Shown one piece after another: positions 1-64,000 of a stretch of DNA of 64,000 nucleotides. The translations under genes were made by a program, and so were the position numbers. This DNA is from an uncultured Eubacteriales bacterium. Its GTDB lineage: Bacteria > Bacillota > Clostridia > Christensenellales > CALVMC01. Positions within the stretch are counted from its first letter, which is position 1, and every line of letters starts with the position of its first letter. The stretch is taken from NCBI GenBank assembly GCA_949296455.1, contig CASFOZ010000003.1, forward strand, positions 83,767 to 147,766, given 5' to 3'. Under the pieces are notes generated by a model. That model made no database searches. It was not told where the DNA came from and saw only the letters and a list, made by a program, of their open reading frames with translations.

Positions 1-290
1 GGATTTCCGAAAAAGTTTTCGGCGACAAGAGCATAGGCTTTTCTGATATTTTTAACTTTTATAAAAGGAATATTTTCTTCCGAAATATTTTGAGCCATAA
101 CCGCTGCGGCTCCATTGTTTAAAGCAGTTTTAATATTGTTAACCGCCTGCGTTCCATTTTTCAGACATACGAATAAATCGTCTTTTTTTATTTCGTTGCA
201 GTTATGTTTTATTCCTTTTATTTTTAATTTTTCGTCAACGGTATTTTTTTCGCAATTTACATTAAATAAAAGTTCCTTTAAAGTTTTCAT
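1..290 (-). CDS. murE: MurE UDP-MurNAc-tripeptide ligase, N-terminal part (runs off window start; not in ORF track)
   Basis: ATG at 290 with GGAGG SD at 296-300; translates MKTLKELLFNVNCEKN...DDLFVCLKNG...NGAAAV...KVKNIRKAYALVAENFFGN, typical of a Mur ligase N-terminal domain; lies directly downstream of spoVD/ftsI in dcw order. Confidence 0.75.
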   Translation of the reverse strand, partial: MKTLKELLFNVNCEKNTVDEKLKIKGIKHNCNEIKKDDLFVCLKNGTQAVNNIKTALNNGAAAVMAQNISEENIPFIKVKNIRKAYALVAENFFGN

Positions 291-397
291 ATTTACCTCC
301 GATTTCATTAATTCTTTTGTAAATATTTCCTTTCAAAGGAACTTTTCTTTCGTTAAGTATTTTATTTTAAATTAAACCCGATAATAATCGAAATTAT

Positions 398-2308
398 TTA
401 ACCGCTCGCTTTTATCAAAACAACGCTGTTTACGCTTATTTCGCTCTGAGGCGCCGGAAATTGATAAGAAATAGTTCCGATATCCCCGTCAAGCTCATAT
501 TGCAAACCTAACTCTTTTAATTTTAAAATAGCCTGCGTAATACTCAATCCTCTTAAATCAGGCATAACGATTTTTTTACCTAAATTTGCAAGGTCTTCAT
601 CGGTATATACTGCTTCTATATTTTTATAAGCAAAAATATTTTTAAATATTTCCCCGACGTATGGCGCAGCCACTATACTGCCGTAATAGGCACCGTTGCT
701 AGGTTCGTCAACAATCATAAGTGCTATATATTGAGGATTATCGGCAGGTGCAAATCCTATAAAAGACGATATGTATTTTCCCTGTGCGATAACTCCGTTT
801 TCGTATTTTTGCGCTGTACCCGTTTTCCCGCCTATCCTATAACCTTCTACATATGCGTTTTTACCGCCACCGTTTTTTACAACCCCTTCTAATATGGTCC
901 GCATTGTTTCGCTGGTTTTTGCGCTTACGGTAGAATTCCTTATAGCAGGCGAATTTTTATACGCTACTTTCGAATTGCTTGTAATTTCGCTCATTATGTA
1001 AGGCGTCATTAAATTTCCGCCGTTTATAACCGAAGCTGCCGCCGTAATAAGTTCGATAGGAGTAACCGCAATAGCCTGACCGAAACCTATTCTTGCAAGG
1101 TCTACGGTTTTTACCGCACTTTCGTCTATAACTATACCGCTCGCTTCGCCTATTGCGTCTATGCCGGTTTTTGAACCTATTCCGAATTTTTTAAGATATT
1201 CGTAAAAAGTTCTTGTTCCGACAGTCTGTGCAATATCCATAAAAAGGCAGTTGCAGCTGTTTTCTACACCCTCGCTGAAAGTCTGACTTCCGTGCCCGAT
1301 TGTTCTCCAACATTTTATTCTTTGTCCGTCCACAATACGGTAACCGGGACAGTACACACTGTGATTAAGATTAAATTTACCGCTGTCAAGTCCTATCGCA
1401 GAAGTCAGAATTTTAAAAGTCGAACCCGGTTCGTATGCGTCGGAAATAATTGTGTTTCTCGACCCTTCGAAAAGTAATTCAAGATTATCTCTCGGTAAAT
1501 TATTCAAATCGAAACTCGGAGCGCTTGCAAGTGCAAGTATTTCTCCGGTATTAGGATTCATAATAATACATTTTGCGCTTTTCGCATTGTGCGCTTCGAG
1601 TGCTGTTTTAACGGCATTTTCGGCAAAACTCTGAATATAATAATCGATTGTAAGAGTTGCGTTCATTCCGTCAATGGCAGGTAAATATGTAGTGGTACTC
1701 CCGTCCAACTCCTTTCCTACAAGGTCTGTCTCGGTTAACGCCTTTCCGTTAACGCCTTTAAGATAATCGTTATAATATTGTTCTATACCCGACTGTCCTA
1801 CCCCGTCGCTGCTGGTAAAACCTAACACCTGTGTCAAAAAATCACCGTAAACGTAATAACGGTTAATATTCTGCGAGAAATATATACCTGCTAAATTTTT
1901 ATCCGCAATTTCCTGCATTACGCTTTTTTCTATCTTTTTTGCTATTGTTACTTCCGATACACCGGTTTTATTTACCTTTTCCCATATTTTATCGTAATCT
2001 GTATTTAATGCGGTAGCAAACAAATTGGCGACGGCCGAACGGTCTTCTATGGCGTTAGGTCTTATATAAACATCGTAAAGAGTGGAACTGTCTGCAAGAA
2101 CCACTCCGTTTCTGTCGGTTATTAAGCCTCTTTTTGCAGTCAGCGGGAGGTCACGCATCCATTGTTCCGCAGCTTTTACCTGCAAAGCTTCGGCTTGAAA
2201 AATTTGCAGATAAATAAGTCTTCCAAAAACCGCCGCAAATAAAAAAGTTATTAATATTACTATTATTAATAACCTTTTTCTTATGTTAAATTGGGAGAAA
2301 TTATGCAA
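398..2308 (-). CDS. spoVD: Class B penicillin-binding protein, SpoVD/FtsI type, with C-terminal PASTA domain
   Basis: N-terminal TM, RGLITDRNG motif, SxxK (STFK), SCN, KTGTAQ, C-terminal MPDLRGLS PASTA repeat; dcw position. Confidence 0.85.
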   Translation of the reverse strand: MHNFSQFNIRKRLLIIVILITFLFAAVFGRLIYLQIFQAEALQVKAAEQWMRDLPLTAKRGLITDRNGVVLADSSTLYDVYIRPNAIEDRSAVANLFATALNTDYDKIWEKVNKTGVSEVTIAKKIEKSVMQEIADKNLAGIYFSQNINRYYVYGDFLTQVLGFTSSDGVGQSGIEQYYNDYLKGVNGKALTETDLVGKELDGSTTTYLPAIDGMNATLTIDYYIQSFAENAVKTALEAHNAKSAKCIIMNPNTGEILALASAPSFDLNNLPRDNLELLFEGSRNTIISDAYEPGSTFKILTSAIGLDSGKFNLNHSVYCPGYRIVDGQRIKCWRTIGHGSQTFSEGVENSCNCLFMDIAQTVGTRTFYEYLKKFGIGSKTGIDAIGEASGIVIDESAVKTVDLARIGFGQAIAVTPIELITAAASVINGGNLMTPYIMSEITSNSKVAYKNSPAIRNSTVSAKTSETMRTILEGVVKNGGGKNAYVEGYRIGGKTGTAQKYENGVIAQGKYISSFIGFAPADNPQYIALMIVDEPSNGAYYGSIVAAPYVGEIFKNIFAYKNIEAVYTDEDLANLGKKIVMPDLRGLSITQAILKLKELGLQYELDGDIGTISYQFPAPQSEISVNSVVLIKASG

Positions 2309-2317
2309 TTTTAAGTT

Positions 2318-2944
2318 TTACCCTCCTACAACGCTTTCAATAAACTTGCAAAAACCGTCGAACCAGTCTAAGTTACTTTCAGCGCTGCTTTGTTCCTGGG
2401 TAGGTTGAACGCTTTCAACCGTTTGGCTCTCGCCGTTAACGGTCGCCACCATCATATCTTCCAGATTTGTAGGAATTGCCGGAAGACTTTCAATAACCTG
2501 TGCGTCGACATACTGATTTTGAGGTACAACAGTAGTTCCCGCAAAAGAAGTTGAAATAATAACCGTTAACAATATAGCCACCACAAGAATGTAAATCAGC
2601 AGCATAGCAAACTTTTGAACATTGCTGATATTTTTATCGTTTACCGAAGAAACGGATTTCTTTTGTAAACGAAAGTCCTGCAAAGATTTACTGTTTGTAC
2701 TAGTATATGTGCGTTCTTGCGGTATATTCCTTTGAAGCCTGTCATATAAATCGCTTTCATAATCGGTCATTCTTTTTTCCGAACCGACCGAACTTTCATA
2801 GCCGTAAGTGGAATCTGTATCGTATTTATCGGAAATATCGTTTTCGTTATCGTAATACGCATCGAAATTATTGAGCGAATTAAGATTGGCATATCCGCCA
2901 TATCTTTCCTGCTCGGTATTGATTTTTCTTCTCGTCATTACCAT
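2318..2944 (-). CDS. Single-pass membrane protein in the ftsL position
   Basis: Between rsmH and the PBP gene; one hydrophobic segment (FAMLLIYILVVAILLTVII); G-rich SD upstream. Confidence 0.6.
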   Translation of the reverse strand: MVMTRRKINTEQERYGGYANLNSLNNFDAYYDNENDISDKYDTDSTYGYESSVGSEKRMTDYESDLYDRLQRNIPQERTYTSTNSKSLQDFRLQKKSVSSVNDKNISNVQKFAMLLIYILVVAILLTVIISTSFAGTTVVPQNQYVDAQVIESLPAIPTNLEDMMVATVNGESQTVESVQPTQEQSSAESNLDWFDGFCKFIESVVGG

Positions 2945-2948
2945 AAAT

Positions 2949-3890
2949 TTATTCCCCCTTGATTATTTGAGCTATTCTTAATTTTGCGCTTTGCGCTCTT
3001 TTATTTTCCGTACATTCCCTTACGGAAGGAAGCAAAGGTTTTTTTGTTATTATTTCTATTTCCTTTCTTTTATTACAAACGCACACCGGTGCGTTTTTAT
3101 CACATATACAATTACATTCAAGATATTTAAAAGCATTTTTAACGGCTCTGTCTTCCAAAGAATGAAAACTTATAATACACAGTCTTGCTTTGTTTTTCAT
3201 TTGTCTTGCTATACCGATAATAAAATCTTCAAGACCTTTAAGTTCGCCGTTTACTTCTATTCTTACGGCTTGGAATACCTTTTTACAAGGATTACCAGCT
3301 TTTCTCTTTACCGATTCCGGTAAACATTTATCTATTATCGCTGCAAGTTCAGCCGTAGTATCTATGCTTTTAATTTTTCTATATTCAATAATTTTAGAAG
3401 CTATTTTTTTTGCAAAACTTTCTTCCCCGTATTCATAAAAGATTTTAACGAGTTCCTCTTTTGAATATTCGTTTATAACTTCTTTTGCCGAAAGACTTTG
3501 TCTTCTATCCATTCTCATATCCAAAGGAGCGTCTTTGATATATGAAAAACCTCTTTCAGCATTATCAATCTGATAAGACGAAATTCCCAAATCGATAAGT
3601 ACGCCGTCCGGTTCTATACCGTTATCCTTTAAATAAGTTAAAGAATTTTTGAAATCGTCTCTTATAAAAGTTATTTTATCCGAATATTTTTCAAGGTGCT
3701 TTTTGCAATAATCTATTGCATCTCCGTCTTTATCGTAACCTATCAATCTTCCTTTTTCGTCAAGTTTTTTAAGGATTTCACTGCTGTGTCCTCCACCGCC
3801 TAAAGTTAAATCGAGATAGGTTCCGTCAGGTTTTATATTAAGACCGTCGATACATTCTTTCAGCAGAACCGGTTTGTGTGAAAACTCCAT
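2949..3890 (-). CDS. rsmH: 16S rRNA m4C1402 methyltransferase RsmH (MraW)
   Basis: HKPVLL, DLTLGGGGHS, DLGISS, LDMRMD, FQAVRIEVN, ISFHSLED, SAKLR motifs. Confidence 0.97.
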   Translation of the reverse strand: MEFSHKPVLLKECIDGLNIKPDGTYLDLTLGGGGHSSEILKKLDEKGRLIGYDKDGDAIDYCKKHLEKYSDKITFIRDDFKNSLTYLKDNGIEPDGVLIDLGISSYQIDNAERGFSYIKDAPLDMRMDRRQSLSAKEVINEYSKEELVKIFYEYGEESFAKKIASKIIEYRKIKSIDTTAELAAIIDKCLPESVKRKAGNPCKKVFQAVRIEVNGELKGLEDFIIGIARQMKNKARLCIISFHSLEDRAVKNAFKYLECNCICDKNAPVCVCNKRKEIEIITKKPLLPSVRECTENKRAQSAKLRIAQIIKGE

Positions 3891-4285
3891 TAATCTTCAA
3901 CCTTATCAAGACCGTATAATTTTTCAAACTCTTCTGCACTGTATAAAACGATTTTATTAAACAAACCTACGAAAACGATGTCTTTTTTTATTTTGGCATA
4001 GTTTCTGAGATTTTCGTTGAGTACGAATCTTCCTTGTGCGTCTTCAATAATTTCTTGCACGTTTACCATAAATCTAACGGCTTTTTTCATTGATTCGGCA
4101 TCTTTTTCAGATTGATTTTTAATATCTTCGAGATAAGTTTCGGCTTCCGAATTAGAATAAATTCTGAGTTCACCGAACTTTCCCGGCATAATATAAGGTT
4201 TTTCGCCAAGCTCCTGTCTGAGTTTAGCGGGAAGTCTTATTCTGAACTTATCGTCCATTTGCAATCTGTAATGACTTGCAAGCAT
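3890..4285 (-). CDS. mraZ: MraZ division/cell wall transcriptional repressor
   Basis: Two DxxxR AbrB-like repeats (DDKFRIRLP, DAQGRFVL); immediately upstream of rsmH. Confidence 0.88.
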   Translation of the reverse strand: MLASHYRLQMDDKFRIRLPAKLRQELGEKPYIMPGKFGELRIYSNSEAETYLEDIKNQSEKDAESMKKAVRFMVNVQEIIEDAQGRFVLNENLRNYAKIKKDIVFVGLFNKIVLYSAEEFEKLYGLDKVED

Positions 4286-4316
4286 AAGTAACCTCCTTGT
4301 TTAACCTTATGTAGAA

Positions 4317-4360
4317 ATTTTAGCATAAAATTTAACCATTTTCAACCACTATTAACCATT
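4317..4360 (-). promoter_or_regulatory. dcw promoter (extended -10 TGcTAAAAT) with three 10-bp-period direct repeats, probable MraZ operator
   Basis: Minus strand reads AATGGTTAAT-AGTGGTTGAA-AATGGTTAAA (4360-4331), then TGCTAAAAT. Confidence 0.7.
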
Positions 4361-4523
4361 TTTGCGTTCATTTTAAACTTTTTTTGGGATTTTAATAACT
4401 TTTTTATTAAAATTATCTTTAATTTTTCCGAACTTAAAACAAATGTTTCAAAAAAACAAAAAATACGCCTTAATTGCGTATTATTTTTCGTGTTTATTTT
4501 ATAAAATCTTTTAAAATATAATA

Positions 4524-5216
4524 TTAATATAGTTTTATCAGCTTATTTCCCGTTAAATCGCATGAGGTCAGAATATACTTTGTTCCGAACTTATCGACGA
4601 CCGATTGTGCCCTGCATTGCTTTCCGTGTAGATGACCGTAAACTACTTTTTCCACTCCGTATTGCCTTATGGTCATTACAAGTTCGGATGCGTTATAATT
4701 CACATCAAAAGGCGGGTAATGAATAAGTACTACGACGGTATCATCGGCTTCTTTTATTTTAACGGCTTCATCGAGTGCAAGTTTAAGTCTTCCGACTTCC
4801 CTTTTATATATTTTTATGTCGTCAGAAGAACTTTGTTTCGTAGGAATAGTCCATCCTCTTGTTCCGCAGAAAACGAAATTATTTATTTTTACCGCATTGT
4901 TTTGAAGAGGTATTATGCTATCTCCGCAGATATTTTTTACTTTATTAAGACTTGCCCACCAATAATCGTGGTTTCCCTTTATAATTATTTTTTTCCCGTT
5001 TAATTTTTCTATTTCATTCAAATCGGTTTTGGCTTCTTCGATATTCATAGCCCACGAAATATCGCCCGCAATAAGGACAACATCGTCATTTTTAACTTTG
5101 CTTTGCCAATCTTCTTTTATACGGTCGAAATGGCCTTCCCAATCGCCGCCGAAAACATCCATGGGTTTATCTGTGGAAAATGATAGGTGTAAATCACTTA
5201 TTGCGAAAACATTCAT
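4524..5216 (-). CDS. Calcineurin-like metallophosphoesterase
   Basis: DLH, GDIS, GNHD, HYPP, GHLH motifs. Confidence 0.9.
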   Translation of the reverse strand: MNVFAISDLHLSFSTDKPMDVFGGDWEGHFDRIKEDWQSKVKNDDVVLIAGDISWAMNIEEAKTDLNEIEKLNGKKIIIKGNHDYWWASLNKVKNICGDSIIPLQNNAVKINNFVFCGTRGWTIPTKQSSSDDIKIYKREVGRLKLALDEAVKIKEADDTVVVLIHYPPFDVNYNASELVMTIRQYGVEKVVYGHLHGKQCRAQSVVDKFGTKYILTSCDLTGNKLIKLY

Positions 5217-5231
5217 AATTTGATTATACCA
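5217..5231 (-). promoter_or_regulatory. Extended -10 promoter TGgTATAAT 6 nt before ATG (probable leaderless start)
   Basis: TGGTATAAT-caaatt-ATG; no SD. Confidence 0.6.
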
Positions 5232-5253
5232 CGACTTAAATTATTTAAAAAGC

Positions 5254-5280
5254 GAAAAGAGGGCTTTTGCCCTCCTTTCT
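5254..5280 (-). terminator. Probable intrinsic terminator after the Cys-rich gene
   Basis: gaggg-ctttt-g-ccctc stem-loop with T-rich flank on the minus strand. Confidence 0.5.
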
Positions 5281-5304
5281 TAAAATTTATACCTAATATT
5301 GCCC

Positions 5305-5952
5305 TTACCTGCAAGTCATATCCGAAGGGAACAGCGGTAAATCGAAGAAGCTGTCGCAAACTTCTTCTTTAAATTCCTGACAAGGCGGAATAAAACAGTA
5401 TCCGTAACTCGGAACAAGAAGTTCAACATCCATAACCACTTTCATAATTACCGTAGTGCAGCTTGTTATGCTGAAAGCATTACTGCCGGAATACACGCCT
5501 TCGGGACTGACTAAGTTAACAACTGCCTCGATTTCGTAAGGCATTACCGACGGCTGAGCAATATGTAATACTACATCCTTATTAACGGTTATAGTTCCGT
5601 TACCTTTACCCTCCGTTCCGTTAGCGTCTACAAAAACTACTTCTACGGGAATGATTACATCGCATCTGATTCTTGCACAACCGGAACGGTCAGTAAGTTT
5701 ATCTATTGTCATATTGGTAATCAAACCGTTTGACGAAGTGCTTTTTGCGCTTACAAACGTATAAGGTTCAACTAACCCTTGCGGTGTAATATTAGTTAAA
5801 GTAACTGTCTGACCGGTTAAAGTTTCTTGTTTTACACAGGCGTCGAAAACCTTTTTAGTTTGTATACACACTTTCTCGCATAAACCATTCAGAGGATTGC
5901 CGGTAATTAATCCGGGCATTCTATCAGGTCTCAAATTGTTTGAAAATGCCAT
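5305..5952 (-). CDS. Cys-rich hypothetical protein, candidate spore coat/exosporium protein
   Basis: Strong AAGGAGGTGA SD; CEKVCIQTKKVFDAC and YGYCFIPPC..C motifs; sigK-like promoter upstream. Confidence 0.55.
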   Translation of the reverse strand: MAFSNNLRPDRMPGLITGNPLNGLCEKVCIQTKKVFDACVKQETLTGQTVTLTNITPQGLVEPYTFVSAKSTSSNGLITNMTIDKLTDRSGCARIRCDVIIPVEVVFVDANGTEGKGNGTITVNKDVVLHIAQPSVMPYEIEAVVNLVSPEGVYSGSNAFSITSCTTVIMKVVMDVELLVPSYGYCFIPPCQEFKEEVCDSFFDLPLFPSDMTCR

Positions 5953-5982
5953 ATTTTCACCTCCTTGAAAACTATACTAATG

Positions 5983-6011
5983 TATATTATGTCACCGAAC
6001 ACTTAAATGTG
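5983..6011 (-). promoter_or_regulatory. SigK-type (mother-cell sporulation) promoter
   Basis: cACA-16 nt-CATAATATA matches the sigK consensus mACA-N16-CATAnnnTA. Confidence 0.6.
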
Positions 6012-6193
6012 ATAATATGACGGTTGTTATATGCAAATCGAAAGCGTAAATCAAAAACGTGAATATTAAATTCATAACGAATAATTATAATAACTATTTT
6101 GTAATTTTATATAAAGACGAAAAAAAATTAAAATAAAAATATTTAAATTTGGAATAATAAAAATATTTATTTGAATTTATCGGTTTTAAATGT

Positions 6194-6778
6194 TTAATTA
6201 ATTAAAATTTGTTCGATTCTGTCTAAAAGAAGATTTACCCCTTCTTTTTTCAAAGCAGATGTAACTATAATATTATCTGAACCTATTCGTAAAGCAGACG
6301 CAATATTCTGAACGGATTTTTTTATTGCTTCCTTTTTAAGTTTATCGGCTTTTGTCACAACGCAAGTAAAAGGAATATTATAGTGTGAAAGAAAATTTAT
6401 CATTTTAAAGTCGTTTTCGGAAGGTTCCCTTCTTATATCCAAAAGAAGAAATACGTTTTTAAGGTTTTTATTATTTATAAGATAAGCTTCTATCAAAGTA
6501 CGCCATTTGGCAATTTCGCCTGCCGGAGCTTTTGCAAAACCGTATCCCGGAAGGTCGACAAGTAAAAATTCTCCGTTTATATCGAAATAATTGACAAGCC
6601 TCGTCCTGCCCGGCGTCTGTGAAGTTTTTGCAAGATTTCTGTTATTTGTTATAAGATTTATAAGAGAACTTTTACCTACGTTACTTTTCCCGACAATTGC
6701 AATTTCCGACTTATTAAAGTCGGAAATTTTAGAAGGGTCGGCAACCGATATCAAAAATTGTGCTTTTTTTATTATCAT
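6194..6778 (-). CDS. engB: Ribosome biogenesis GTPase EngB/YsxC/YihA
   Basis: GKSNVGKSS, SQTPGRT, DLPGYG, TKADK; follows lon. Confidence 0.95.
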   Translation of the reverse strand: MIIKKAQFLISVADPSKISDFNKSEIAIVGKSNVGKSSLINLITNNRNLAKTSQTPGRTRLVNYFDINGEFLLVDLPGYGFAKAPAGEIAKWRTLIEAYLINNKNLKNVFLLLDIRREPSENDFKMINFLSHYNIPFTCVVTKADKLKKEAIKKSVQNIASALRIGSDNIIVTSALKKEGVNLLLDRIEQILIN

Positions 6779-9075
6779 ATTCTGTTAAGTGAATTTCTGA
6801 ACACTGTATTAATATTATCGGCATAAATAATATGCAACTGGCTCAATACCGATTTCGGAATTTTATCCATATCTTTTTGATTTTCTTCGGGAAGAATTAC
6901 CGTATCGATACCTGCTCTGTATGCTGCAAGTAATTTTTCTTTAAGACCGCCTATCGGAAGAACCTTTCCTCTCAAGGTAATTTCTCCCGTCATTGCAACA
7001 TTGCTTTTTATAGTTCTTCCGGTAAAGGCCGATAAAACGGCTGTTGCAATAGTAATACCTGCAGAAGGACCGTCTTTAGGCACTGCACCTTCGGGAACAT
7101 GAATATGTATATCGGTTTTTTCGAAATCTTTTTCGTCTATTCCGTAATCTTTAGAATTTGCTTTAATAAGAGAAATAGCCGTTCTTGCCGATTCTTTCAT
7201 TACATCTCCCAAATGGCCGGTAAGAATAATATCGCCTTTTCCGTTCATAAGAGTTACTTCTATCGAAAGTGTATCTCCGCCGAAACTCGTCCAAGCAAGA
7301 CCTGTTGCGCTTCCTACTTCGTCTTTACCGCTGACCTTGTTATAATCGTATAAGCGAACTCCTAATAGTTTGCCTAATTCCGTTTCGTCGATAGTAATAC
7401 TTTTAAGTCTCGGATTTTCTATAACCTTTCTTGCAATTTTTCTGCAAAGGCTTTTAACCTGTCTTTCAAGACCTCTGACTCCCGATTCTCTAGTATAATA
7501 GTTAATCATATCGTTTATTGCTTCATCGGTAAGGTTAATATCGTAATCTCCTAAACCGTGTTCTTCTTTTTGTTTCGGGAAAATAAAATGTTTCAATATT
7601 TCGGCTTTTTCTTCATAAGTATAACCCGTCATTTCTATAACTTCCATTCTGTCAAGAAGCGGAGGACTTACGGTTTGAAGAGTATTTGCCGTTGCAATAA
7701 ACAAAACTTTTGAAAGGTCAAAAGGAAGTTCCAGATAATTATCTCTGAAAGTTTTATTCTGTTCCGGGTCCAAAACCTCTAAAAGCGCACTCGAAGGGTC
7801 ACCTTTGATATCGCTGTTGATTTTATCGATTTCATCGAGCAGTATTACGGGGTTAACGCTCCCTGCGTTTTTTATGGCAGTGATAATTCTACCCGGCATC
7901 GAACCGATATAAGTTCTTCTGTGCCCCCTTATTTCAGCCTCGTCCTTAACTGCGCCTAGACTTATTCTCGTATACTTACGACCTAAAGCACGGGCAATGG
8001 ATTTTGCTATACTTGTTTTACCGATTCCGGGAGGGCCTGAAAGGCATAATATAGAACCTTTATTGGATTTTGCAAGCGCCCTTACCGAAAGATATTCCAA
8101 AATTCTTTCCTTTACCTTATCGATACCGTAATGGTCTTCGTTAAGAATATTTTTTGCCTTCTTGATATCGAAAGTATCTTCGGTTTCTATTCCCCAAGGA
8201 AGTTCGAAAACCAAATCGATATAATTTCTTAAAATACTTGCCTCAGCCGAAGCAGATTGCATTTTCTGTAACGACTTTATGTGTTTTAATATCTTTGCTT
8301 TATTTTCGTCGGTTGTTTTAAGAGAATTTGCTTTTTCTATAAGTTCTTCTTCATCTTCATCGACATCGCCGAGTTCTTCTCTAATAACTTTAAGCTGTTC
8401 TCTCAAATAAAAGTCCTTTTGATTTTTATTGACACGCTCATTTATTTTTTTGATTATGGTGCTGTCTATTTTAGCGATTTCAATTTCATTGACAAGAGCT
8501 GCGGCAACCATTTCAAGACGGATAAGCATATCTTCTTCGTCTAAAAATACCTGACGAGGAAAATTGTATAAGATTTCCGCTATTTTATTGGCTTTGGCAT
8601 TCGGACTTACCGTAGCCATAACGTTTTTATATTTATCTCTGCTTATTTTATCGGTTATTCCGGAAAGGTCGGTAAATAACTTTGAAATTTTTCTGTCAAG
8701 AGCTTCGAGTTCTATCTCGTTATCGCAAAAATATTCAAAAGGCAAAACCTTAGCCTTGTAAAAATCTCCCGAAGGATAACACTCGATAAGTCTTGCAGCA
8801 TAAACCCCTTCAAGCAAAACCCTTGCTACGTTTCCAGGAAGTTGTAATATGCTTTTAATCCTGCATACGGTACCGACATTTTCTATATTTGAAAATTCAA
8901 GTACTTCTTCTCCGTCGTTAATCTGCCCTGAAATAAATACATAGTCTTCGAGTCCGTGGGCATGAATAAGCGCCGCTACCGATTTTTTCCCTGAAATATC
9001 GAGATGGGCAACGGTATCCGGAAGTACTACAAAGTTTTTAATAGTAATTAAATCAAGTTCTTCTGTTTTAATCAT
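6775..9075 (-). CDS. lon: ATP-dependent Lon protease
   Basis: GPPGIGKT Walker A, LLDEIDK Walker B, PKDGPSAG catalytic Ser, GGLKEK catalytic Lys. Confidence 0.97.
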   Translation of the reverse strand: MIKTEELDLITIKNFVVLPDTVAHLDISGKKSVAALIHAHGLEDYVFISGQINDGEEVLEFSNIENVGTVCRIKSILQLPGNVARVLLEGVYAARLIECYPSGDFYKAKVLPFEYFCDNEIELEALDRKISKLFTDLSGITDKISRDKYKNVMATVSPNAKANKIAEILYNFPRQVFLDEEDMLIRLEMVAAALVNEIEIAKIDSTIIKKINERVNKNQKDFYLREQLKVIREELGDVDEDEEELIEKANSLKTTDENKAKILKHIKSLQKMQSASAEASILRNYIDLVFELPWGIETEDTFDIKKAKNILNEDHYGIDKVKERILEYLSVRALAKSNKGSILCLSGPPGIGKTSIAKSIARALGRKYTRISLGAVKDEAEIRGHRRTYIGSMPGRIITAIKNAGSVNPVILLDEIDKINSDIKGDPSSALLEVLDPEQNKTFRDNYLELPFDLSKVLFIATANTLQTVSPPLLDRMEVIEMTGYTYEEKAEILKHFIFPKQKEEHGLGDYDINLTDEAINDMINYYTRESGVRGLERQVKSLCRKIARKVIENPRLKSITIDETELGKLLGVRLYDYNKVSGKDEVGSATGLAWTSFGGDTLSIEVTLMNGKGDIILTGHLGDVMKESARTAISLIKANSKDYGIDEKDFEKTDIHIHVPEGAVPKDGPSAGITIATAVLSAFTGRTIKSNVAMTGEITLRGKVLPIGGLKEKLLAAYRAGIDTVILPEENQKDMDKIPKSVLSQLHIIYADNINTVFRNSLNRI

Positions 9076-9110
9076 AAACTAATTATAACGCAAACGAAAA
9101 ATTTTTGCAA
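9076..9110 (-). promoter_or_regulatory. SigA promoter of lon, probable leaderless transcript
   Basis: TTGCAA-17-TATAAT-tagttt-ATG; no SD. Confidence 0.65.
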
Positions 9111-9180
9111 TAGTAAGCTGAGTTTCTTTTAACAAAATTTACCTGTCGAACTTTATTTATTTAAACATAAACTTTTAAAA

Positions 9181-9210
9181 ATGAAAAAGCCTTTTTTAGG
9201 CTTCTTCATT
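9181..9210 (-). terminator. Probable terminator after peroxiredoxin
   Basis: atgaaaaagcct-tttt-t-aggcttcttcat imperfect inverted repeat. Confidence 0.45.
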
Positions 9211-9238
9211 TTAAATATTATATCTTATATTTTTACTC

Positions 9239-9910
9239 TTACTTCTTTTCCTTTTTAAAACACATAAACCAATCCAAACAATAAGTATCTGCGCTTTTAT
9301 TTTCCATTCTTTCCTTTGCCGTACCGCAACTGCTCGCAGTAGGAATTATAACATCGTCTCCGGGACGCCAATCGGCAGGAGTAGCGACATTATCTTTATC
9401 GGCTTTTTGAAGTGCAAGAATAATTCTTTTGATTTCATCGAAATTTCTTCCCGTAGAAAGCGGATAATATAATATTGTTCTGATTACCCCTTTCGGGTCG
9501 ATTACAAAAACAGCTCTTACCGCTTGTGTGTTTGATTGATTAGGTTGTATCATTCCGTATTTTTTTGCAACTTCCATACGGATATCTTCAATCAGAGGAA
9601 AGGTAACATTTATGTTCTTTTTATCTTTCCATTCAAGTTTCTGAATTTTTCTGAGCCATGCAATATGTGCATATAGCGAATCAACGGATAAGCCTACCAA
9701 TTGAACATTTAAAGCCTTGAATTCGTCTATCATAGAACCGAAAGTCATAAACTCTGTCGTGCAAACCGGTGTAAAGTCCGCAGGATGCGAAAATAAAATT
9801 ACCCATTTACCTTGAAAGTCGGAAGGAAATTTAATGTTTCCTTGCGTTGTTACTGCTTCGAATTCGGGTGCCTTATCCCCGATAAGCGGCATACGATTTA
9901 ATTCTTCCAT
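9239..9910 (-). CDS. Peroxiredoxin (AhpC/TSA family, PVCTTE / Prx6-like)
   Basis: FSHPADFTPVCTTE peroxidatic Cys motif, GRNFDEI, TPADW; start taken as ATG 9910 after GGAGG. Confidence 0.92.
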   Translation of the reverse strand: MEELNRMPLIGDKAPEFEAVTTQGNIKFPSDFQGKWVILFSHPADFTPVCTTEFMTFGSMIDEFKALNVQLVGLSVDSLYAHIAWLRKIQKLEWKDKKNINVTFPLIEDIRMEVAKKYGMIQPNQSNTQAVRAVFVIDPKGVIRTILYYPLSTGRNFDEIKRIILALQKADKDNVATPADWRPGDDVIIPTASSCGTAKERMENKSADTYCLDWFMCFKKEKK

Positions 9911-9920
9911 AATTACCTCC

Positions 9921-9979
9921 ATATTTAAGAATAATAATCATTCTTAAATATATGATATATTATCGGAATTTTTTGTCAA
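9921..9979 (-). promoter_or_regulatory. Peroxiredoxin promoter (TTGACA-16-TATCAT) with a 12-7-12 palindromic operator, Fur/PerR-like
   Basis: ATATTTAAGAAT-aataatc-ATTCTTAAATAT at 9921-9951, between the -10 and the SD. Confidence 0.65.
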
Positions 9980-10017
9980 TAATTTTACTATAAATTTTAA
10001 ATTTTATTTTTAATTAT

Positions 10018-10041
10018 AAAAAAAAGGCTTTCGCCTTTTTT
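10018..10041 (-). terminator. Intrinsic terminator (bidirectional type)
   Basis: A-tract-ggc-tttc-gcc-T-tract immediately after the stop codon. Confidence 0.7.
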
Positions 10042-10042
10042 A

Positions 10043-10843
10043 TTATAACAGGTTTTTTATTTCATTTTGAAAATGGGAAAGCACTATACCCGGTTCTTCC
10101 AAATCGTTAAGCCAACGCTTTAACCATTCAAGCGAAAGGTACCCTTTATATTTTAAATCGGAAAGAGCTTTAATGGCTTCCTTTAAAGGAACATCCCCTT
10201 TTCCGAGCAAAGTGTAAACAAGTTTTTCGTTTTTGTAAATGCTGTCTTTTATGTGAACGTATTTTACATATTCTCCGATATTGTCAAGAGTAAAACTAAC
10301 AGTTTCGTTGTTAAAACGGAAAGGATGATGAACATCCCATAATATACCTTTATTTTTGCTTTTACAATTTTCCATAAAACTTTTGGCAACGAAACTGTCG
10401 CATAAAGCTCCGTTTGTTTCAATAAGCGGAGTAACTTTTTTCTTTTTTCCGTATTCACAAAGTGTATTGTAAACTTCGAGCGCTTTTGCGATATCGCAAT
10501 CTTCTTTATCGATACTCTGAGTACAGAGAACTCTTACATAAGGAACCCCTAACTTTGAAGCGGTATCTATATACTCTTTGACTTCTTTTTCGGCATTTTC
10601 AGAATTACCTGGTTTAGCAAGTTCGGCAGCCGACGATAAAATGGATATTTCTATACCTGCATTTTTTAGTTTAGTTAAGGTATCGTTTAAATGTTCTTTA
10701 TCGAATTCTTTTATTTTAGGAGCGTAAATTTCATTGCCTACTCCTCTGATTTCTATACCGTTATATCCTAAATCCTTTGCTGCCGAAAAAATTTCATTAA
10801 AAGACCATTTAGGACAAGCTAAAGTAGAAAAAGCAATTTTCAT
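10043..10843 (-). CDS. Sugar-phosphate isomerase/epimerase family TIM-barrel protein (AP_endonuc_2)
   Basis: FSTLACP, GIEIRG, IET, WDVHH, VHIKD, LSLEW metal-binding pattern. Confidence 0.85.
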   Translation of the reverse strand: MKIAFSTLACPKWSFNEIFSAAKDLGYNGIEIRGVGNEIYAPKIKEFDKEHLNDTLTKLKNAGIEISILSSAAELAKPGNSENAEKEVKEYIDTASKLGVPYVRVLCTQSIDKEDCDIAKALEVYNTLCEYGKKKKVTPLIETNGALCDSFVAKSFMENCKSKNKGILWDVHHPFRFNNETVSFTLDNIGEYVKYVHIKDSIYKNEKLVYTLLGKGDVPLKEAIKALSDLKYKGYLSLEWLKRWLNDLEEPGIVLSHFQNEIKNLL

Positions 10844-10860
10844 AATAATTCCTCCTTAAA

Positions 10861-12522
10861 TTAAGCTGTTTCGATATTTGCGGCTTTTTGAAGATTAAAC
10901 TTTTCTATTGCCGCTTCACGCATTTTATATTTTTGTATTTTTCCTGCCGCATTCGTCGGAAAACTTGTAACGAATTCAACATATTTAGGCACTTTATGTC
11001 TTGCCATATGACTGAGTACGAACTGTTTGACTTCTTCTTCGGTCATACTTTCGCCCTTTTTCAAAATTATTGCAGCCATAACTTCTTCCCCGTACTGTTC
11101 GGATGGAACTCCAATAACCTGAACATCGGAAATTTTAGGATGAGTGTATAAAAATTCTTCGATTTCCTTAGGATAAATATTTTCTCCGCCTCTTATAATC
11201 ATATCTTTTATACGGCCTACGACTTTATAGTAACCGTGTTCGTCCACAGTACACAAATCGCCGGTATGAAGCCAACCGTCTTTATCGATAGCAAGAGCAG
11301 TCGCCTCAGGCATTTTATAATATCCTTTCATTATATTATACCCTCTCGCACAAAATTCACCGGGCATATTCGGAGCAAGCGTTTCGCCCGTTTCGGTGTC
11401 AACTATTTTACCTTCTATTCCGGGAAGCATTTTTCCTACGGTCTGAACCCTTCTTTCTATACTGTCGTCGGTTGAAGTTTGAGTACAAACAGGAGAAGCT
11501 TCCGTTTGTCCGTAAGCAATAGTTATTTCACTCATACCCATTTCGTCAATGGTCTGCTGCATTACTTTAACAGGACAAGGAGAACCTGCCATAATACCGG
11601 TACGCAGATTAAGTTTATATTTTTTGAAATCAGGATGTTCGAGCATAGCTATAAACATTGTAGGAACTCCGTGAAGAGCCGTACATTTTTCGTCCTGAAC
11701 TGCACCTAAAACATCAAGCGGTCTGAAATAATCGACAAGGACAATAGAAGTTGCGTGAGTCACTGCCGCCATAGTCGCAAGGACAAGGCCGAAGCAATGG
11801 AAAAGCGGAACGCATATACAAAGTTTGTCTTTATCCGTAAATTTCATACAGTCGCCTATACTCTTACCGTTATTGAGAATATTATAATGTGTAAGCATTA
11901 CGCCTTTTGGAAAGCCTGTCGTTCCGGAAGTATACTGAATATTAACTATATCGTCCTTATCGAGCGATAAGGTAATATTATTCAGTTCTTCGTCGGAAAT
12001 ATTCTTTCCGAAATACTTGATGTTTTCGAAAGGAAGCATTCCATTCGGTCTTAAATCCGTACCTGCAATTACAATTCTTTTCAAGAAAGGCAATTTTTCA
12101 TTTTCAATATATCCGTCTTTTGCGTCATCTATTTGAGGACAAAGTTCTCGTACTATTTCAACATAATTACTATCCTTGAATTTATCGAGCATAACGAGCA
12201 TTTTTGTATCGGATTGTCTTAAAAGATATTCAAGTTCAAAAACTTTATAATTGGTATTAACCGTAACAAGAACGGCTCCGATTTTTGCCGAAGCAAAAAG
12301 TATAATAAGCCATTCCGGAATATTGGTTGCCCAAATTGCGATATGGTCGCCTTTTTTGACACCGAGACCGAGCAGACCTTTAGCAACTTCGTTGCATTCG
12401 TCGTTAAACTCTTTCCAGGTACGACAGTAATTTCTTGTGTAGTGCTTAACTGCCGTATCGTCTCTATGCGACACAGCCAAATCGTTAAGAACCTTGCCTA
12501 ATGTATCGTTTATAAAATTCAT
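10861..12522 (-). CDS. AMP-binding acyl-CoA synthetase
   Basis: YTSGTTGFPKG, YGQTE, HTGD, GRIKDMIIRGGENIYP, GKIQK. Confidence 0.93.
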   Translation of the reverse strand: MNFINDTLGKVLNDLAVSHRDDTAVKHYTRNYCRTWKEFNDECNEVAKGLLGLGVKKGDHIAIWATNIPEWLIILFASAKIGAVLVTVNTNYKVFELEYLLRQSDTKMLVMLDKFKDSNYVEIVRELCPQIDDAKDGYIENEKLPFLKRIVIAGTDLRPNGMLPFENIKYFGKNISDEELNNITLSLDKDDIVNIQYTSGTTGFPKGVMLTHYNILNNGKSIGDCMKFTDKDKLCICVPLFHCFGLVLATMAAVTHATSIVLVDYFRPLDVLGAVQDEKCTALHGVPTMFIAMLEHPDFKKYKLNLRTGIMAGSPCPVKVMQQTIDEMGMSEITIAYGQTEASPVCTQTSTDDSIERRVQTVGKMLPGIEGKIVDTETGETLAPNMPGEFCARGYNIMKGYYKMPEATALAIDKDGWLHTGDLCTVDEHGYYKVVGRIKDMIIRGGENIYPKEIEEFLYTHPKISDVQVIGVPSEQYGEEVMAAIILKKGESMTEEEVKQFVLSHMARHKVPKYVEFVTSFPTNAAGKIQKYKMREAAIEKFNLQKAANIETA

Positions 12523-12804
12523 TGGTCCGCTCTCTCCTTTTTATATTTTTTTGATAATAGCACAAATTTCGAAAATCTGCAATTGAAAATAATATAATAA
12601 TATAACAATAATTTATAAATTTAATAATTATTTAATTAAAAAATTATTTAAATAAAAAATTTAAATCAAATTCAATCTGACTTTATAAACTTTACTGATT
12701 TTATAAATTTTTAAAAAGATGGAAAGCAATCAGCAAATTTAATAATTTCAATATGATATTTTAGATTTATTTTTAGTCTTTAATCATAACATCAATTAAC
12801 AAAT

Positions 12805-12830
12805 AAAAAAAGTCCTTTCGGACTTTTTTT
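12805..12830 (-). terminator. Intrinsic terminator after clpX
   Basis: aaaaaaagtcc-tttc-ggacttttttt. Confidence 0.75.
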
Positions 12831-14103
12831 AAGCTATATCGGCATTTTTTTGTTTTCGCTCTATGAAAGGCTCCGAATTATTTTCGATACAGTCCTTAGT
12901 TATAACAACTTTAACGATATCTTTATCGCTAGGGATATCGAACATAACTTTAATCATTGTCTTTTCGAGAATGGATTTAAGGCCTCTTGCACCGGTATTA
13001 AGGCTCTGAGCCTTTTTAGCAACGGCGACAAGGGCTTCTCTGTCTATTTCGAGTTTGACTCCGTCCATTTCAAGTAATTTCTGATACTGTTTAACGATTG
13101 CGTTTTTAGGTTCGGTCATTATTTTAATCAGCGCTTCTTCATTAAGATTATTAAGCCCCACCACTACAGGAACTCTGCCTACGAATTCCGGTATAAGACC
13201 GTATTTGATTAAATCTTCCGGTTCGATATCGGAGTTAATATCTCCGTAATTCATTTTTTCCTTTTTGTCTTTTATTTCGGCTCCGAAACCGAATGTAGAA
13301 GCATTTTTTCTTTTATCGATAATTTTTTCAAGTCCGACAAACGCACCGCCGCAAATAAATAAAATGTTCGTGGTATCGATAGGAATAACTTCCTGTTGAG
13401 GATGCCTTCTTCCTCCGTTGGGAGGAACCGAAGAAACCGTCCCTTCTATAATTTTAAGAAGAGCCTGCTGAACTCCTTCGCCGGATACATCTCTCGTTAT
13501 AGACATGTTTTCGTTTTTTCTTGCAATCTTATCGATTTCATCGATATAAACTATACCGACTTGCGCTCTTTCAATATCGTAATTGGCATTTTGAATAAGT
13601 TTAAGAAGAATATTTTCAACATCGTCGCCTACATATCCCGCTTCGGTTAAAGTAGTTGCGTCGGCAATAGCAAAAGGCACATTTAATATAGTAGCAAGCG
13701 CTTTTGCAAGCAAAGTTTTTCCGCAACCCGTAGGTCCGAGCAGAAGCACGTTGCTTTTTTCGACTACGACATCTTTATTGCTGTCCTGAACTTTGTCCAA
13801 AGTATTATTTATGCGTTTATAATGGTTATACACCTGAACTGCAAGAACTTTTTTAGCCTCTTCCTGGTCAATAATGTATTCGTCGAGTTTTTCTTTTATT
13901 TCCTTAGGAGATAAAAGATTTACCGTGGTTTTATTTTTCTTAGAAAAAGCCGAATCTTTTTCGATAAGTTTATTACAAGTCTCTATACACTGGTCACATA
14001 AAAATATACCGTTTGGACCTGCAATCATTTTGTCGACTTCGCTTTCGCTTTTTTGACAAAACGAACAAACTATTTTTTTGTCCTTGTCTTTGTTATTTTC
14101 CAT
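12829..14103 (-). CDS. clpX: ClpX ATPase
   Basis: CSFC..CDQC zinc finger, [27 protein letters not shown]; start revised to ATG 14103 (MENNKDK). Confidence 0.97.
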
Positions 14104-14120
14104 AAAACAGATAACTACCT

Positions 14121-14702
14121 TTAATGATTTTTTATTATTCCGTCTATCAACCCGTATTTTAAAGCTTCTTCGGCAGTCATGCAATTATCTCTGTCGGTAT
14201 CGGCTATAATTTTTTCCAACGGCTGATTAGTATTTTGAGCGAGTATTTTATTTAATTTATCCTTTGTTCTCAAAATATATTTTGCATAAATTTCTATATC
14301 GGAAGCCTGACCTTCTTTGCCGCCGAGAGGCTGGTGAATTAAAATTTCACTGTTAGGAAGAGAAAATCTTTTTCCTTTGGCACCCGAGCTTAAAAGAAAG
14401 GCACCCATAGAAGCGGCCATACCCACGCAAATAGTAGACACATCGCTTTTGATATAATTCATGGTATCATATATTGCAAGACCTGCGGTAACGCTTCCGC
14501 CCGGGCTGTTAATATAAAAATGAATATCTTTTTCCGGGTCTTTACCTTCAAGATACAGAAGTTCCGCAACTACTATATCGGCAGTCTGGTCGTCAACCTG
14601 ACCTGTCAGAAATATTATTCTGTCTTCAAGAAGTCTCGAATATAAATCGTAACTTCTTTCGCCTTTTCCGGTTTGTTCAATAATATACGGTATTAAATTC
14701 AT
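14121..14702 (-). CDS. clpP: ClpP protease subunit
   Basis: [26 protein letters not shown]; start revised to ATG 14702 after GGGAG (14735 is the alternative). Confidence 0.97.
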
Positions 14703-14736
14703 TTTCGTACTCCCTGATATAATATGCTTGTCCATA

Positions 14737-16026
14737 TTACTTTATGATATTTTTAGTTTTAACGAATTTGAGAAGTTTTTCACCGACAATCTTATTTTTA
14801 AGATAATCTATCTGACTGTCTTTAAATGTTTTTCTGAACTCCTCATAATCTTTATTATTGCTTTCGGCAATCTTTTTGATTTCTTTTTCGATATCTTTTT
14901 CGGTTGCCGTAATTTTTTCTTTCTTAATAATACTTTCCATAACCAGCTTATTTAAAACTTGTTTTTTTGCAGGTTTTTCATAACTTTTTTCAAGGTCTTC
15001 TTTTGTGGTATTTGTATATTTGAAATACTCTCCTAAACTCGTTCCCTGGTACATGAGTCTGTACTCGAATTCCTGCATCATGTTTTCAATCTGCTGTTTA
15101 ATCATAATATCGGGTATTTTCACTTTGGAAAGAGATGCTATTTTATCGATAATATTGTTTTCGAGTTCGATATCGGCTTGTTCTTCTTTGAATTTAAGTA
15201 TTTTATTTTTTATGCTTTTTTTATACTCTGCCAAAGTATCGAATTCCGAAACATCTTTTGCAAATTCGTCGTTAAGTTCAGGTAATATTTTTTCTCTGAT
15301 TTCGTTAAGTTTAATTGCAAAAACCGTTTTTTTGCCTGCAAGCTGTTCTGCATGATATTCCTTCGGAAATTCAAGTTCGATATCTTTTTCTTCGCCTATT
15401 TTCATACCTGCAACCTGTTCTTCGAATCCGGGAATAAAATTACCCGACCCTAATTCCAAATCCTGATTTTCTGCGGTACCGCCTTCGAATTTAACTCCGT
15501 CAACGCTTCCTGAGTAATTAATATTTACAGTATCGCCTTTTTTACAAGCTCTGTCGGTAACTTCCTGCCATCTTCCTGCAGCATTACGTGCTTTATTTAT
15601 CTCCTCGTCTACTTCCGAATTTTCTACTTTAACCTTTTGCTTTTCGAATTCCAAATCGGTATATTGTCCGAGTTCGACTTCGGGCTTTACAACAACGGTT
15701 GCTTCGAACTTAACTCCTTTATCGGTTATTTCCTTAACCTCGACATCCGGGTGGTCAACGGGAACAACGCTGTCTTTTTCTTTTTCCAAAGCTTCTTCGT
15801 AATAATCGCTCATAACAAAATCCAAAGCGTCTTCGTAAAACACTTCTTTTCCGTACATGTTTTCAATCATTTTTTTCGGAGCTTTTCCCGGACGGAATCC
15901 TTCTATTTTAAATTTATTTTTTGTTTTTAAATAAGCTTTATCAATAGCTAATTGCCAATCTTCTTCGCTGACCTCGAAGGTGAACTTAACTCTTTTGTCT
16001 TTTAATACTTCCTTTTTGTAACTCAT
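14737..16026 (-). CDS. tig: Trigger factor
   Basis: GFRPGKAP signature, FKBP domain ([18 protein letters not shown]); start at ATG 16026 after GGAGG. Confidence 0.97.
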
Positions 16027-16140
16027 TATAACCTCCATATACAGTCCGCAAAGAATTACCCGGCGGAACAGACATCTATTGTATAACCGTTTATAATTTC
16101 GGTTAATAGTTATGATATCATATTTAAACAATATAATCAA
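16027..16140 (-). promoter_or_regulatory. tig promoter (TTGATT-17-TATCAT, extended TG) and ~80-nt structured 5' leader
   Basis: Promoter at 16140-16112; leader hairpins taaccg/cggtta and tccgc/gcgga. Confidence 0.5.
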
Positions 16141-16174
16141 ACGAATTTACAAGACAAAAAACAAAGAAAAAAAT

Positions 16175-16198
16175 AAAAAGGTCTTGAAAGACCTTTTT
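16175..16198 (-). terminator. Intrinsic terminator after purL
   Basis: aaaaaggtct-tgaa-agaccttttt. Confidence 0.75.
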
Positions 16199-16221
16199 AA
16201 ACAAATCGAAAAAAATCAAAA

Positions 16222-19200
16222 TTATGAAAAATATTTTACTCCGCTTTCGAAAATTTTCATATCGTAATTTCCATCAACATTTTTATAAAGATTTTCATCG
16301 TATCTTTCACTATGTCCCATTTTTCCTAATATTCTGCCGTCTGCATTAGTAATACCTTCTATTGCCATCATCGACGCATTCGGATTAAACGGAGAAACCA
16401 TAGTTGCATTATTTGTAAAATCAACATATTGCGTTGCAATCTGACCGCAATCGATAAGTTTTTTGAGAATCTGTTCGTTTGCCACAAATCTGCCTTCCCC
16501 GTGACTTACGGGAACATTGAAAACTTCTCCTGCTTTTATTTGTTTGAACCACGGAGATAATGTGCTTGCCACTCTTATTCTTGTTATTGTGCTTACGTGC
16601 CTTGAAATATTATTGAAGGTTAAAGTCGCCGAATCTTCTTTTAAACTTTCTATTTTTCCGAAAGGAAGCAATCCGAGTTTAACTAAAGCCTGAAAACCGT
16701 TACAAATACCGAGCGCTAAACCGTCCCTTACGAAAAGCAATTCTTCCAATTCTTTTTTGATTCCGAAATTGCGAAAAGCGGTTGCGATAAATTTACCGCT
16801 TCCGTCAGGTTCGTCACCGCCGGAAAATCCGCCGGGGAAAGCGACTATCTGATAGTTTTTCAGCATTTTAGCTATTTCGGAAGCAGAGGCTTCCACCTCT
16901 TTTGAGGTTCTGTTTTTTATTACGAATATATCGCAAACGGCTCCTGCTCTCTCAAAAGCCTTCTTTGTATCGTATTCGCAATTTGTCCCGGGGAAAACCG
17001 GAATAAACACTCTCGGTTTTGCAATTTTCTTACCGTTATAACTTATCGAAGGAACTTCATAAGTTACGGTATGAGCGTCGCCTGAAAAATTACCTTTGGA
17101 AGGATATACGTTTTCGAGAGTGCTCTCGAAAGCCTTTATCGCTTCACCGACCGATAAAGTAAATTCATTACATGAAATTTCTTTCGAGTTATTTATTTTA
17201 CCGATTTTTTCAGAATACTTTAAAGTTTTATCAGGTTTTCCTGCAATGTAAATATCGCCGAACGAAGCCTTGAATAAATCATCGTTCATGTTATCGAAAT
17301 AAAAACCTTTTTCGTTTCCCATACAGCTTTTTACGATTGCCGAAACAAGACCGCCTTCTTCGATAACCCCTGCCGCTTTTATTTTTCCTTTATTTATATC
17401 TTCGGTAATCGAATCATATAAATTTTCCAATTCGTCAAAAACAGGAATATTAAACTCGTCTTTCGGAAGTCTTATTAAATAAACTTCCTCATCGTCGCTG
17501 AATGTATTTGAAATCAATTTATCTGCGTTTGCGATACCTACCGCAAAACTTATCAAAGTAGGCGGAACATCTATATTTTCGAAAGTACCGCTCATAGAAT
17601 CCTTTCCGCCTATTGCGGCAATTTTCATATTAAATTGAGCGTACATTGCGCCAAGGAGCGCCGAAAGAGGTTCTCCCCATCTTTTCGGGTCTTTTCCGAG
17701 CTTTTTGAAAAACTCTTGAAGAGTAAGATAAACTGTACTGAATTTGACTCCCGATGAAATAAGTTTTGAAACAGAAGCTACGATAGAATATATGGCTCCC
17801 GTAAACGGTGAGTTTTCATTCAGATAGGGATAGCAAGCATATGACGAAACGGTTGCAGTATTTGTTTTTCCGAACACAGGAAGTTTAGCCGCCATAACCT
17901 GACACGGGGTAAGCTGTCTTTTCCCACCGAACGGCATAAACACGCTACCTGCGCCGATTGTCGAATCAAAGGTTTCGCCTAAACCTTTTGTAGAACAAAC
18001 ATTCAATCTTGAAAGTTCTTTAAGCAAGGCGTTTTTATAATCTTTTTTTGCGATATCCGATTTAACATTACAGTTGATTTGATTATAATATACGGAAGTA
18101 TCGTCGTTTATTACTGCGTCGGTAATTTGTTTAACTCCGTTTGTATCAAGGAATTCTCTTTTAATGTTAACAATACACTCACCGTCAAGGAACATTCTCA
18201 TTCTGCCCAAGTCGGTAACCGTCGCAACGGGCGTCGCATTTAAATTTTCCTGAGCGGCGAGCGAAATAAATTTATCCACATCTTTTTCTTTTACTACTAC
18301 CGCCATTCTCTCCTGCGATTCGCTTATTGCAATTTCCGTACCGTCAAGACCTTCGTATTTTTTAGGAACCTTATCGAGATTGATATCCAATCCGTCGCTT
18401 AATTCTCCTATGGCAACGGAAACACCGCCGGCACCGAAATCGTTGCATTTAATAATTAAATTTGCAGCATTTTTGTTTCTGAAAAGTCTTTGCAATTTTC
18501 TTTCGGTTAAAGGATTTCCCTTCTGAACTTCCGCTCCGCATTCGGAAACCGATTTTGTCGTATGAGCCTTACTGCTTCCCGTTGCTCCTCCGCAACCGTC
18601 TCTTCCGGTATCGCCGCCCAATAAAATAACGATATCACCGCTTTCCGGTTTTTTTCGCACTATATTTTCTTTGGGAGCTGCGGCAATAACATATCCCGTT
18701 TCGAGTCTTTTCGCCTTGAAATTAGGATGATACATTTCGGCAACGGTACCGGTAGCAAGACCTATCTGATTTCCGTACGACGAGAAGCCTGCTGCGGATT
18801 TATTACAAATAACTCTTTGAGGAAGTTTGCCTTTTAAAGTATCTTGAATTTTTTCTCTCGGGTCAGCAGCGCCCGTAACTCTCATTGCCTGATACACATA
18901 TGTTCTTCCGCTGAGCGGGTCTCTTATAGCTCCGCCAAGACAAGTAGCGGCTCCTCCGACAGGTTCTATTTCAGTAGGATGATTATGAGTCTCGTTTTTA
19001 AACATAACTATCCATTCTTTCTTTTGACCGTCCACATCGGCATTGACACGGATACTGCAAGCGTTAATCTCGTCGCTTTCATCGAGATTTTTAAGAAGAC
19101 CTTCTTTTTTAAGGGCTTTTACGGCAATAGTCGCTATATCCATAAGGCATCTGTGTTTGTTTTTTCCTTTGTTTATGTCGGCAAACAATTCTGTATAACA

Positions 19201-19941
19201 ATCCAAAGCCTTCTGAATATGCGGATTGGAACTTTTAACCGTGATATTTTTAAGTTCGGTAGAAAAAGTGGTATGTCTGCAATGGTCTGACCAATACGTA
19301 TCAATAACTTTGAGTTCCGTAACCGTAGGAGCACGCTTTTCGCTTAGGAAATAGTCACGGACGAAAATTAAGTCGTCTACACTCATAGCAAAGCCCATAT
19401 TTTTATGATACTCTGCAATTTCGTTATCGTTAAGCTTAATAAAGGCTTTTAAAACTTCGACCTTTTTGCCTTTCACTCTGTCTTTTTTTAAACTGTCCGG
19501 TTTATTGAAAGTACCCTCTCTGCTTTCTACAGGATTTATAAGATATTTTTTTATTGAATAAATTTCTTCTTTGGAACAACCTTTAACTGCGTAAATTTTA
19601 GCGCACTCTATCAAAGGAGAATTTTTCATTGTAAGAAGCTGAACACATTGCGAAGCCGAATCGGCTCTTTGGTCGTACTGCCCGGGAAGATACTCGACTA
19701 CAAATTTATCGTACCCTTCAAGAGCGGGAAGTTCTTCAAGAAAAACTTCGTCGACAGGTGGCTCGCTGAAAATGGTTTTTAAAGCTTCGGTAAAATCCGG
19801 TTCCTCTAAATTTTCCACATCGTAGCGAATAAATTCTTTAATTTCACAATCAATATTTAAAAGTTGTTTTAAATCTGCTTTTAATTTTTCTTCTGAAACA
19901 TTGAAACCGTCTTTTTTCTTTACATAAATTCTTCTGACCAT
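16222..19941 (-). CDS. purL: Phosphoribosylformylglycinamidine synthase, large single-chain (clostridial) form
   Basis: WSDHCRH, ETHNHPT, DFGAGG, SESQERM, GGKDSMS; glutaminase domain GICNGFQ, SHGEG, MGHSER. Confidence 0.96.
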   Translation of the reverse strand: MVRRIYVKKKDGFNVSEEKLKADLKQLLNIDCEIKEFIRYDVENLEEPDFTEALKTIFSEPPVDEVFLEELPALEGYDKFVVEYLPGQYDQRADSASQCVQLLTMKNSPLIECAKIYAVKGCSKEEIYSIKKYLINPVESREGTFNKPDSLKKDRVKGKKVEVLKAFIKLNDNEIAEYHKNMGFAMSVDDLIFVRDYFLSEKRAPTVTELKVIDTYWSDHCRHTTFSTELKNITVKSSNPHIQKALDCYTELFADINKGKNKHRCLMDIATIAVKALKKEGLLKNLDESDEINACSIRVNADVDGQKKEWIVMFKNETHNHPTEIEPVGGAATCLGGAIRDPLSGRTYVYQAMRVTGAADPREKIQDTLKGKLPQRVICNKSAAGFSSYGNQIGLATGTVAEMYHPNFKAKRLETGYVIAAAPKENIVRKKPESGDIVILLGGDTGRDGCGGATGSSKAHTTKSVSECGAEVQKGNPLTERKLQRLFRNKNAANLIIKCNDFGAGGVSVAIGELSDGLDINLDKVPKKYEGLDGTEIAISESQERMAVVVKEKDVDKFISLAAQENLNATPVATVTDLGRMRMFLDGECIVNIKREFLDTNGVKQITDAVINDDTSVYYNQINCNVKSDIAKKDYKNALLKELSRLNVCSTKGLGETFDSTIGAGSVFMPFGGKRQLTPCQVMAAKLPVFGKTNTATVSSYACYPYLNENSPFTGAIYSIVASVSKLISSGVKFSTVYLTLQEFFKKLGKDPKRWGEPLSALLGAMYAQFNMKIAAIGGKDSMSGTFENIDVPPTLISFAVGIANADKLISNTFSDDEEVYLIRLPKDEFNIPVFDELENLYDSITEDINKGKIKAAGVIEEGGLVSAIVKSCMGNEKGFYFDNMNDDLFKASFGDIYIAGKPDKTLKYSEKIGKINNSKEISCNEFTLSVGEAIKAFESTLENVYPSKGNFSGDAHTVTYEVPSISYNGKKIAKPRVFIPVFPGTNCEYDTKKAFERAGAVCDIFVIKNRTSKEVEASASEIAKMLKNYQIVAFPGGFSGGDEPDGSGKFIATAFRNFGIKKELEELLFVRDGLALGICNGFQALVKLGLLPFGKIESLKEDSATLTFNNISRHVSTITRIRVASTLSPWFKQIKAGEVFNVPVSHGEGRFVANEQILKKLIDCGQIATQYVDFTNNATMVSPFNPNASMMAIEGITNADGRILGKMGHSERYDENLYKNVDGNYDMKIFESGVKYFS

Positions 19942-19979
19942 ATTATTCTCCGTTATAATTCCGTTTTGTCCTGAATCGA

Positions 19980-21239
19980 TTAGAGTTTAATTCCTATATC
20001 CTTTCTGAAATGCATATTTTCAAAATAAATTTTTTCTATATTTTTATAAGCTTTTTTTCTGGCTTCTTCTATACTGCTTCCCAAAGCCGTAACACCTATA
20101 ACCCTTCCGCCGTTTGTAAAAAGTTTTCCGTTCTCGTCTTTTTTTGTACCGGCGTGAAAAAGCAATATATCTTTATCGATATCTCCGATTTTTATTTCGA
20201 GTCCTTTTTTATAATTTTTAGGATACCCGCCTGATGCCAGAATAACGCATACGGCGCTTTCTTTTTTCCATCTGATATCGGCCTTATCAAGTTTGCCGTC
20301 GATAACGCTTAGCACGATATCGGTAAAATCCGAATCGAGTCGGGGCAAAATTACCTGTGTTTCCGGGTCGCCGAATCTGGCGTTATATTCTAAAACTTTA
20401 ATACCGTCGTCTGTAATCATAAGACCGAAATAAAGAACTCCTTTAAAAGTTCTGCCTTCTTTATTCATTGCGTCAACGGTTTTGAGCATTATGTTTTTAT
20501 AAACATAATCTTCCATTTGTTTTGTATAACATTGACTCGGGCTGAAAGTTCCCATTCCGCCCGTATTCAAACCTTCATCGTTATCGTAAGCCCTTTTATG
20601 GTCCTGAGAAGAGACCATGGGAATTATGGTCTTTCCGTCGCAAAAGGAAAGTACGGTTACCTCTTTGCCTTTCAAAAATTCTTCTATAATAACCTTTTTA
20701 CCTGCTTCCTTAAATGTTTCGTTCACCATCATATCGTAAAGAGCCTGTTTTGCCTCTTCGATATTTTCTGCAATAATTACGCCTTTTCCGAGGGCAAGAC
20801 CGTCGGCTTTTATAACTATCGGATATTTTTGTTTTTCAACATACGAAATGGCTTTTTTATAATCTGTAAATTCTTCATAGGAAGCGGTAGGAATACCGTA
20901 TTTTTTCATAAGTTTTTTAGCAAAACTTTTGCTTCCTTCTATAATGGCCGCATTCTTTTTTGGACCGAAAACTTTATAGCCTTTATCTTCGAGAAAATCG
21001 ACAAGACCGCCCGCAAGAGGGTCGTCCGGTGCTACGAAAACCAAATCGATATTTTTATGAGCTTCTAAAAATTTAAAAATACTTTCAAAGTCCATTACGG
21101 AAATATTTTCGCATTCGGCAATTTCTTCTATACCGGCATTTCCGGGAATAGCATAAATTTTATTTACCTTAGGACTTTTTTTGAAAGCCCAAACTATTGC
21201 GTGTTCTCTGCCGCCACCGCCTATAACAAGTACATCCAT
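19980..21239 (-). CDS. purD: Phosphoribosylamine-glycine ligase
   Basis: GGGGREHA, KADGLALGKGV, QDHKR, NTGGMG, EYNARFGDPE. Confidence 0.97.
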   Translation of the reverse strand: MDVLVIGGGGREHAIVWAFKKSPKVNKIYAIPGNAGIEEIAECENISVMDFESIFKFLEAHKNIDLVFVAPDDPLAGGLVDFLEDKGYKVFGPKKNAAIIEGSKSFAKKLMKKYGIPTASYEEFTDYKKAISYVEKQKYPIVIKADGLALGKGVIIAENIEEAKQALYDMMVNETFKEAGKKVIIEEFLKGKEVTVLSFCDGKTIIPMVSSQDHKRAYDNDEGLNTGGMGTFSPSQCYTKQMEDYVYKNIMLKTVDAMNKEGRTFKGVLYFGLMITDDGIKVLEYNARFGDPETQVILPRLDSDFTDIVLSVIDGKLDKADIRWKKESAVCVILASGGYPKNYKKGLEIKIGDIDKDILLFHAGTKKDENGKLFTNGGRVIGVTALGSSIEEARKKAYKNIEKIYFENMHFRKDIGIKL

Positions 21240-21253
21240 AGTATTCTCCAAAA

Positions 21254-22789
21254 TCAGTGTTTAAAATGACGCATACCGCAAAATACCATTGCAATACCGT
21301 ATTTGTTGCAAGCTTCTATACTTTCGTTATCTCTTATGCTTCCGCCGGGCTGAATTATAGTCTTAATTCCGGCTTTTGCCGCAAGTTCAACACAGTCTGG
21401 AAACGGAAAAAAGGCATCGGAAGCGAGTACTGCTCCTTTAGTGGGTTTGATTGAATGTTCAATAGCCTGAGCGCAAGCCCATACTCTGTTTGTCTGTCCT
21501 GCGCCTATTCCCAAAGTCGTTTTGTCTTTTGCTACGACAATGGCATTGCTTTTAGTATGTTTTACCACTTTGTAAGCGAATTTTAAATCTTCTATTTCGC
21601 CTTCAGAAGGTTTTGCTGTAGTTACATATTGAAGTTCTTCCATAAGACGGTCATCGTAATTCTGAACAAGCAGTCCCCCTACGACCTTTTTTATATCGTA
21701 ACTTTCGTCTTTAATGGGAGAATTGATAGTGGGTAATTCCAAAAGTCTTATATTGGCTTTTTTCGTTAATATCTCAATAGCTTTTTTCGAAAACGAAGGC
21801 GCTATAACTATTTCTATAAATATTTTTGAAATCTGTTCCGCCGTTTTTTCGTCAATTTCCTTATTTGCCGCAATAATACCTCCGTAAACCGAAACCGGGT
21901 CACTCTCATAAGCTGCTTTGAATGCATCGGATAAAGTATCGGCAACGGCAACTCCGCAAGGATTAGCGTGTTTAACGGCAACGATTGCTGGCTTTTTATC
22001 GAATTCACGAAGTAAGTCTAAAGCTCCGTTAGCGTCATTTATATTGTTGTAGGAAAGTTCTTTTCCGTGAAGCTGTTTTGCCATGGTAAGCGCACCCGGA
22101 TAAGGAAGTATCTCTTTATAGAACGCAGCGTTCTGATGCGGATTTTCTCCGTATCTTAAATCCTGACATTTTTCATAAGCAAAAGCGATTTGCTCGGGGA
22201 ATTTTATTCCTGCTTTTTCTCTTAAATATGCTGAAATCATACTGTCGTAAACAGCCGTATGCTGAAAGACTTTATACATTAAATAAAATTTCTTTTCAAG
22301 ACTTACTTCCCCGTTTTTCAGTTCGCTTAATGTAGAGTCATAATCTTTCGGGTCAACAAGCACAACGACATCCTGATAATTTTTTGCTGCGCTTCTCAGC
22401 ATTGTAGGTCCGCCTATATCAATATTTTCGATAGCGTCTTTCAAGGTGCAGTTGTTTTTCATAATTGTTTCCTTAAAAGGATAAAGATTGACTACAACTA
22501 TATCGATAGTGTTAATATTGAGTTTTTCAAGTTGACTCATATGTTCTTTATTGGAGCGGACGGCAAGAAGACCTGCGTGCACATTCGGATGAAGGGTTTT
22601 AACTCTTCCGTCAAGACATTCGGGAAAACCTGTAATTTCGCTTATTCCTATAACATCGATTTTAGCGTCTTTCAAAACTTTGAGCGTTCCTCCGGTAGAA
22701 ATGATTTCATAACCTAAAAGTGCTATTTCTCTTGCAAATTCCACTATTCCTGTTTTATCGGAAACACTTATTAATGCTCTTTTTTTCAT
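21254..22789 (-). CDS. purH: Bifunctional AICAR transformylase / IMP cyclohydrolase
   Basis: [49 protein letters not shown]. Confidence 0.97.
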
Positions 22790-22800
22790 ATTATCCTCCG

Positions 22801-23382
22801 TTATTCCTCACATAATTTTTTTACTGCTTCCGGCAGAAGTCTATGTTCTAATTCGAGTACTCTCTCCTGTAAAATTTCCGGCGTATCGGTATCGTAAACC
22901 GGAACTGTTTTTTGCATAATTATTTCACCCGTATCGGCATTTTCGTCTACATAATGAACGGTAGCGCCGCTGACGGTATCTCCGCTTTCTATAACCGATT
23001 TATGAACTCTTATTCCGTAATAACCTTTTCCGCAATGTTTGGGAATAAGCGAGGGATGTATATTTATGATTTTTCTTTCGAAAGTTTTAACTAATTTTTC
23101 GGTTAAAATATTAAGGTAACCTGCAAGCACAATTAAATCAATATCATATTCCTTCAAAACCTTCAATATTTCATCGTCCATCGCATCAAGCGAAGGATAA
23201 TTCTCTTTCGGAAAAACTTTATACGGAATATTTTCTTTTATAGCTCTTTCGATTGCGTAAATCCCGTTTTTACTTGCTATTACCAAAACAACCTTACCGT
23301 TTATTTCGCCTCTTTTTATGCTGTCGATAACCGATTGCATATCGGTTCCCCCGCCTGAAACGAATATGGCTATTCTTTTCAT
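22801..23382 (-). CDS. purN: Phosphoribosylglycinamide formyltransferase
   Basis: SGGGTD, LAGY, INIHPSL, GATVH, DTGEII. Confidence 0.95.
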
Positions 23383-24395
23383 AAAATCACGCCTTCGCCT
23401 TTTACGGTTTTTCCTATGATATAAGCCTTTTCGCCTATATCGTTAAGGAATTTACAAACATCTTTTGCGTCTTTTTTAGAAACGGCAGCCACCATACCTA
23501 TACCCATATTGAATGTATTGTAAATTTTCTCATTATCGATAGAGGCTTTTTTCTGCATATATTTGAACACAGCCGGCACTTCGTAAGAATCGATATCGAT
23601 TTTTGCCGCTATTCCTTTAGGTAAAATTCGCGGTATATTTTCAATAAAACCTCCGCCAGTAATATGAGCAAGACCTTTAATATCGAATTTATCGATAAGA
23701 CTAAGAATACTTTTTACATAAATTTTGGTAGGTTCGAGCAAAATATCTGCGGGAGCAGCATTGAGTTCGGGAATAAATTTTAAAAGTTCCTTTTTATCTT
23801 CTCCGAAAAGCTTTCTTACAAGAGAATACCCGTTACTGTGTATTCCGCTCGAAGCAAGTCCCACAAGCACATCGTCTTCAGAAATTTTTTTTCCGTTGAT
23901 TACCTTATTTCTTTTTGCTATACCTACGCTGAACCCTGCCATATCGTAATCGTCCTGACCGTAAAAACCCGGCATTTCGGCTGTTTCTCCGCCAATGAGT
24001 GCGCAACCTGCTTGTACACATCCTTCCGAAACGCCTTTTACTATGAGGGCAATTTTTTCGGGTATTAACTTGCCTGTTGCAATATAATCTAAAAACAAAA
24101 GAGGCTTAGCTCCCTGACACACGATATCGTTTACGCACATAGCCACACAGTCTATACCTACCGTATCGTGCTTATCCAAAATAAAAGCATATTTCAGTTT
24201 AGTACCGACTCCGTCGGTTCCCGCAACAAGAACGTCGGAGTCCGGTTTATCGCCAAGAGCGTAAAAACCCCCGAAACTGCCGATATCGCCTATAACGTTT
24301 TTGTCATAGGTTTTTTTAACGTATTCTTTCATAAGACTTACGGCTTTATAACCTGCTTCAACATCGACTCCTGCCGATTTATAATCAATACCCAT
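23379..24395 (-). CDS. purM: AIR synthase
   Basis: YKSAGVD, TDGVGTK, GGETAEMPG, HSNGYS, HITGGG, FNMGIG. Confidence 0.97.
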   Translation of the reverse strand: MGIDYKSAGVDVEAGYKAVSLMKEYVKKTYDKNVIGDIGSFGGFYALGDKPDSDVLVAGTDGVGTKLKYAFILDKHDTVGIDCVAMCVNDIVCQGAKPLLFLDYIATGKLIPEKIALIVKGVSEGCVQAGCALIGGETAEMPGFYGQDDYDMAGFSVGIAKRNKVINGKKISEDDVLVGLASSGIHSNGYSLVRKLFGEDKKELLKFIPELNAAPADILLEPTKIYVKSILSLIDKFDIKGLAHITGGGFIENIPRILPKGIAAKIDIDSYEVPAVFKYMQKKASIDNEKIYNTFNMGIGMVAAVSKKDAKDVCKFLNDIGEKAYIIGKTVKGEGVIL

Positions 24396-24428
24396 ATCGT
24401 CTCCCTTTTCCAAAATTATGTAAATCCT

Positions 24429-24926
24429 TTAATTTTTACTTAATTCGTTTTGAAACGCTTTATCGTCCGCAACGATTTTTTCATTCATTTTAATCTTATA
24501 ATCCTTGAGTTTTTCGGCAAGTTTTTTGTCTCCCAAAGCGAGTATCTGAACGGCAAGTAATGCTGCGTTCTCGGCTCCGTTTATGGCAACCGTCGCAACC
24601 GGAATTCCTGAAGGCATCTGAACGGTTGAAAGCAAACTGTCCAACCCGTCCATAGTAGAAGATTTTACCGGAATACCTATAACCGGCAATATCGTGTTGG
24701 ACGCAAGAACACCTGCAAGATGAGCGGCTTTTCCTGCCGCTGCAATAATTACGCCGAATCCGTTTTTTATCGCATTTTTTGCAAAGTCGTGAGCAATATC
24801 CGGCGTGCGATGCGCAGACATAATTCTGCATTCCGTTTCTATACCGAATTTTATCAGCGTATCACGGGCAGGCTTTACTGCATCGTAATCGCTTTTACTT
24901 CCCATAATTATCGCAACTTTATACAT
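24429..24926 (-). CDS. purE: N5-CAIR mutase PurE
   Basis: MGSKSD, SAHRTP, AAHLAG, VQMPSGIPVATV. Confidence 0.96.
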   Translation of the reverse strand: MYKVAIIMGSKSDYDAVKPARDTLIKFGIETECRIMSAHRTPDIAHDFAKNAIKNGFGVIIAAAGKAAHLAGVLASNTILPVIGIPVKSSTMDGLDSLLSTVQMPSGIPVATVAINGAENAALLAVQILALGDKKLAEKLKDYKIKMNEKIVADDKAFQNELSKN

Positions 24927-24940
24927 ATTCTTTTACCTCT

Positions 24941-26131
24941 CTAAAGTGACTGAGCTATTTTTTCGATAAACTGTAAAGAATTCAATCCTTTTACCTGAGC
25001 GTTTCCGCTATATAAAGAAATTAAATCTTTTGTCATATAACCGCTTTCGATTGTGGAAATTGTGGCTTTTTCGAGTTTATCCGCAAAATCGGAAAGTGCT
25101 TTGATTTTATCCAATTCCCCTCTCTTTCTGAGCGCACCCGTCCAAGCAAAAATCGTAGCAACCGGATTTGTTGAAGTTTCTTCGCCTTTCAAATGCTTAT
25201 AATAATGTCTTGTAACGGTTCCGTGGGCTGCTTCGTATTCGAACTTTCCGTCAGGTGAAACCAAAACAGAGGTCATCATAGCAAGAGACCCGAAGGCTGT
25301 CGCTACCATATCGCTCATAACGTCACCGTCGTAATTCTTGCAAGCCCAAATCATACCGCCAGAACTTCTCATAACTCTTGCGACAATATCATCGATAAGC
25401 GAATAGAAATATTCGATACCTGCTTTTTTGAATTTATCGGAATATTCTTTAATAAAAATTTCATTGAAAATATCTTTGAATGTATGATCGTAAATTTTGC
25501 TTATAGTGTCTTTTGCGCCGAACCATAAATCTGTTTTTTTATCGAGTGCATAATTCATACAGCTTCTTGCAAAACTTGCAATACTTTTTTCGGTATTGAA
25601 CATACCCATAACTACGCCGGGACCTTTCTCGAAATCGAAAACGGGAATACTGTTTTCGCCGTTGATTGTAAGTTCCGCCTTGTCCCCTTTTTTTGCGCTG
25701 TATTCCTTACAGCTGTAAATATCACCGTAAGCATGTCTTGCTATAATTATCGGTTTTTTCCAATTAGGAACGAGAGGTTTAATTCCTTCGCACAATACAG
25801 GACTTCTGAAAACCGTTCCGTCAAGAGCCGCCCTTAATGTTCCGTTAGGGCTTTTATACATTCTTTTAAGACTATATTCCGTTACACGGTCGGCATTTGG
25901 AGTTATAGTTGCGCATTTTACGCCGACTCCGTATTTTTTAATCGCCTCAGCCGCTTCCACTGTGACTTTGTCGTCTGTTTCGTCACGGTTTTTAAGTCCT
26001 AAATCATAGTATTCGGTTTTTAAATTGACGAAAGGTTTGATTAAATAATCTTTAATCCACTGCCATAAAATTCTTGTCATCTCATCGCCGTCTAATTCAA
26101 CAAGCGGCATTTTCATTTCTATTTTTTCCAT
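24941..26131 (-). CDS. icd: NADP-dependent isocitrate dehydrogenase (eukaryote-like type)
   Basis: [41 protein letters not shown]. Confidence 0.95.
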
Positions 26132-26166
26132 AGTAAGATTTTAACATAATGAAGATAAAAAATCAA
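26132..26166 (-). promoter_or_regulatory. SigA promoter of icd-pur, probable leaderless transcript
   Basis: TTGATT-17-TAAAAT (with extended TG)-cttact-ATG; no SD. Confidence 0.65.
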
Positions 26167-26199
26167 CAACACAACATAATGTAATTAATTATTTAATAT

Positions 26200-26223
26200 A
26201 AAAAAAGCGGCGGCGCCGCTTTT
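26200..26223 (-). terminator. Intrinsic terminator after ddl
   Basis: aaaaaaagcgg-cggcg-ccgcttt. Confidence 0.65.
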
Positions 26224-27340
26224 ATTTTTCTTTTATGAATTTAGGATTTATATTCAGTATGTTAGAATCATAACCGTGCAAAAGTTCTTCTTTTTCTTTA
26301 TTTCTGTAAATGCAGTTATCTATAAGTAAATTAATTAAATCCTTAAAGGTTATACCCTGCGGTTCGAACAAATAATATGCAAGAGAACCGGGTATGGAAT
26401 TTACTTCGTTAACGAATACGTTATCGTCTTTATCTACAATAAAGTCAATTCTTGCAATACCGCCGAGTTTCAGACCTTTATATATATCCATAGTATAGCG
26501 GCGTATAACTTTTGCAATTTCTACTGAAATTTTTGCAGGACATTCTCTTTTAGGACTGTTTTCATTTTTTGAACCTTGAATATATTTATCTTTGAATGTT
26601 AAAAACTCATTGACTTTTACCGGCTTTTCTATACAGCTTATAAATACATTCTCCCTACAAGCAAATGCGGCGCAGTTACATTCGGTTATGTTTTCCAGAG
26701 CCTTTTCCAAAATTACCGTTTCATCGTACATGAACGCCAGTTCCAGCCCCTTTTCCAATTCGCTCTTATCCCGTGAAAAGGTTATTCCTATACTCGAACC
26801 TAATTTTGCAGGTTTAACTATAATAGGATAATCGAGAGATTTTTCTATCTTTTTTATCACTGTATTTTTATTCTTTTCGTAAGCTTTTTTCTCCGCTTCT
26901 ACAAAATCGATAACCGGCAAACCCATGTTAATAAAAAGTTTTTTTTGAAGTACTTTATCCATAGTAACGGCACTCGAAGCAACATCGCTTGATATATACG
27001 GCAATCTGTTTATTTCGAGATATCCTTGCAGACTTCCGTCCTCCCCGAGTCCGCCGTGTGCCGCTAAAAGGCAAACATCTATCTTCTTGTAGAAGGAAAT
27101 TTTTTTGCCTTTCAAAGTATAAATTTTATTTCCTTTTATAATACATTCGCTAAAATTTTTAATATTGAAATCCGAATATATAGCGAGTGAATTTTGTTTA
27201 GGAATATAAAATTTATCTTCTTTAATATAAACGGGAATCGCAGTGTATTTTTTGTCTATGTTTTCCATTACCTGTGCGGCGGTTATCACGGACACATCGT
27301 GTTCGCAAGATAACCCTCCGTAAATTACAGCAATATTCAT
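26222..27340 (-). CDS. ddl: D-alanine-D-alanine ligase family protein
   Basis: YGGLSCEHDVS, HGGLGEDG, MDK, KPAKLGSSIG, omega loop FKDKY, RIDF, NEVNSIPG. Confidence 0.92.
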   Translation of the reverse strand: MNIAVIYGGLSCEHDVSVITAAQVMENIDKKYTAIPVYIKEDKFYIPKQNSLAIYSDFNIKNFSECIIKGNKIYTLKGKKISFYKKIDVCLLAAHGGLGEDGSLQGYLEINRLPYISSDVASSAVTMDKVLQKKLFINMGLPVIDFVEAEKKAYEKNKNTVIKKIEKSLDYPIIVKPAKLGSSIGITFSRDKSELEKGLELAFMYDETVILEKALENITECNCAAFACRENVFISCIEKPVKVNEFLTFKDKYIQGSKNENSPKRECPAKISVEIAKVIRRYTMDIYKGLKLGGIARIDFIVDKDDNVFVNEVNSIPGSLAYYLFEPQGITFKDLINLLIDNCIYRNKEKEELLHGYDSNILNINPKFIKEK

Positions 27341-27351
27341 TTTTACCTCCG

Positions 27352-28941
27352 CTAAATTTCGTCATAATTATCGGGTAAATCATTTTCTATTAAAACCGTA
27401 TCGCCGGCTTTAAGAATATTTTTAAACTCGCTTTTCACCTCTTCAAGTGAGTTTTTAATTATAATATTTTCAACATCGAATTTTTCTTCAATAAGAGCGT
27501 TATAAATAGGTTTTGTTCGGTTTTTACCTATTAAAACGACACAGGAACAAACTTTTGCCATTTTTTTGCCTATTTCGTAATTTGTATCGTAATGCTTAAA
27601 ACCCTGCTCGACAATACCCGGAGTAACGATAATTTTTCTTCCTTCGAAAAGATTAAGACAATCCAATGCGGAATTGAATCCGTCGCTGTTAGAATTGAAA
27701 CTGTCGTCGATAACGCATATATCGTTATCTGCGTCGATAAGTTCCATACGGTGCGGTACGGGCTTCAGAAATTTTATAGCATTTACTATGTTTTCGTTTT
27801 TTATTCCTATTTTATGCGCAGCAGCTGCAGACACGGCAATATTCAGAACATTATGTAATCCTATTAATTTTGTTCTGCAAAATAAACTTTCATCTTCAAT
27901 ATGTAAAATGAATTCGCTGCCCGTCTTTGTTACGGTAATCCGGTCTGCGTAAACATCGGCTTTATTTTTTATCGAAACTCCGACCTTGTTCCCTTCATAA
28001 CACTTATAAATTTCATTTGCATAAGGACTGTCGATATTTATAATAAGCGTACCGTTTGACGGTAACATATCGGCTATTTTTTTCTTTTCGTTCACTATAT
28101 TTTCCTGTGTTTCGAAGCTTTCCAAATGCTGACTGTTTATACCTGTAAGTATTCCGTATGTAGGTTTGACAAGGTTCATAAGTTCCTCTATATCGCCTTT
28201 GTGTCGTGCGCCCATTTCGGCTATAAAAAACTCGGTATCGCTTTTTAAATCGGAAACCGTCTTACATATACCCATAGGAGTATTGTAACTTTCGGGCGTT
28301 GAAAGTACGTTGCGTTCTTCTGAAATCATAGCGTTGAGTATGTTTTTAACACCGGTTTTTCCGTATGAACCCGTAATACCTATTTTTATTGCAGAACTTT
28401 CATTTAAAGTTTTTTCGCACTTTTCAATGTAACAGCTTTTGATATAATTTTCCAAAGGCTCACATAAATTTACCGCTATCAAAAAATACAACGGAACAAA
28501 AAAAGCGAGTATAGGCGCAAAGACAGAAATAAAATCCGCATCCGTACTAATCAGTGAAATTACGGAAAATACAACGAAATATATTAAAAGAATTTCCACG
28601 AACATTACAACAAAAAGTCTTTTGATTCTGTTAGTGATTTTAAAAGGTTTTTTACCGCTGTAACTTTTGGAAAAGAATGCAAGATACACACAGCATATTC
28701 CGAATATTACCCAATAAAAATAAACCGCATATACCCTGTCGGAAATTATACATAGAAAACTTGTAATCAAAGAAAGCACGGTAAGAAGCAAGAAGACGAA
28801 ATTGAATTTTTCAAAATAAGTCTTATCCTTCACACTGAAATCAGGTTTGTATCCGTTAAGCTGTAAAGTGTAAACATATTGCTTTGAAGTTATTAAAACT
28901 AAAATCGAAAAAAACAAAGCAAGTAGAAAATTAAGCAACAT
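27352..28941 (-). CDS. murF: MurF-family ligase with N-terminal multi-pass membrane domain
   Basis: GITGSYGKT, SYNTPMG, EMGARH, HRME, DDSFNSN, ENDLPD; ~160 N-terminal residues with several hydrophobic helices; start revised to ATG 28941 after GGAGG. Confidence 0.85.
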   Translation of the reverse strand: MLLNFLLALFFSILVLITSKQYVYTLQLNGYKPDFSVKDKTYFEKFNFVFLLLTVLSLITSFLCIISDRVYAVYFYWVIFGICCVYLAFFSKSYSGKKPFKITNRIKRLFVVMFVEILLIYFVVFSVISLISTDADFISVFAPILAFFVPLYFLIAVNLCEPLENYIKSCYIEKCEKTLNESSAIKIGITGSYGKTGVKNILNAMISEERNVLSTPESYNTPMGICKTVSDLKSDTEFFIAEMGARHKGDIEELMNLVKPTYGILTGINSQHLESFETQENIVNEKKKIADMLPSNGTLIINIDSPYANEIYKCYEGNKVGVSIKNKADVYADRITVTKTGSEFILHIEDESLFCRTKLIGLHNVLNIAVSAAAAHKIGIKNENIVNAIKFLKPVPHRMELIDADNDICVIDDSFNSNSDGFNSALDCLNLFEGRKIIVTPGIVEQGFKHYDTNYEIGKKMAKVCSCVVLIGKNRTKPIYNALIEEKFDVENIIIKNSLEEVKSEFKNILKAGDTVLIENDLPDNYDEI

Positions 28942-28943
28942 AA

Positions 28944-29630
28944 TTAACCCTCCGCAAATTTTTGAAGTATAATGGTAAAGTCGCTTAAACATTCTATGTA
29001 ACAAAAGTGCGAACCGTGAAAAATAATTAATGCAGAATCCGGAATTTTTTCTTCCATAATTTTTGCCATATATAAAGGCGTGTCTTTGTCCTTATCGCCC
29101 CATATAAGAAGAACGGGAATATTTATTTCAGAAAGCAACGGCGTTAAATCTTCGTTGACGACATTAACGAAGGTTTTTTTCATTACATCGCTTAAAGCAT
29201 TGTAATCCTGAGAACCGGTTTTAAGCGTTATATTGAATTTTTTGAAAAATTTATAAGCGCCTACTTTTATCTTGTAACTCAAACCTCTTTTCGGTAATAC
29301 TCCTGCGCTGTCTGTAAGCAACATTCTTTTTATGTATGGAAAATTCTGAGAAGCGAGTTTTATTGCCACTCTGCCCCCGAAAGAATGTGCGCAAACAGTG
29401 AGATTTTTCATGTCGTAAAACTCAATAATTTCTTTTACCGCTTCTACATAATCATCGAGACAAAGAGGATTTTCGGGATGTTCCGAATCTCCGAATCCGT
29501 AAAAGTCCAATAAAGTTATTCTGTGATTTTGAATATTTCGGGCAACGCCCGTAAAACTGTCGATAGAGCCGCCCCAACCGTGCAAAAAAAGAATGTCGTC
29601 TCCCGAACCGAATTGTATATGATTTAAAAT
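28944..29630 (-). CDS. Alpha/beta-fold hydrolase (probable ATT start at 29630)
   Basis: FLHGWGG oxyanion loop, GFGDS, AHSFGG nucleophile, WGDKD, GSHF; frame stays open upstream of TTG 29585 through ILNHIQFGSGDDILFLHGWGG. Confidence 0.85.
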   Translation of the reverse strand: MLNHIQFGSGDDILFLHGWGGSIDSFTGVARNIQNHRITLLDFYGFGDSEHPENPLCLDDYVEAVKEIIEFYDMKNLTVCAHSFGGRVAIKLASQNFPYIKRMLLTDSAGVLPKRGLSYKIKVGAYKFFKKFNITLKTGSQDYNALSDVMKKTFVNVVNEDLTPLLSEINIPVLLIWGDKDKDTPLYMAKIMEEKIPDSALIIFHGSHFCYIECLSDFTIILQKFAEG

Positions 29631-29641
29631 TAAAATTCACC

Positions 29642-30079
29642 TCAAAGCTCAGCCATCATTACGAGCGCAGTTTTTTTATCTTTATAGTAATTCTTTCGCT
29701 CCGAAATAACTTTGAAGCCGAAACTTCGGTATAAATTTATAGCGCAGATATTGTCTTCCCGTACTTCGAGAAATATTTTTTTTACATTTGATTTTTTAAT
29801 CAAATCAAACCCTTCTTTCATCAAAAGTTTAGCGCAGCCTTGTCTTCTGAAATTTTCCCCGACCGCTATCGAAAGTATTTCCGCCTCGTCTTTTACAATA
29901 CTTAAAACTATATAGCCTGTTATATCGGTATGATTAACGGATTTCAGAATTTTTATATGTGCAAGTTTATAAAGGTCTTTAAATCCTTTTATTCCGAACG
30001 AATCGGAAATAGAATCGTCGCATATTTTACTTATTTTGCCTAAATCTTTTTCTCTAATTTCTTTTACTGTAAAATTCAC
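29642..30079 (-). CDS. rimI: RimI-like GNAT N-acetyltransferase
   Basis: IAV..FRRQGCA, LEVREDN, LYRSFGF, RKNYY; follows tsaB. Confidence 0.85.
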   Translation of the reverse strand: MNFTVKEIREKDLGKISKICDDSISDSFGIKGFKDLYKLAHIKILKSVNHTDITGYIVLSIVKDEAEILSIAVGENFRRQGCAKLLMKEGFDLIKKSNVKKIFLEVREDNICAINLYRSFGFKVISERKNYYKDKKTALVMMAEL

Positions 30080-30663
30080 CTTTCAAGCTCCCTTTCCGCC
30101 TGAGACTTTTTATAATAAGACGGAACCGCATAATCAGTGAATTCCTTGCGGGATATTTTATATTCCGAAAGTTCTATTATATTCTCTTTTTTATAAAATT
30201 CTTTTTGTTTTAATATTATATCTTTATCGTAATTTATGTCTTTTTCAGTATATTCGCCGGCTTTAATTTTGTGCAAAGTTGATTTTTCAAATTCCGCACC
30301 GTAAAAGTTACCGTTAAGACAATCTATGAATACTTTGTAATCATATCCCTTAATACGGTCGAATGCCGAAAGCGAAAATGAATCAAGCTCTATTATCTTC
30401 TTTCCTGTCGCAAATGCGAATGCGTTTATCGTACATACGCCTAGCCTTATTCCCGTGAAAGAGCCGGGACCTGTATTTACCGCAAAATAATCGATATCGA
30501 AAAGTTTCAGAGAACTTTTATTCAATATCTCTTCAATGGCAGGAAGCAAAATAGCGTTGTGTTTTTTTAATTCATTTTCGAATGTTTTAAAATAAATTCC
30601 CTTTTGGCTCTTTAATCCTACAAGAAGCATTTCAAAGGCGCTGTCGACTGCAAGTATATTCAT
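30076..30663 (-). CDS. tsaB: tRNA t6A biosynthesis protein TsaB
   Basis: ILAVDS, GPGSFTGIR motif. Confidence 0.9.
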   Translation of the reverse strand: MNILAVDSAFEMLLVGLKSQKGIYFKTFENELKKHNAILLPAIEEILNKSSLKLFDIDYFAVNTGPGSFTGIRLGVCTINAFAFATGKKIIELDSFSLSAFDRIKGYDYKVFIDCLNGNFYGAEFEKSTLHKIKAGEYTEKDINYDKDIILKQKEFYKKENIIELSEYKISRKEFTDYAVPSYYKKSQAERELER

Positions 30664-31076
30664 TATAAAGTCACTCCGTTTATTTCTATTTCTCTTCTAT
30701 CGTGCGGAAGTATTTTAATTTTTACCGAAATAATTTTTCCTTTAAGATTTTTAAACTTATTCCACTCGATTATACAGACTGCGTTTTCGTAAAGGTATTG
30801 TCTGAGCCCCAACTCATAGACATCTTCTTCATTTACTATTCTGTATAAATCGAAATGATTCACTTTAAATTTCCCGAAATATTCTTTTAAATAAGTATAA
30901 GTAGGACTTGTAACGGTTTCCTTGATATTAAGACCTTTGCAAATCCCCTTAGCAAGCAATGTTTTGCCGGCTCCCAAATCCCCATCGAGAAGAATAATTT
31001 CGCCGCCTTTAAGTTTGGATGCGATTTTTTCTCCCAATTGCAATGTATCATTTTCATTTTCGCAGAAAAATTTCAT
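30663..31076 (-). CDS. tsaE: tRNA t6A biosynthesis ATPase TsaE
   Basis: GDLGAGKT, SPTY, HFDLYR, IIEW. Confidence 0.95.
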   Translation of the reverse strand: MKFFCENENDTLQLGEKIASKLKGGEIILLDGDLGAGKTLLAKGICKGLNIKETVTSPTYTYLKEYFGKFKVNHFDLYRIVNEEDVYELGLRQYLYENAVCIIEWNKFKNLKGKIISVKIKILPHDRREIEINGVTL

Positions 31077-31111
31077 GAATCAATTATAACCCTAAGTAAA
31101 TAATTTAGCAA
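31077..31111 (-). promoter_or_regulatory. SigA promoter of the tsaE operon, probable leaderless transcript
   Basis: TTGCTA-17-TATAAT-tgattc-ATG; no SD. Confidence 0.65.
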
Positions 31112-31130
31112 TTAATTGTAACCCAAACGC

Positions 31131-31159
31131 TTTACAAAGCATATATTATGATGTAAAAT
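31131..31159 (+). promoter_or_regulatory. SigA promoter of the FMN riboswitch-ribU transcript
   Basis: TTTACA-17-TAAAAT just upstream of the aptamer. Confidence 0.65.
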
Positions 31160-31163
31160 TAGA

Positions 31164-31278
31164 TTATTCTTTGGGGCGGAGTGAAAATCTCCACCGGCGG
31201 TATAGTCCGCAAGCCTGTATGGCAGAGAAGGGCGCAATTCCCTCACCGACAGTTAAAGTCTGGATGGTAAAAGAATAA
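31164..31278 (+). ncRNA. FMN riboswitch (RFN element)
   Basis: GGGGCGGAGTGAAAATCTCCACCGGCGGTATAGTCCGC...GCAATTCC...ACCGACAGTTAAAGTCTGGATG, closed by P1 ttattcttt/aaagaataa; upstream of a RibU-like gene. Confidence 0.9.
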
Positions 31279-31298
31279 AATTCATATCATTCTTTTAT

Positions 31299-31322
31299 GC
31301 CCCTGTTTCAAGGGTTTTTTTA
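31299..31322 (+). terminator. Riboswitch expression-platform terminator
   Basis: ccct-gtttca-aggg followed by a T-run. Confidence 0.6.
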
Positions 31323-31343
31323 TACCCTTAAAGGCGGTGTTTT

Positions 31344-32201
31344 ATGAAAAAGAAATTCTCTCTGAGTACAAGAAAAATTGCTGGAATAGGTATGCTTGCG
31401 GCGCTTAGCATAATACTTGTCACATTCATACATTTTTCTATTTTTCCTGCAGTAAGCTTTCTCGAATATGACCCTGCGGACATACCGATATTTATAGGAA
31501 CTTTTGTATACGGTCCTACCGTCGGAATAATTCTTACGATAGTTGTAAGCGTTTTGCAAGGTTTAACTGTCAGCGCAGGAAGCGGCTGGATAGGAATAGT
31601 TATGCATATTATTGCGACGGGAAGTTTCGTACTTACGGCAGGTTTTATTTATAAATATCATAAAACTCTTAAAGGTGCGATAATTTCTCTTGTATCGGGG
31701 TGTCTCGTATGGGTATCGGTAATGATGCTGTGCAACCTTGCTTTAACGCCTTTATTCTTTCCGGATTACGATTCGGGATTTAAAACCGTACTTGAACTGT
31801 TAATTCCCTTCATTCTTCCTTTTAACCTTATAAAAGCGGGCGTAAACAGTGTTATAACATTTATACTTTATAAGAGTATGCATAAATTTTTGAAGAAGTA
31901 TTTTGATGAACCTGAAAAAAGCAATAAGTCCACGCAATCGGAACAAAATTTTTCTTGCGAGACAAGTGAAAATTCCAAAACCGAAACTCAGAATAATTTG
32001 AAAATCAACGAACAAAACGATTTCGAAAAAGAGACAGTTACTAATGATGTCGATAACGAAAAGACTCCGGAAATTTTAACGGCTTCCGCAACGGAAAAAA
32101 ATGAAAATGCCTTTTCGCTTACCGACACAAAAAGCCGTAACGATGTTAAAAATAATTCTGACAAAAACAAAAATTTAAAAACAGAAAAAAACAGTCTTTA
32201 A
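31344..32201 (+). CDS. ribU: ECF transporter S component, riboflavin transporter RibU-like, with long polar C-terminal tail
   Basis: FLEYDPADIP, PFNLIKA motifs; multiple TM helices; FMN riboswitch upstream. Confidence 0.85.
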   Translation: MKKKFSLSTRKIAGIGMLAALSIILVTFIHFSIFPAVSFLEYDPADIPIFIGTFVYGPTVGIILTIVVSVLQGLTVSAGSGWIGIVMHIIATGSFVLTAGFIYKYHKTLKGAIISLVSGCLVWVSVMMLCNLALTPLFFPDYDSGFKTVLELLIPFILPFNLIKAGVNSVITFILYKSMHKFLKKYFDEPEKSNKSTQSEQNFSCETSENSKTETQNNLKINEQNDFEKETVTNDVDNEKTPEILTASATEKNENAFSLTDTKSRNDVKNNSDKNKNLKTEKNSL

Positions 32202-32359
32202 AACCTGTAAACGATAAAATAAAATTGTCTGATTTATTAAAGTATTATTTAATTAAATTAATCGTTAATAATTTAAATTAAATTGAAAAAACGAGTTAAA
32301 ATGAATTCTGAGCCAAAAAATACTTTAAAACGCAAAAATCGTATAATTGTCTTTATAAA

Positions 32360-32388
32360 AAATACCGCTGAATTATTCAGCGGTATTT
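32360..32388. terminator. Hairpin overlapping the pflA stop, between convergent genes
   Basis: aaataccgctgaat-t-attcagcggtattt perfect inverted repeat. Confidence 0.6.
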
Positions 32389-33089
32389 AACTTTTTTAAA
32401 TAGCTGTTAAGTTCATCCAATCTTTCAGCCGATAATGCTTTATATCCTTTCAACGGATTATCGATTTTAAGTTTTTCGTATTTTGAAAACCCCATTGTGT
32501 GAAAAGGCAAAAGCTCGTATTTTTCCACGCACGAATATTTTTGAGTTATGCGAAATATTTTTTCCACAAACTCTTCCCTATCGTTTATACCCGGAATAAT
32601 TACCGTCCTTATCCAAGTACGAACCTTATGTTTATTTGCCTTTTCAAGAAAATCAAGTACCGAATCCAAAGTACAGCCTGCAAATTTCAAATAACTTTCA
32701 TTATCAGCTTGCTTTATATCGAGAAGCAAATGGTCGGTAAAATTCAATATATTGTCGGTATGTTCATCAATTATACTTCCCGAAGTATCGAGTGCAGTAT
32801 TAATTTCTTTCTCTTTGAGCAATCCGAAAAATTCCTCTACAAACGCACCTTGCAAAAGAGGTTCTCCTCCCGAAAGAGTCACTCCGCCTTTTTCCGAAAA
32901 ATACGGACGGTATCTTTCTATTTTTTTTACAAGTTCCTGACTGTCAATAATAATGGCGTCTCCGTTCCATGTATCGGGATTATGACAGCATAAGCATCGT
33001 AAATTGCAACCTTTAAGAAAGACTGCAAATCTTATTCCTTCTCCGTCAAGAGTAGCGAAACTTTCATATGAGTGGACTCTTGCATTCAT
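32373..33089 (-). CDS. pflA: Pyruvate formate-lyase activating enzyme (radical SAM)
   Basis: [33 protein letters not shown]. Confidence 0.95.
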
Positions 33090-35314
33090 AATTTTTCGTG
33101 GAACGTTCTGTTTATAACTTCCTGTTGCTGATTTCTGTTAAGCTTATTGAAGTTTACGGCATATCCGCTGACTCTTATTGTAAGATTAGGATATTTACCG
33201 GGATTTTCCATTGCGTCAATAAGTTTTTCTCTGTTGAGAACATTTACATTAAGATGGTGAGCATTTTGTTTAAAGTAACCTGTAAGAACATTTACGAGAT
33301 TTGACTTTTTATCATCAAGCGTTTCGCCCAAAATATTCGGAGTCAAAGTAAAAGTATTAGATATACCGTCAAGACAAGTGCAGTATTCGAGTTTTGCAAC
33401 GGAGTTAAGGCTTGCCAAAGCACCCGTAATATCTCTGCCGTGCATAGGATTTGCGCCCGGTGCAAAAGGTTCTCCTTTTTTTCTCATATCAGGGGTATTG
33501 CCCGTCTTTTTACCGTAAACTACATTCGAGGTAATAGTCAATATAGACAGAGTATGCTTTGCGTTTCTGTAAGTTTTATTGGATTTTAAATTAGCATAAA
33601 AATCTTCCGTTATCCATTTTGCTATCGAATCTACCCTGTCGTCATCGTTACCGTATTTAGGGAAATCTCCTTCCACTTCAAAATCGGTAATAAGTCCTCT
33701 TTCGTCTTTTATTGCTCTGACTTTTGCATATTTGATAGCGCTCAAACTGTCTGTAAGAACCGAAAGACCGCAAATACCGAATGCCATAAGTCTTTCGACG
33801 TTTGTGTCGTGTAAACTCATCATAAGTCTTTCATACGCATATTTATCGTGCATAAAATGAATTATATTCAAAGTATTTACATATAGTTTTGCAATTTGTT
33901 TACTTTGTTTTTTATAAGCTTCTATAACTTTATCGTAATCTAAAATTCCTTCGTCGAATACGGGTGATTTTTTTGTTATCTGCAAATTGTAAATTTCGTC
34001 ACGGCCTCCGTTCAAAGCAAGTAAAAGAACCTTCGCAAGATTGCAGCGTGCGCCGAAGTATTGCATTTGTTTTCCTGTCTTCATTGCAGAAACGCAGCAT
34101 GCAATCGAATAGTCGTCACCGTATATAGGACGCATAACATCGTCGTTTTCATATTGAATTGAATCCGTTTCGATAGATACTTTTGCACAGAACTTTTTAA
34201 AATTTTCCGGAAGTTTATCGCTCCACAAAATCGTAATGTTAGGTTCGGAACACGTACCTAAATTATATTCGGTATTTAGCATTCTGAAATTGGTTTTTGT
34301 TACCATATGCTTAAAATCGGAAGTCAATCCGCCTTCTGCCGTAGTTACCCAAGTAGGGTCGCCTGCGAAAAGCTCATTGTACTCTTCTGTACGAAGATGT
34401 CGTACAAGTCTGAGCTTTAAAACAAAGTCGTCGATAATTTCCTGCGCACGGCTTTCGTCAATGGTCCCTTCTTTAAGGTCACGGGTGAAATAAATATCCA
34501 AAAACGTTGAAATTCTCCCAATTGAATTTGCAGCGCCGTTTTGTTCCTTTACTGCGCCGAGATAACCGAAATAAAGCCATTGAACGGCTTCCAATGCATT
34601 TGAAGCCGGTCTTGAAATATCGAAACCGTACTCTTTTGCCATAACTTTAAGTCTTTCCATGAATTCGAGTTGCTTGTATAACTCTTCGGAAAGCCTTATG
34701 TTTTCATCGTTCATTGTTTTGGTTGCAAGATTTTCTTTATCTTTCTTTTTGCATTCAATGAGAAAATCCATTCCATAAAGAGGAATTCTTCTGTAATCGC
34801 CTATAATTCTACCTCTTCCGTAAGCGTCGGGCAGTCCTGTAATTACGCCTGCATGACGAGCTGCTCGCATTTGCTGGCTGTAAACTCTGAAAACTCCGTC
34901 GTTATGAGTAGTTCTGTAAGTAAATTCGTCTTTAATTTTATCCGAAAGTTTATAACCGTACTGTTCGCAAGCCTTTTCGCTTAATCTTATTCCCCCGAAA
35001 GGGTTAACGGCTCTTTTTAAAGGTTTATCAGTTTGAAGTCCGAAGATAACTTCGTTTTCTTTATCTATATAGCCGGGTTTAAAAGAAAGCAAGGATGAAA
35101 CATGTTCTGTATCTACATCTAAAACTCCGCCTTTTTCGGTTTCGAGTTTAAAAAGCTCCTGAACCTTGTCGGAAATTTTTTTCGTTCTTTGAGTAGGTCC
35201 TTGAAGAAAACTTTCGTCACCGTCATAAGGGGTGTAATTTTTACGGATAAAATCCGCTACATCGATATTTGTTTCCCAATTACCGCCGTTAAAATTTCTC
35301 CATTCTTTAATCAT
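33086..35314 (-). CDS. pflB: Pyruvate formate-lyase (formate C-acetyltransferase)
   Basis: [42 protein letters not shown] glycyl-radical motif. Confidence 0.97.
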
Positions 35315-35327
35315 ACAAACCTCCTTA

Positions 35328-35365
35328 AAAACACAAAACCATCTAAGCTAAATTTAGCCCAGACG
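35328..35365 (-). terminator. ZTP riboswitch terminator overlapping the 3' aptamer strand
   Basis: gtctgggcta-aat-ttagcttagat hairpin followed by ggttttgtgttttt. Confidence 0.6.
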
Positions 35366-35430
35366 GTCGGCATATACCGCTTCCTGCTCCCCCATAGTAA
35401 CCTATGTATCCGTCAGTTGCAGAAAGACGC
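35356..35430 (-). ncRNA. ZTP (pfl) riboswitch
   Basis: tttctgcAACTGACGGA...GGGAGCaggaag...GCCGACCGTCTGGGC, including the GACGG/CCGTC pseudoknot; upstream of pflB; TTTACA-17-TATAAT promoter at 35486-35458. Confidence 0.9.
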
Positions 35431-35556
35431 TCAGATTTTTGAATGTTTTATAGTTTTATTATAACCGTCTTTAATACATTTGTAAAGCGATTTTTAATAT
35501 TTATTCCTATTTTTAATTTTTGCTACTATATATTATTTATCAAAAAACAGATAATA

Positions 35557-36252
35557 TTAATTTTCGTCCGATTCAAAATGAGAGATATGTTCGGGTGAAT
35601 TGATTAATACATCGTTTATATAAAGTCTGAACTGACAACCTAAAAATCTTGCCGCTTTTTCACTCATAATCATTCTTTTGAGATAAATCTGAAAGTAATC
35701 CATAACGGAAGAACTTTCATTCATATAAAATTTTGAAGAAATAATCTTATTTCCTTTATCCACAAATACAGAATTTTTAAGAATAGCGTAATTTACTCTG
35801 TCGTGAATATCGTTAGCATCGAAATCGTTTCTTCCTACCCTTGTTCTGTGAGCGTCGCTTTTATCGGCGATAACGACAGCTGCCCCCACAGGATTTACTA
35901 TTGCGCCTATTTCTTCTTCGTGGTTTCCTATAGCTGCAATAATAACTCCGATATCTTCAAGCGGCATACCCATTTTTACAAATATAGGATAAAGCAATAT
36001 TGCTCCCGTTATTCCGTGATTGTTTCGGTTTACGGAATTTCCGACATCGTGAACGTATCCTGCGATTTTAGCAAGTTCTTGAAGCCGTTCATCATACCCT
36101 ATTTCTTTTAATATACGATATGCGGTATTCGAAACATAACTTGCGTGTCTCAGTCCGTGTTCTGTATAACTCATAGCCGTAAGACAGTCACACGATGCTT
36201 TCAGTAACATACTAATTTCTTCGTTATTTTTTATATCTTCAAGCGTAATCAT
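35557..36252 (-). CDS. HD-domain phosphohydrolase
   Basis: EHGLRH...HDVGN...HG...NHEE...ADKSD metal-binding residues. Confidence 0.85.
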   Translation of the reverse strand: MITLEDIKNNEEISMLLKASCDCLTAMSYTEHGLRHASYVSNTAYRILKEIGYDERLQELAKIAGYVHDVGNSVNRNNHGITGAILLYPIFVKMGMPLEDIGVIIAAIGNHEEEIGAIVNPVGAAVVIADKSDAHRTRVGRNDFDANDIHDRVNYAILKNSVFVDKGNKIISSKFYMNESSSVMDYFQIYLKRMIMSEKAARFLGCQFRLYINDVLINSPEHISHFESDEN

Positions 36253-36269
36253 ATTTTCACCTGCAATTA

Positions 36270-37976
36270 TTATACCATAAATTTATCCGATAAATTCAAA
36301 CTGTTTATATACTTTTTAAAAATTCCTTCGTTGACTTCGAAATCGGGGCAATTTTTTATAGCTTGTTCATAACTATATTCGGAAGAAAGCGCAAGAGCAA
36401 TGTAAGAAAGGGTTTTATCGGAATACAATTTGATTTTAGCGTTATTCATGGCTTTTTCGATTATGCTTACGGCATTTAGAAGTTTTTCTATGGATACAAT
36501 CTGATTCTGATAATAGAAAAACTGCAAAGCGACTATGAAAATTCTGTTCATTTGAGATTTTTCGGGAAGCGGTGAAATATGGGCAATATTAACCTTCCCC
36601 AACATATCGTTAAGACAAAGAGAATATTCACCTACATTTCCCGTTTTGTAATGATAAACCAATTGAAAAATAATATAGTATTTTATTTGGTCGGGAACGG
36701 ACGGCGAAGCTATTATGTATTTAAAATAATCTTCTATTACATAATTTTGTTTTTCGAAAAGCAAATTAACTGCGTTTATGGTATCCTTTTTGTTCGGACA
36801 AAGTTTTAATGCAAAATAAAAAATCTTTCTGATTTGTTCGCTGTTATTAAATTCATCGACAAATTTATCTTCGTTTGATTTTAATAGGTCGAACAATGAA
36901 ATAAATTGTTCTTCGAGATTTTTAGGATAATTTAAAGTTATATCGGTTATAAGCGGTTGACTGTCTGATTTCAAAAAATATTCTGCGTAAAACTCACTAG
37001 GATAAATATCCCTGTATAGTTTATACATATTCATCATTATTTCTTTTGCTTTTTGCTTTTCGCCGCAAAAAGAATATGTAAAAGCAAGAAATTTATTGCT
37101 TTCAAAATCGAAATTATCCCCTCTTTCCCATTCGTCTTTAGCAAAATTCAAAGCCTCGGAAAAGTTACCTGCTTGTAAATTTAAAATTATTCTTCTTTTA
37201 GAGTGAACATATCTTTTAAGCTCTTTATAAGAATTGATTTTTTCGAGAACTTTTATTAACTCTTCTCTATTATCTTCTGCTACCAAAAGTTCGGCTTTAG
37301 CAAAATAAAATTCCGGTGTATCATTAAAATTTTTTTCCATAAATCGAAGACTTGTGTTTGCAGTATGTAAATCCCCCGATTTAATCAATGTGAAAATATA
37401 CAATTCGCATGCAAAAGAATTCTTACGGGATAACTTTTCAAAATCTTCTAAAACATAATTTAAATTCACATAATCTTTTCTATCAATGCAAGCGCATGAT
37501 TCCAAAAGCAAATCGGCGGCTTCCTCTTCTCTTTCCTGACTTAACAGAACTATATCGTCATTTCCGACATTGATAAAATTTTCGAAGAGTCTTTCCATAT
37601 TTTCGCCGTACTCATCGCTTAAAATGCCACCGTCTGTTTCTATTTCGTCTGCTTCGAGCGAAAGTTTTCCGAACATCAATTTAGATATGGGAGTATTCGA
37701 CCCGCTGAGATTCAGTATATAATGAAAAGTACATTCCTGAACACTGTAATTATCTGCAATAAGTCTTGAAAGAATTTCGTTTGATTCTCTGAAACAACCC
37801 TCGCCCGTCAATATGTCTGCAATTCTTTTCAGATAGCGCATCGATATGATTTTATTAGGACAATTTTTAGAGGCAAGATACAAATTATCGAGACAACCGG
37901 CAATATCGTTTCTGTCAAAACAATCATCGGCGTTTTCTTCGTATATTTTATATGATTTTCTGAAATCAATTATCAT
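36270..37976 (-). CDS. Hypothetical alpha-helical, TPR-like protein
   Basis: Long ORF with repeated amphipathic helices (AGNFSEALNF, GEKQKAKEIM); overlaps the end of hslO. Confidence 0.55.
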   Translation of the reverse strand: MIIDFRKSYKIYEENADDCFDRNDIAGCLDNLYLASKNCPNKIISMRYLKRIADILTGEGCFRESNEILSRLIADNYSVQECTFHYILNLSGSNTPISKLMFGKLSLEADEIETDGGILSDEYGENMERLFENFINVGNDDIVLLSQEREEEAADLLLESCACIDRKDYVNLNYVLEDFEKLSRKNSFACELYIFTLIKSGDLHTANTSLRFMEKNFNDTPEFYFAKAELLVAEDNREELIKVLEKINSYKELKRYVHSKRRIILNLQAGNFSEALNFAKDEWERGDNFDFESNKFLAFTYSFCGEKQKAKEIMMNMYKLYRDIYPSEFYAEYFLKSDSQPLITDITLNYPKNLEEQFISLFDLLKSNEDKFVDEFNNSEQIRKIFYFALKLCPNKKDTINAVNLLFEKQNYVIEDYFKYIIASPSVPDQIKYYIIFQLVYHYKTGNVGEYSLCLNDMLGKVNIAHISPLPEKSQMNRIFIVALQFFYYQNQIVSIEKLLNAVSIIEKAMNNAKIKLYSDKTLSYIALALSSEYSYEQAIKNCPDFEVNEGIFKKYINSLNLSDKFMV

Positions 37977-38832
37977 TTTTGAATAATCCCGTAACTTTTT
38001 CTCTGTCGTAAATATAATTTTTTTCGCAGAATTCGCATTTGACTTCTATTCTGCCTTCTTTATCTAAAATATCGAAAGCTTCGTCTTTTCCGAGACTTAA
38101 AATAACTTCATCGATTTTTTTGTCGCTGCAATCGCACTCATATTTGAACTTACGGCTTTCCAATTTTTTATAATCGAAATGACCGAAGTATTTTTCAAAA
38201 ATTTCTTCATAAGAATATTCTTCAATCATTGCTGAAAAATCTTTGAAATTAGTAAGAATATCTTCAATAACCGTTATTATCTCATCGGGACAATCCGGCA
38301 TAGGTTCGGCAATCATAGCAAGACTTTTGACTTTGTCTTCTCTTATTATTTCTCCGCTCACAATAGCGCAAGGACGGTTTTCGGAAGCGGTAAAATAATA
38401 TGCAAAGTCGCTGTAAATCTGTCCTGTTAAAATTTTACATTTACTGGAATAAGGCATTTTACCGCCCGTATCTTTAATAATCTGTAAAAAACCGTTTTTA
38501 CCTAAAACCTTTGCGGTATCATACCCGTTACCCTTATAATACGAAATATGCGAAGTTTGTGTAAGATAACCTTTCGCTTTCAATGAACCGTTACAAGCCG
38601 TTACGATTTTCTGTCCGCAATCGTCGAAAGTCATAATAACCGAAAGTTTATCGCTTTTATTTTTAAAGCCGGATGCAGTAAAAACAGTAAGAGTTAAGGT
38701 TCTTATTAACTCGGCTGCCGACATTTCCGAAAGCTTATGAACTTTAATAACATCTTCGGCAAGAGTATCGGCAATTACGAATGTAATTAAAACACGGTCG
38801 TTTAAAATCAAATATTTTTCTATACTGTTCAT
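37966..38832 (-). CDS. hslO: Redox-regulated chaperone Hsp33
   Basis: C-terminal CDC...CEFC zinc switch; DFAYYFTASE; N-terminus divergent. Confidence 0.85.
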   Translation of the reverse strand: MNSIEKYLILNDRVLITFVIADTLAEDVIKVHKLSEMSAAELIRTLTLTVFTASGFKNKSDKLSVIMTFDDCGQKIVTACNGSLKAKGYLTQTSHISYYKGNGYDTAKVLGKNGFLQIIKDTGGKMPYSSKCKILTGQIYSDFAYYFTASENRPCAIVSGEIIREDKVKSLAMIAEPMPDCPDEIITVIEDILTNFKDFSAMIEEYSYEEIFEKYFGHFDYKKLESRKFKYECDCSDKKIDEVILSLGKDEAFDILDKEGRIEVKCEFCEKNYIYDREKVTGLFKNDN

Positions 38833-40052
38833 TTGTTATCGTTACTCTGATTGTTGGTTATTTCTATTTTCATCGAATCGTCGTTTTCAACAGAATTGTT
38901 CGAAGGTTGTTGAGTAGGTTTCTTCTTTTTCTTATATGGCGGTCTGTAATTCTGATTTTTGTTTTTATTAATAGAATTGTTTTTATTAGGCTGAATATTA
39001 ACGTTTTCTTTATCGGAATCTTTTACAGATAAATCCTTATCCGCAACAGCCTTTTCCGTACCGCCATTGCCCTTTTTGCTATTATTATATTTTGCAGATA
39101 AATTATTTTTGTTTTTGTTTTTATTTTCATCTTTGACGGCAAATGTTTTTTTGTTTGGATTTAATTTCTGTTCGTAAAGCGGCGTAATTATCCCGTCATA
39201 TTTTGCCTGAGCTAAAGCGGTATACATCAAAGCATAAAACGAAAAACCTACAAAGCCCATAAAAATTATAATTATGAAACTCATAAAGGAAATAAAAGAT
39301 AAAAACAAAAGAGCCGTGGCAATCACAACAATTAAATCCGCAAGAGGAGTAGTAACAGAAAGTATAGAAGCGTTTTTGATTAAGTCTTTAAAGGAAAATT
39401 TGTAATGCACCACAAGCGGACAAAGGTTGACAAAAAATACAAAAACGGCAAGCGCCAAAAGCGCACAAATTACTATGACAAGATAACTCCACCAAGCTGC
39501 GGTTTTCAATACTATAAATTCAAGTTGCATAATTATAAGATATGCAAACAAAGCGACAAATCCGCCAAGCAGAGTGAATATGATTATAAATTTCCACCAG
39601 TGAAGTTTTATTCCTCTGAAAAAATGTTTTAAAGTCTTAACATTTGCTTCCCACATAAAATTTCTTGCGCAAAAGAAAAGTCCGCTTGCTCCGAGCCCTG
39701 CAAATGTAAAACAAGGAATGGTAAGGAGAAAGGCAAATTCGAAAACTTCCAAAACCATATATTCCGCATTAGTAGTATCTGTGTTAAGTCCCGGATACCC
39801 TAAACCGATATTTCCCATAAGATTAAGGTCTGCGTTAATCGCATTTACAAGACCGGGAACAAGCCAGAAAAAGATAACGAAAAAAGGTATTAAAAAAACA
39901 AGAAAAATAAGATTTATCAATACCAAATCGATAAAGCGGGTTTTAAATATCCGAAAGAATTCGGAAATCATTCCCCCTTTTCTTTCAACAGCGTTTACTC
40001 TTAAATCTTTTTCGGGTGTTATTTTCGAATACAACACTTCCCTAATTGACAT
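38829..40052 (-). CDS. Multi-pass membrane protein (DUF624/YesL-like) with Asn/Lys-rich tail
   Basis: About six hydrophobic segments, HFFRGIKLHW motif, low-complexity C-terminal ~110 aa. Confidence 0.55.
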   Translation of the reverse strand: MSIREVLYSKITPEKDLRVNAVERKGGMISEFFRIFKTRFIDLVLINLIFLVFLIPFFVIFFWLVPGLVNAINADLNLMGNIGLGYPGLNTDTTNAEYMVLEVFEFAFLLTIPCFTFAGLGASGLFFCARNFMWEANVKTLKHFFRGIKLHWWKFIIIFTLLGGFVALFAYLIIMQLEFIVLKTAAWWSYLVIVICALLALAVFVFFVNLCPLVVHYKFSFKDLIKNASILSVTTPLADLIVVIATALLFLSFISFMSFIIIIFMGFVGFSFYALMYTALAQAKYDGIITPLYEQKLNPNKKTFAVKDENKNKNKNNLSAKYNNSKKGNGGTEKAVADKDLSVKDSDKENVNIQPNKNNSINKNKNQNYRPPYKKKKKPTQQPSNNSVENDDSMKIEITNNQSNDNK

Positions 40053-40063
40053 ATAAAACTCCT

Positions 40064-41329
40064 TTAAATAACTCCGCCCGAATTAATTCTGACATAAGTA
40101 TCGTCCAATGATTTGATTGTTTCCGTTCCTGCAGAGTACATAAAAGCCACTCCTGCAAGTTGATTGATTTCTTCTATGCTGCAAGATGCAGACGCCGCTA
40201 TTGCTCCCTCAACGGCAGTAGAAGAAGCGTCAACCGGCGGGTCAAAAAGTATCGAACACATATACCAATCTCTTATAACCGGATGGGCTTTCATAGAGTT
40301 GCTTCCGTAGCCCGGATAGTTAATAAGCAAAGTCTGAACTACACAAGAAGACAAAACTCTGTTTACGATAAGAGAACCGTCTACAAAACTATTATCCGCA
40401 CGGTAAAATTCCATAGTCATACCACGGCGTTTAAGTTCGTTGAAACATTCTACAAAAGTATCTGCGGAATTACTGTTTATCGAATTTTTCCCAGACCAGG
40501 AAATTATGAAATCCGTAGGCGAAAGTCCGGGAGTCCCGCCGAGATAAGAATCTATATAGGTAAGTCGTTTAGGTATCTGACTGTATTTAATTTGTTTTTC
40601 GGATACAAGTTCGGTAAGAAGGAACATACTCGAAGTTACCAAAACTCCGCCCATAGAATGACCTGCAAATCTAATTTCTTCCTTTCCGAAATCAGAAGGA
40701 AGAAGATTAACTGCACGAATATATTCGGCAACGAAAAGTTCGGAAATAGAAAAATCCAATGAATATTCACTTTGACCGCCCGAAGAAGTCTTGTAGGTGC
40801 CTCCCTTTGCCCAAACCTTAGTTTCAATCTGCATAATACCGTCATCGGCGAATTTTTCCCAACTGAAAACTGCGACATTATATCCTTGGTCAAGCCAAAT
40901 TCTTAAAGTGTTCACCTTTTCCGTATCATAACCGAAATCAGACCCTTTTGCAATATCGAGCGGAACTTCATACGAGTCACGTTCGGAACTTTCTCCTACC
41001 TTTACTCCGTGTGCGTTAATTATGGTAGGCTTGGAAGTATCTACCAAAGCGGCTCCCTCTGCGGTATCAGCCTTGACATAAACTATTTTTTTATTTACAT
41101 CGTCCCATTTGGTCCAAAAAAGACCCTGTGTTTCAAGTTCGGGATTATTTTCATAATCGAGATACACTTCGCTTGCATAATCCTTATATTTATTTGCAAT
41201 TAGATTTTCGTTAATCTGTTCGTTTGAAAAAACAGGATACTCGTTATTATTGCACGCAGCGACCGAAATACAAATTATAGTACTGACAAGCATAAGTACA
41301 ATAAACAAAATAAAGTTTTTCTTTTTCAT
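40064..41329 (-). CDS. Lipoprotein with alpha/beta-hydrolase (lipase-like) motif
   Basis: MKKKN + hydrophobic core + VAAC lipobox; NAHG and GHSMGG motifs. Confidence 0.7.
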   Translation of the reverse strand: MKKKNFILFIVLMLVSTIICISVAACNNNEYPVFSNEQINENLIANKYKDYASEVYLDYENNPELETQGLFWTKWDDVNKKIVYVKADTAEGAALVDTSKPTIINAHGVKVGESSERDSYEVPLDIAKGSDFGYDTEKVNTLRIWLDQGYNVAVFSWEKFADDGIMQIETKVWAKGGTYKTSSGGQSEYSLDFSISELFVAEYIRAVNLLPSDFGKEEIRFAGHSMGGVLVTSSMFLLTELVSEKQIKYSQIPKRLTYIDSYLGGTPGLSPTDFIISWSGKNSINSNSADTFVECFNELKRRGMTMEFYRADNSFVDGSLIVNRVLSSCVVQTLLINYPGYGSNSMKAHPVIRDWYMCSILFDPPVDASSTAVEGAIAASASCSIEEINQLAGVAFMYSAGTETIKSLDDTYVRINSGGVI

Positions 41330-41448
41330 TTTCCCACTTTCCCCACTTAGCATTAAACTAAGAATATAAATAATTATTTATTATTTTACACAATTTCAAA
41401 TAAAATGTAAAACAGAATTTTATAAATAGGTAAATATTGTTAAATTTA

Positions 41449-41477
41449 TTGACAGGTATTGCATACTATGATAATAT
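41449..41477 (+). promoter_or_regulatory. SigA promoter of the lysine operon
   Basis: TTGACA-17-TAATAT with TG extension, just upstream of the riboswitch. Confidence 0.65.
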
Positions 41478-41483
41478 GAAAAT

Positions 41484-41655
41484 GCTGATAGAGGAGCGGT
41501 AGGCATCAGTAGCTTATGCGGAAAGCCTTGCAAGAAAGGCGCATAACGCAAAAGGGCCGATACCGCCGAAATAAAACGCTTCTTGACGGCGTTTTGTTGG
41601 TTGAAACGGCTAATACCTTTCAACTGTCATCTTTAATAGATGGAGGACTATGAGC
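41484..41655 (+). ncRNA. Lysine riboswitch (L-box)
   Basis: ATAGAGGAGCG...CAGTA...AAAGGG...CGCCGAA...TTGG...ACTGTC...GGAGGACTAT; upstream of asd-dapA-dapB. Confidence 0.9.
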
Positions 41656-41677
41656 TAATTTAGATGTAATCGAAATT

Positions 41678-41708
41678 AGTGCATTTCCTTATCGGTAATG
41701 CACTTTTT
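41678..41708 (+). terminator. Lysine riboswitch terminator
   Basis: agtgcatt...aatgcact followed by ttttt. Confidence 0.7.
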
Positions 41709-41727
41709 ATATATTTGGAGGATTAAA

Positions 41728-42726
41728 ATGAAGCAGTACGACATCGCCGTAGTAGGCGCAACGGGAATGGTTGGCAACAAATTTTTGGAAGTTTTGGAAG
41801 AGAGAAAACTTCCCGTAAAAAATTACTATTTATTTGCATCTAAAAAAAGCGCAGGAAAAGTAATAAATTTTATGGGAAAACCCCATACCGTACTCGAATT
41901 AAATAAAGAGAATATATTAAGTCATAAAGCGGATTTTGCATTATTTTCGGCAGGAGGCGGAACTTCAAAAGAATTTGCCCCTATATTTGCCGAATACGGT
42001 TGTATTGTCATAGACAATTCGAGTCAATGGAGAATGGATAAAAATGTTCCTTTGGTAGTTCCCGAAGTTAATCCGGAAGATATTAAAAACAATAAAGGCA
42101 TAATAGCAAATCCTAACTGTTCAACTATACAGGCAATGCTACCCTTAAAAGCGCTTGACGATAAATATAAAATCAAAAGAATAGTTTACAGCACCTATCA
42201 AGCAGTATCGGGAGCAGGAGTTGCAGGATATAACGACCTTAAAAACGGTATTGAGAATATACCTCCGCAGAAATTCCCCTATCCTATATTTAATAACATA
42301 CTTCCTCATATCGATGTATTTCTGGATAACGGATACACGAAAGAAGAAGAAAAAATGATAAACGAAACAAGAAAGATATTGCACAATGACAATTTGAGAA
42401 TAACTGCAACTACGGTCAGAGTTCCCGTATTCGATTGTCACAGCGAATCTATAAATCTCGAATTTGAAAAAGATTGCACTTTGGAAGGAATTAAAGAAGC
42501 TCTTTCGAAAATGAAAAATCTTATTATTGTAGACGAGCCGGGACAAAATAAATATCCTATGCCGGTAAACTGCAAGAACAGAGACGAAGTTTTCGTAGGA
42601 AGAATACGACTCGATAAAAGCGTTAAATCGGGCTGCAATCTATGGGTAGTTGCCGACAATATCAGAAAAGGAGCCGCAACAAACGCAGTACAGATTGTAG
42701 AAGAACTTATTAAAAACAAGGAGTAA
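41728..42726 (+). CDS. asd: Aspartate-semialdehyde dehydrogenase
   Basis: VGATGMVG, DNSS, NPNCST, YQAVSGAG, RVPV, DNIRKGAA; start ATG 41728 after GGAGG. Confidence 0.97.
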   Translation: MKQYDIAVVGATGMVGNKFLEVLEERKLPVKNYYLFASKKSAGKVINFMGKPHTVLELNKENILSHKADFALFSAGGGTSKEFAPIFAEYGCIVIDNSSQWRMDKNVPLVVPEVNPEDIKNNKGIIANPNCSTIQAMLPLKALDDKYKIKRIVYSTYQAVSGAGVAGYNDLKNGIENIPPQKFPYPIFNNILPHIDVFLDNGYTKEEEKMINETRKILHNDNLRITATTVRVPVFDCHSESINLEFEKDCTLEGIKEALSKMKNLIIVDEPGQNKYPMPVNCKNRDEVFVGRIRLDKSVKSGCNLWVVADNIRKGAATNAVQIVEELIKNKE

Positions 42727-42731
42727 ACGAT

Positions 42732-43616
42732 ATGAATAAAAAACCTTTGTTTCAAGGTAGCGCAGTGGCTTTAATCACTCCGTTTACGGAAACGGGAATT
42801 GATTTCAAAGCCCTTGAAAATTTATTGGAATTTCAGATAAAAAACAAAACCGACGCTATCGTAGTTTGCGGAACGACGGGCGAACCTGCGACAATGACGG
42901 CAGAAGAGAAAAAAGAAGTAATTAAATTCTGCATAGAAAAAATAAACAAGCGTGTGACCGTTATTGTAGGAACGGGAACAAACAACACGAAAACGGCTAT
43001 TGAAAATTCTGTTTTTGCGGAAAAAGCAGGAGCCGACGGACTACTTGCCGTCACGCCCTACTATAATAAGTGCACGCAAAAAGGATTGGAAGAATATTAT
43101 CTTTCCATAGCTGACAGCGTTAATATACCCGTCATCGCATATAATGTTCCCGGAAGAACGGGCGTTAATATACTTCCTAAAACTATGGAAAAAATTTCAG
43201 AGCACCGCAATATAAACGGAATAAAGGAAGCTTCGGCTAATATTGACCAGATAACCGATACGGCAACCCGTATCAAAGATAAATGCTATTTATATTCCGG
43301 GGACGACGCAGTAGTTCTCCCTATTATGGCTCTTGGCGGTAAAGGAGTTATAAGCGTTGCGGCGAATGTAATCCCTGAAAAGATGAACCGCCTTACTCAT
43401 TTTGCTTTACAAAACAACTACGAAAAAGCCAAAGAAATGCAGCTTGAACTTTATCCCTTTATCAAAGCTCTTTTTGTAGAAGTTAATCCTATACCCGCTA
43501 AATATGTTTTATCGAAAATGGGTCTTTGTAAAAATATTTTAAGAGAACCTTTAACCACTTTAGAAAAAACAAACGAAAGTCTTTTGGACGGTTTTATAAA
43601 AGAATTTATAAAATAA
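42732..43616 (+). CDS. dapA: 4-hydroxy-tetrahydrodipicolinate synthase
   Basis: GTTGE, PYYNK, YNVPGRT, GIKEAS, NPIP. Confidence 0.97.
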   Translation: MNKKPLFQGSAVALITPFTETGIDFKALENLLEFQIKNKTDAIVVCGTTGEPATMTAEEKKEVIKFCIEKINKRVTVIVGTGTNNTKTAIENSVFAEKAGADGLLAVTPYYNKCTQKGLEEYYLSIADSVNIPVIAYNVPGRTGVNILPKTMEKISEHRNINGIKEASANIDQITDTATRIKDKCYLYSGDDAVVLPIMALGGKGVISVAANVIPEKMNRLTHFALQNNYEKAKEMQLELYPFIKALFVEVNPIPAKYVLSKMGLCKNILREPLTTLEKTNESLLDGFIKEFIK

Positions 43617-43627
43617 TTTAGGTGCAT

Positions 43628-44827
43628 ATGTTGAAAATTATAATAAACGGAATTAACGGAAAAATAGGTAGAGTTCTTTACTCTATAACTGAAAAGTGCG
43701 ACGATATAACCGTTGTTGCGGGAATCGATAAATTTATCGCAAACGATTTAAATATCACTCAATATAAATCTTTAAGCGACTGCAAGGAAGAAGCCGATGT
43801 AATAATCGATTTTTCAAGACCCGATGCCACGGGAGAGCTTTTAAATTTCGCTCTTGAAAAAAGGATTCCTCTTGTAATCGCAACAACCGGTCAAAGCCCG
43901 GAACAGCAATCGGCAATACTTCTCGCTTCAAAAGATATTCCTATTTTTCAGGCAAGCAATATGTCGCTCGGTATTAACCTTTTAATTGAATTATCTAAAA
44001 ATGCCGGCAGATTTTTAGGTACAAGCTATGATATTGAAATAATAGAACAGCATCACAATCAAAAGGTAGATGCTCCAAGCGGTACCGCCCTTACAATAGC
44101 AAACGCAATCAACAACGAAGTATATGCGGGTAAAAAATACTTTAAAAACGGAAGAGAAAATAAAAACGAAAAAAGAAAGCCTGAAGAAATAGGTATTCAC
44201 GCAATAAGAGGCGGTAATATTGTCGGGAAACACAGTGTAATGTTTATCGGAAACGATGAAATAATAGATATTTCACACGAAGCGCAAAGCAGACAAGTTT
44301 TTGCATACGGCGCTTTAAAGGCAGCTCGTTTCATTTGCGATAAAGCGCCGGGATATTACGGAATGAAAGATATTATAGGAAAAGAATATTCTGTAACAAC
44401 GGTTTTTGCAGAGCCCTCCACTGCCTTCATTTCCCTAAAAAACGAAAGTTCGGAATTCATTTCAGAAGTCTTAGACGAACTTGATAAAGGAAACGTCAAT
44501 ATTGATATGATAGCAAAAACTCTAAACGAAAACAATAACAGCGATATAACATTCACTCTTCCCGAAAAAGACTATGAAACCTCCTGTAAAATGCTTAAAA
44601 ACAAAGGATTCAATTTTGCTTCAAAAAAAGGTCTTTCTAAAATAACTGTTGAAGGACTCGGTATGGAACACTCTTCCGGTATAGCAAAAAAAGTTTTAAA
44701 TATATTTAAAAATTTAAAAATAGAAATTTATGCTATAACAACTTCGAAAAATAAAATTACCTGTCTGTCCGACGAACGGCACGAAGAAAAAGTTTTGAAA
44801 GCATTAAAAGAAGCTTTTAATATTTAA
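43628..44827 (+). CDS. dapB: 4-hydroxy-tetrahydrodipicolinate reductase fused to C-terminal tandem ACT domains
   Basis: DFSRP, ATTG, ASNMSLG, EQHHNQKVDAPSGTA, IRGGNIVGKH in the first ~250 aa; ~150-aa extension resembling an aspartokinase regulatory region. Confidence 0.9.
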   Translation: MLKIIINGINGKIGRVLYSITEKCDDITVVAGIDKFIANDLNITQYKSLSDCKEEADVIIDFSRPDATGELLNFALEKRIPLVIATTGQSPEQQSAILLASKDIPIFQASNMSLGINLLIELSKNAGRFLGTSYDIEIIEQHHNQKVDAPSGTALTIANAINNEVYAGKKYFKNGRENKNEKRKPEEIGIHAIRGGNIVGKHSVMFIGNDEIIDISHEAQSRQVFAYGALKAARFICDKAPGYYGMKDIIGKEYSVTTVFAEPSTAFISLKNESSEFISEVLDELDKGNVNIDMIAKTLNENNNSDITFTLPEKDYETSCKMLKNKGFNFASKKGLSKITVEGLGMEHSSGIAKKVLNIFKNLKIEIYAITTSKNKITCLSDERHEEKVLKALKEAFNI

Positions 44828-44842
44828 CTTTTCACCTAAGCG

Positions 44843-45484
44843 ATGAAGAAACATAAAAATATTTTAATAACGATAATTTCGGCGATTCTTGCTGTTGTAA
44901 CCTTTTTCGTTTATCTTAAAGAAGACGAATTAGTTTATATATACATAGGAGTCGCCTTTGTTTTCGGTTCTATTTATTTTGCGTACAGATATATTTTACA
45001 GTTAAAAGAAGAAGCAAAGAAGAAATTAAAAAACAATCCCGAAATAAAAATAAAAAAAATCAAAGACAAAGAAACAGAATCAAAAAGCGAAAAACTATCC
45101 AATCGATTTGAAAAAATAGCCATTCGCTACCCTGACGGAAAAGTGCGCTACGAAGTTGCCGCAAAAACCAAAGCGCCGCAAGGATATTGTTTTTATTCCG
45201 ACGACAGCCAAACCTATCATACTCATGCCGATTGCTATGTTAACTGGAAGCCCGAATACAGAAAAAGTCTGCTTATGTGGAACTGTATCAAAACAGAATC
45301 CGCAATAAAATACGGATACAAAAAATGCAAATTTTGTGAAAAGGCGGACAGTTACGAAAAAGAATTATCGGAAAACCAAATTAAATGCAATATAATAAAT
45401 GAACCTTCAAATATTAATAGCAAAGAACCCTTATCCGATAATAACGAGAAAACCGAATACGGTGATATTACTTCGGAAAATTAA
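44843..45484 (+). CDS. Membrane protein with C-terminal putative metal-binding domain (YH..C...GY..C..C, Ada-like)
   Basis: Two N-terminal TM helices; YHTHADC...AIKYGYKKCKFC. Confidence 0.55.
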   Translation: MKKHKNILITIISAILAVVTFFVYLKEDELVYIYIGVAFVFGSIYFAYRYILQLKEEAKKKLKNNPEIKIKKIKDKETESKSEKLSNRFEKIAIRYPDGKVRYEVAAKTKAPQGYCFYSDDSQTYHTHADCYVNWKPEYRKSLLMWNCIKTESAIKYGYKKCKFCEKADSYEKELSENQIKCNIINEPSNINSKEPLSDNNEKTEYGDITSEN

Positions 45485-46266
45485 TTTTTAAAATATTTAT
45501 CGTTATAACCTGACCTGAACTTAGGAATATTCCCGTTTAAATTAACTATTCTGTCGTGGCTTATATTGAATTTCTTTATTATTTCCCAAGCCATACTGCA
45601 ATTTCCTATATTTGAGACCTTATGCGCATCAGAATTAAGTATAAATTTTACATCGGTTTTAAGCATATCCTCAATATCCTTATCAGTAGTGACAAGATGC
45701 CTTGAAGAAAGTTCTATAAATGTTCCGTAATCGGCGCAAGCCTTTGCTACCTCTCCGCAATTAACTTTAAGAGAATAATTAATGTGAGCAAGAACATCTA
45801 TAGTGTTATTTTTTACGGCTTCAATAAGAGCATGGGTATGTCTTTTAAGTACGCTTTTCGTAGGCGGAAAAATTCCGCAAAAATAAGAATTCATATAAAT
45901 ATTTTTTAAATCGGAAAGCTTGTCCGGTCGTACCGGTTTATGAAATCCGCATAAGATAATATTAAATTCTTTCTGTCTTTCCTTCGGAATATCGATAACG
46001 CCTTCCGAGCCTATAAGGTTTGATTCAACACCGAAAAGAATATCGATATCGGGAAATTCCTTTCTGCAATTTTCTATATCGTTTAACTGATTAATTATCT
46101 TTTTTTCAGTAAGTCCGAACATAATATGTTTTAAACTATGGTCGGAAATCGCTATTTGTTTAAATCCGAGTTCTTTTGCTTTAATAACATTATCTCTTAC
46201 AGAACCTTTCCCGTGACTGTAAGTTGTATGAGTATGGTAATCTCCGAACAGCTGATATTCACTCAA
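45481..46266 (-). CDS. PHP-domain phosphoesterase
   Basis: DYHTHT..SHG, ISDH, GVE, AH, NSDAH. Confidence 0.88.
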   Translation of the reverse strand: MSEYQLFGDYHTHTTYSHGKGSVRDNVIKAKELGFKQIAISDHSLKHIMFGLTEKKIINQLNDIENCRKEFPDIDILFGVESNLIGSEGVIDIPKERQKEFNIILCGFHKPVRPDKLSDLKNIYMNSYFCGIFPPTKSVLKRHTHALIEAVKNNTIDVLAHINYSLKVNCGEVAKACADYGTFIELSSRHLVTTDKDIEDMLKTDVKFILNSDAHKVSNIGNCSMAWEIIKKFNISHDRIVNLNGNIPKFRSGYNDKYFKN

Positions 46267-47155
46267 TGTATTTTACCTCTTTTTCAAAAAATAAGCCGTA
46301 GTCCTTAAACAATTTTTCTTGCAGAAAAGCTGTAAGCGATAAATAATCGCTTGTTGTGGCACCGCCGGTATTAACAATAAAATTAGCATGAACCGAGGAA
46401 ACCGAAGCCTTTCCTATAGAATAACCTTTAAGACCTGATTTGTCAATGTAATAGCCGGCACTTTTATCATTAATTTTTTTGAATACGCTTCCCAGCGAAG
46501 GCATTTTCGGCTGAGTAGAATATCTACGGTTTATAAGTTCAAAGAGTCTTTTTTTTATTTCGGAAATACTGTCTTCTTTAAGAATAATTACAGCGCTTAA
46601 AACGGTATACTTGTTTTTTTCTACAAGACTGTGTCTGTACTGCATATTTAAATCATTGGGGGTAACTTTAAAAATTTTCCCGTTGTAATCGAGCACCGTG
46701 ACGCTTTGAATAATATCCTTCATTTCGGACCCGAAAGCCCCTGCATTCATACAAACCGCACCGCCTAAAGTACCGGGAATATTTGAAGCGAATTCAAATC
46801 CGGTCAAACCGAATTTAAGAGCGGTATCAGAAATTTTTCTGAGCGACGCACCTGCTTGCGCTAAGATTTTATCTCCGTAAACTTCAACCGAATCCATCTT
46901 TTTCGTATTGATTAAAATACCGTCATAACCACGGTCAGAAATCAAAGTATTGCTTAAATTCCCCGTTATTTTGCATTCTCCCGTCATTTTTAAAGAAAAA
47001 TCGTTTATTATGGCTAATTGCTCTTCTGTTTTAGGATACGCAATATAAGATATTATACCGCCGCTTTTGAAGCCGGTTATTTTTTTGGCGTCTTTTCCTT
47101 TTTCGATAAAAATTCCGTCTTTTTCCAATGTTTTGATTTTGTCTTTAAAAGACAT
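46259..47155 (-). CDS. murB: UDP-N-acetylenolpyruvoylglucosamine reductase
   Basis: IPGTLGGAVCMNAGA, YRHS, QP..PSLGSVFK, HANFIVN. Confidence 0.93.
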   Translation of the reverse strand: MSFKDKIKTLEKDGIFIEKGKDAKKITGFKSGGIISYIAYPKTEEQLAIINDFSLKMTGECKITGNLSNTLISDRGYDGILINTKKMDSVEVYGDKILAQAGASLRKISDTALKFGLTGFEFASNIPGTLGGAVCMNAGAFGSEMKDIIQSVTVLDYNGKIFKVTPNDLNMQYRHSLVEKNKYTVLSAVIILKEDSISEIKKRLFELINRRYSTQPKMPSLGSVFKKINDKSAGYYIDKSGLKGYSIGKASVSSVHANFIVNTGGATTSDYLSLTAFLQEKLFKDYGLFFEKEVKYIE

Positions 47156-47186
47156 AAAAAAAGCCTCTCATATAAGTTTTTCTGTC

Positions 47187-47214
47187 AATATATGAAAAGC
47201 TTTTTATAAATGTT
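47187..47214 (-). promoter_or_regulatory. Possible sigK/sigE-type promoter upstream of murB
   Basis: aACA-16-CATATATT. Confidence 0.4.
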
Positions 47215-47221
47215 AATAAAT

Positions 47222-48544
47222 TTATTTTTTTATAAAGAACTGATTATAAATTGCTTCGATAGCCTTTTCGTAATCGGCGTCGGCAACGGCAACGATTATG
47301 TTAAGCTCGCTGCTTCCCTGGTCAATCATTTTAACGTTTATATCGGCATCGGACAAAGCCTTGAAAAGTTTTGCTGCGGTACCCGGCTTATAAGCCATTC
47401 CGTGTCCGACTGTTGCAATTAAAGCAATACCGTTTGTAAGTTCTATATGGTCGGGATTTACCGTATGGGTTATCTTTTGAATTACGGCATCGCTCTTTCC
47501 TATAAGTTCGCTTTCTGCGACAATGACGCAAAGTGTGTCTATTCCGGACGGCATATGCTCGAAAGAAATTTCATATTCTTCGAGTATCGTAAGTACCTTT
47601 CTTGCAAAACCCAATTCGCTGTTCATCATTGATTTTTCTATGGAAATCAACGCAAAATTCTTTTTTCCCGCAATACCAGTAATAAGGCTTCCGTTATCTT
47701 TTTCGCTAATTTCGGGAAGTATCATCGTTCCTGAATTTTCCGGTTCGAAAGTATTTCGTATATTAATCGGAATCCCCGCCGATTTAAGCGGAAATATCGA
47801 TTCGGGATGCAAAACGTTTGCTCCCATATAGGAAAGTTCTCTGAGTTCTTTATATGATAATTTTTCTATTCTTTTGGGATTTTTTACGATGCGTGGGTCG
47901 GTACACATAAATCCGTTTACATCGGTCCAGTTCTCGTATACGGAAGCATTTACTGCTTTTGCGATAATTGCCCCGGTTACATCTGAACCTCCCCTTGAAA
48001 AAGTCTTAACCGTTCCCGTAATGTCTGCTCCGTAGAATCCCGGAACAACCGCATTATCGAGATTACATAATACGGCAGCGGTTTTTGCATTTGTTTTTTC
48101 TTCGTCAAGCTGTCCTTTTTCATTGAAAAAAACTATATCTTTAGCGTCTATAAAATTATAGCCTAAATATTCGCTTAAAATTCTTGCAGAAAGATATTCG
48201 CCTCTTGATGCGGCATATTCCATAGTTCTGTTCAAATAAATTCCTTTTTCGACTTCATTAAGAACTGAGTCGATATCGAAATTCATTTTTAAATCGGATA
48301 CGATTTTCTTAAACCTTAACTTGATTTTTTCAAAGTATTCGGAAATATCTCCGCTAATCTGCAATTCGTGTGCACAAGAGTAAAGCAAATCGGTAACTTT
48401 AATATCATCGCCGCTTCTTTTGCCGGGAGCGGAAACAACGACAAATCTTCTTTCTTTATCGCTTTTAATTATATTACAAACTTTTTTAATGGATTCAGCA
48501 TCGGCCATAGATGTCCCGCCGAACTTAACAACTTTAATATCCAT
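47222..48544 (-). CDS. lysC: Aspartate kinase with two C-terminal ACT domains
   Basis: KFGGTS, VVSAPGKR, SRGE, FSRGGSD, TDVNG, ELSYMGA. Confidence 0.92.
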   Translation of the reverse strand: MDIKVVKFGGTSMADAESIKKVCNIIKSDKERRFVVVSAPGKRSGDDIKVTDLLYSCAHELQISGDISEYFEKIKLRFKKIVSDLKMNFDIDSVLNEVEKGIYLNRTMEYAASRGEYLSARILSEYLGYNFIDAKDIVFFNEKGQLDEEKTNAKTAAVLCNLDNAVVPGFYGADITGTVKTFSRGGSDVTGAIIAKAVNASVYENWTDVNGFMCTDPRIVKNPKRIEKLSYKELRELSYMGANVLHPESIFPLKSAGIPINIRNTFEPENSGTMILPEISEKDNGSLITGIAGKKNFALISIEKSMMNSELGFARKVLTILEEYEISFEHMPSGIDTLCVIVAESELIGKSDAVIQKITHTVNPDHIELTNGIALIATVGHGMAYKPGTAAKLFKALSDADINVKMIDQGSSELNIIVAVADADYEKAIEAIYNQFFIKK

Positions 48545-48568
48545 TGATTCCTCCGTTTATCCGAACGA

Positions 48569-49789
48569 TTACACAATAACACGGCTTTCGAGATAATATC
48601 TTTTATCTTCGGCCTCACCCATTGAAAAAGATTTTCTGGGCAAAATTCCGTATTTTAAAATATAATCGAACAATTCGTCTTTCGGTAATGTCGGCATATA
48701 AATTCCTATGCCGCCCGATTTTAATGCAACTTCTTTAAGATACTCGTCTCCGTGAATATAATCGACTTTGGCATTTTGGTGTTTTTCGAGATAAGTATCG
48801 ATATACTCCTGAATAACTTTTATAGCTTCCGAAGGACTTTCCGGTACTTTAAATCTCATACGAACGCCGTGATACAAAACTTCCCCTTTTGCACTGCCCT
48901 CAAACTTCATAAGTCCTTCCATAAAATCTTCTCCTGCCCCTGTAACGACTCTGTGTATGGGACTGAATTTTAATGCGTCACAATGAAGATTAACAAGTTC
49001 CACGAGAGCAAAACGAGCAGGATGATTTGCTTTTTCATCTTCTGAAAGCTCTTTTTTAATATTTTCCCAACATGCTTTTGCCGTTGCAAGAGAATGATTT
49101 CCGTCACCTACGGCAAAAAGAAATTTTTTATCGCTTTTATACTTTTCGTAAAGAACATTGCTGTCAAGTAAAGAATAAATTTTATCTATTATTTCATTTG
49201 TTTTCTTTACACGGTATCCTTTAATATTGCCGCCGTCTTTCATTAGATTGAAATCGTATAACTTTTTAAGTTTTTTTCTGTTTTCGAAAAGCGGTTCAAT
49301 AACCGAACATGTTCTGTCGTCCATAAGAAGCATAATGTGCGGAAGTTCCAAAGGAGCGTTTTTTCTTATATTCACTCTTACCGGAATTCTCTCTTTCACG
49401 GTTGCTTCGGTAGCTTTAATCAAAGCGTCGTTATCCGGTTCGAACTCATAATCTTCTAAATCTATACCTATAATAAGACCTGCTCTCACACCGTCTTTCG
49501 TTGTGCGTTCGGTAAGTATAAAAGATTTATCGATTGTTCTGAAAACCTTCTTTTTAAGATAGTATTCCATTGTGGAATTAATACTTTCTATGCGCTCTTG
49601 TTCGTTCTGCCCTATATAAATTTCAGGATACACTATATGATATGTACTTACGGCATTTTTCGTTATTTCTTCAACGCTCTGCCAATAATCGGGCTGAGAA
49701 GTAAACTGGTCGCACGCAATAACCGACCATAATGAAAGGTCGTACTTTTTTTTAGGCAATAAAATGTCGACGGCTTTGATGCAATTCAT
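48569..49789 (-). CDS. DUF1015 family protein
   Basis: WSVIACDQFTS, ATEAT, GDGNHSLATAK, PIHR, LPRKSFSMG. Confidence 0.8.
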   Translation of the reverse strand: MNCIKAVDILLPKKKYDLSLWSVIACDQFTSQPDYWQSVEEITKNAVSTYHIVYPEIYIGQNEQERIESINSTMEYYLKKKVFRTIDKSFILTERTTKDGVRAGLIIGIDLEDYEFEPDNDALIKATEATVKERIPVRVNIRKNAPLELPHIMLLMDDRTCSVIEPLFENRKKLKKLYDFNLMKDGGNIKGYRVKKTNEIIDKIYSLLDSNVLYEKYKSDKKFLFAVGDGNHSLATAKACWENIKKELSEDEKANHPARFALVELVNLHCDALKFSPIHRVVTGAGEDFMEGLMKFEGSAKGEVLYHGVRMRFKVPESPSEAIKVIQEYIDTYLEKHQNAKVDYIHGDEYLKEVALKSGGIGIYMPTLPKDELFDYILKYGILPRKSFSMGEAEDKRYYLESRVIV

Positions 49790-49800
49790 TTAATTGCTCC

Positions 49801-50628
49801 TTATATTAAATTTTTAAATTTGGAATCTTTACTGTCCGACGAAAGTCCGTATGCAACTTCTATTGCTTCTGTAAGTTTTTCAGGAGTTACATACCTTTTG
49901 ATTTCACCGTTATGAACGGTACTTATAATACCTGTTTCTTCACTGACTATAATAGCAAGAACATCGCTTTCTTCGGTAATACCTATTGCAGCTCTATGAC
50001 GTGTTCCTAATTCTTTTGAAATCGAATTAGCCTGTGAAAGAGGCAAGAAGCAACCTGCTGCAAGGACGGTATCGCCTTTAATTATAACTGCTCCGTCATG
50101 GAGAGGCGTTTTTGTGATAAATATACTTTCAAGCAGCTGAGAAGAAACTACGGCATTAAGAACTGTCCCGGTTTCGATAATGTGCTCAGGAACGGTTTTA
50201 GGGACTATAAGTATTAAAGCGCCGATATTGTTTTTTGCCATAATCTGGCAAGCTTTGACTATTTCGGTTGCCGAATTTTTAAGTTCGTCTTCGGTACTTG
50301 AGAAAATACTTAAATGATTGTCTTTATTTATCCACTTTCCTATTCTGTTAAACAGTGCTTTTAGATCTTGCTGGTAAGCAACGCAACATGCAACAATCAA
50401 GAAAATATTAAATATGCTCAAAATTTTATTCGTATAAAAGAATATACCGAATAATCTGAATAAAACATCAAAAGTAATTGTAAGTAAAATATAAACAAGA
50501 AGGAAAATTGCCACCAATAAATTATTTTTACTTATAAAAAATTTGAACATAAAGAACACGAGAACAGCTAATACAAGAATATCGATTGCAAGTGACCAAT
50601 AATTACCGGCGCCTATAAAGTCATTCAT
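49801..50628 (-). CDS. cdaA: Diadenylate cyclase CdaA
   Basis: Three N-terminal TMs, GALI, PLHDGAVII, GTRHRAA, VSEETG. Confidence 0.93.
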   Translation of the reverse strand: MNDFIGAGNYWSLAIDILVLAVLVFFMFKFFISKNNLLVAIFLLVYILLTITFDVLFRLFGIFFYTNKILSIFNIFLIVACCVAYQQDLKALFNRIGKWINKDNHLSIFSSTEDELKNSATEIVKACQIMAKNNIGALILIVPKTVPEHIIETGTVLNAVVSSQLLESIFITKTPLHDGAVIIKGDTVLAAGCFLPLSQANSISKELGTRHRAAIGITEESDVLAIIVSEETGIISTVHNGEIKRYVTPEKLTEAIEVAYGLSSDSKDSKFKNLI

Positions 50629-50687
50629 ATTTTTCCTCCTTTTATATTTTATAACATATTCAAAAAAAAGAAAAGCAAATTTAAACC

Positions 50688-52010
50688 TTATTTAAATTCA
50701 TCGAAAGGATTATCGTCATTTTTGTTATTACTGTTTAAATTTTGGTTTTTCTCAAAATCGTCAAATACTTTGAAATTATTTCCGTCCGAAAAAATTTCGT
50801 CGAGATTTACCTCTTTAAACTCATTTTCTTCTTTCGGCAAAGCGTCCTGTTCTTTTTTAAGTTTGCGATAAATCAAGAAGAAAACAACAACGGCCAAGAT
50901 AAGAACAATAGCATACATTCCGTAAATAAAATAATTATTGAAAAGCAAACCGTAATCGTAATAATCTTGAGTTGACTTAATCATTTCGTTTTCAAAATAC
51001 TCGCCTGTGATTCCGTAAATGACAACATTCACAGCCGTATTGAGGTCTGAATTTAATTTTTCCAAGCCTATATTTTCTATAAGATATCCGAGATTATCGC
51101 TGGGAGTATGCATGATTTCCGCTTTGTTTTCGACTTCACAGCTTAATCCGTACATCGATTCGAGATTTGCGCTGAAAATGCTTATGCTGTTTATTCCTTC
51201 TTTAACGAATACGGCATTATCGCTCATAATACCGTAATGATAATATGACAAATCGGCAAGCTCATTTTCAAGAGTAATAATATTTTTCTTACCGTCAAGT
51301 ATATTTATATTAAATTTCTGAAGGTCAATAATTTTCCTGAAATAATCCAAATGATACCTTTCAACCTCGTCTGCGTAAATATAGGTATAATCTCCTCCTG
51401 CCACCGAATCGAGATTAACGGAAAGAAGAATACCGCTTTTTTCTTGCTCTGATAAACTTTTGAGGTATTCGTTACTGCCGTAAAGACCTAATTCTTCTGC
51501 CGCATAGAAAACAAACTCGATATCGAAATCGAAAGATATGTTTTTTATTTTATCCGCAATTGCAAGAAGAGCCGCAACGCCTGTTCCGTTATCGTAAGCA
51601 CCTTCACTTTTCTCCTCATAACCTTCATAAGTGTAATTATCGTAATGCGCTCCGATAATAACTTTGTATCCGTTGTTTTCCGTTCCTTTTTTTATTCCGA
51701 TGACATTATAATCGGTAATAACCGTTCCTTCATCGCTTATATATTTTACTTCTTGTTTATACGAATCTCCTTTCTTTTCAAGACCTAAATCAATAAAACG
51801 AGACGAAAGATAATCGGAAGCCGCTTTGCAACCTTCGCTTCCCGCTTCTCTTTCAGGACAGTTTTCTAAAAAGTTAACAAGATAATTATACGCCGTTAAA
51901 TCTTCAGCAAGCGCAATATTGTTTTTGACAGAAAACAAAACAAAAGCACTGCAAGACAGAAAAGTTATAACGAGGGCAAAAGAAATAAATTTTATAAATA
52001 CTTTATTCAT
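50688..52010 (-). CDS. M28 family metallopeptidase with signal peptide and C-terminal membrane anchor
   Basis: GAHYD, GAYDNGTG, AAEELGL, NLD, SD, HTPSD. Confidence 0.85.
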   Translation of the reverse strand: MNKVFIKFISFALVITFLSCSAFVLFSVKNNIALAEDLTAYNYLVNFLENCPEREAGSEGCKAASDYLSSRFIDLGLEKKGDSYKQEVKYISDEGTVITDYNVIGIKKGTENNGYKVIIGAHYDNYTYEGYEEKSEGAYDNGTGVAALLAIADKIKNISFDFDIEFVFYAAEELGLYGSNEYLKSLSEQEKSGILLSVNLDSVAGGDYTYIYADEVERYHLDYFRKIIDLQKFNINILDGKKNIITLENELADLSYYHYGIMSDNAVFVKEGINSISIFSANLESMYGLSCEVENKAEIMHTPSDNLGYLIENIGLEKLNSDLNTAVNVVIYGITGEYFENEMIKSTQDYYDYGLLFNNYFIYGMYAIVLILAVVVFFLIYRKLKKEQDALPKEENEFKEVNLDEIFSDGNNFKVFDDFEKNQNLNSNNKNDDNPFDEFK

Positions 52011-52020
52011 ACTGTCCTCC

Positions 52021-52623
52021 TTAAAATACGAAAATTACAACAAGTATAAGCGGTAACTGAAAAGTCGCCATAACCGTTGCACGGTTTGAAGGTTTGCAGA
52101 ACTTTTTAAGATAAAAAAGAACCAGTAACCCTAACACTATCGTTTTTATTACAAGTTTAATTACTATATAAAAACTGTTTAGTAACGGAATATATAAAGG
52201 AAGAAAATTAAAACTTCCTATAACGATATTTAAAATTATAAAAAATACTCTTGCCCAGAATTTATAATCGTAAACATTGATAGGATATTCCGGAAATTTC
52301 GCCATAAATGCGCCGCTTCCGCCGGCAGGTCTGTTTTCTTTAAAAATCCGCCCCGCATATACCCTTCTTAAATAGTTGTATGATAATCTGAGAAAAAATT
52401 CGAAAAGCAATAAAGCTATTCCTGCAGTAATTATAAGAGCGAACCAAAACACGGTAGCTGCATAACTTTCCGTAATAGCAAAACCCATATACGGCATAAG
52501 TGCAAATGTCAAAGTCAAACCGTAATAGCAAGAATACATGTAAGTTAAAAAAAGCAGAACCATCAAAACGATATTATAGGTTTTGTTTTGAGTATAATTA
52601 TCTGTTGAAAAAAATTTATTCAT
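52021..52623 (-). CDS. Hypothetical multi-pass membrane protein
   Basis: About five hydrophobic segments; GAGGTG SD. Confidence 0.6.
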   Translation of the reverse strand: MNKFFSTDNYTQNKTYNIVLMVLLFLTYMYSCYYGLTLTFALMPYMGFAITESYAATVFWFALIITAGIALLLFEFFLRLSYNYLRRVYAGRIFKENRPAGGSGAFMAKFPEYPINVYDYKFWARVFFIILNIVIGSFNFLPLYIPLLNSFYIVIKLVIKTIVLGLLVLFYLKKFCKPSNRATVMATFQLPLILVVIFVF

Positions 52624-52656
52624 ATCTCACCTCTTTACTTGTTAATCTTTAATCAA

Positions 52657-53604
52657 TTAACCGAAAGTGACAAAATCTATTGCAGTTTCAAGAGCGTTTA
52701 TATCGCTCATTTCCCCTTTTTTAAATCTGTACTCGCAATTCTGTAAATAATCCACTATTTTTTTTAGCTTAAGTTGAGACATTTTTTTCCCTTCTTTCAT
52801 TGCCATCTCAACGGCATAAACTTTAACATTCAATTTAGAAGCTATATCGCTTAAAGACATATCGGAAATCACAGAATGCAACATTCGTCTGAATTGAGCC
52901 GTTATTAGTCCCAAAAGAGCTGAAGGAGATTTCCCGTCCGATAAAAGCCTACTTTTAACATCGTTAATCTTCTGAGTATCTTTTGAGAGCAAAGCCTTCG
53001 ATAATTCAAATACTTCGTAATCGGTTTCGGAATTAACCACTTCGTCTATATAAAGCGGATTAATTTTTTTGTCGTCAAAAAAATAAGCCTTTAATTTTAT
53101 TATTTCGTTATTTATCTTTCCTATGTATGAACCGCATTTTTTTACTATAAGATTTATCGTATCGCTGTCACAAATATAGCCGTCCGACTCAAAAGAATTT
53201 TTAACGAAAGTATATGCGCTTCTCTCATCGGCTCTAGAACAATCTATTTCAACGGTTTCAAAAGGCAGATTTTTAAAAACTTCGCTTTTAAAACACGAAA
53301 ATATAAGTATAGTCTTTTCGGAACAATTGGAATAGATTTTGTTAAATTTATCGCTGTTTATTTTATCGGTGCGAATGAGAACGGCTCTGAGCTCGTCAAA
53401 AATAGGATAAACGGCGACTGCTTCTATAACTTCCGACAAATCGAAATCCTCTTCAAAAATTCTGAAATTAAGTTCTTTATTCGAAATAACCGAAACAATT
53501 TCTTTTACCGCAAGTTTTTTGACATAAAAATCGTCGCCGTATAATATAAACGGACCTTTTCTGTTATTATTGAGTACGGCAGACAATTCCCAGGCTCTTA
53601 TCAT
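52657..53604 (-). CDS. holA: DNA polymerase III delta subunit
   Basis: ILYGDD, NEIIKL, VFELSKAL, C-terminal EYRFKKG pattern. Confidence 0.8.
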   Translation of the reverse strand: MIRAWELSAVLNNNRKGPFILYGDDFYVKKLAVKEIVSVISNKELNFRIFEEDFDLSEVIEAVAVYPIFDELRAVLIRTDKINSDKFNKIYSNCSEKTILIFSCFKSEVFKNLPFETVEIDCSRADERSAYTFVKNSFESDGYICDSDTINLIVKKCGSYIGKINNEIIKLKAYFFDDKKINPLYIDEVVNSETDYEVFELSKALLSKDTQKINDVKSRLLSDGKSPSALLGLITAQFRRMLHSVISDMSLSDIASKLNVKVYAVEMAMKEGKKMSQLKLKKIVDYLQNCEYRFKKGEMSDINALETAIDFVTFG

Positions 53605-53607
53605 TTA

Positions 53608-54864
53608 TCAAAACGATACATCGTTATCGTATAAAGGATATTTCTTGCAAAGAGCGGAGACCTTTTCCGAGACACTGCCTATTGCATTTTCCCCTTGGTA
53701 AATAATCTCAGAAATACAATCTGCAATAACTTTCATATCTTCTTCTTTCATTCCTCTTGCAGTTACGCTCGGAGTTCCTATTCTTATACCCGAAGTAACA
53801 AAAGGTTTTTGAGTATCGAAAGGTATAGCGTTTTTATTTACTGTAATATGGGCTTTATCCAAAAGACCTTCTATTTCTTTTCCCGTAAGATTCTTAGCGG
53901 TAAGGTCGATAAGCATTAAATGATTATCCGTTCCGCCTGAAACTATATCTATACCGTTTTTCAAAAGAGCCTTTGAAAGAACTTCGGCATTTTTAACTAT
54001 CTGCTTTTGATAAGACTTAAATTCTTTTGACTGAGCCTCTTTAAAAGCAACAGCTTTTGCTGCGATAATATGCATAAGAGGTCCTCCCTGAGTGCCGGGG
54101 AAAACCGCTTTATCGACGGCAGCCGCATATTCCTGTTTGCACAGAATAAGACCGCCCCTCGGACCTCTCAATGTTTTATGAGTAGTAGAAGTAACTATAT
54201 CGGCATAAGGAACTGGATTCTGATGAAGTCCAGCCGCAACGAGTCCTGCGATATGAGCCATATCGACCATAAGTTTAGCGCCTACCATATCGGCAATTTC
54301 CTTAAATTTTTTAAAATCAAGTTTTCTCGGATATGCGCTTGCTCCGCAAACTATAAGAGCAGGCTTACATTCCTTGGCAATTTTTTCCACTTCTTCGTAA
54401 TCTATGGTAGAATTTTTTTCCTTACTTACGCCATACGGAACAATATTAAAATATTTACCCGAAACATTTACAGGGCTTCCGTGCGTTAAATGTCCGCCGT
54501 GTGCAAGGTTCATACCCATAATGGTGTCGCCCGGTTTTAAAAGAGCAAAATAAGCGGCGAAGTTTGCGTTTGCTCCGCTGTGAGGCTGAACGTTGGCATG
54601 CTCTGCGCCGAAAAGTTCCTTTGCCCTTTCAATGGCTAGTTTTTCAACTATATCGACATATTCGCAACCGCCGTAATATCTTTTTTCGGGATATCCCTCG
54701 GCATACTTGTTTGTTAAAAAAGAACCGGCTGCCGCCATAACGGCAGGGCTTACAAAGTTTTCGCTTGCAATAAGTTCGATATTGTTCTGCTGTCTTTTAA
54801 GTTCTAAAACCATTGCGTCGTAAAGTGCTTCGTCAGTTTTTTTAATTATGCTTAAATCTACCAT
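53608..54864 (-). CDS. glyA: Serine hydroxymethyltransferase
   Basis: [34 protein letters not shown]. Confidence 0.98.
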
Positions 54865-54886
54865 AAATTTATCCTCTTTATAAATA

Positions 54887-55207
54887 TTATAAATTTTTTG
54901 TAATCAAATTTTCTAAGACATTTTTTTGTCTTAATCCTACTACTTTCTCTACTATTTTTCCGTTTTTGAACATACACACGGTAGGGATACTCATAATATC
55001 GTAATCCTGAGCGATATTTTCATATTCATCGATATTAAGTTTACATATATTAACTCTTCCCTCATAATCTTTGGCAAGCTGCTCTATAATCGGCGCCATA
55101 AGTTTACAAGGTCCGCACCATTCAGCCCAAAAATCAACAACGGTAAGATTCGAGCCGTTTACGGTTTCGGAAAAATTTTCATTCGTGAGTTCCGTTGCTT
55201 TTGCCAT
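54887..55207 (-). CDS. trxA: Thioredoxin
   Basis: [12 protein letters not shown]. Confidence 0.95.
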
Positions 55208-55231
55208 ATAATCCTCCTTAAAAAACTTTTT

Positions 55232-55762
55232 CTATTTGTTTAATTCTGAATCTTCGTTATTTAAATCAATAGTTTCAGTATTGTTATTCTGAATAGATTC
55301 ATCGGAAATCTCAATATTTTCTCTGCCGTTTTTGATATCATTGTTATCAGTGTCCGATACGGAAAGAATTGAAATCATTTCCGGTTTAAATCCTTTTTTC
55401 TTCGATATTACGAACTTATCGAGAAGATAAGCGATAACAAATCCTAAAACGAGCATTGAAACGGCTGCAATTATCTGAGCGATTTCTCCCAAAGACATAA
55501 ATGCAAGAATTCCCACTGCAACGAGTATCAACGGAATAACATAAACTATAAACGATGCCGTAAGTACAAATCTGTCTCCCATTTCCACATTTACTCTGTC
55601 TCCTGCTTTTGCATTGAGTTTATTATCTATAGTAACGCTTACGGTCATGCTTCCTTTTCTGACAACGCACATACCGCATTTATCGCAAGCGGATTTACGA
55701 GGAAATTCCACTACCGCTCTGTTCTTTTTATCGACTTTTTTTACCGTACCTGTTTCAACCAT
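55232..55762 (-). CDS. RseC/MucC family membrane protein
   Basis: ETGTV...RKSACDKCGMC, GDRV, YVIPL and two TMs. Confidence 0.8.
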   Translation of the reverse strand: MVETGTVKKVDKKNRAVVEFPRKSACDKCGMCVVRKGSMTVSVTIDNKLNAKAGDRVNVEMGDRFVLTASFIVYVIPLILVAVGILAFMSLGEIAQIIAAVSMLVLGFVIAYLLDKFVISKKKGFKPEMISILSVSDTDNNDIKNGRENIEISDESIQNNNTETIDLNNEDSELNK

Positions 55763-55787
55763 TTTTCTGCCTGACAAAATATTTTTA

Positions 55788-56456
55788 TTAATTTTCTATT
55801 AATTTGTTTATAATATACCCGCATATCGTGCTACCCATAATAGCAGGAATATACGAAATACTTCCTATAATTCTTTCTTTTTTATCGGCAACGCCGCAAG
55901 CATAAACCACATCGAGAGAGTTAATATTAATTTCACGCAGCTTATGTCTGATTTTTTTTGCCAATCCGTCGCCGCTTGTTTTATATATATCGGTAACTTC
56001 GAACTTGCACAAGTTATATCGGTTACCTGCACCCATTGCGGAAATGATAGGATAATTGTTGTCCTTTGCGTATTTTATCAAATCTACTTTGTTTTCAACA
56101 TTATCTATACAATCTGCAATAAAGTCTATTTTCCCTTTTAGATAAGTACCTATATTTTCTTTGGTAATAAATTTAGGTATTATACTTAGTTTTGCATTAC
56201 TTATATTTTCTATCCTTTTTTTAAATTCCTCGGCTTTGTTTTTTCCTATATTAGATTTCGTTGCAATAATTTGCCTGTTAAGATTACTCTCTTCTATATT
56301 ATCTCCGTCGGCTAAAATCAAATTACCTGTTCCGCATCTTGCAAGTTCTTCCGCAACAAAACCTCCTACTCCGCCAAGTCCGACAACCGCAACGGTGGCA
56401 TTGGAAAGAATATCGAATTTTTCCTGTCCGATAAGTTCAACCGTTCTTCTGTTCAT
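55788..56456 (-). CDS. tcdA: ThiF/E1-like protein, probable tRNA ct6A dehydratase TcdA
   Basis: GLGGVGG, SNLNRQ, DCID, SAMGAG, DGLAKKIR, GSISYIP. Confidence 0.8.
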   Translation of the reverse strand: MNRRTVELIGQEKFDILSNATVAVVGLGGVGGFVAEELARCGTGNLILADGDNIEESNLNRQIIATKSNIGKNKAEEFKKRIENISNAKLSIIPKFITKENIGTYLKGKIDFIADCIDNVENKVDLIKYAKDNNYPIISAMGAGNRYNLCKFEVTDIYKTSGDGLAKKIRHKLREININSLDVVYACGVADKKERIIGSISYIPAIMGSTICGYIINKLIEN

Positions 56457-58236
56457 CGTTCTGTATAGAAAGTCTGAGCTCTTTTAATTGCTTGTCCTCA
56501 ACCGGAGAAGGGGCATCACTCATAAGACAACTTGCGTTCTGAACTTTCGGAAATGCAATAACGTCTTTTATGTTGTCTACTCCCGTAAACAACATAACAA
56601 GTCTGTCGAGTCCGAAAGCAAGACCTCCGTGCGGAGGAACACCGTATTTGAATGCGTCTACAAAAAATCCGAATCTGTCTTTTATATCTTGTTCCGAAAG
56701 ACCTATCAAGTCGAACATTTTTTTCTGCATATTTCTGTCATGAATTCTTATACTTCCGCCACCTGCTTCCTGTCCGTTTATAACAAGGTCATAAGCGTTT
56801 GCTCTGATTTTTTCCGGCGCTTTGTCAATGTATTTCAAATCTTCCTGTTTAGGACTTGTAAAAGGATGATGCATTGCGACATATCTTTGTTCTTCTTCGT
56901 TATACTCGAGAAGAGGGAAATCTTTTATCCATAGAATATCAAAAATACTTTCGTCAATCAAAGAATATTTTTTTGCTATAAAACATCTTAAAAGTCCTAA
57001 TGTTTCCAACAAGAATTTATCCTTGCTTTCTGCAGCGATAAAAATAATATCTCCCTTTTCCGCATTCATGATTTTGCAAATCGAATCGGTAATTTCATCG
57101 TTTAAAAATTTGGAAATCGAAGAAGAAACACCTTCGTTTTTCAACGATATATAATAAAGTCCCTTTGCACCGCACGATTTAGCGTAATCGCATATTTCAT
57201 CTATATTTTTGCGTGTGAGAGTGTTTGAAAGGCCTTTTGCGTTTATGGCACGAACTTTACCGCCGTTTTTTATAACCTCGTCAAAGTTAACGAAAGAGCA
57301 TTTTTTCACTTCTTTCGTTATATCTTTTATTTTCATATCGAATCGTGTATCCGGTTTGTCGCTGCCGTAATTTTCCATCGCTTCTTGATAACTCATTCTT
57401 CTGAAAGGCTTATCGAAATTAATTTTAAGACATTCTTTAAAAAGTTCTTTTATAAGCCCTTCGGCAATTTCCATAACGTCTTCTTCGTTATTGACAAAAC
57501 TCATTTCAAGGTCAATCTGAGAAAATTCAGGTTGTCTGTTCGCTCTTAAATCTTCATCTCTGAAACACCGTGCAATCTGATAATATCTGTCAAAGCCTGC
57601 AATCATTAAAAGCTGTTTGAATAGCTGCGGAGACTGCGGCAAAGCATAAAATTCACCGGGATGAACTCTGCTCGGGACAAGGTAATCCCTTGCGCCTTCG
57701 GGAGTGGATTTTCCGAGAAAAGGAGTCTCGATTTCCATAAACCCGTTTTGTGAAAGATAATTTCTCGCAACTTTTGAGATACTGTCACGCATAGCGAAAA
57801 TCTTTTGAAGATAAGGTCTTCTGAGGTCAAGATAACGGTATTTCAAACGAAGGGCTTCGTTTGCGTTGACGTCATCGGAAATAAAGAACGGAGTAACATC
57901 GGCTTCGGAAAGAATTGTAAGTTTTTCCGCATTGATTTCTATTTCGCCCGTAGGAAGATTTTTATTGATATTTTTTTCGCCTCTGAGTGACACGGTTCCC
58001 GTCACGGAGATTACAAATTCGTTCTTCAATTTGATACACTGTTCGAAAAGTTTTTCGTCCGAAGTTTTATCGAACCTTATCTGAACGATACCCGTTCTGT
58101 CTCTTAAATCCACAAAAAAGATTGTGCCTAAATTTCTGTATTTGGCAACAAAACCGTTAGCAGTAACTTTTTTACCTATATCGTCAGTTCTGAACTGACC
58201 GCACATTTTTGTTCTTTTTTCCATAGTGTTTTCCAT
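56437..58236 (-). CDS. aspS: Aspartyl-tRNA synthetase
   Basis: DLRDRTG, RYLDLRR, PEGARDY, PQSPQ, CFRDEDLR, HHPFT, PPHGG; start 58236 or 58224. Confidence 0.97.
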   Translation of the reverse strand: MENTMEKRTKMCGQFRTDDIGKKVTANGFVAKYRNLGTIFFVDLRDRTGIVQIRFDKTSDEKLFEQCIKLKNEFVISVTGTVSLRGEKNINKNLPTGEIEINAEKLTILSEADVTPFFISDDVNANEALRLKYRYLDLRRPYLQKIFAMRDSISKVARNYLSQNGFMEIETPFLGKSTPEGARDYLVPSRVHPGEFYALPQSPQLFKQLLMIAGFDRYYQIARCFRDEDLRANRQPEFSQIDLEMSFVNNEEDVMEIAEGLIKELFKECLKINFDKPFRRMSYQEAMENYGSDKPDTRFDMKIKDITKEVKKCSFVNFDEVIKNGGKVRAINAKGLSNTLTRKNIDEICDYAKSCGAKGLYYISLKNEGVSSSISKFLNDEITDSICKIMNAEKGDIIFIAAESKDKFLLETLGLLRCFIAKKYSLIDESIFDILWIKDFPLLEYNEEEQRYVAMHHPFTSPKQEDLKYIDKAPEKIRANAYDLVINGQEAGGGSIRIHDRNMQKKMFDLIGLSEQDIKDRFGFFVDAFKYGVPPHGGLAFGLDRLVMLFTGVDNIKDVIAFPKVQNASCLMSDAPSPVEDKQLKELRLSIQNDEQKNG

Positions 58237-58237
58237 A

Positions 58238-59485
58238 TTATTCCGCAAAAAACTTAATTATATCTGAAATTTTTATTTCTTTGACATCGGAAGATTTCAT
58301 ATTTTTAATTTTACACAACCCGGTTTTAATTTCGTCGTCGCCTAAAACCACACAGTACTGAGCTTTTATTTTATCTGCATATTTCATTTGAGACTTTAAA
58401 CTTCTTCCCATGATATCGGTTTCGGCGATTATTCCTGAGCTTCGTAATTCATAAACGGTTTTCAACGCAAATTCTTTTGCTTTTTCCGTCGCAACAGAAA
58501 TAAAAACGGCAGGAAATATTTCGTTAAAAATATCCGGATTACTGTTCTCGATAAGTAAAAGCAGTCTTTCAATACCCATTCCGAAACCTACCGCCGGAAC
58601 ATCTTCACCGCCTAACTGTTTGGTAAGTCCGTTATATCTTCCTCCTCCGCAAACTGTGGACTTGGCGCCGAGTTTATCGCTGACAAATTCGAATACCGTT
58701 CTGTAATAGTAGTCGAGTCCTCTTACAATCATCGGATTTTCCACAAAATCAATATCGAGATTTTTTAATATCAATTTTAATTTTTCGTGATGCTCTCTGC
58801 AATCGTTACAAAGATAATCTAAAATTTTAGGTGCGTTTTTTGCGATTTCAGAACATGTTTCTTCTTTACAATCCAAAAGGCGCAAAGGATTTTTTTCAAG
58901 TCTTTCCTTACAGGTTTTACATATTTTATCCTTATGTTTATCGTAATATTTTTTTAAAGCGTTATTGTACTCTTTTCTGCAAACCGGACAACCTATACTG
59001 TTTATTTCGAGAACGGGATTCAATTTGAAACGGTCAAAAAGAGTTTTGGCAAGAGAAATAATATCTGCGTCCGCTTCGGGCGTTTTTGCCCCGTAAAGTT
59101 CTGCGCCGAACTGATGATGTTCTCTTAGCCTTCCGGCCTGAGGTCTTTCATACCTGAAAACAGGAGTTATGTAGAACATTTTGACAGGAAGAATTCCTGC
59201 GTAAAGGTTGTTTTCTATAAAACTTCTTGCAACGCCTGCCGTTCCTTCCGGTTTTAAAGTAATACTTCTTCCGCCTTTGTCTTCGAATGTATACATTTCC
59301 TTATTGACGACATCGGTAGTCTCACCTACTCCTCTTAAAAAAAGTTCCGTATGTTCGAAAACGGGAGTTCTTATTTCTTTATAACAAAAAGCGTCGGCAA
59401 CGCTTTTTGCTTGGTTTTCGATAAATCTCCATTTATAAGATTGAGAAGGCAATACGTCCTTAGTGCCTTTTGGTATGGTAATCAT
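58238..59485 (-). CDS. hisS: Histidyl-tRNA synthetase
   Basis: PKGTKD, KEMY, PEGTA, FRYERPQAGR, VRGLDYY, GGGRY. Confidence 0.97.
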   Translation of the reverse strand: MITIPKGTKDVLPSQSYKWRFIENQAKSVADAFCYKEIRTPVFEHTELFLRGVGETTDVVNKEMYTFEDKGGRSITLKPEGTAGVARSFIENNLYAGILPVKMFYITPVFRYERPQAGRLREHHQFGAELYGAKTPEADADIISLAKTLFDRFKLNPVLEINSIGCPVCRKEYNNALKKYYDKHKDKICKTCKERLEKNPLRLLDCKEETCSEIAKNAPKILDYLCNDCREHHEKLKLILKNLDIDFVENPMIVRGLDYYYRTVFEFVSDKLGAKSTVCGGGRYNGLTKQLGGEDVPAVGFGMGIERLLLLIENSNPDIFNEIFPAVFISVATEKAKEFALKTVYELRSSGIIAETDIMGRSLKSQMKYADKIKAQYCVVLGDDEIKTGLCKIKNMKSSDVKEIKISDIIKFFAE

Positions 59486-60792
59486 TAAAGTATATACTTC
59501 CTTAAATTCAAAGAATTTACCTCTTTGTCGAGGGTTTCCAAAACATATTTTTTATCTATAACGACATCTGTCATAACATCGAGTCCGCCGGCATTAAAAG
59601 AAATATCTTCAAGTAACAATTCCATTACCGTATGAAGTCTTCTTGCGCCGATATTTTCTTTATTTTCATTTTCGCTTGCCGCAATTTTGGCAATTTCTTC
59701 TATTGCGTCGTCTTTGAAAATGAGTCTTATATTATCTACTGCAAGAAGCTGAGCATATTGACTCGTTATAGAATTATCGGGTTTTGTAAGAATGTTTATA
59801 AAATCTTTTTCCGAAAGACTTTCGAGAGTTACGCATATAGGAAATCTTCCTTGCAATTCAGGAATCAAATCGGAAATATTGGAAATGTGAAATGCTCCCG
59901 CTGCAATAAACAGAATAAAATCCGTTCTTATTGCCCCGTATTTTGTTGTAACGCTGCAACCTTCGACTATGGGCAATATATCTCTCTGAACTCCTTCACG
60001 GGAAACATCGGGTCCGCCCTGATTTCCTTTGGCAGCAATTTTATCGATTTCGTCGATAAATATAATTCCTTCCTGTTCTGCTCTTCTTATTGCCTCAACA
60101 TTTACGCTGTCGTTATCTATAAGTTTTTCCGATTCCTGGTCGAACAGAATTTTCTTTGCGTCGGAAACTTTGATTTTTCTTTTTTTCTTATTTTTAGGAA
60201 TCATACCTCCGAAAATATCGCCGATATTGAGTTCTATACCGCTACCGGGCATAACGTTCATTGTTTTATGTGTTTCGGCAAGTTCGAGTTCCACGATAAA
60301 ATCGTCTAGTTTACCGGCTCTGTAATCTTCTATAACAGCTCCTAAATGCGCCTCATCGCTCATTCCGTCTTTTTTGGGAATTTGCATTGCAAGGGGTTTG
60401 ACAAGTAACATTTCAACAGTTTTTAAAGCTTTGTCTTTTACTTCTTTTATTTTTTCTTCTTTAACGAGACGAACCGAAACTTCCGCAAGGTCTCTTATCA
60501 TAGATTCGACATCACGTCCTACATAACCTACCTCGGTAAATTTAGTCGCTTCAACTTTAACGAAAGGTGCTTTAACGAGTTTAGCAAGCCTTCTTGCTAT
60601 TTCGGTCTTACCTACGCCGGTAGGTCCTTTCATTATAATATTTTTTGGAGTAATTTCTTCTCTTTGTTCTTCGGTAAGTTTGCTTCTTCTGTATCTGTTT
60701 CTGAGAGCGACCGCAACGGCTCTTTTAGCACTGTTCTGACCGATAATGTATCTGTCGAGTTCTGCAACGATTTTTTTAGGGGTTAAATTCAT
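59485..60792 (-). CDS. hslU: HslU (ClpY) ATPase
   Basis: GPTGVGKTE, GYVGRD, DEIDK, REGVQRD, ELQGRFP, GARRL. Confidence 0.97.
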   Translation of the reverse strand: MNLTPKKIVAELDRYIIGQNSAKRAVAVALRNRYRRSKLTEEQREEITPKNIIMKGPTGVGKTEIARRLAKLVKAPFVKVEATKFTEVGYVGRDVESMIRDLAEVSVRLVKEEKIKEVKDKALKTVEMLLVKPLAMQIPKKDGMSDEAHLGAVIEDYRAGKLDDFIVELELAETHKTMNVMPGSGIELNIGDIFGGMIPKNKKKRKIKVSDAKKILFDQESEKLIDNDSVNVEAIRRAEQEGIIFIDEIDKIAAKGNQGGPDVSREGVQRDILPIVEGCSVTTKYGAIRTDFILFIAAGAFHISNISDLIPELQGRFPICVTLESLSEKDFINILTKPDNSITSQYAQLLAVDNIRLIFKDDAIEEIAKIAASENENKENIGARRLHTVMELLLEDISFNAGGLDVMTDVVIDKKYVLETLDKEVNSLNLRKYIL

Positions 60793-61328
60793 CAGAGCAC
60801 CTCCACCGTAATATTGTCGTTAGTGTAAACGCAAATTTCGCTTGCAATCTTTAAAGCTTTAACGGCGATATCTTCTGCCGATAAATCTGTATTCTGCGCA
60901 AGAGCACGTGCTGCCGCCATAGCATAGTTTCCGCCGCTTCCGATTGCGCAAATACCTTCTTCCGGGTCAATTACATCGCCCGAACCTGAAACGATAAACA
61001 TTTCTTCGCTGTTACAAACAATCATCATTGCATCGAGTTTTCTAGGAACCTTATCGTTTCTCCAAAGTTCTGCAAGTTCAACGCAGCTTCTCATAAGATT
61101 GCCCGAATATTTTTGAAGCATTTTTTCAAATTTTTCGCACAATGTAAAAGCATCGCTAACGCTGCCTGCAAAGCCGATTATTACTTTGTTATCGTATAAT
61201 TTTTTTATTTTTTTTGCGTTTGATTTAAAAATAACGCTTTCGCTTAAAGTGACCTGACCGTCACCCGCTATTGCGGTCTTACCGTTCTTTTTAACTGCGC
61301 AAATCGTAGTTGAATGAAATTCTGACAT
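60792..61328 (-). CDS. hslV: HslV (ClpQ) threonine protease
   Basis: HSTTICAV, AGDGQVT, GFAGS, AIGSGG, ICVYTN. Confidence 0.96.
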   Translation of the reverse strand: MSEFHSTTICAVKKNGKTAIAGDGQVTLSESVIFKSNAKKIKKLYDNKVIIGFAGSVSDAFTLCEKFEKMLQKYSGNLMRSCVELAELWRNDKVPRKLDAMMIVCNSEEMFIVSGSGDVIDPEEGICAIGSGGNYAMAAARALAQNTDLSAEDIAVKALKIASEICVYTNDNITVEVL

Positions 61329-61350
61329 AATCTCTCCTGTTATTAAATAT

Positions 61351-62655
61351 TTAAATATTTTTAACTGTATCGTTAAATTTAATTATATCATTAACGGCTC
61401 GTTTTGAAAACTCTTTTTTCCTAAGTTGTTTATCTTTTATAACGGTATCGAGAGGTTTTAAAAGACCGAAATTAGCATTCATTGGCTGAAAATTGTCGAC
61501 ATTGGAAGTTATATATCTTAAAAGACTTCCGATTATAGTGTTTTCGGATGGGATACTTGATTCTTTACCCTTTAATTTCAGTGCGGTATTTATACCGGCA
61601 ATAAGTCCTGAGGCAGCGCTTTCGACATATCCTTCTACACCTGTAATCTGTCCTGCAAAAAATATTTTTTCGTATTTTTTCATACTCAAATCTGAATTTA
61701 AAATTTTAGGTGAATTTAAAAAAGTATTCCTATGCATAACTCCGTATCTCAAAAATTCCGCATTTTTCAACGCCGGTATTAAAGAGAATACTCTTTTTTG
61801 TTCCGGGAATGTAAGATGTGTCTGAAATCCTACAATATTGTACATTGTACCTTCTTTATTTTCCCTTCTGAGTTGAACTACTGCATAATACTTTTTCCCT
61901 TCGTTATAAAGTCCTACGGGTTTAAGAGGTCCGAACCTTAATGTATTTTCTCCTCGCAAAGCCATAACTTCAACAGGCATACAGCCTTCGAATACCATGT
62001 TTTTTTCAAAGCCTTTGACTTCTGCACATTTTGCGTGTATGAGTTCATTAAAAAACAAATCATATTCTTCTTTATTCATAGGAAGATTCAGATAATCGAA
62101 TTTATCTCCTTTCCCGTACCTGCTTGCAAAAAAAGCCTTGTCGTAATCAATACTTTCGGCTGACACTATGGGACTTGCAGCATCGTAAAAATGAAGATAA
62201 TCGCATCCTATCAATTCCTTTATACTTGCAGCCAAACTGTCGCTTGTCAAAGGTCCGCTCGCTATAATCGTATATTCGCCTGTGTCTATATCGGTTACTT
62301 CATCTGTAACAAGTTTAAAATCCGGCAAAGATAAAAGTTCTTTAGTAACATTTTCAGAAAAAAGCGCTCTGTCAACCGATAGAGCGCTCCCTGACGGAAC
62401 AGAACACTTTTTTGCACATTTTATTATAAGACTGTCTAAAACCGACATTTCTTCTTTTAAAAGTCCCGATGCCGTTTCAAGTCCTGTGCTTTTAAGGCTG
62501 TTTGAACAAACTAATTCGCAAAGATTACCTGTGGAATGACAAGGAGTAAATTTCTTCGGACGCATTTCGTAAAGTATTGTTTTTATACCTCTTTTAGCAA
62601 GTTGATAGCTTGCTTCGCATCCTGCAAGCCCTCCGCCTATTACTTTAACCGTCAT
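61351..62655 (-). CDS. trmFO: Folate/FAD-dependent tRNA m5U54 methyltransferase
   Basis: GGGLAGCEA, ELVCSNS, FYDAASP, FEGCMP, GVMHRN, GQITGVEGY. Confidence 0.96.
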   Translation of the reverse strand: MTVKVIGGGLAGCEASYQLAKRGIKTILYEMRPKKFTPCHSTGNLCELVCSNSLKSTGLETASGLLKEEMSVLDSLIIKCAKKCSVPSGSALSVDRALFSENVTKELLSLPDFKLVTDEVTDIDTGEYTIIASGPLTSDSLAASIKELIGCDYLHFYDAASPIVSAESIDYDKAFFASRYGKGDKFDYLNLPMNKEEYDLFFNELIHAKCAEVKGFEKNMVFEGCMPVEVMALRGENTLRFGPLKPVGLYNEGKKYYAVVQLRRENKEGTMYNIVGFQTHLTFPEQKRVFSLIPALKNAEFLRYGVMHRNTFLNSPKILNSDLSMKKYEKIFFAGQITGVEGYVESAASGLIAGINTALKLKGKESSIPSENTIIGSLLRYITSNVDNFQPMNANFGLLKPLDTVIKDKQLRKKEFSKRAVNDIIKFNDTVKNI

Positions 62656-64000
62656 TTTTTATACCGACTTCCACTGGATGTGTTTCAGAATAATTGCACT
62701 GTTTGTTTATACAAGTATAAACTACCGCTTCTTTGGTTTTTTTCATATACATTGTACTGTTGCATTTAGGGCAGAAAATCGGAGCAGGAATTTCCCACGA
62801 AATGAAATCGCAATCGGGATACCCTGTACAACTGTAAAATATCTTTCCTTTTTTACTTCTTCTTTTAACGATACTTTTTCCGCATTTAGGACACTTGGAA
62901 ACTTCTTCAGCCAAACTTTTAATATTTCTGCATTTCGGAAAATTCGGACAAGCGAGAAATTTACCGTATCTTCCTGATTTGACAACCATATTAGCGCCGC
63001 ACTTTTCGCATTTTACATCCGAAACTTCATATTCGGGCTTAAATTTCTCACCGTCGTTTGACGCTATTATAAGTTTTTCTTTAAGCGGCGGATAAAAATC
63101 GGAAATAACTTTTTTCCATTCTATCTGTCCTTCTTCAATCTTATCTAAAATGGATTCCATATTTGCGGTAAACTTATAATCCATAATATCTTCGAAATAT
63201 TTATTCATAGTATCGACTACGACGATTCCGAGCGCAGTAGGTTTAAAACATTTATTTTCCTTTTCCACATACTGTCTTTTATTAAGAACGGAAATAATAG
63301 AAGCGTAAGTACTCGGTCTTCCGATGCCGTTTTCTTCCATGGCTTTTACAAGACTTGCGTCGGTGTATCTTGCCGGCGGCTTGGTAAATTTCTGTTCGTA
63401 CTTATACTCTATCAAAGACAAATTCTCACCTTCGACTAGATTAGGCAATAAACTTACCTCTTCATCTTCTTCGTCTTTACTTTGAATTTGAGCTTGGGAA
63501 TAAACGGCAGTATAACCGTCGAATTTAAGAGATTTACCTTTAAGAGAAAACCCGTACTGAATTCCCGATTTACAATCTGCGGCGACACGAACAGTCAAAG
63601 TATCGTATAGCGCTTCCGTCATCTGACTTGCCAAAAATCTTTCGTAAATAAGTTTATATAATCTATAATGATTTCTTGAAAGTTTCTTTTGCATTTCTTC
63701 GGGAGTTCTGTCGAGAGAAATAGGTCTTATAGCCTCGTGTGCGTCCTGAGCGCCGGCTTTGGAGTGATATTCGTTATATTTTTCAGGAACATATCTTTCT
63801 CCGTAATTTGAAATTATATACTGTTTAGCTTCCGCTTTTGCGTCGTCTGAAACACGGACGCTGTCTGTTCTAATATAGGTAACCAAAGCGACATGCCCTT
63901 CGCCCGGTATTTCTATTCCTTCGTAAAGCTGTTGAGCAAGTTGCATAATCTGAGGGGAAGAAAGATTCAGTTTATGCGAAGCGTCTTGCTGCATAGTACT
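62645..64000 (-). CDS. topA: DNA topoisomerase I, C-terminal part (starts beyond window end)
   Basis: AQQLYE, TYIRTDS catalytic Tyr, QDAHEAIRP, GIGRPSTY, C-terminal C4 zinc ribbons. Confidence 0.97.
   Translation of the reverse strand, partial: STMQQDASHKLNLSSPQIMQLAQQLYEGIEIPGEGHVALVTYIRTDSVRVSDDAKAEAKQYIISNYGERYVPEKYNEYHSKAGAQDAHEAIRPISLDRTPEEMQKKLSRNHYRLYKLIYERFLASQMTEALYDTLTVRVAADCKSGIQYGFSLKGKSLKFDGYTAVYSQAQIQSKDEEDEEVSLLPNLVEGENLSLIEYKYEQKFTKPPARYTDASLVKAMEENGIGRPSTYASIISVLNKRQYVEKENKCFKPTALGIVVVDTMNKYFEDIMDYKFTANMESILDKIEEGQIEWKKVISDFYPPLKEKLIIASNDGEKFKPEYEVSDVKCEKCGANMVVKSGRYGKFLACPNFPKCRNIKSLAEEVSKCPKCGKSIVKRRSKKGKIFYSCTGYPDCDFISWEIPAPIFCPKCNSTMYMKKTKEAVVYTCINKQCNYSETHPVEVGIKNDG

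Follow-up and report, generated by a model that had tools for sequence, protein, structure and literature searches.

Four genes begin with an ATG exactly 6 nt after a promoter -10 hexamer in the window analysed, a 64-kb stretch of the 1.38 Mb (1385 kb), 36% GC genome of an uncultured member of the Clostridia. The four sites are very probably promoters of the sigma-A/sigma-70 type that give leaderless mRNAs, and they belong to a minority set of some 33-43 genes in a genome that otherwise has strong Shine-Dalgarno (SD) sequences. This reading is based on the excess of -10 hexamers at a gap of 6 nt, the accompanying -35 and TGn elements, and the conservation of the hexamers in a sister species. 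RNA polymerase would begin transcription at the A of the ATG or at most one base away from it, so that the mRNAs of the phosphoesterase gene, of lon-ysxC, of icd (possibly with the pur genes) and of tsaE-tsaB-rimI and the genes that follow would have neither a 5' leader nor a ribosome-binding site. Translation would begin by direct binding of the ribosome to the 5'-terminal AUG, the 70S pathway described for leaderless mRNAs of Escherichia coli. The same genes may also have upstream promoters that give leadered transcripts.

Layout of the four start sites

Re-reading of the sequence confirmed the arrangement that the first-pass annotation had described at four minus-strand sites, namely a -10 hexamer, 6 nt and an ATG without an SD:

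5231-5214, minus strand: start of the metallophosphoesterase gene; TGg-TATAAT (5231-5223), gap caaatt (5222-5217), ATG (5216-5214)
9110-9073, minus strand: lon promoter and start; TTGCAA (9110-9105), 17 nt, TATAAT (9087-9082), gap tagttt, ATG (9075-9073)
26166-26129, minus strand: icd promoter and start; TTGATT (26166-26161), 17 nt, TGt-TAAAAT (26143-26138), gap cttact, ATG (26131-26129)
31111-31074, minus strand: tsaE promoter and start; TTGCTA (31111-31106), 17 nt, TATAAT (31088-31083), gap tgattc, ATG (31076-31074)

At the phosphoesterase gene the layout is as annotated, but position 5228, from which the motif had been numbered, marks the beginning of the hexamer, and the TG starts at 5231. 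The promoter of this gene is of the extended -10 type with a weak -35 element (3/6 matches), and for this reason does not appear in the list of an independent consensus promoter scan. The same scan gives 10/12 consensus matches for lon and for tsaE, and 9/12 plus the TG for icd. A scan of positions -18 to -4 relative to each ATG (15 nt) shows no SD core at any of the four sites; the place of the SD is taken up by the -10 box, which leaves no room for a leader. None of the four genes has an in-frame start codon upstream. Judged from the letters alone, a gap of 6, promoter elements, absence of an SD and an ATG start, the marks of promoter-abutting ('TA-led') genes, coincide at all four sites.

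The genes and the structures that surround them are as follows:

4524-5216, minus strand: metallophosphoesterase CDS, 230 aa; Pfam Metallophos, residues 1-198 corresponding to profile positions 1-190
6775-9075, minus strand: lon CDS, 766 aa; Pfam
6194-6778, minus strand: ysxC/engB, downstream of lon with a 4-nt overlap
24941-26131, minus strand: icd CDS, 396 aa; Pfam
30663-31076, minus strand: tsaE CDS, 137 aa; Pfam
4482-4462, minus strand: terminator-like hairpin downstream of the phosphoesterase gene
5254-5279, minus strand: terminator-like hairpin of 11 pairs followed by a T-run, with its end about 20 nt upstream of the phosphoesterase -10 box
26203-26223, minus strand: terminator-like hairpin of 9 pairs that reads on both strands, after ddl and 36 nt before the icd -35 element

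The hairpin at 5254-5279 marks the end of the gene upstream (5305-5952), so the phosphoesterase gene must be transcribed from a promoter that lies no more than about 35 nt from its ATG. The upstream neighbour of tsaE is divergent (an ECF S-component gene, 31344-32201, plus strand), and lon is preceded by 163 nt of intergenic DNA. Downstream, tsaE is followed by tsaB (30076-30663), rimI (29642-30079), a hydrolase gene, murF and ddl, and icd is followed on the same strand by purE-purM-purN-purH, with purE beginning 14 nt after icd. The description of the four genes as operon-leading is thus apt for lon (lon-ysxC) and tsaE (tsaE-tsaB-rimI and beyond), and probably for icd, but the phosphoesterase gene looks monocistronic in view of the hairpin at 4482-4462.

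Genome-wide positional enrichment

Genes were called by a crude rule, in place of a trained gene finder, that takes ORFs of 100 codons or more from their first start codon; this gave 1058 ORFs. The first-pass annotation had made its reading depend on a genome-wide enrichment of the -10 motif at this spacing, and such an enrichment was found: at gap 6, hexamers with at least 5/6 matches to TATAAT number 32 among first-ATG starts, while 200 dinucleotide shuffles give 10.1 +/- 3.3 (largest count 24; z 6.6). The looser TAnnnT-N6-ATG count that it had proposed rises only weakly above the shuffles (47 vs 32 +/- 5.3, z 2.8), and the signal becomes clear with the stricter hexamer or with a -35 or TGn element. 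Among ORFs of at least 100 codons without an upstream in-frame start, TAWAAT-Nk-ATG occurs 28 times at k=6, 11 times at k=7 and 1-9 times at every other k from 0 to 15, including the same-frame controls k=0, 3, 9, 12 and 15. Gap 7 thus shows a smaller peak, but by itself it does not exceed the shuffle expectation (12 vs 10.0).

The 36 first starts at gap 6, of which 32 are ATG codons, as are the four focal ones, include 21 with a -35 element (at least 4/6), 10 with a TGn and 26 with either; supported starts at gaps 0-5 and 8-10 number 1-3 per gap. When supported -10 boxes are binned by gap from 0 to 30, gap 6 is the fullest bin (26) and every other bin holds at most 15. According to the crude rule, 30 of the 33 well-supported cases come first in their transcription unit. 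Taken alone, the consensus promoter scan carries no evidential weight, with 27 matches vs 17.1 expected and, at 24800-31400, 24 vs 23.2. Any one promoter-like site may thus be due to chance in this AT-rich genome; it is the position relative to the ATG that exceeds chance.

The chance-level scan result, together with the weak enrichment of TAnnnT, gives some room to the view that the hexamers are AT-rich look-alikes, that transcription starts further upstream, and that translation proceeds independently of an SD through an unstructured A/U-rich leader; at lon, the intergenic DNA could house another promoter. We consider this unlikely. A -35 or TGn element at exactly 16-18 nt, as is present in 26/36 starts, would be superfluous for an A/U-rich enhancer, and the terminator-like hairpins 20-36 nt upstream leave the phosphoesterase gene and icd no space for another promoter.

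Conservation in a sister species

The pattern of divergence also speaks against look-alikes. The one close relative behind this comparison, G001, belongs to the same genus and shares 89.7% nucleotide identity with the present genome. Orthologues of all 33 well-supported sites were found in it. The -10 hexamers differ at 2/198 positions, the -35 hexamers at 4/198, the TGn elements at 0/26 and the ATG codons at 0/99. By contrast, differences were found at 47/533 positions of the spacers, 106/820 positions 5' of the -35 element and 24/205 positions (11.7%, a neutral-looking value) of the 6-nt gap that adjoins the nearly invariant hexamers. Taken together, 6/396 hexamer positions differ vs 177/1558 in the flanks (Fisher P = 6e-12). 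The length of the gap is kept in 30/33 cases. These figures are the mark of purifying selection, as far as two aligned genomes can display it, that acts on the two hexamers and on their spacing from the ATG and leaves the gap sequence free. Such a comparative footprint is perhaps the best evidence for leaderless starts that can be drawn from DNA, and supports the -10-N6-ATG arrangement as a real, selected and recurrent class in this genome.

All four focal sites are recognizable in G001. The phosphoesterase gene has TGc-TATAAT there and keeps the gap length of 6 with one gap substitution. At lon the two hexamers are unchanged, and so are the lengths of the two spacings; 5 spacer positions and 1 gap position differ, as does sequence 5' of the -35 element. 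The icd site is identical except for one T inserted in the gap, which becomes 7, and tsaE keeps both hexamers and the gap length of 6 with 3/6 gap bases changed. Exceptions among the 33 strong cases include C3-5212, whose hexamer is lost in G001, and C10-33239, where the gap is longer by 2 nt.

A separate observation concerns the DNA 5' of the lon -35 element, where a 22-nt block is identical in the present genome (G000) and G001. The block was considered as a CtsR operator, and the genome contains a ctsR gene. However, a loose two-heptad pattern for such operators (at most 1 mismatch) does not match the block, and its 7 matches in the window are at chance level (4.9 expected), so that the idea was dropped.

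Frequency of the leaderless class

The well-supported leaderless candidates number 33 among the 1058 ORFs, or about 38-43 when estimated by the excess over neighbouring gaps. This corresponds to 3-4% of genes and to approximately 5-8% of transcription units, the latter a crude count partly derived from gene number, with at most 630 unit-leading ORFs by the crude rule. Of the 1058 ORFs, 859 are preceded by an SD of 4 nt or more; the SD core has a sharp maximum 5-8 nt upstream of starts, and the anti-SD of the 16S rRNA is canonical and intact.

These counts contradict the proposal that housekeeping operons of this lineage rely on leaderless initiation as a major mode or as the default, as in Actinobacteria or Deinococcus, which we regard as very improbable. 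The proposal grew from the four cases in 26 kb of the window, and the gap-6 bin is indeed the most populated one for supported -10 boxes. The local density (4 sites in 25.9 kb vs 33 in 1385 kb genome-wide) exceeds the genome average with a Poisson P of 0.004, a post hoc value, and four sites in the whole 64-kb window are unremarkable (P 0.07). Moreover, none of the 26 annotated candidates is a ribosomal-protein gene or another gene of typically high expression.

Assignment of the start codons

The leaderless reading presupposes that the start codons are correct. Family profiles align from residues 1-10 in all four proteins, whose identities are backed by Pfam, and relatives align from residue 1-9, those of the phosphoesterase and icd products from residue 1. 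In the phosphoesterase no later start is possible, since the metal-binding DxH motif lies at residues 8-10. Outside the conserved domains, no SD-led in-frame downstream start occurs in the four genes; the only one inside is a TTG at codon 40 of tsaE, within the TsaE domain. Of 29 other candidates, 22 have a match to an NCBIfam family, and in 18 of these 22 the first 8 profile positions fall within the first 14 residues.

That the starts are mis-assigned, the real ones lying downstream and being SD-led so that the promoters would give short ordinary leaders, is exceedingly improbable for the four genes in the light of these alignments, although it holds for some raw gap-6/7 matches, and in 3/33 strong candidates a start within 60 codons is preceded by an SD of 5 nt or longer. 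The matches recognized as false include C3+127388 (a GTG start with an SD-led ATG 2 codons downstream), C12-20338 (an SD-led TTG 10 codons downstream) and C3-31228 (a TTG inside a hairpin). In practical terms, gene prediction that looks for an SD may assign wrong starts to some 35-45 genes here, and likewise in related uncultured Clostridia, and the -10-N6-ATG rule could be used for promoter prediction in such metagenome-assembled genomes.

Comparison with published leaderless genes

The arrangement has close counterparts in the literature cited here. Zheng et al. 2011 (BMC Genomics 12:361, PMC3160421) interpret TANNNT/TAtaaT about 12 nt before the start as a -10 box of 'TA-led' transcripts that begin at the start codon, with Lactococcus lactis as an example. 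In the Firmicutes where they detected the class (56/209 genomes), it comprises on average 4.2% of genes (range 2.4-16.6%), with a bias to information-processing. The present sites resemble those genes in layout, frequency and information-processing bias, and by the account given there differ only in the genome.

Leaderless mRNAs have also been mapped in Firmicutes, amounting to 8.6-9% of mRNAs in streptococci (PMC6431027), about 2-3% of transcripts in three solventogenic clostridia (PMC9045289) and 4% of intergenic sense transcription start sites in C. phytofermentans, where the candidates usually also have upstream promoters that give leadered transcripts (PMC5171806). As described in these reports, they too form a minority class that is conserved between species, in line with the gap lengths kept here; theirs are measured start sites, whereas ours are predicted, and none of the four genes has a ribosome-binding site.

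Group C of GeneMarkS-2 (Actinobacteria, Deinococcus-Thermus), in which 25-50% of operons are leaderless and which holds 36/1064 Firmicutes (bioRxiv 10.1101/193490), shares with the present genome a Pribnow box 6-8 nt from the starts of first genes and a dual model of promoter-abutting and SD-led genes, as far as that description extends. The large leaderless share of operons that characterizes the group is not found here, where the class reaches only the small fraction of transcription units given above and the SD is dominant. With the SD dominant, an assignment to group A would be expected. The frequency is within the published Firmicutes range, and the case is one of a known mechanism in a new genome. 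One further lineage thereby joins an established pattern, and the picture of translation initiation in Firmicutes is unchanged.

Distribution in the order and gene content

The family of this genome includes one other species. The gap-6 layout of tsaE is also present in G011, a member of another family of the order, and in G016 and G023; several other families of the order share the layout at tsaE and the phosphoesterase gene. By contrast, lon is SD-led in each of the other families examined, and icd in all but one of them. A 400-kb sample of G011 displays the same gap-6 peak, and a sample of G023 (324 first starts) a weak, indistinct one, with 5 hexamers at gap 6 (3 supported) and 8 at gap 7 (4 supported). 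The layout, attributed at first pass to this lineage, is therefore recurrent here but not peculiar to it.

The candidate set includes genes for DNA repair and recombination (recF, dinB, addB, ruvC, ogt, a dGTPase gene and a comEC-like gene) and for RNA modification and ribosome biogenesis (tsaE, tadA, a ttcA-like gene, rlmD and der). It is possible, and we offer this tentatively, that the leaderless state is fluid and gene-specific in the order: tsaE and the phosphoesterase gene would be leaderless across several families, and lon and icd would have lost an SD leader of 20-35 nt in this small-genome genus as the promoter moved to the ATG. The set would be biased to low-abundance enzymes, and leader loss could be a means, in the course of genome reduction, of fixing expression at a low level that does not depend on an SD, or of fixing a co-translated stress set. 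If true, such leader loss would be contrary to the overall tendency to lose leaderless genes that Zheng et al. 2011 (PMC3160421) proposed.

Probable promoter-abutting starts of four genes in the window

Four genes on the minus strand of the window, namely a phosphoesterase gene, lon, icd and tsaE, carry a -10-type hexamer exactly 6 nt upstream of the ATG. Re-reading of the sequence confirmed this layout, reported in the first-pass annotation, at all four genes, together with the absence of a Shine-Dalgarno (SD) core from positions -18 to -4, a stretch of 15 nt. The starts read as follows:

ATG at 5216, minus strand: phosphoesterase gene, TGg-TATAAT-caaatt-ATG
ATG at 9075, minus strand: lon, TTGCAA-17-TATAAT-tagttt-ATG
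ATG at 26131, minus strand: icd, TTGATT-17-TGt-TAAAAT-cttact-ATG
ATG at 31076, minus strand: tsaE, TTGCTA-17-TATAAT-tgattc-ATG

The start codons of the four genes are sound. Pfam profiles confirm the gene identities with alignments that begin at residues 1-10, and orthologues from up to 30 relatives align from residues 1-9. The phosphoesterase has a DxH at residues 8-10, which we take to be the metal-binding motif. None of the four genes has an in-frame start further upstream, and downstream they have a single SD-led start, a TTG within the TsaE domain at codon 40 of tsaE.

Genome-wide enrichment and promoter parts

The window corresponds to C3:83767-147766 of the source genome (G000; 1.385 Mb in 19 contigs, 36% GC, estimated completeness 95%). 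By a crude rule of our own the genome was divided into 1067 ORFs that do not overlap, each 100 codons or longer, which together cover 91% of it. The first ATG, GTG or TTG was taken as the start of each, and counts were made over 1058 starts. Exact TATAAT lies at a gap (the distance between the -10 hexamer and the start codon) of 6 nt in 14 of these and of 7 nt in 10, with 1-4 cases at gaps 1-5 and 8-10; SD cores peak 5-8 nt upstream of the starts. A count independent of the gene calls, of TAWAAT-Nk-ATG in which the ATG begins a reading frame of 100 codons or more and no in-frame start lies further upstream, gave 28 occurrences at k=6, 11 at k=7 and 1-9 at all other k in 0-15, including the same-frame controls k=0, 3, 9, 12 and 15, which share any bias from in-frame TAA.

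For 820 first-ATG genes, the 60 nt preceding the start were further compared with 200 dinucleotide-preserving shuffles. The TAnnnT-N6-ATG count proposed in the first-pass annotation is enriched weakly (47 versus 32 +/- 5.3), but the stricter hexamer, with at least 5 of 6 matches, is clearly enriched at gap 6 (32 versus 10.1 +/- 3.3, shuffled maximum 24). Gap 7 alone shows no enrichment (12 observed, 10.0 shuffled).

Further promoter parts accompany the hexamer at this spacing. Among the 36 first starts with a hexamer at gap 6, 32 of which are ATG, a -35 element (at least 4 of 6 matches to TTGACA, 16-18 nt upstream) occurs in 21, an extended -10 (TGn) in 10 and either in 26. The same support is seen in 9 of 16 cases at gap 7, and in 1-3 per gap at gaps 0-5 and 8-10. 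First ATGs at gap 6 or 7 with a -35 or TGn make up 33 strong candidates, 30 of them first in their transcription unit by a crude rule.

Conservation in a sister species

The sole other genome of the family, that of the same-genus species G001 (1.418 Mb of sequence used), is 89.7% identical to G000 in nucleotide sequence over 387 kb aligned, the comparison taking in the initial 400 kb of its largest contig. Its gap profile is the same, with 41 hexamers at gap 6, 26 of them supported, although a genome of the same genus is not an independent sample. All 33 strong sites have a G001 orthologue, and the conservation test refers to this one sister species.

Differences between G000 and G001 at the 33 strong sites (differing/compared positions)
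-10 hexamer: 2/198
-35 hexamer: 4/198
TGn: 0/26
ATG: 0/99
Spacer: 47/533
Gap, -10 to ATG: 24/205
5' of the -35: 106/820
Codons 2-4: 22/297

The hexamers are under selective constraint relative to the flanks (Fisher, P = 6e-12). Gap length is kept in 30 of the 33 sites while the gap sequence drifts at the rate of unconstrained flank, as a promoter-to-+1 distance predicts and not as predicted by a sequence-specific translation element adjoining the ATG. In G001 the gap is still 6 nt long at lon, tsaE and the phosphoesterase gene, with 1, 3 and 1 substitutions, respectively, and icd has gained one T, giving a gap of 7.

As described in three published accounts (PMC3160421; bioRxiv 10.1101/193490; PMC6431027), RNA polymerase begins transcription about 7 nt downstream of the -10 hexamer, and 70S ribosomes can bind a 5'-terminal AUG directly without an SD. 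With a gap of 6 nt, +1 thus falls on the A of the ATG. From this geometry we infer both the RNA 5' end and the initiation pathway: transcription of the four genes would start on the A of the ATG, and translation would start by binding of the 70S ribosome to the 5'-terminal AUG.

Extent of the class

The excess over neighbouring gaps amounts to about 38 starts with the stricter hexamer and about 43 with TAnnnT at first-ATG starts. Four cases in about 26 kb had led to the proposal that leaderless initiation is a major mode in this lineage. This does not hold at the scale of the genome, where the putative leaderless class, with its 33 strong cases, makes up 3-4% of the 1058 ORFs and in 859 of them an SD of 4 nt or more precedes a start within 60 codons. 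The 16S rRNA ends with the canonical anti-SD CACCTCCTTT. Expressed per transcription unit, the class comes to at least 5% when all 630 crude unit-leading ORFs are counted, and would perhaps reach 6-8% if units per gene are as in S. pyogenes, an extrapolation from operon numbers given in PMC6431027.

The share lies within the published figures for Firmicutes, and G000 is thus ordinary for its phylum. These are a mean of 4.2% of genes (range 2.4-16.6%) in the 56 of 209 Firmicutes with detectable leaderless genes (PMC3160421), about 2-3% of transcripts in three solventogenic clostridia (PMC9045289), 4% of intergenic sense TSS in C. phytofermentans (PMC5171806), and 8.6-9% of mRNAs, mostly conserved between species, in three streptococci (PMC6431027). 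GeneMarkS-2 group C, with 25-50% of operons leaderless, holds 36 of 1064 Firmicutes (bioRxiv 10.1101/193490).

An NCBIfam search with the 29 strong candidates that lie elsewhere in the genome left five without a family match; counting the four genes in the window, 26 of the 33 are named.

Named strong candidates outside the window (NCBIfam)
DNA repair, recombination, uptake: RecF, DinB, AddB, RuvC, Ogt, a dGTPase, ComEC-like MBL protein
RNA modification, ribosome biogenesis: TadA, TtcA-like protein, RlmD, Der
Metabolism, other: RimK-family ligase, IspE, PaaK-like ligase, YlbJ, CysK, TrxB, FAD enzyme, ABC ATPase, HAD hydrolase, AroA, NadD-YqeK

On a post hoc impression, enzymes of the first two groups are prominent, in line with the bias of leaderless genes to information processing described by Zheng et al. 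(PMC3160421). No ribosomal-protein or similarly abundant gene is among the 26 named. Strong promoter-abutting starts also precede two large proteins of 1147 and 932 aa (G000:C2:3711-7154 and G000:C2:55556-58354), for which marginal matches alone were obtained (a TonB-like stretch and the CIS12 contractile-injection family).

Other families of the order

The order comprises at least 30 families; their Lon proteins share 39-51% identity with that of G000. No convincing promoter-abutting start was found at lon in 25 other-family loci (one truncated, one partial); where the start is readable, most loci carry a TATAAT 20-35 nt before it and an SD in between. At icd, TATAAT-N6-ATG occurs in 1 of 28 loci (G008), the remainder being SD-led or unclear. 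Tree-free parsimony suggests that lon lost a short SD leader en route to this genus, and icd probably did likewise.

A -10 at gap 6 before the ATG at the aligned N-terminus is seen in 3 of 27 tsaE loci (G011, G016, G023), with two to three marginal cases (G008, gap 8; G028, gap 7 with GTG; G017 with TTG). The phosphoesterase gene is promoter-abutting in 4 of 26 loci (G011, G020 and G025, gap 6; G028, gap 7) and marginally so in G008 (gap 8). Both genes are predicted to be leaderless in several families. In samples of 400 kb, the 318 first starts of G011 (48.7% GC) include 10 with a hexamer at gap 6, of which 8 are supported, and G023 (43.7% GC) gives a weak signal. The tsaE match of G028 (G028:C22:18960-19352), where the GTG is the sole promoter-abutting start, contains one in-frame TGA, which may reflect an error in sequencing, disruption of the gene or recoding of the stop.

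Gene neighbourhoods

Three terminator-like hairpins flank the genes in the window:

5279-5254, minus strand: directly upstream of the phosphoesterase promoter
4482-4462, minus strand: 3' of the phosphoesterase gene
26223-26203, minus strand: directly upstream of the icd promoter, between ddl and icd

The ddl-icd hairpin has a terminator score on both strands, with 9 pairs and a T-run on each side. The phosphoesterase gene is probably monocistronic; 238 nt past it lie mraZ-rsmH, an ORF at 2318-2944 with no family match, and a spoVD-type penicillin-binding-protein gene. The upstream neighbour of tsaE is divergent, and tsaE heads tsaB-rimI-hydrolase-murF-ddl. In the interval 24926-26131 (minus strand), icd is followed at a distance of 14 nt by purE-purM-purN-purH on the same strand, an adjacency that would make a TCA-cycle gene the leader of a purine operon, if co-transcribed.

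The gene after lon is ysxC, and the two overlap by 4 nt. On the 5' side of the lon -35 (9117-9140, minus strand), G000 and G001 share an unchanged block of about 22 nt, AGGTAAATTTTGTTAAAAGAAA; of the 10 nt that separate this block from the -35, 6 are different. The block may be an operator for a lon regulator. A CtsR operator was rejected: a CtsR-type two-heptad pattern has no match there, although a ctsR gene is present in the genome. By match coordinates, lon and the phosphoesterase gene are neighbours in at least nine relatives (e.g. G023, G003, G007, G010, G005), and no more than a few kb separate icd from tsaE in at least nine (e.g. G011, G023, G030, G008); gene order around these loci is conserved over much of the order, as judged among G002-G030.

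Follow-up and report, generated by a model that had tools for sequence, protein, structure and literature searches.

Feedback control and ACT-domain enzymes

Feedback in the diaminopimelate/lysine pathway is conventionally placed at aspartokinase and DapA, with 4-hydroxy-tetrahydrodipicolinate reductase (DapB) treated as unregulated, and we know of no allosteric regulation of DapB. Elsewhere in amino acid biosynthesis, the NAD(P) dehydrogenases SerA (D-3-phosphoglycerate dehydrogenase) and homoserine dehydrogenase carry a C-terminal ACT domain that gives end-product feedback, and the small subunit of acetohydroxyacid synthase (IlvN/IlvH) is a separately encoded ACT protein that functions as a dissociable regulatory subunit. 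PGDH is reported to have provided the first ACT structure (PMC4142519), and the beta chains of alpha2beta2 aspartokinases are reported to come from in-frame overlapping genes (PMC8690038). No description of a DapB with an ACT domain was found in the literature searched, with subscription journals and InterPro outside reach, and the available sections of PMC11477304 and PMC6262375 contain nothing on such a protein. A DapB of this kind is encoded in the window analysed here, a stretch of 64,000 nucleotides from an uncultured Eubacteriales bacterium. In addition, many other Clostridia keep the same ACT module as a separate gene directly downstream of dapB, which is newly reported here.

The dapB::ACT gene and its DapB part

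The fusion gene occupies 43628..44827 on the forward strand and is a single ORF of 399 aa plus a stop codon. In the ORF listing it is given as 43622..44827 (+), 401 aa if started at GTG; the ATG at 43628, yielding 399 aa, agrees with the N-termini of homologues (MI/LxIII.G.NG). Residues 1-252 (43628..44383, +) constitute the DapB part, comprising an NAD(P)H-binding domain and a substrate/tetramerisation domain that are matched in Pfam by DapB_N (PF01113, residues 3-112, E 1.2e-25) and DapB_C (PF05173, residues 115-250, E 4.6e-46). The NCBIfam dapB model TIGR00036 aligns residues 1-251 to model positions 1-270 of 270 with 215.1 bits, against an equivalog cut-off of 122, and the top Foldseek matches of this part are solved DapB chains (TM-score 0.73-0.87, with normalisation to the target). 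Both the glycine-rich nucleotide loop and the E-x-HH-x-x-K-x-DAPSGTA substrate motif are retained. Across 100 fused sequences G8, G11, G14, E140, H142, H143, K146, D148, P150, S151, G152, T153 and A154 are invariant, residues that we take to be the catalytic ones. Moreover, the fusion is the sole DapB_C match in the window's genome, which is 95% complete, and this argues that it is the working DapB enzyme of the organism. Taken together, the motif and profile matches are best explained by a gene encoding a catalytically intact 4-hydroxy-tetrahydrodipicolinate reductase.

The AA_kinase domain (PF00696) was absent from the fusion protein in a Pfam search. The protein was also considered as an aspartokinase enzyme and rejected, as aspartate kinase models gave only 14-75 bits against cut-offs of 209-832.

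The tandem ACT tail

Residues 253-399 (44384..44824, +) constitute a tandem ACT module of the type found in the regulatory (beta) subunit of aspartokinase, as the first-pass annotation had proposed from peptide strings that are all present in the translation. In Pfam, ACT_9 matches in two stretches (57.7 bits, cut-off 27), the better being residues 339-397, and ACT_7 matches residues 332-395 (36.6 bits, cut-off 27). On the aspartate kinase model NF005154, which has 407 positions, residues 252-398 align to positions 249-403 with E 7.9e-21, a match that lies far under the model's own 376-bit cut-off. Solved aspartokinase chains in the PDB that match the tail include 3l76, 5yei, 2re1 and 2dtj, with E values from 1e-16 to 2e-8. 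The predicted structure has a pLDDT of 84-97 across the tail, and DSSP assignments on the models give, for its first part, strands at 258-273, 293-299, 305-312 and 331-342 with helices at 275-287 and 313-325, and for its second part strands at 369-372 and 376-382 with helices at 352-362 and 383-396.

Conservation in the tail is concentrated in motifs that are common to solved aspartokinase regulatory domains. The best-conserved columns among the 100 fused sequences are D293, I295, G343, G345, M346, G351 and T371-S373, within the NIDM, GxGM and TTSE motifs, and the connector is nearly constant in length, the M246 and T257 columns being separated by exactly 10 residues in 90 of the 100. At 5 of 22 highly conserved columns (S296A, S308T, E374K, T375N and A389V) the tail encoded in the window deviates from the consensus of the family, and in trees it lies on a long branch; its effector site may be altered. 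Compared with the nearest relative, dN/dS is 0.053 for the tail (16 non-synonymous and 48 synonymous differences) and 0.063 for the DapB part; judged by these codon differences, purifying selection on the tail is demonstrated in the window's lineage. When the DapB part (1-252) and the tail (253-399) were modelled as separate chains, the predicted complex received a score of 0.00, which gives no answer and speaks neither for nor against an association.

Operon context

The gene stands last in a run ordered lysine riboswitch, asd-dapA-dapB::ACT, so that the arrangement described in the first-pass annotation was recovered in full. The lysine riboswitch aptamer forms the operon leader at 41481..41658 (+) and matches RF00168 over model positions 1-182 of 182 with 92.4 bits (gathering score 30). 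Just upstream lies a sigma-70-like promoter candidate at 41449..41477 (+), with TTGACA, a 17-nt spacer and TAATAT, together with TG, and 10 of 12 consensus matches; it is weakly supported, as the region holds 17 promoter-like sites against a shuffle mean of 14.9, which is no excess. The riboswitch is followed by asd (aspartate-semialdehyde dehydrogenase) at 41698..42726 (+), with Semialdhyde_dh at E 3.3e-35 and Semialdhyde_dhC at E 1.9e-47, the true start of which may be an internal ATG 10 codons in (MKQYD...), and then by dapA (4-hydroxy-tetrahydrodipicolinate synthase) at 42732..43616 (+), with DHDPS at E 1.5e-84. Downstream, a 213-aa ORF of no known family (44843..45484, +), with only sub-threshold Pfam matches, begins 16 nt past the fusion's stop. 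No terminator-like site was found between the two, and this ORF is possibly co-transcribed with the fusion gene.

The asd-dapA-dapB::ACT context is conserved: of 69 fused loci, 56 have dapA upstream at a distance below 200 nt and 43 have asd upstream. Lysine control is already exerted on the operon at the RNA level by the riboswitch, which counts against a regulatory action of the tail on DapB.

Distribution of the fused and split forms

The fused form is widespread. Among the best 120 of 7986 homologue matches, 119 combine DapB with ACT, at 40-92% identity, and an uninterrupted fused frame was found in 23 of 399 scored Clostridia genomes. In a species-level genome scan of 80 loci, 75 held a complete fused ORF and 2 a fused ORF cut by a contig end, the rest being uninformative (2) or having a broken DapB part (1); the scan was queried with fused tails only and is biased towards fused forms, and a mixed alignment of modules tried as the locus-scan query yielded no conserved stretch. 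By label, 14 of the 80 scan loci belong to Spirochaetota and 2 to Thermodesulfobacteriota, with Desulfobacterales among the labels, and the fused loci include isolates of Caldicoprobacter and Pleomorphochaeta, among them Caldicoprobacter oshimai (L068). The relative L033 is 93% identical (370 of 399 residues), and the cluster P0001 (13 member sequences) shares 92% identity; both have the same fused frame. Fused proteins, where named, are called '4-hydroxy-tetrahydrodipicolinate reductase'.

These loci bear on the possibility that an assembly error or frameshift has joined dapB to a separate ACT gene. Of six sequencing runs on record, none of them RNA, one may stem from the source sample, and three others from that study contain 83-94% of the sampled words. 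The window does come from a metagenome-type assembly of 19 contigs, but the same frame recurs in L033, in P0001, in 22 other sampled genomes and in the 75 complete scan loci, isolates included, and an artefact can for practical purposes be dismissed. The fusion reported in the first-pass annotation is thus a real one, carried on one ORF and reproduced at other loci. As far as comparison among homologues can establish it, the ACT module is conserved over hundreds of lineages and is neither a decaying remnant nor an artefact.

A second arrangement is found in 19 further genomes of the 399, where the ACT module follows dapB in the same frame after a stop codon. In all 14 of these that were inspected, the module is a separate gene of 145-156 aa, possessing both an ATG and an SD-like stretch of its own. 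Further genomes that had appeared to be 'DapB-only' hold the module directly downstream in another frame in 8 of 40 cases. The totals among the 399 Clostridia genomes are accordingly 23 fused and at least 27 split, 40 of the remaining DapB-positive genomes having been inspected. Whole-genome search of those 40 placed high-scoring small ACT ORFs (186-207 bits) solely beside dapB, and in the 40 genomes searched the stand-alone gene was never beside an aspartokinase gene. The window's tail alone, used as a query, returned a single match, a 166-aa protein of 89% identity, the word index missing divergent free modules; an alignment query of the module reached them, with 1971 proteins at E <= 1e-10. 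Names given to the free modules are 'ACT domain-containing protein', 'amino acid-binding ACT protein', 'aspartokinase' and 'aspartate kinase', and P0182 is an example from a cultured bacterium with the split form, [Clostridium] cellulosi.

Relatives in which a stop codon separates dapB from a stand-alone ACT gene, a situation anticipated in the first-pass annotation, therefore do occur, but only among distant lineages and with putative translation signals of the ACT gene's own; close relatives are fused. The split form leaves the fusion unrefuted. The fused and split forms stand in a Rosetta-stone relation, in which the split form ties DapB to the module functionally.

Origin of the ACT module

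In module trees the fused and split modules fall on one side of a branch and the aspartokinase ACT regions on the other, with an SH-aLRT of 92 that was not starred. A single change between fused and split is enough to explain the module tree, and its direction differs by tree, the split clade being nested within the fused modules in one and the two forming sister groups in another. Split-type and DapB-only proteins are intermixed in the DapB tree, the split label requiring 9 changes, of which at least 4 are forced by starred branches. It follows that the ACT gene was lost more than once and can be dispensed with, which counts against a regulatory reading.

The module HMM gives the closest aspartokinase ACT regions 159-165 bits and ordinary ones 108-124 bits, and the aspartokinases that bear the former sit in dap operons, for example in a dapB-dapH-lysC arrangement in G211. 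Moreover, DapB and the tail meet at the point that corresponds to the kinase/regulatory boundary in alpha2beta2-type aspartokinases. Descent of the module from the beta-subunit region of such aspartokinases is the best explanation of these relationships. The earlier suggestion that the tail is a remnant of a lysC whose kinase domain was deleted holds in part: it is plausible as an origin, given the junction boundary and the dap-operon aspartokinases, but the tail is not decaying, as its dN/dS and wide conservation show.

Aspartokinases of the carrier genomes

As first noted, a gene nearby, at 47222..48544 (-), encodes a separate aspartokinase that has ACT domains of its own; it starts 2395 bases beyond the fusion's stop codon. 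This protein of 440 aa (AA_kinase) is the sole aspartokinase of the window's genome and belongs to class I (homodimeric), matching NF006540 with 535 bits (cut-off 434) and having 3tvi as its best solved relative (E 5.4e-150). ArgB, PyrH and a ProB-like protein account for the other three AA_kinase genes. No alpha2beta2-type aspartokinase was found in the 95%-complete genome, and the alpha chain with which a beta subunit in the functional sense would co-occur is accordingly not present among its genes. Scaffolding of an aspartokinase by the tail, which had also been suggested, is disfavoured in this genome.

More generally, the module might still be an aspartokinase beta subunit that pairs with the regulatory domain of an alpha chain, the fusion tethering DapB to aspartokinase in a complex in which the two enzymes share one allosteric unit, or the adjacency to dapB might simply reflect operon history. 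The homology of the module to the beta-subunit region over its full length (about positions 249-405 of the 407 in the model) is in keeping with this, as is the location in dap operons of the aspartokinases closest to it. Of 42 genomes examined that have the fused or split form, 36 also carry a full-length alpha2beta2-type aspartokinase, which leaves room in those genomes for a role with that enzyme. Nevertheless, the aspartokinases of those 42 genomes (open frames >=400 aa) all bear ACT regions of their own, and the stand-alone gene, in the 40 genomes searched, is always at dapB. In addition, the module is kept without an alpha2beta2-type partner in the window's genome and three others of its order (G000, G009, G248 and G195) and in G152 and G307, with only a long class I aspartokinase, and the tail remains under purifying selection in the window's lineage. 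Pairing with an aspartokinase alpha chain is therefore considered unlikely.

Possible function of the DapB-linked module

The reading favoured here, with moderate confidence, is that the tail senses amino acids and regulates DapB. From the C-terminal helix of DapB the chain passes, by way of a connector fixed at about 10 residues, into an entire tandem-ACT regulatory module, and the tails from two protomers of the DapB oligomer may pair, by analogy with aspartokinase regulatory domains, to form amino-acid-binding sites at the ACT interfaces. An end product of the aspartate family, whether lysine, threonine or meso-diaminopimelate, would bind there and change DapB activity, a likely route being that the NAD(P)H domain, which bears the tail, is restrained in its hinge movement. 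The fourth step of the pathway would thereby gain rapid post-translational feedback, atop the transcriptional control by the riboswitch. In split-form lineages the same module would serve as a dissociable regulatory subunit.

Most DapB enzymes function without any ACT module, which counts against this regulatory reading and, together with the repeated loss of the ACT gene in the split clade and the substituted columns of the window's tail, would suit a module that is not allosteric, but stabilises or alters DapB oligomerisation, or binds an amino acid with no catalytic effect. Such a role is improbable, as the glycine/aspartate motifs of ligand-binding ACT domains are near-invariant over 100 sequences at 36-50% identity, which is rare for purely structural appendages, the tail has the low dN/dS given above, and retention of a separately translated gene is hard to square with a mere stabiliser.

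A further possibility concerns flux partitioning, in which the sensor shuts DapB in spore formers and diverts the DapA product to dipicolinate, or in which it regulates a neighbour such as DapA or Asd. The window's genome contains Spo0A (Spo0A_C), SpoIVA and SpoVAD, and the conserved asd-dapA-dapB::ACT order would be consistent with such a role; DpaA above its cut-off was not found in this genome, the best match having 75.5 bits against 319.65. There is no sign of DapA or Asd as a target. Spirochaetota and Thermodesulfobacteriota are not known to form spores, and the occurrence of the fusion in contigs labelled Spirochaetota and Desulfobacterales means that a sporulation-specific role cannot be general. 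Flux partitioning as the main function thus appears quite doubtful.

A broader interpretation of the sensor on DapB is possible, though put forward tentatively. The DapB-linked ACT lineage would be a regulatory-subunit family that makes DapB an allosteric checkpoint, having arisen once, when a beta module was captured from aspartokinase, and been retained for what it does to DapB. Among spore formers it may, in addition, split the DapA product between diaminopimelate/lysine and dipicolinate.

Significance and comparison with known systems

If the sensing role is correct, an ACT sensor borne by or adjacent to DapB in many Clostridia, and in some contigs labelled Spirochaetota, would represent an extra control point at the committed reductive step. 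The DapB step feeds both lysine and the diaminopimelate of peptidoglycan, and in spore formers it competes with dipicolinate synthesis. The fused and split forms also provide a natural pair for studying the transfer of allosteric modules between enzymes. The fusion also bears on annotation, given the names that fused proteins and free modules carry.

Compared with described proteins, the tail most resembles the beta subunit/regulatory domain of alpha2beta2-type aspartokinases (LysC; 2dtj, 3aaw, 5yei, 2re1 and 3l76), to which the whole module is homologous. The two share the NIDM, GxGM and (I/T)TSE motifs and a module start at model position about 249 of 407, and the free module is of beta-subunit size. 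They differ in that the module is joined to, or encoded beside, DapB and not an amino-acid-kinase domain, forms its own group in trees and persists without alpha2beta2-type aspartokinases. With respect to canonical DapB (TIGR00036; 1arz, 5tem and 3qy9), residues 1-252 score above the cut-off, keep the motifs and superpose on solved DapBs, whereas the matched solved chains, of 228-310 aa, reach only residue 252 and none has an ACT module. SerA and homoserine dehydrogenase offer a like design, a Rossmann-fold oxidoreductase with C-terminal ACT, by analogy only; their catalytic folds and families are different and they have a single ACT domain per chain. IlvN/IlvH can likewise be regarded as an analogue of the split form, from which it differs in ACT lineage and in partner enzyme.

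The fused gene and its setting

A single open reading frame (ORF) at 43622..44827 on the forward strand of the window yields, from an ATG at 43628 that agrees with the N-termini of homologues, a protein of 399 amino acids. The first-pass annotation had read a complete DapB at the start of the gene at 43628-44827, and this is borne out by Pfam (DapB_N at residues 3-112, DapB_C at residues 115-250) and by the NCBIfam dapB equivalog model, with which residues 1-251 score 215 bits against a cut-off of 122. The in-frame ACT extension of the aspartokinase beta-subunit kind is likewise recognised, as ACT_9 in two stretches (the best at residues 339-397, 57.7 bits against a cut-off of 27), as ACT_7 at residues 332-395, and through alignment of residues 252-398 to positions 249-403 of the 407-position NCBIfam aspartate kinase model (E 8e-21); the fusion scores far under the aspartate kinase cut-offs because the kinase domain is absent. 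The genetic setting was also read correctly: upstream of the fusion gene come, in this order, a lysine riboswitch (41481-41658, 92 bits), asd and dapA, and a separate aspartokinase of 440 aa, which has ACT domains of its own (Pfam and NCBIfam), is encoded on the opposite strand at 47222-48544 (-). Across fused loci, dapA lies directly upstream in 56/69 and asd upstream in 43/69, and a lysine riboswitch was found in at least 9 of the 19 scanned, several of which are clipped by the locus end.

Downstream, a 213-aa ORF (44843-45484, +) with a hydrophobic N-terminus and a cysteine-rich middle begins 16 nt past the stop codon of the fusion gene; no terminator-like site was found in the gap, and no Pfam family scores above threshold. 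In the 1.38-Mb genome of the window, which is 95% complete, Spo0A_C, SpoIVA and SpoVAD are present, and the organism is probably a spore former; no DpaA above cut-off was found in this genome. Two short frames outside the window, of 109 and 115 aa (G000:C7:74535-74828 and G000:C3:20265-20567), carry the Spo0A C-terminal domain only, at 122 and 65 bits, the full-length Spo0A being a 274-aa frame on contig C1.

Conservation of the fusion

The dapB::ACT fusion is no artefact. DapB_N, DapB_C and ACT_9 occur together in 119 of the 120 best homologues listed (384-421 aa, 40-92% identity), the exception being the 417-aa P0028, in which DapB_N and DapB_C are joined by PF13380 and PF14114. An uninterrupted match from residue 1 to at least residue 392 is present in 23 of 399 scored Clostridia genomes, the window's genome included. 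A species-level scan, with one genome per species and two peptide patterns drawn from fused tails, gave 80 loci, among which 75 hold a complete DapB+ACT ORF, two are fused but clipped by a contig end, two begin within the tail and one has a broken DapB part. These loci are labelled Bacillota (60, including Christensenellales, Caldicoprobacter isolates, Mahella and Oscillospiraceae), Spirochaetota (14), Bacteroidota (3), Thermodesulfobacteriota (2) and Myxococcota (1), labels that may be wrong for metagenome bins. In L033, the nearest relative, 370/399 residues are identical to those of the window; the tails differ by 16 non-synonymous and 48 synonymous changes (dN/dS 0.053), and dN/dS is 0.063 for the DapB part.

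Fused genes on three 'uncultured Bacteroidaceae' contigs (L069, L079, L081) group tightly with the window's order in both ACT-module and DapB trees, and these are likely to be mislabelled or contaminated bins. On a contig labelled as a Sphaerochaetaceae MAG (L094) the fused gene is interrupted, a 229-aa frame covering the DapB end and tail only; a pseudogene and a sequencing error are both possible. Elsewhere, DapB is part of open frames 436-446 aa long that show no match to the ACT tail (G335:C1:66479-67231, G206:C29:1221-1973). DapB fusions of other kinds may exist.

A split form of the same pair

In 19 of the 399 Clostridia genomes the match spans residues 1 to ~395 across one to three in-frame stop codons. 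At all 14 such loci inspected, dapB is ~255 aa long and is followed within 3-60 nt by a gene of its own standing, with a purine-rich Shine-Dalgarno-like stretch, its own ATG and a 145-156-aa tandem-ACT product; a fifteenth locus inspected (G027) has DapB and no ACT match. The stop codon between dapB and a stand-alone ACT gene that the first-pass annotation had envisaged occurs in these split-form genomes, which are distant relatives, but not in L033, which is fused. The stand-alone proteins align to positions ~251-405 of the 407 aspartate kinase positions, the beta-subunit region, and fall under all NCBIfam cut-offs.

Because this search reveals the split form only when both genes share a frame, the next 40 'DapB-only' genomes were inspected, and 8/40 have such an ACT gene directly downstream of dapB in a different frame. 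Searching these 40 whole genomes with the module profile gave high-scoring small ORFs (186-207 bits) at these eight places only, all other strong matches being aspartokinase-sized frames of 401-430 aa. The genes directly 3' of dapB (loci L018-L031, L113, L114, L118, L133, L135, L139, L140, L143 and L173) belong to a family present in many Clostridia and, outside that class, in one Bacillota genus recovered from a whole-phylum sample of 401 genomes (6 genomes, operon asd-dapA-dapB-ACT). Free ACT modules number 1971 proteins at E <= 1e-10, named, where listed, 'ACT domain-containing protein', 'amino acid-binding ACT protein', 'aspartokinase' or 'aspartate kinase'. One genus also has stand-alone ACT ORFs of another, weakly related kind: 160-aa frames that do not adjoin dapB and reach 49-58 bits with the module profile (G007:C1:309587-310009, G139:C7:11128-11550, G246:C69:2604-3020).

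Phylogeny and origin of the module

All three trees were built by a quick method and have several long branches, the window's tail among them. In a first ACT-module tree of 120 rows (77 fused, 22 split, 21 aspartokinase ACT regions; near-duplicates L008, L009, L016 and L017 omitted among L007-L017), a branch parts fused and split modules from all aspartokinases (SH-aLRT 92, not starred) and the split modules form one clade (99, starred). In a second, with five aspartokinases of unusually high module-profile scores added and six aspartokinase rows with regions under 130 aa removed, fused (97, starred) and split (99, starred) modules each form one group, jointly apart from aspartokinases (92). 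A single change between fused and split would be enough for these trees, its direction differing between the two. The DapB tree (93 rows, in which a random draw of 38 represents the 76 other fused rows) also places fused DapBs together: a 45-row set (99, starred) contains every one of the 39 fused rows plus 6 that are DapB-only. Split DapBs are interspersed among the DapB-only ones, which takes 9 changes, no fewer than 4 of them forced, and suggests that the ACT gene has been lost repeatedly.

In the NCBIfam model alignment, DapB gives way to the tail at the point where the kinase part of alpha2beta2-type aspartokinases meets their regulatory part. The aspartokinase ACT regions most like the module score 159-165 bits against its profile, ordinary ones 108-124 bits, and these closest aspartokinases belong to dap operons (dapB-dapH-lysC in G211 and a like arrangement in G182; asd-lysC in G049 and G325). 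It is plausible that the module arose by loss of the kinase domain from an aspartokinase in such an operon. The earlier suggestion of a remnant of a deleted lysC kinase domain is therefore plausible as an origin; as decay it does not stand, the tail dN/dS being 0.053. At L175 (G211, 293-3084) and L176 (G182), dapB is followed by a 251-aa hexapeptide-repeat gene (dapH-like) and a 401-aa aspartokinase, whose ACT region is the nearest aspartokinase relative of the DapB-linked modules; this order may resemble the ancestral arrangement.

Predicted structure

Confident AlphaFold2 models of the fusion (pLDDT 89.7 and pTM 0.70 with 32 sequences; 92.3 and 0.76 with 100) show the tail as two ACT-like units. 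In Foldseek, solved DapB chains rank first and aspartokinases appear from rank 45 on; the DapB matches stop at ~270 alignment columns, and superposition on the aspartokinases is poor (TM ~0.35, rmsd ~20 Å), so that no chain fits both parts well, and sequence search found no solved chain spanning both. The connector from the last DapB helix to the first ACT strand is 10 residues long in 90/100 sequences, which might suggest a defined geometry and not a loose tether.

Which enzyme the module serves

The window's genome has one DapB and four amino-acid-kinase genes, three being ArgB, PyrH and ProB-like. The fourth, the aspartokinase of the window, belongs to the homodimeric class I (best solved relative 3tvi, E 5e-150). 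3tvi is the enzyme studied in PMC4142519, where ACT1 and ACT2 are reported to pair with their counterparts in a homodimer. The module could have a role with aspartokinase in genomes other than the window's, since 36/42 fused or split genomes also hold an alpha2beta2-type aspartokinase of ~400 aa, in every case with an ACT region of its own; the module nevertheless persists in the six that hold the long type only (that of the window, three more from its order, plus G152 and G307). The module is thus kept and constrained without its ancestral aspartokinase partner, always as part of or beside dapB, which favours DapB as its target.

Of the 22 tail columns with conservation of 85% or more in the family, the window's protein deviates from the consensus at 5 (S296A, S308T, E374K, T375N, A389V), and its predicted effector site may have shifted; the tail of G009, from the same order, retains the consensus motifs. 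The mechanism would be that an aspartate-family amino acid controls DapB allosterically, a reading with about an even chance of being right.

Comparison with known systems

DapB is generally held to be unregulated. Both component families, DapB and the aspartokinase-type ACT module, are already known, and their combination is present in public databases under the plain DapB name; a full-text literature search found no paper describing it. The design, an amino-acid-synthesis oxidoreductase with a C-terminal ACT sensor, is one that the dapB::ACT fusion has in common with other known enzymes.
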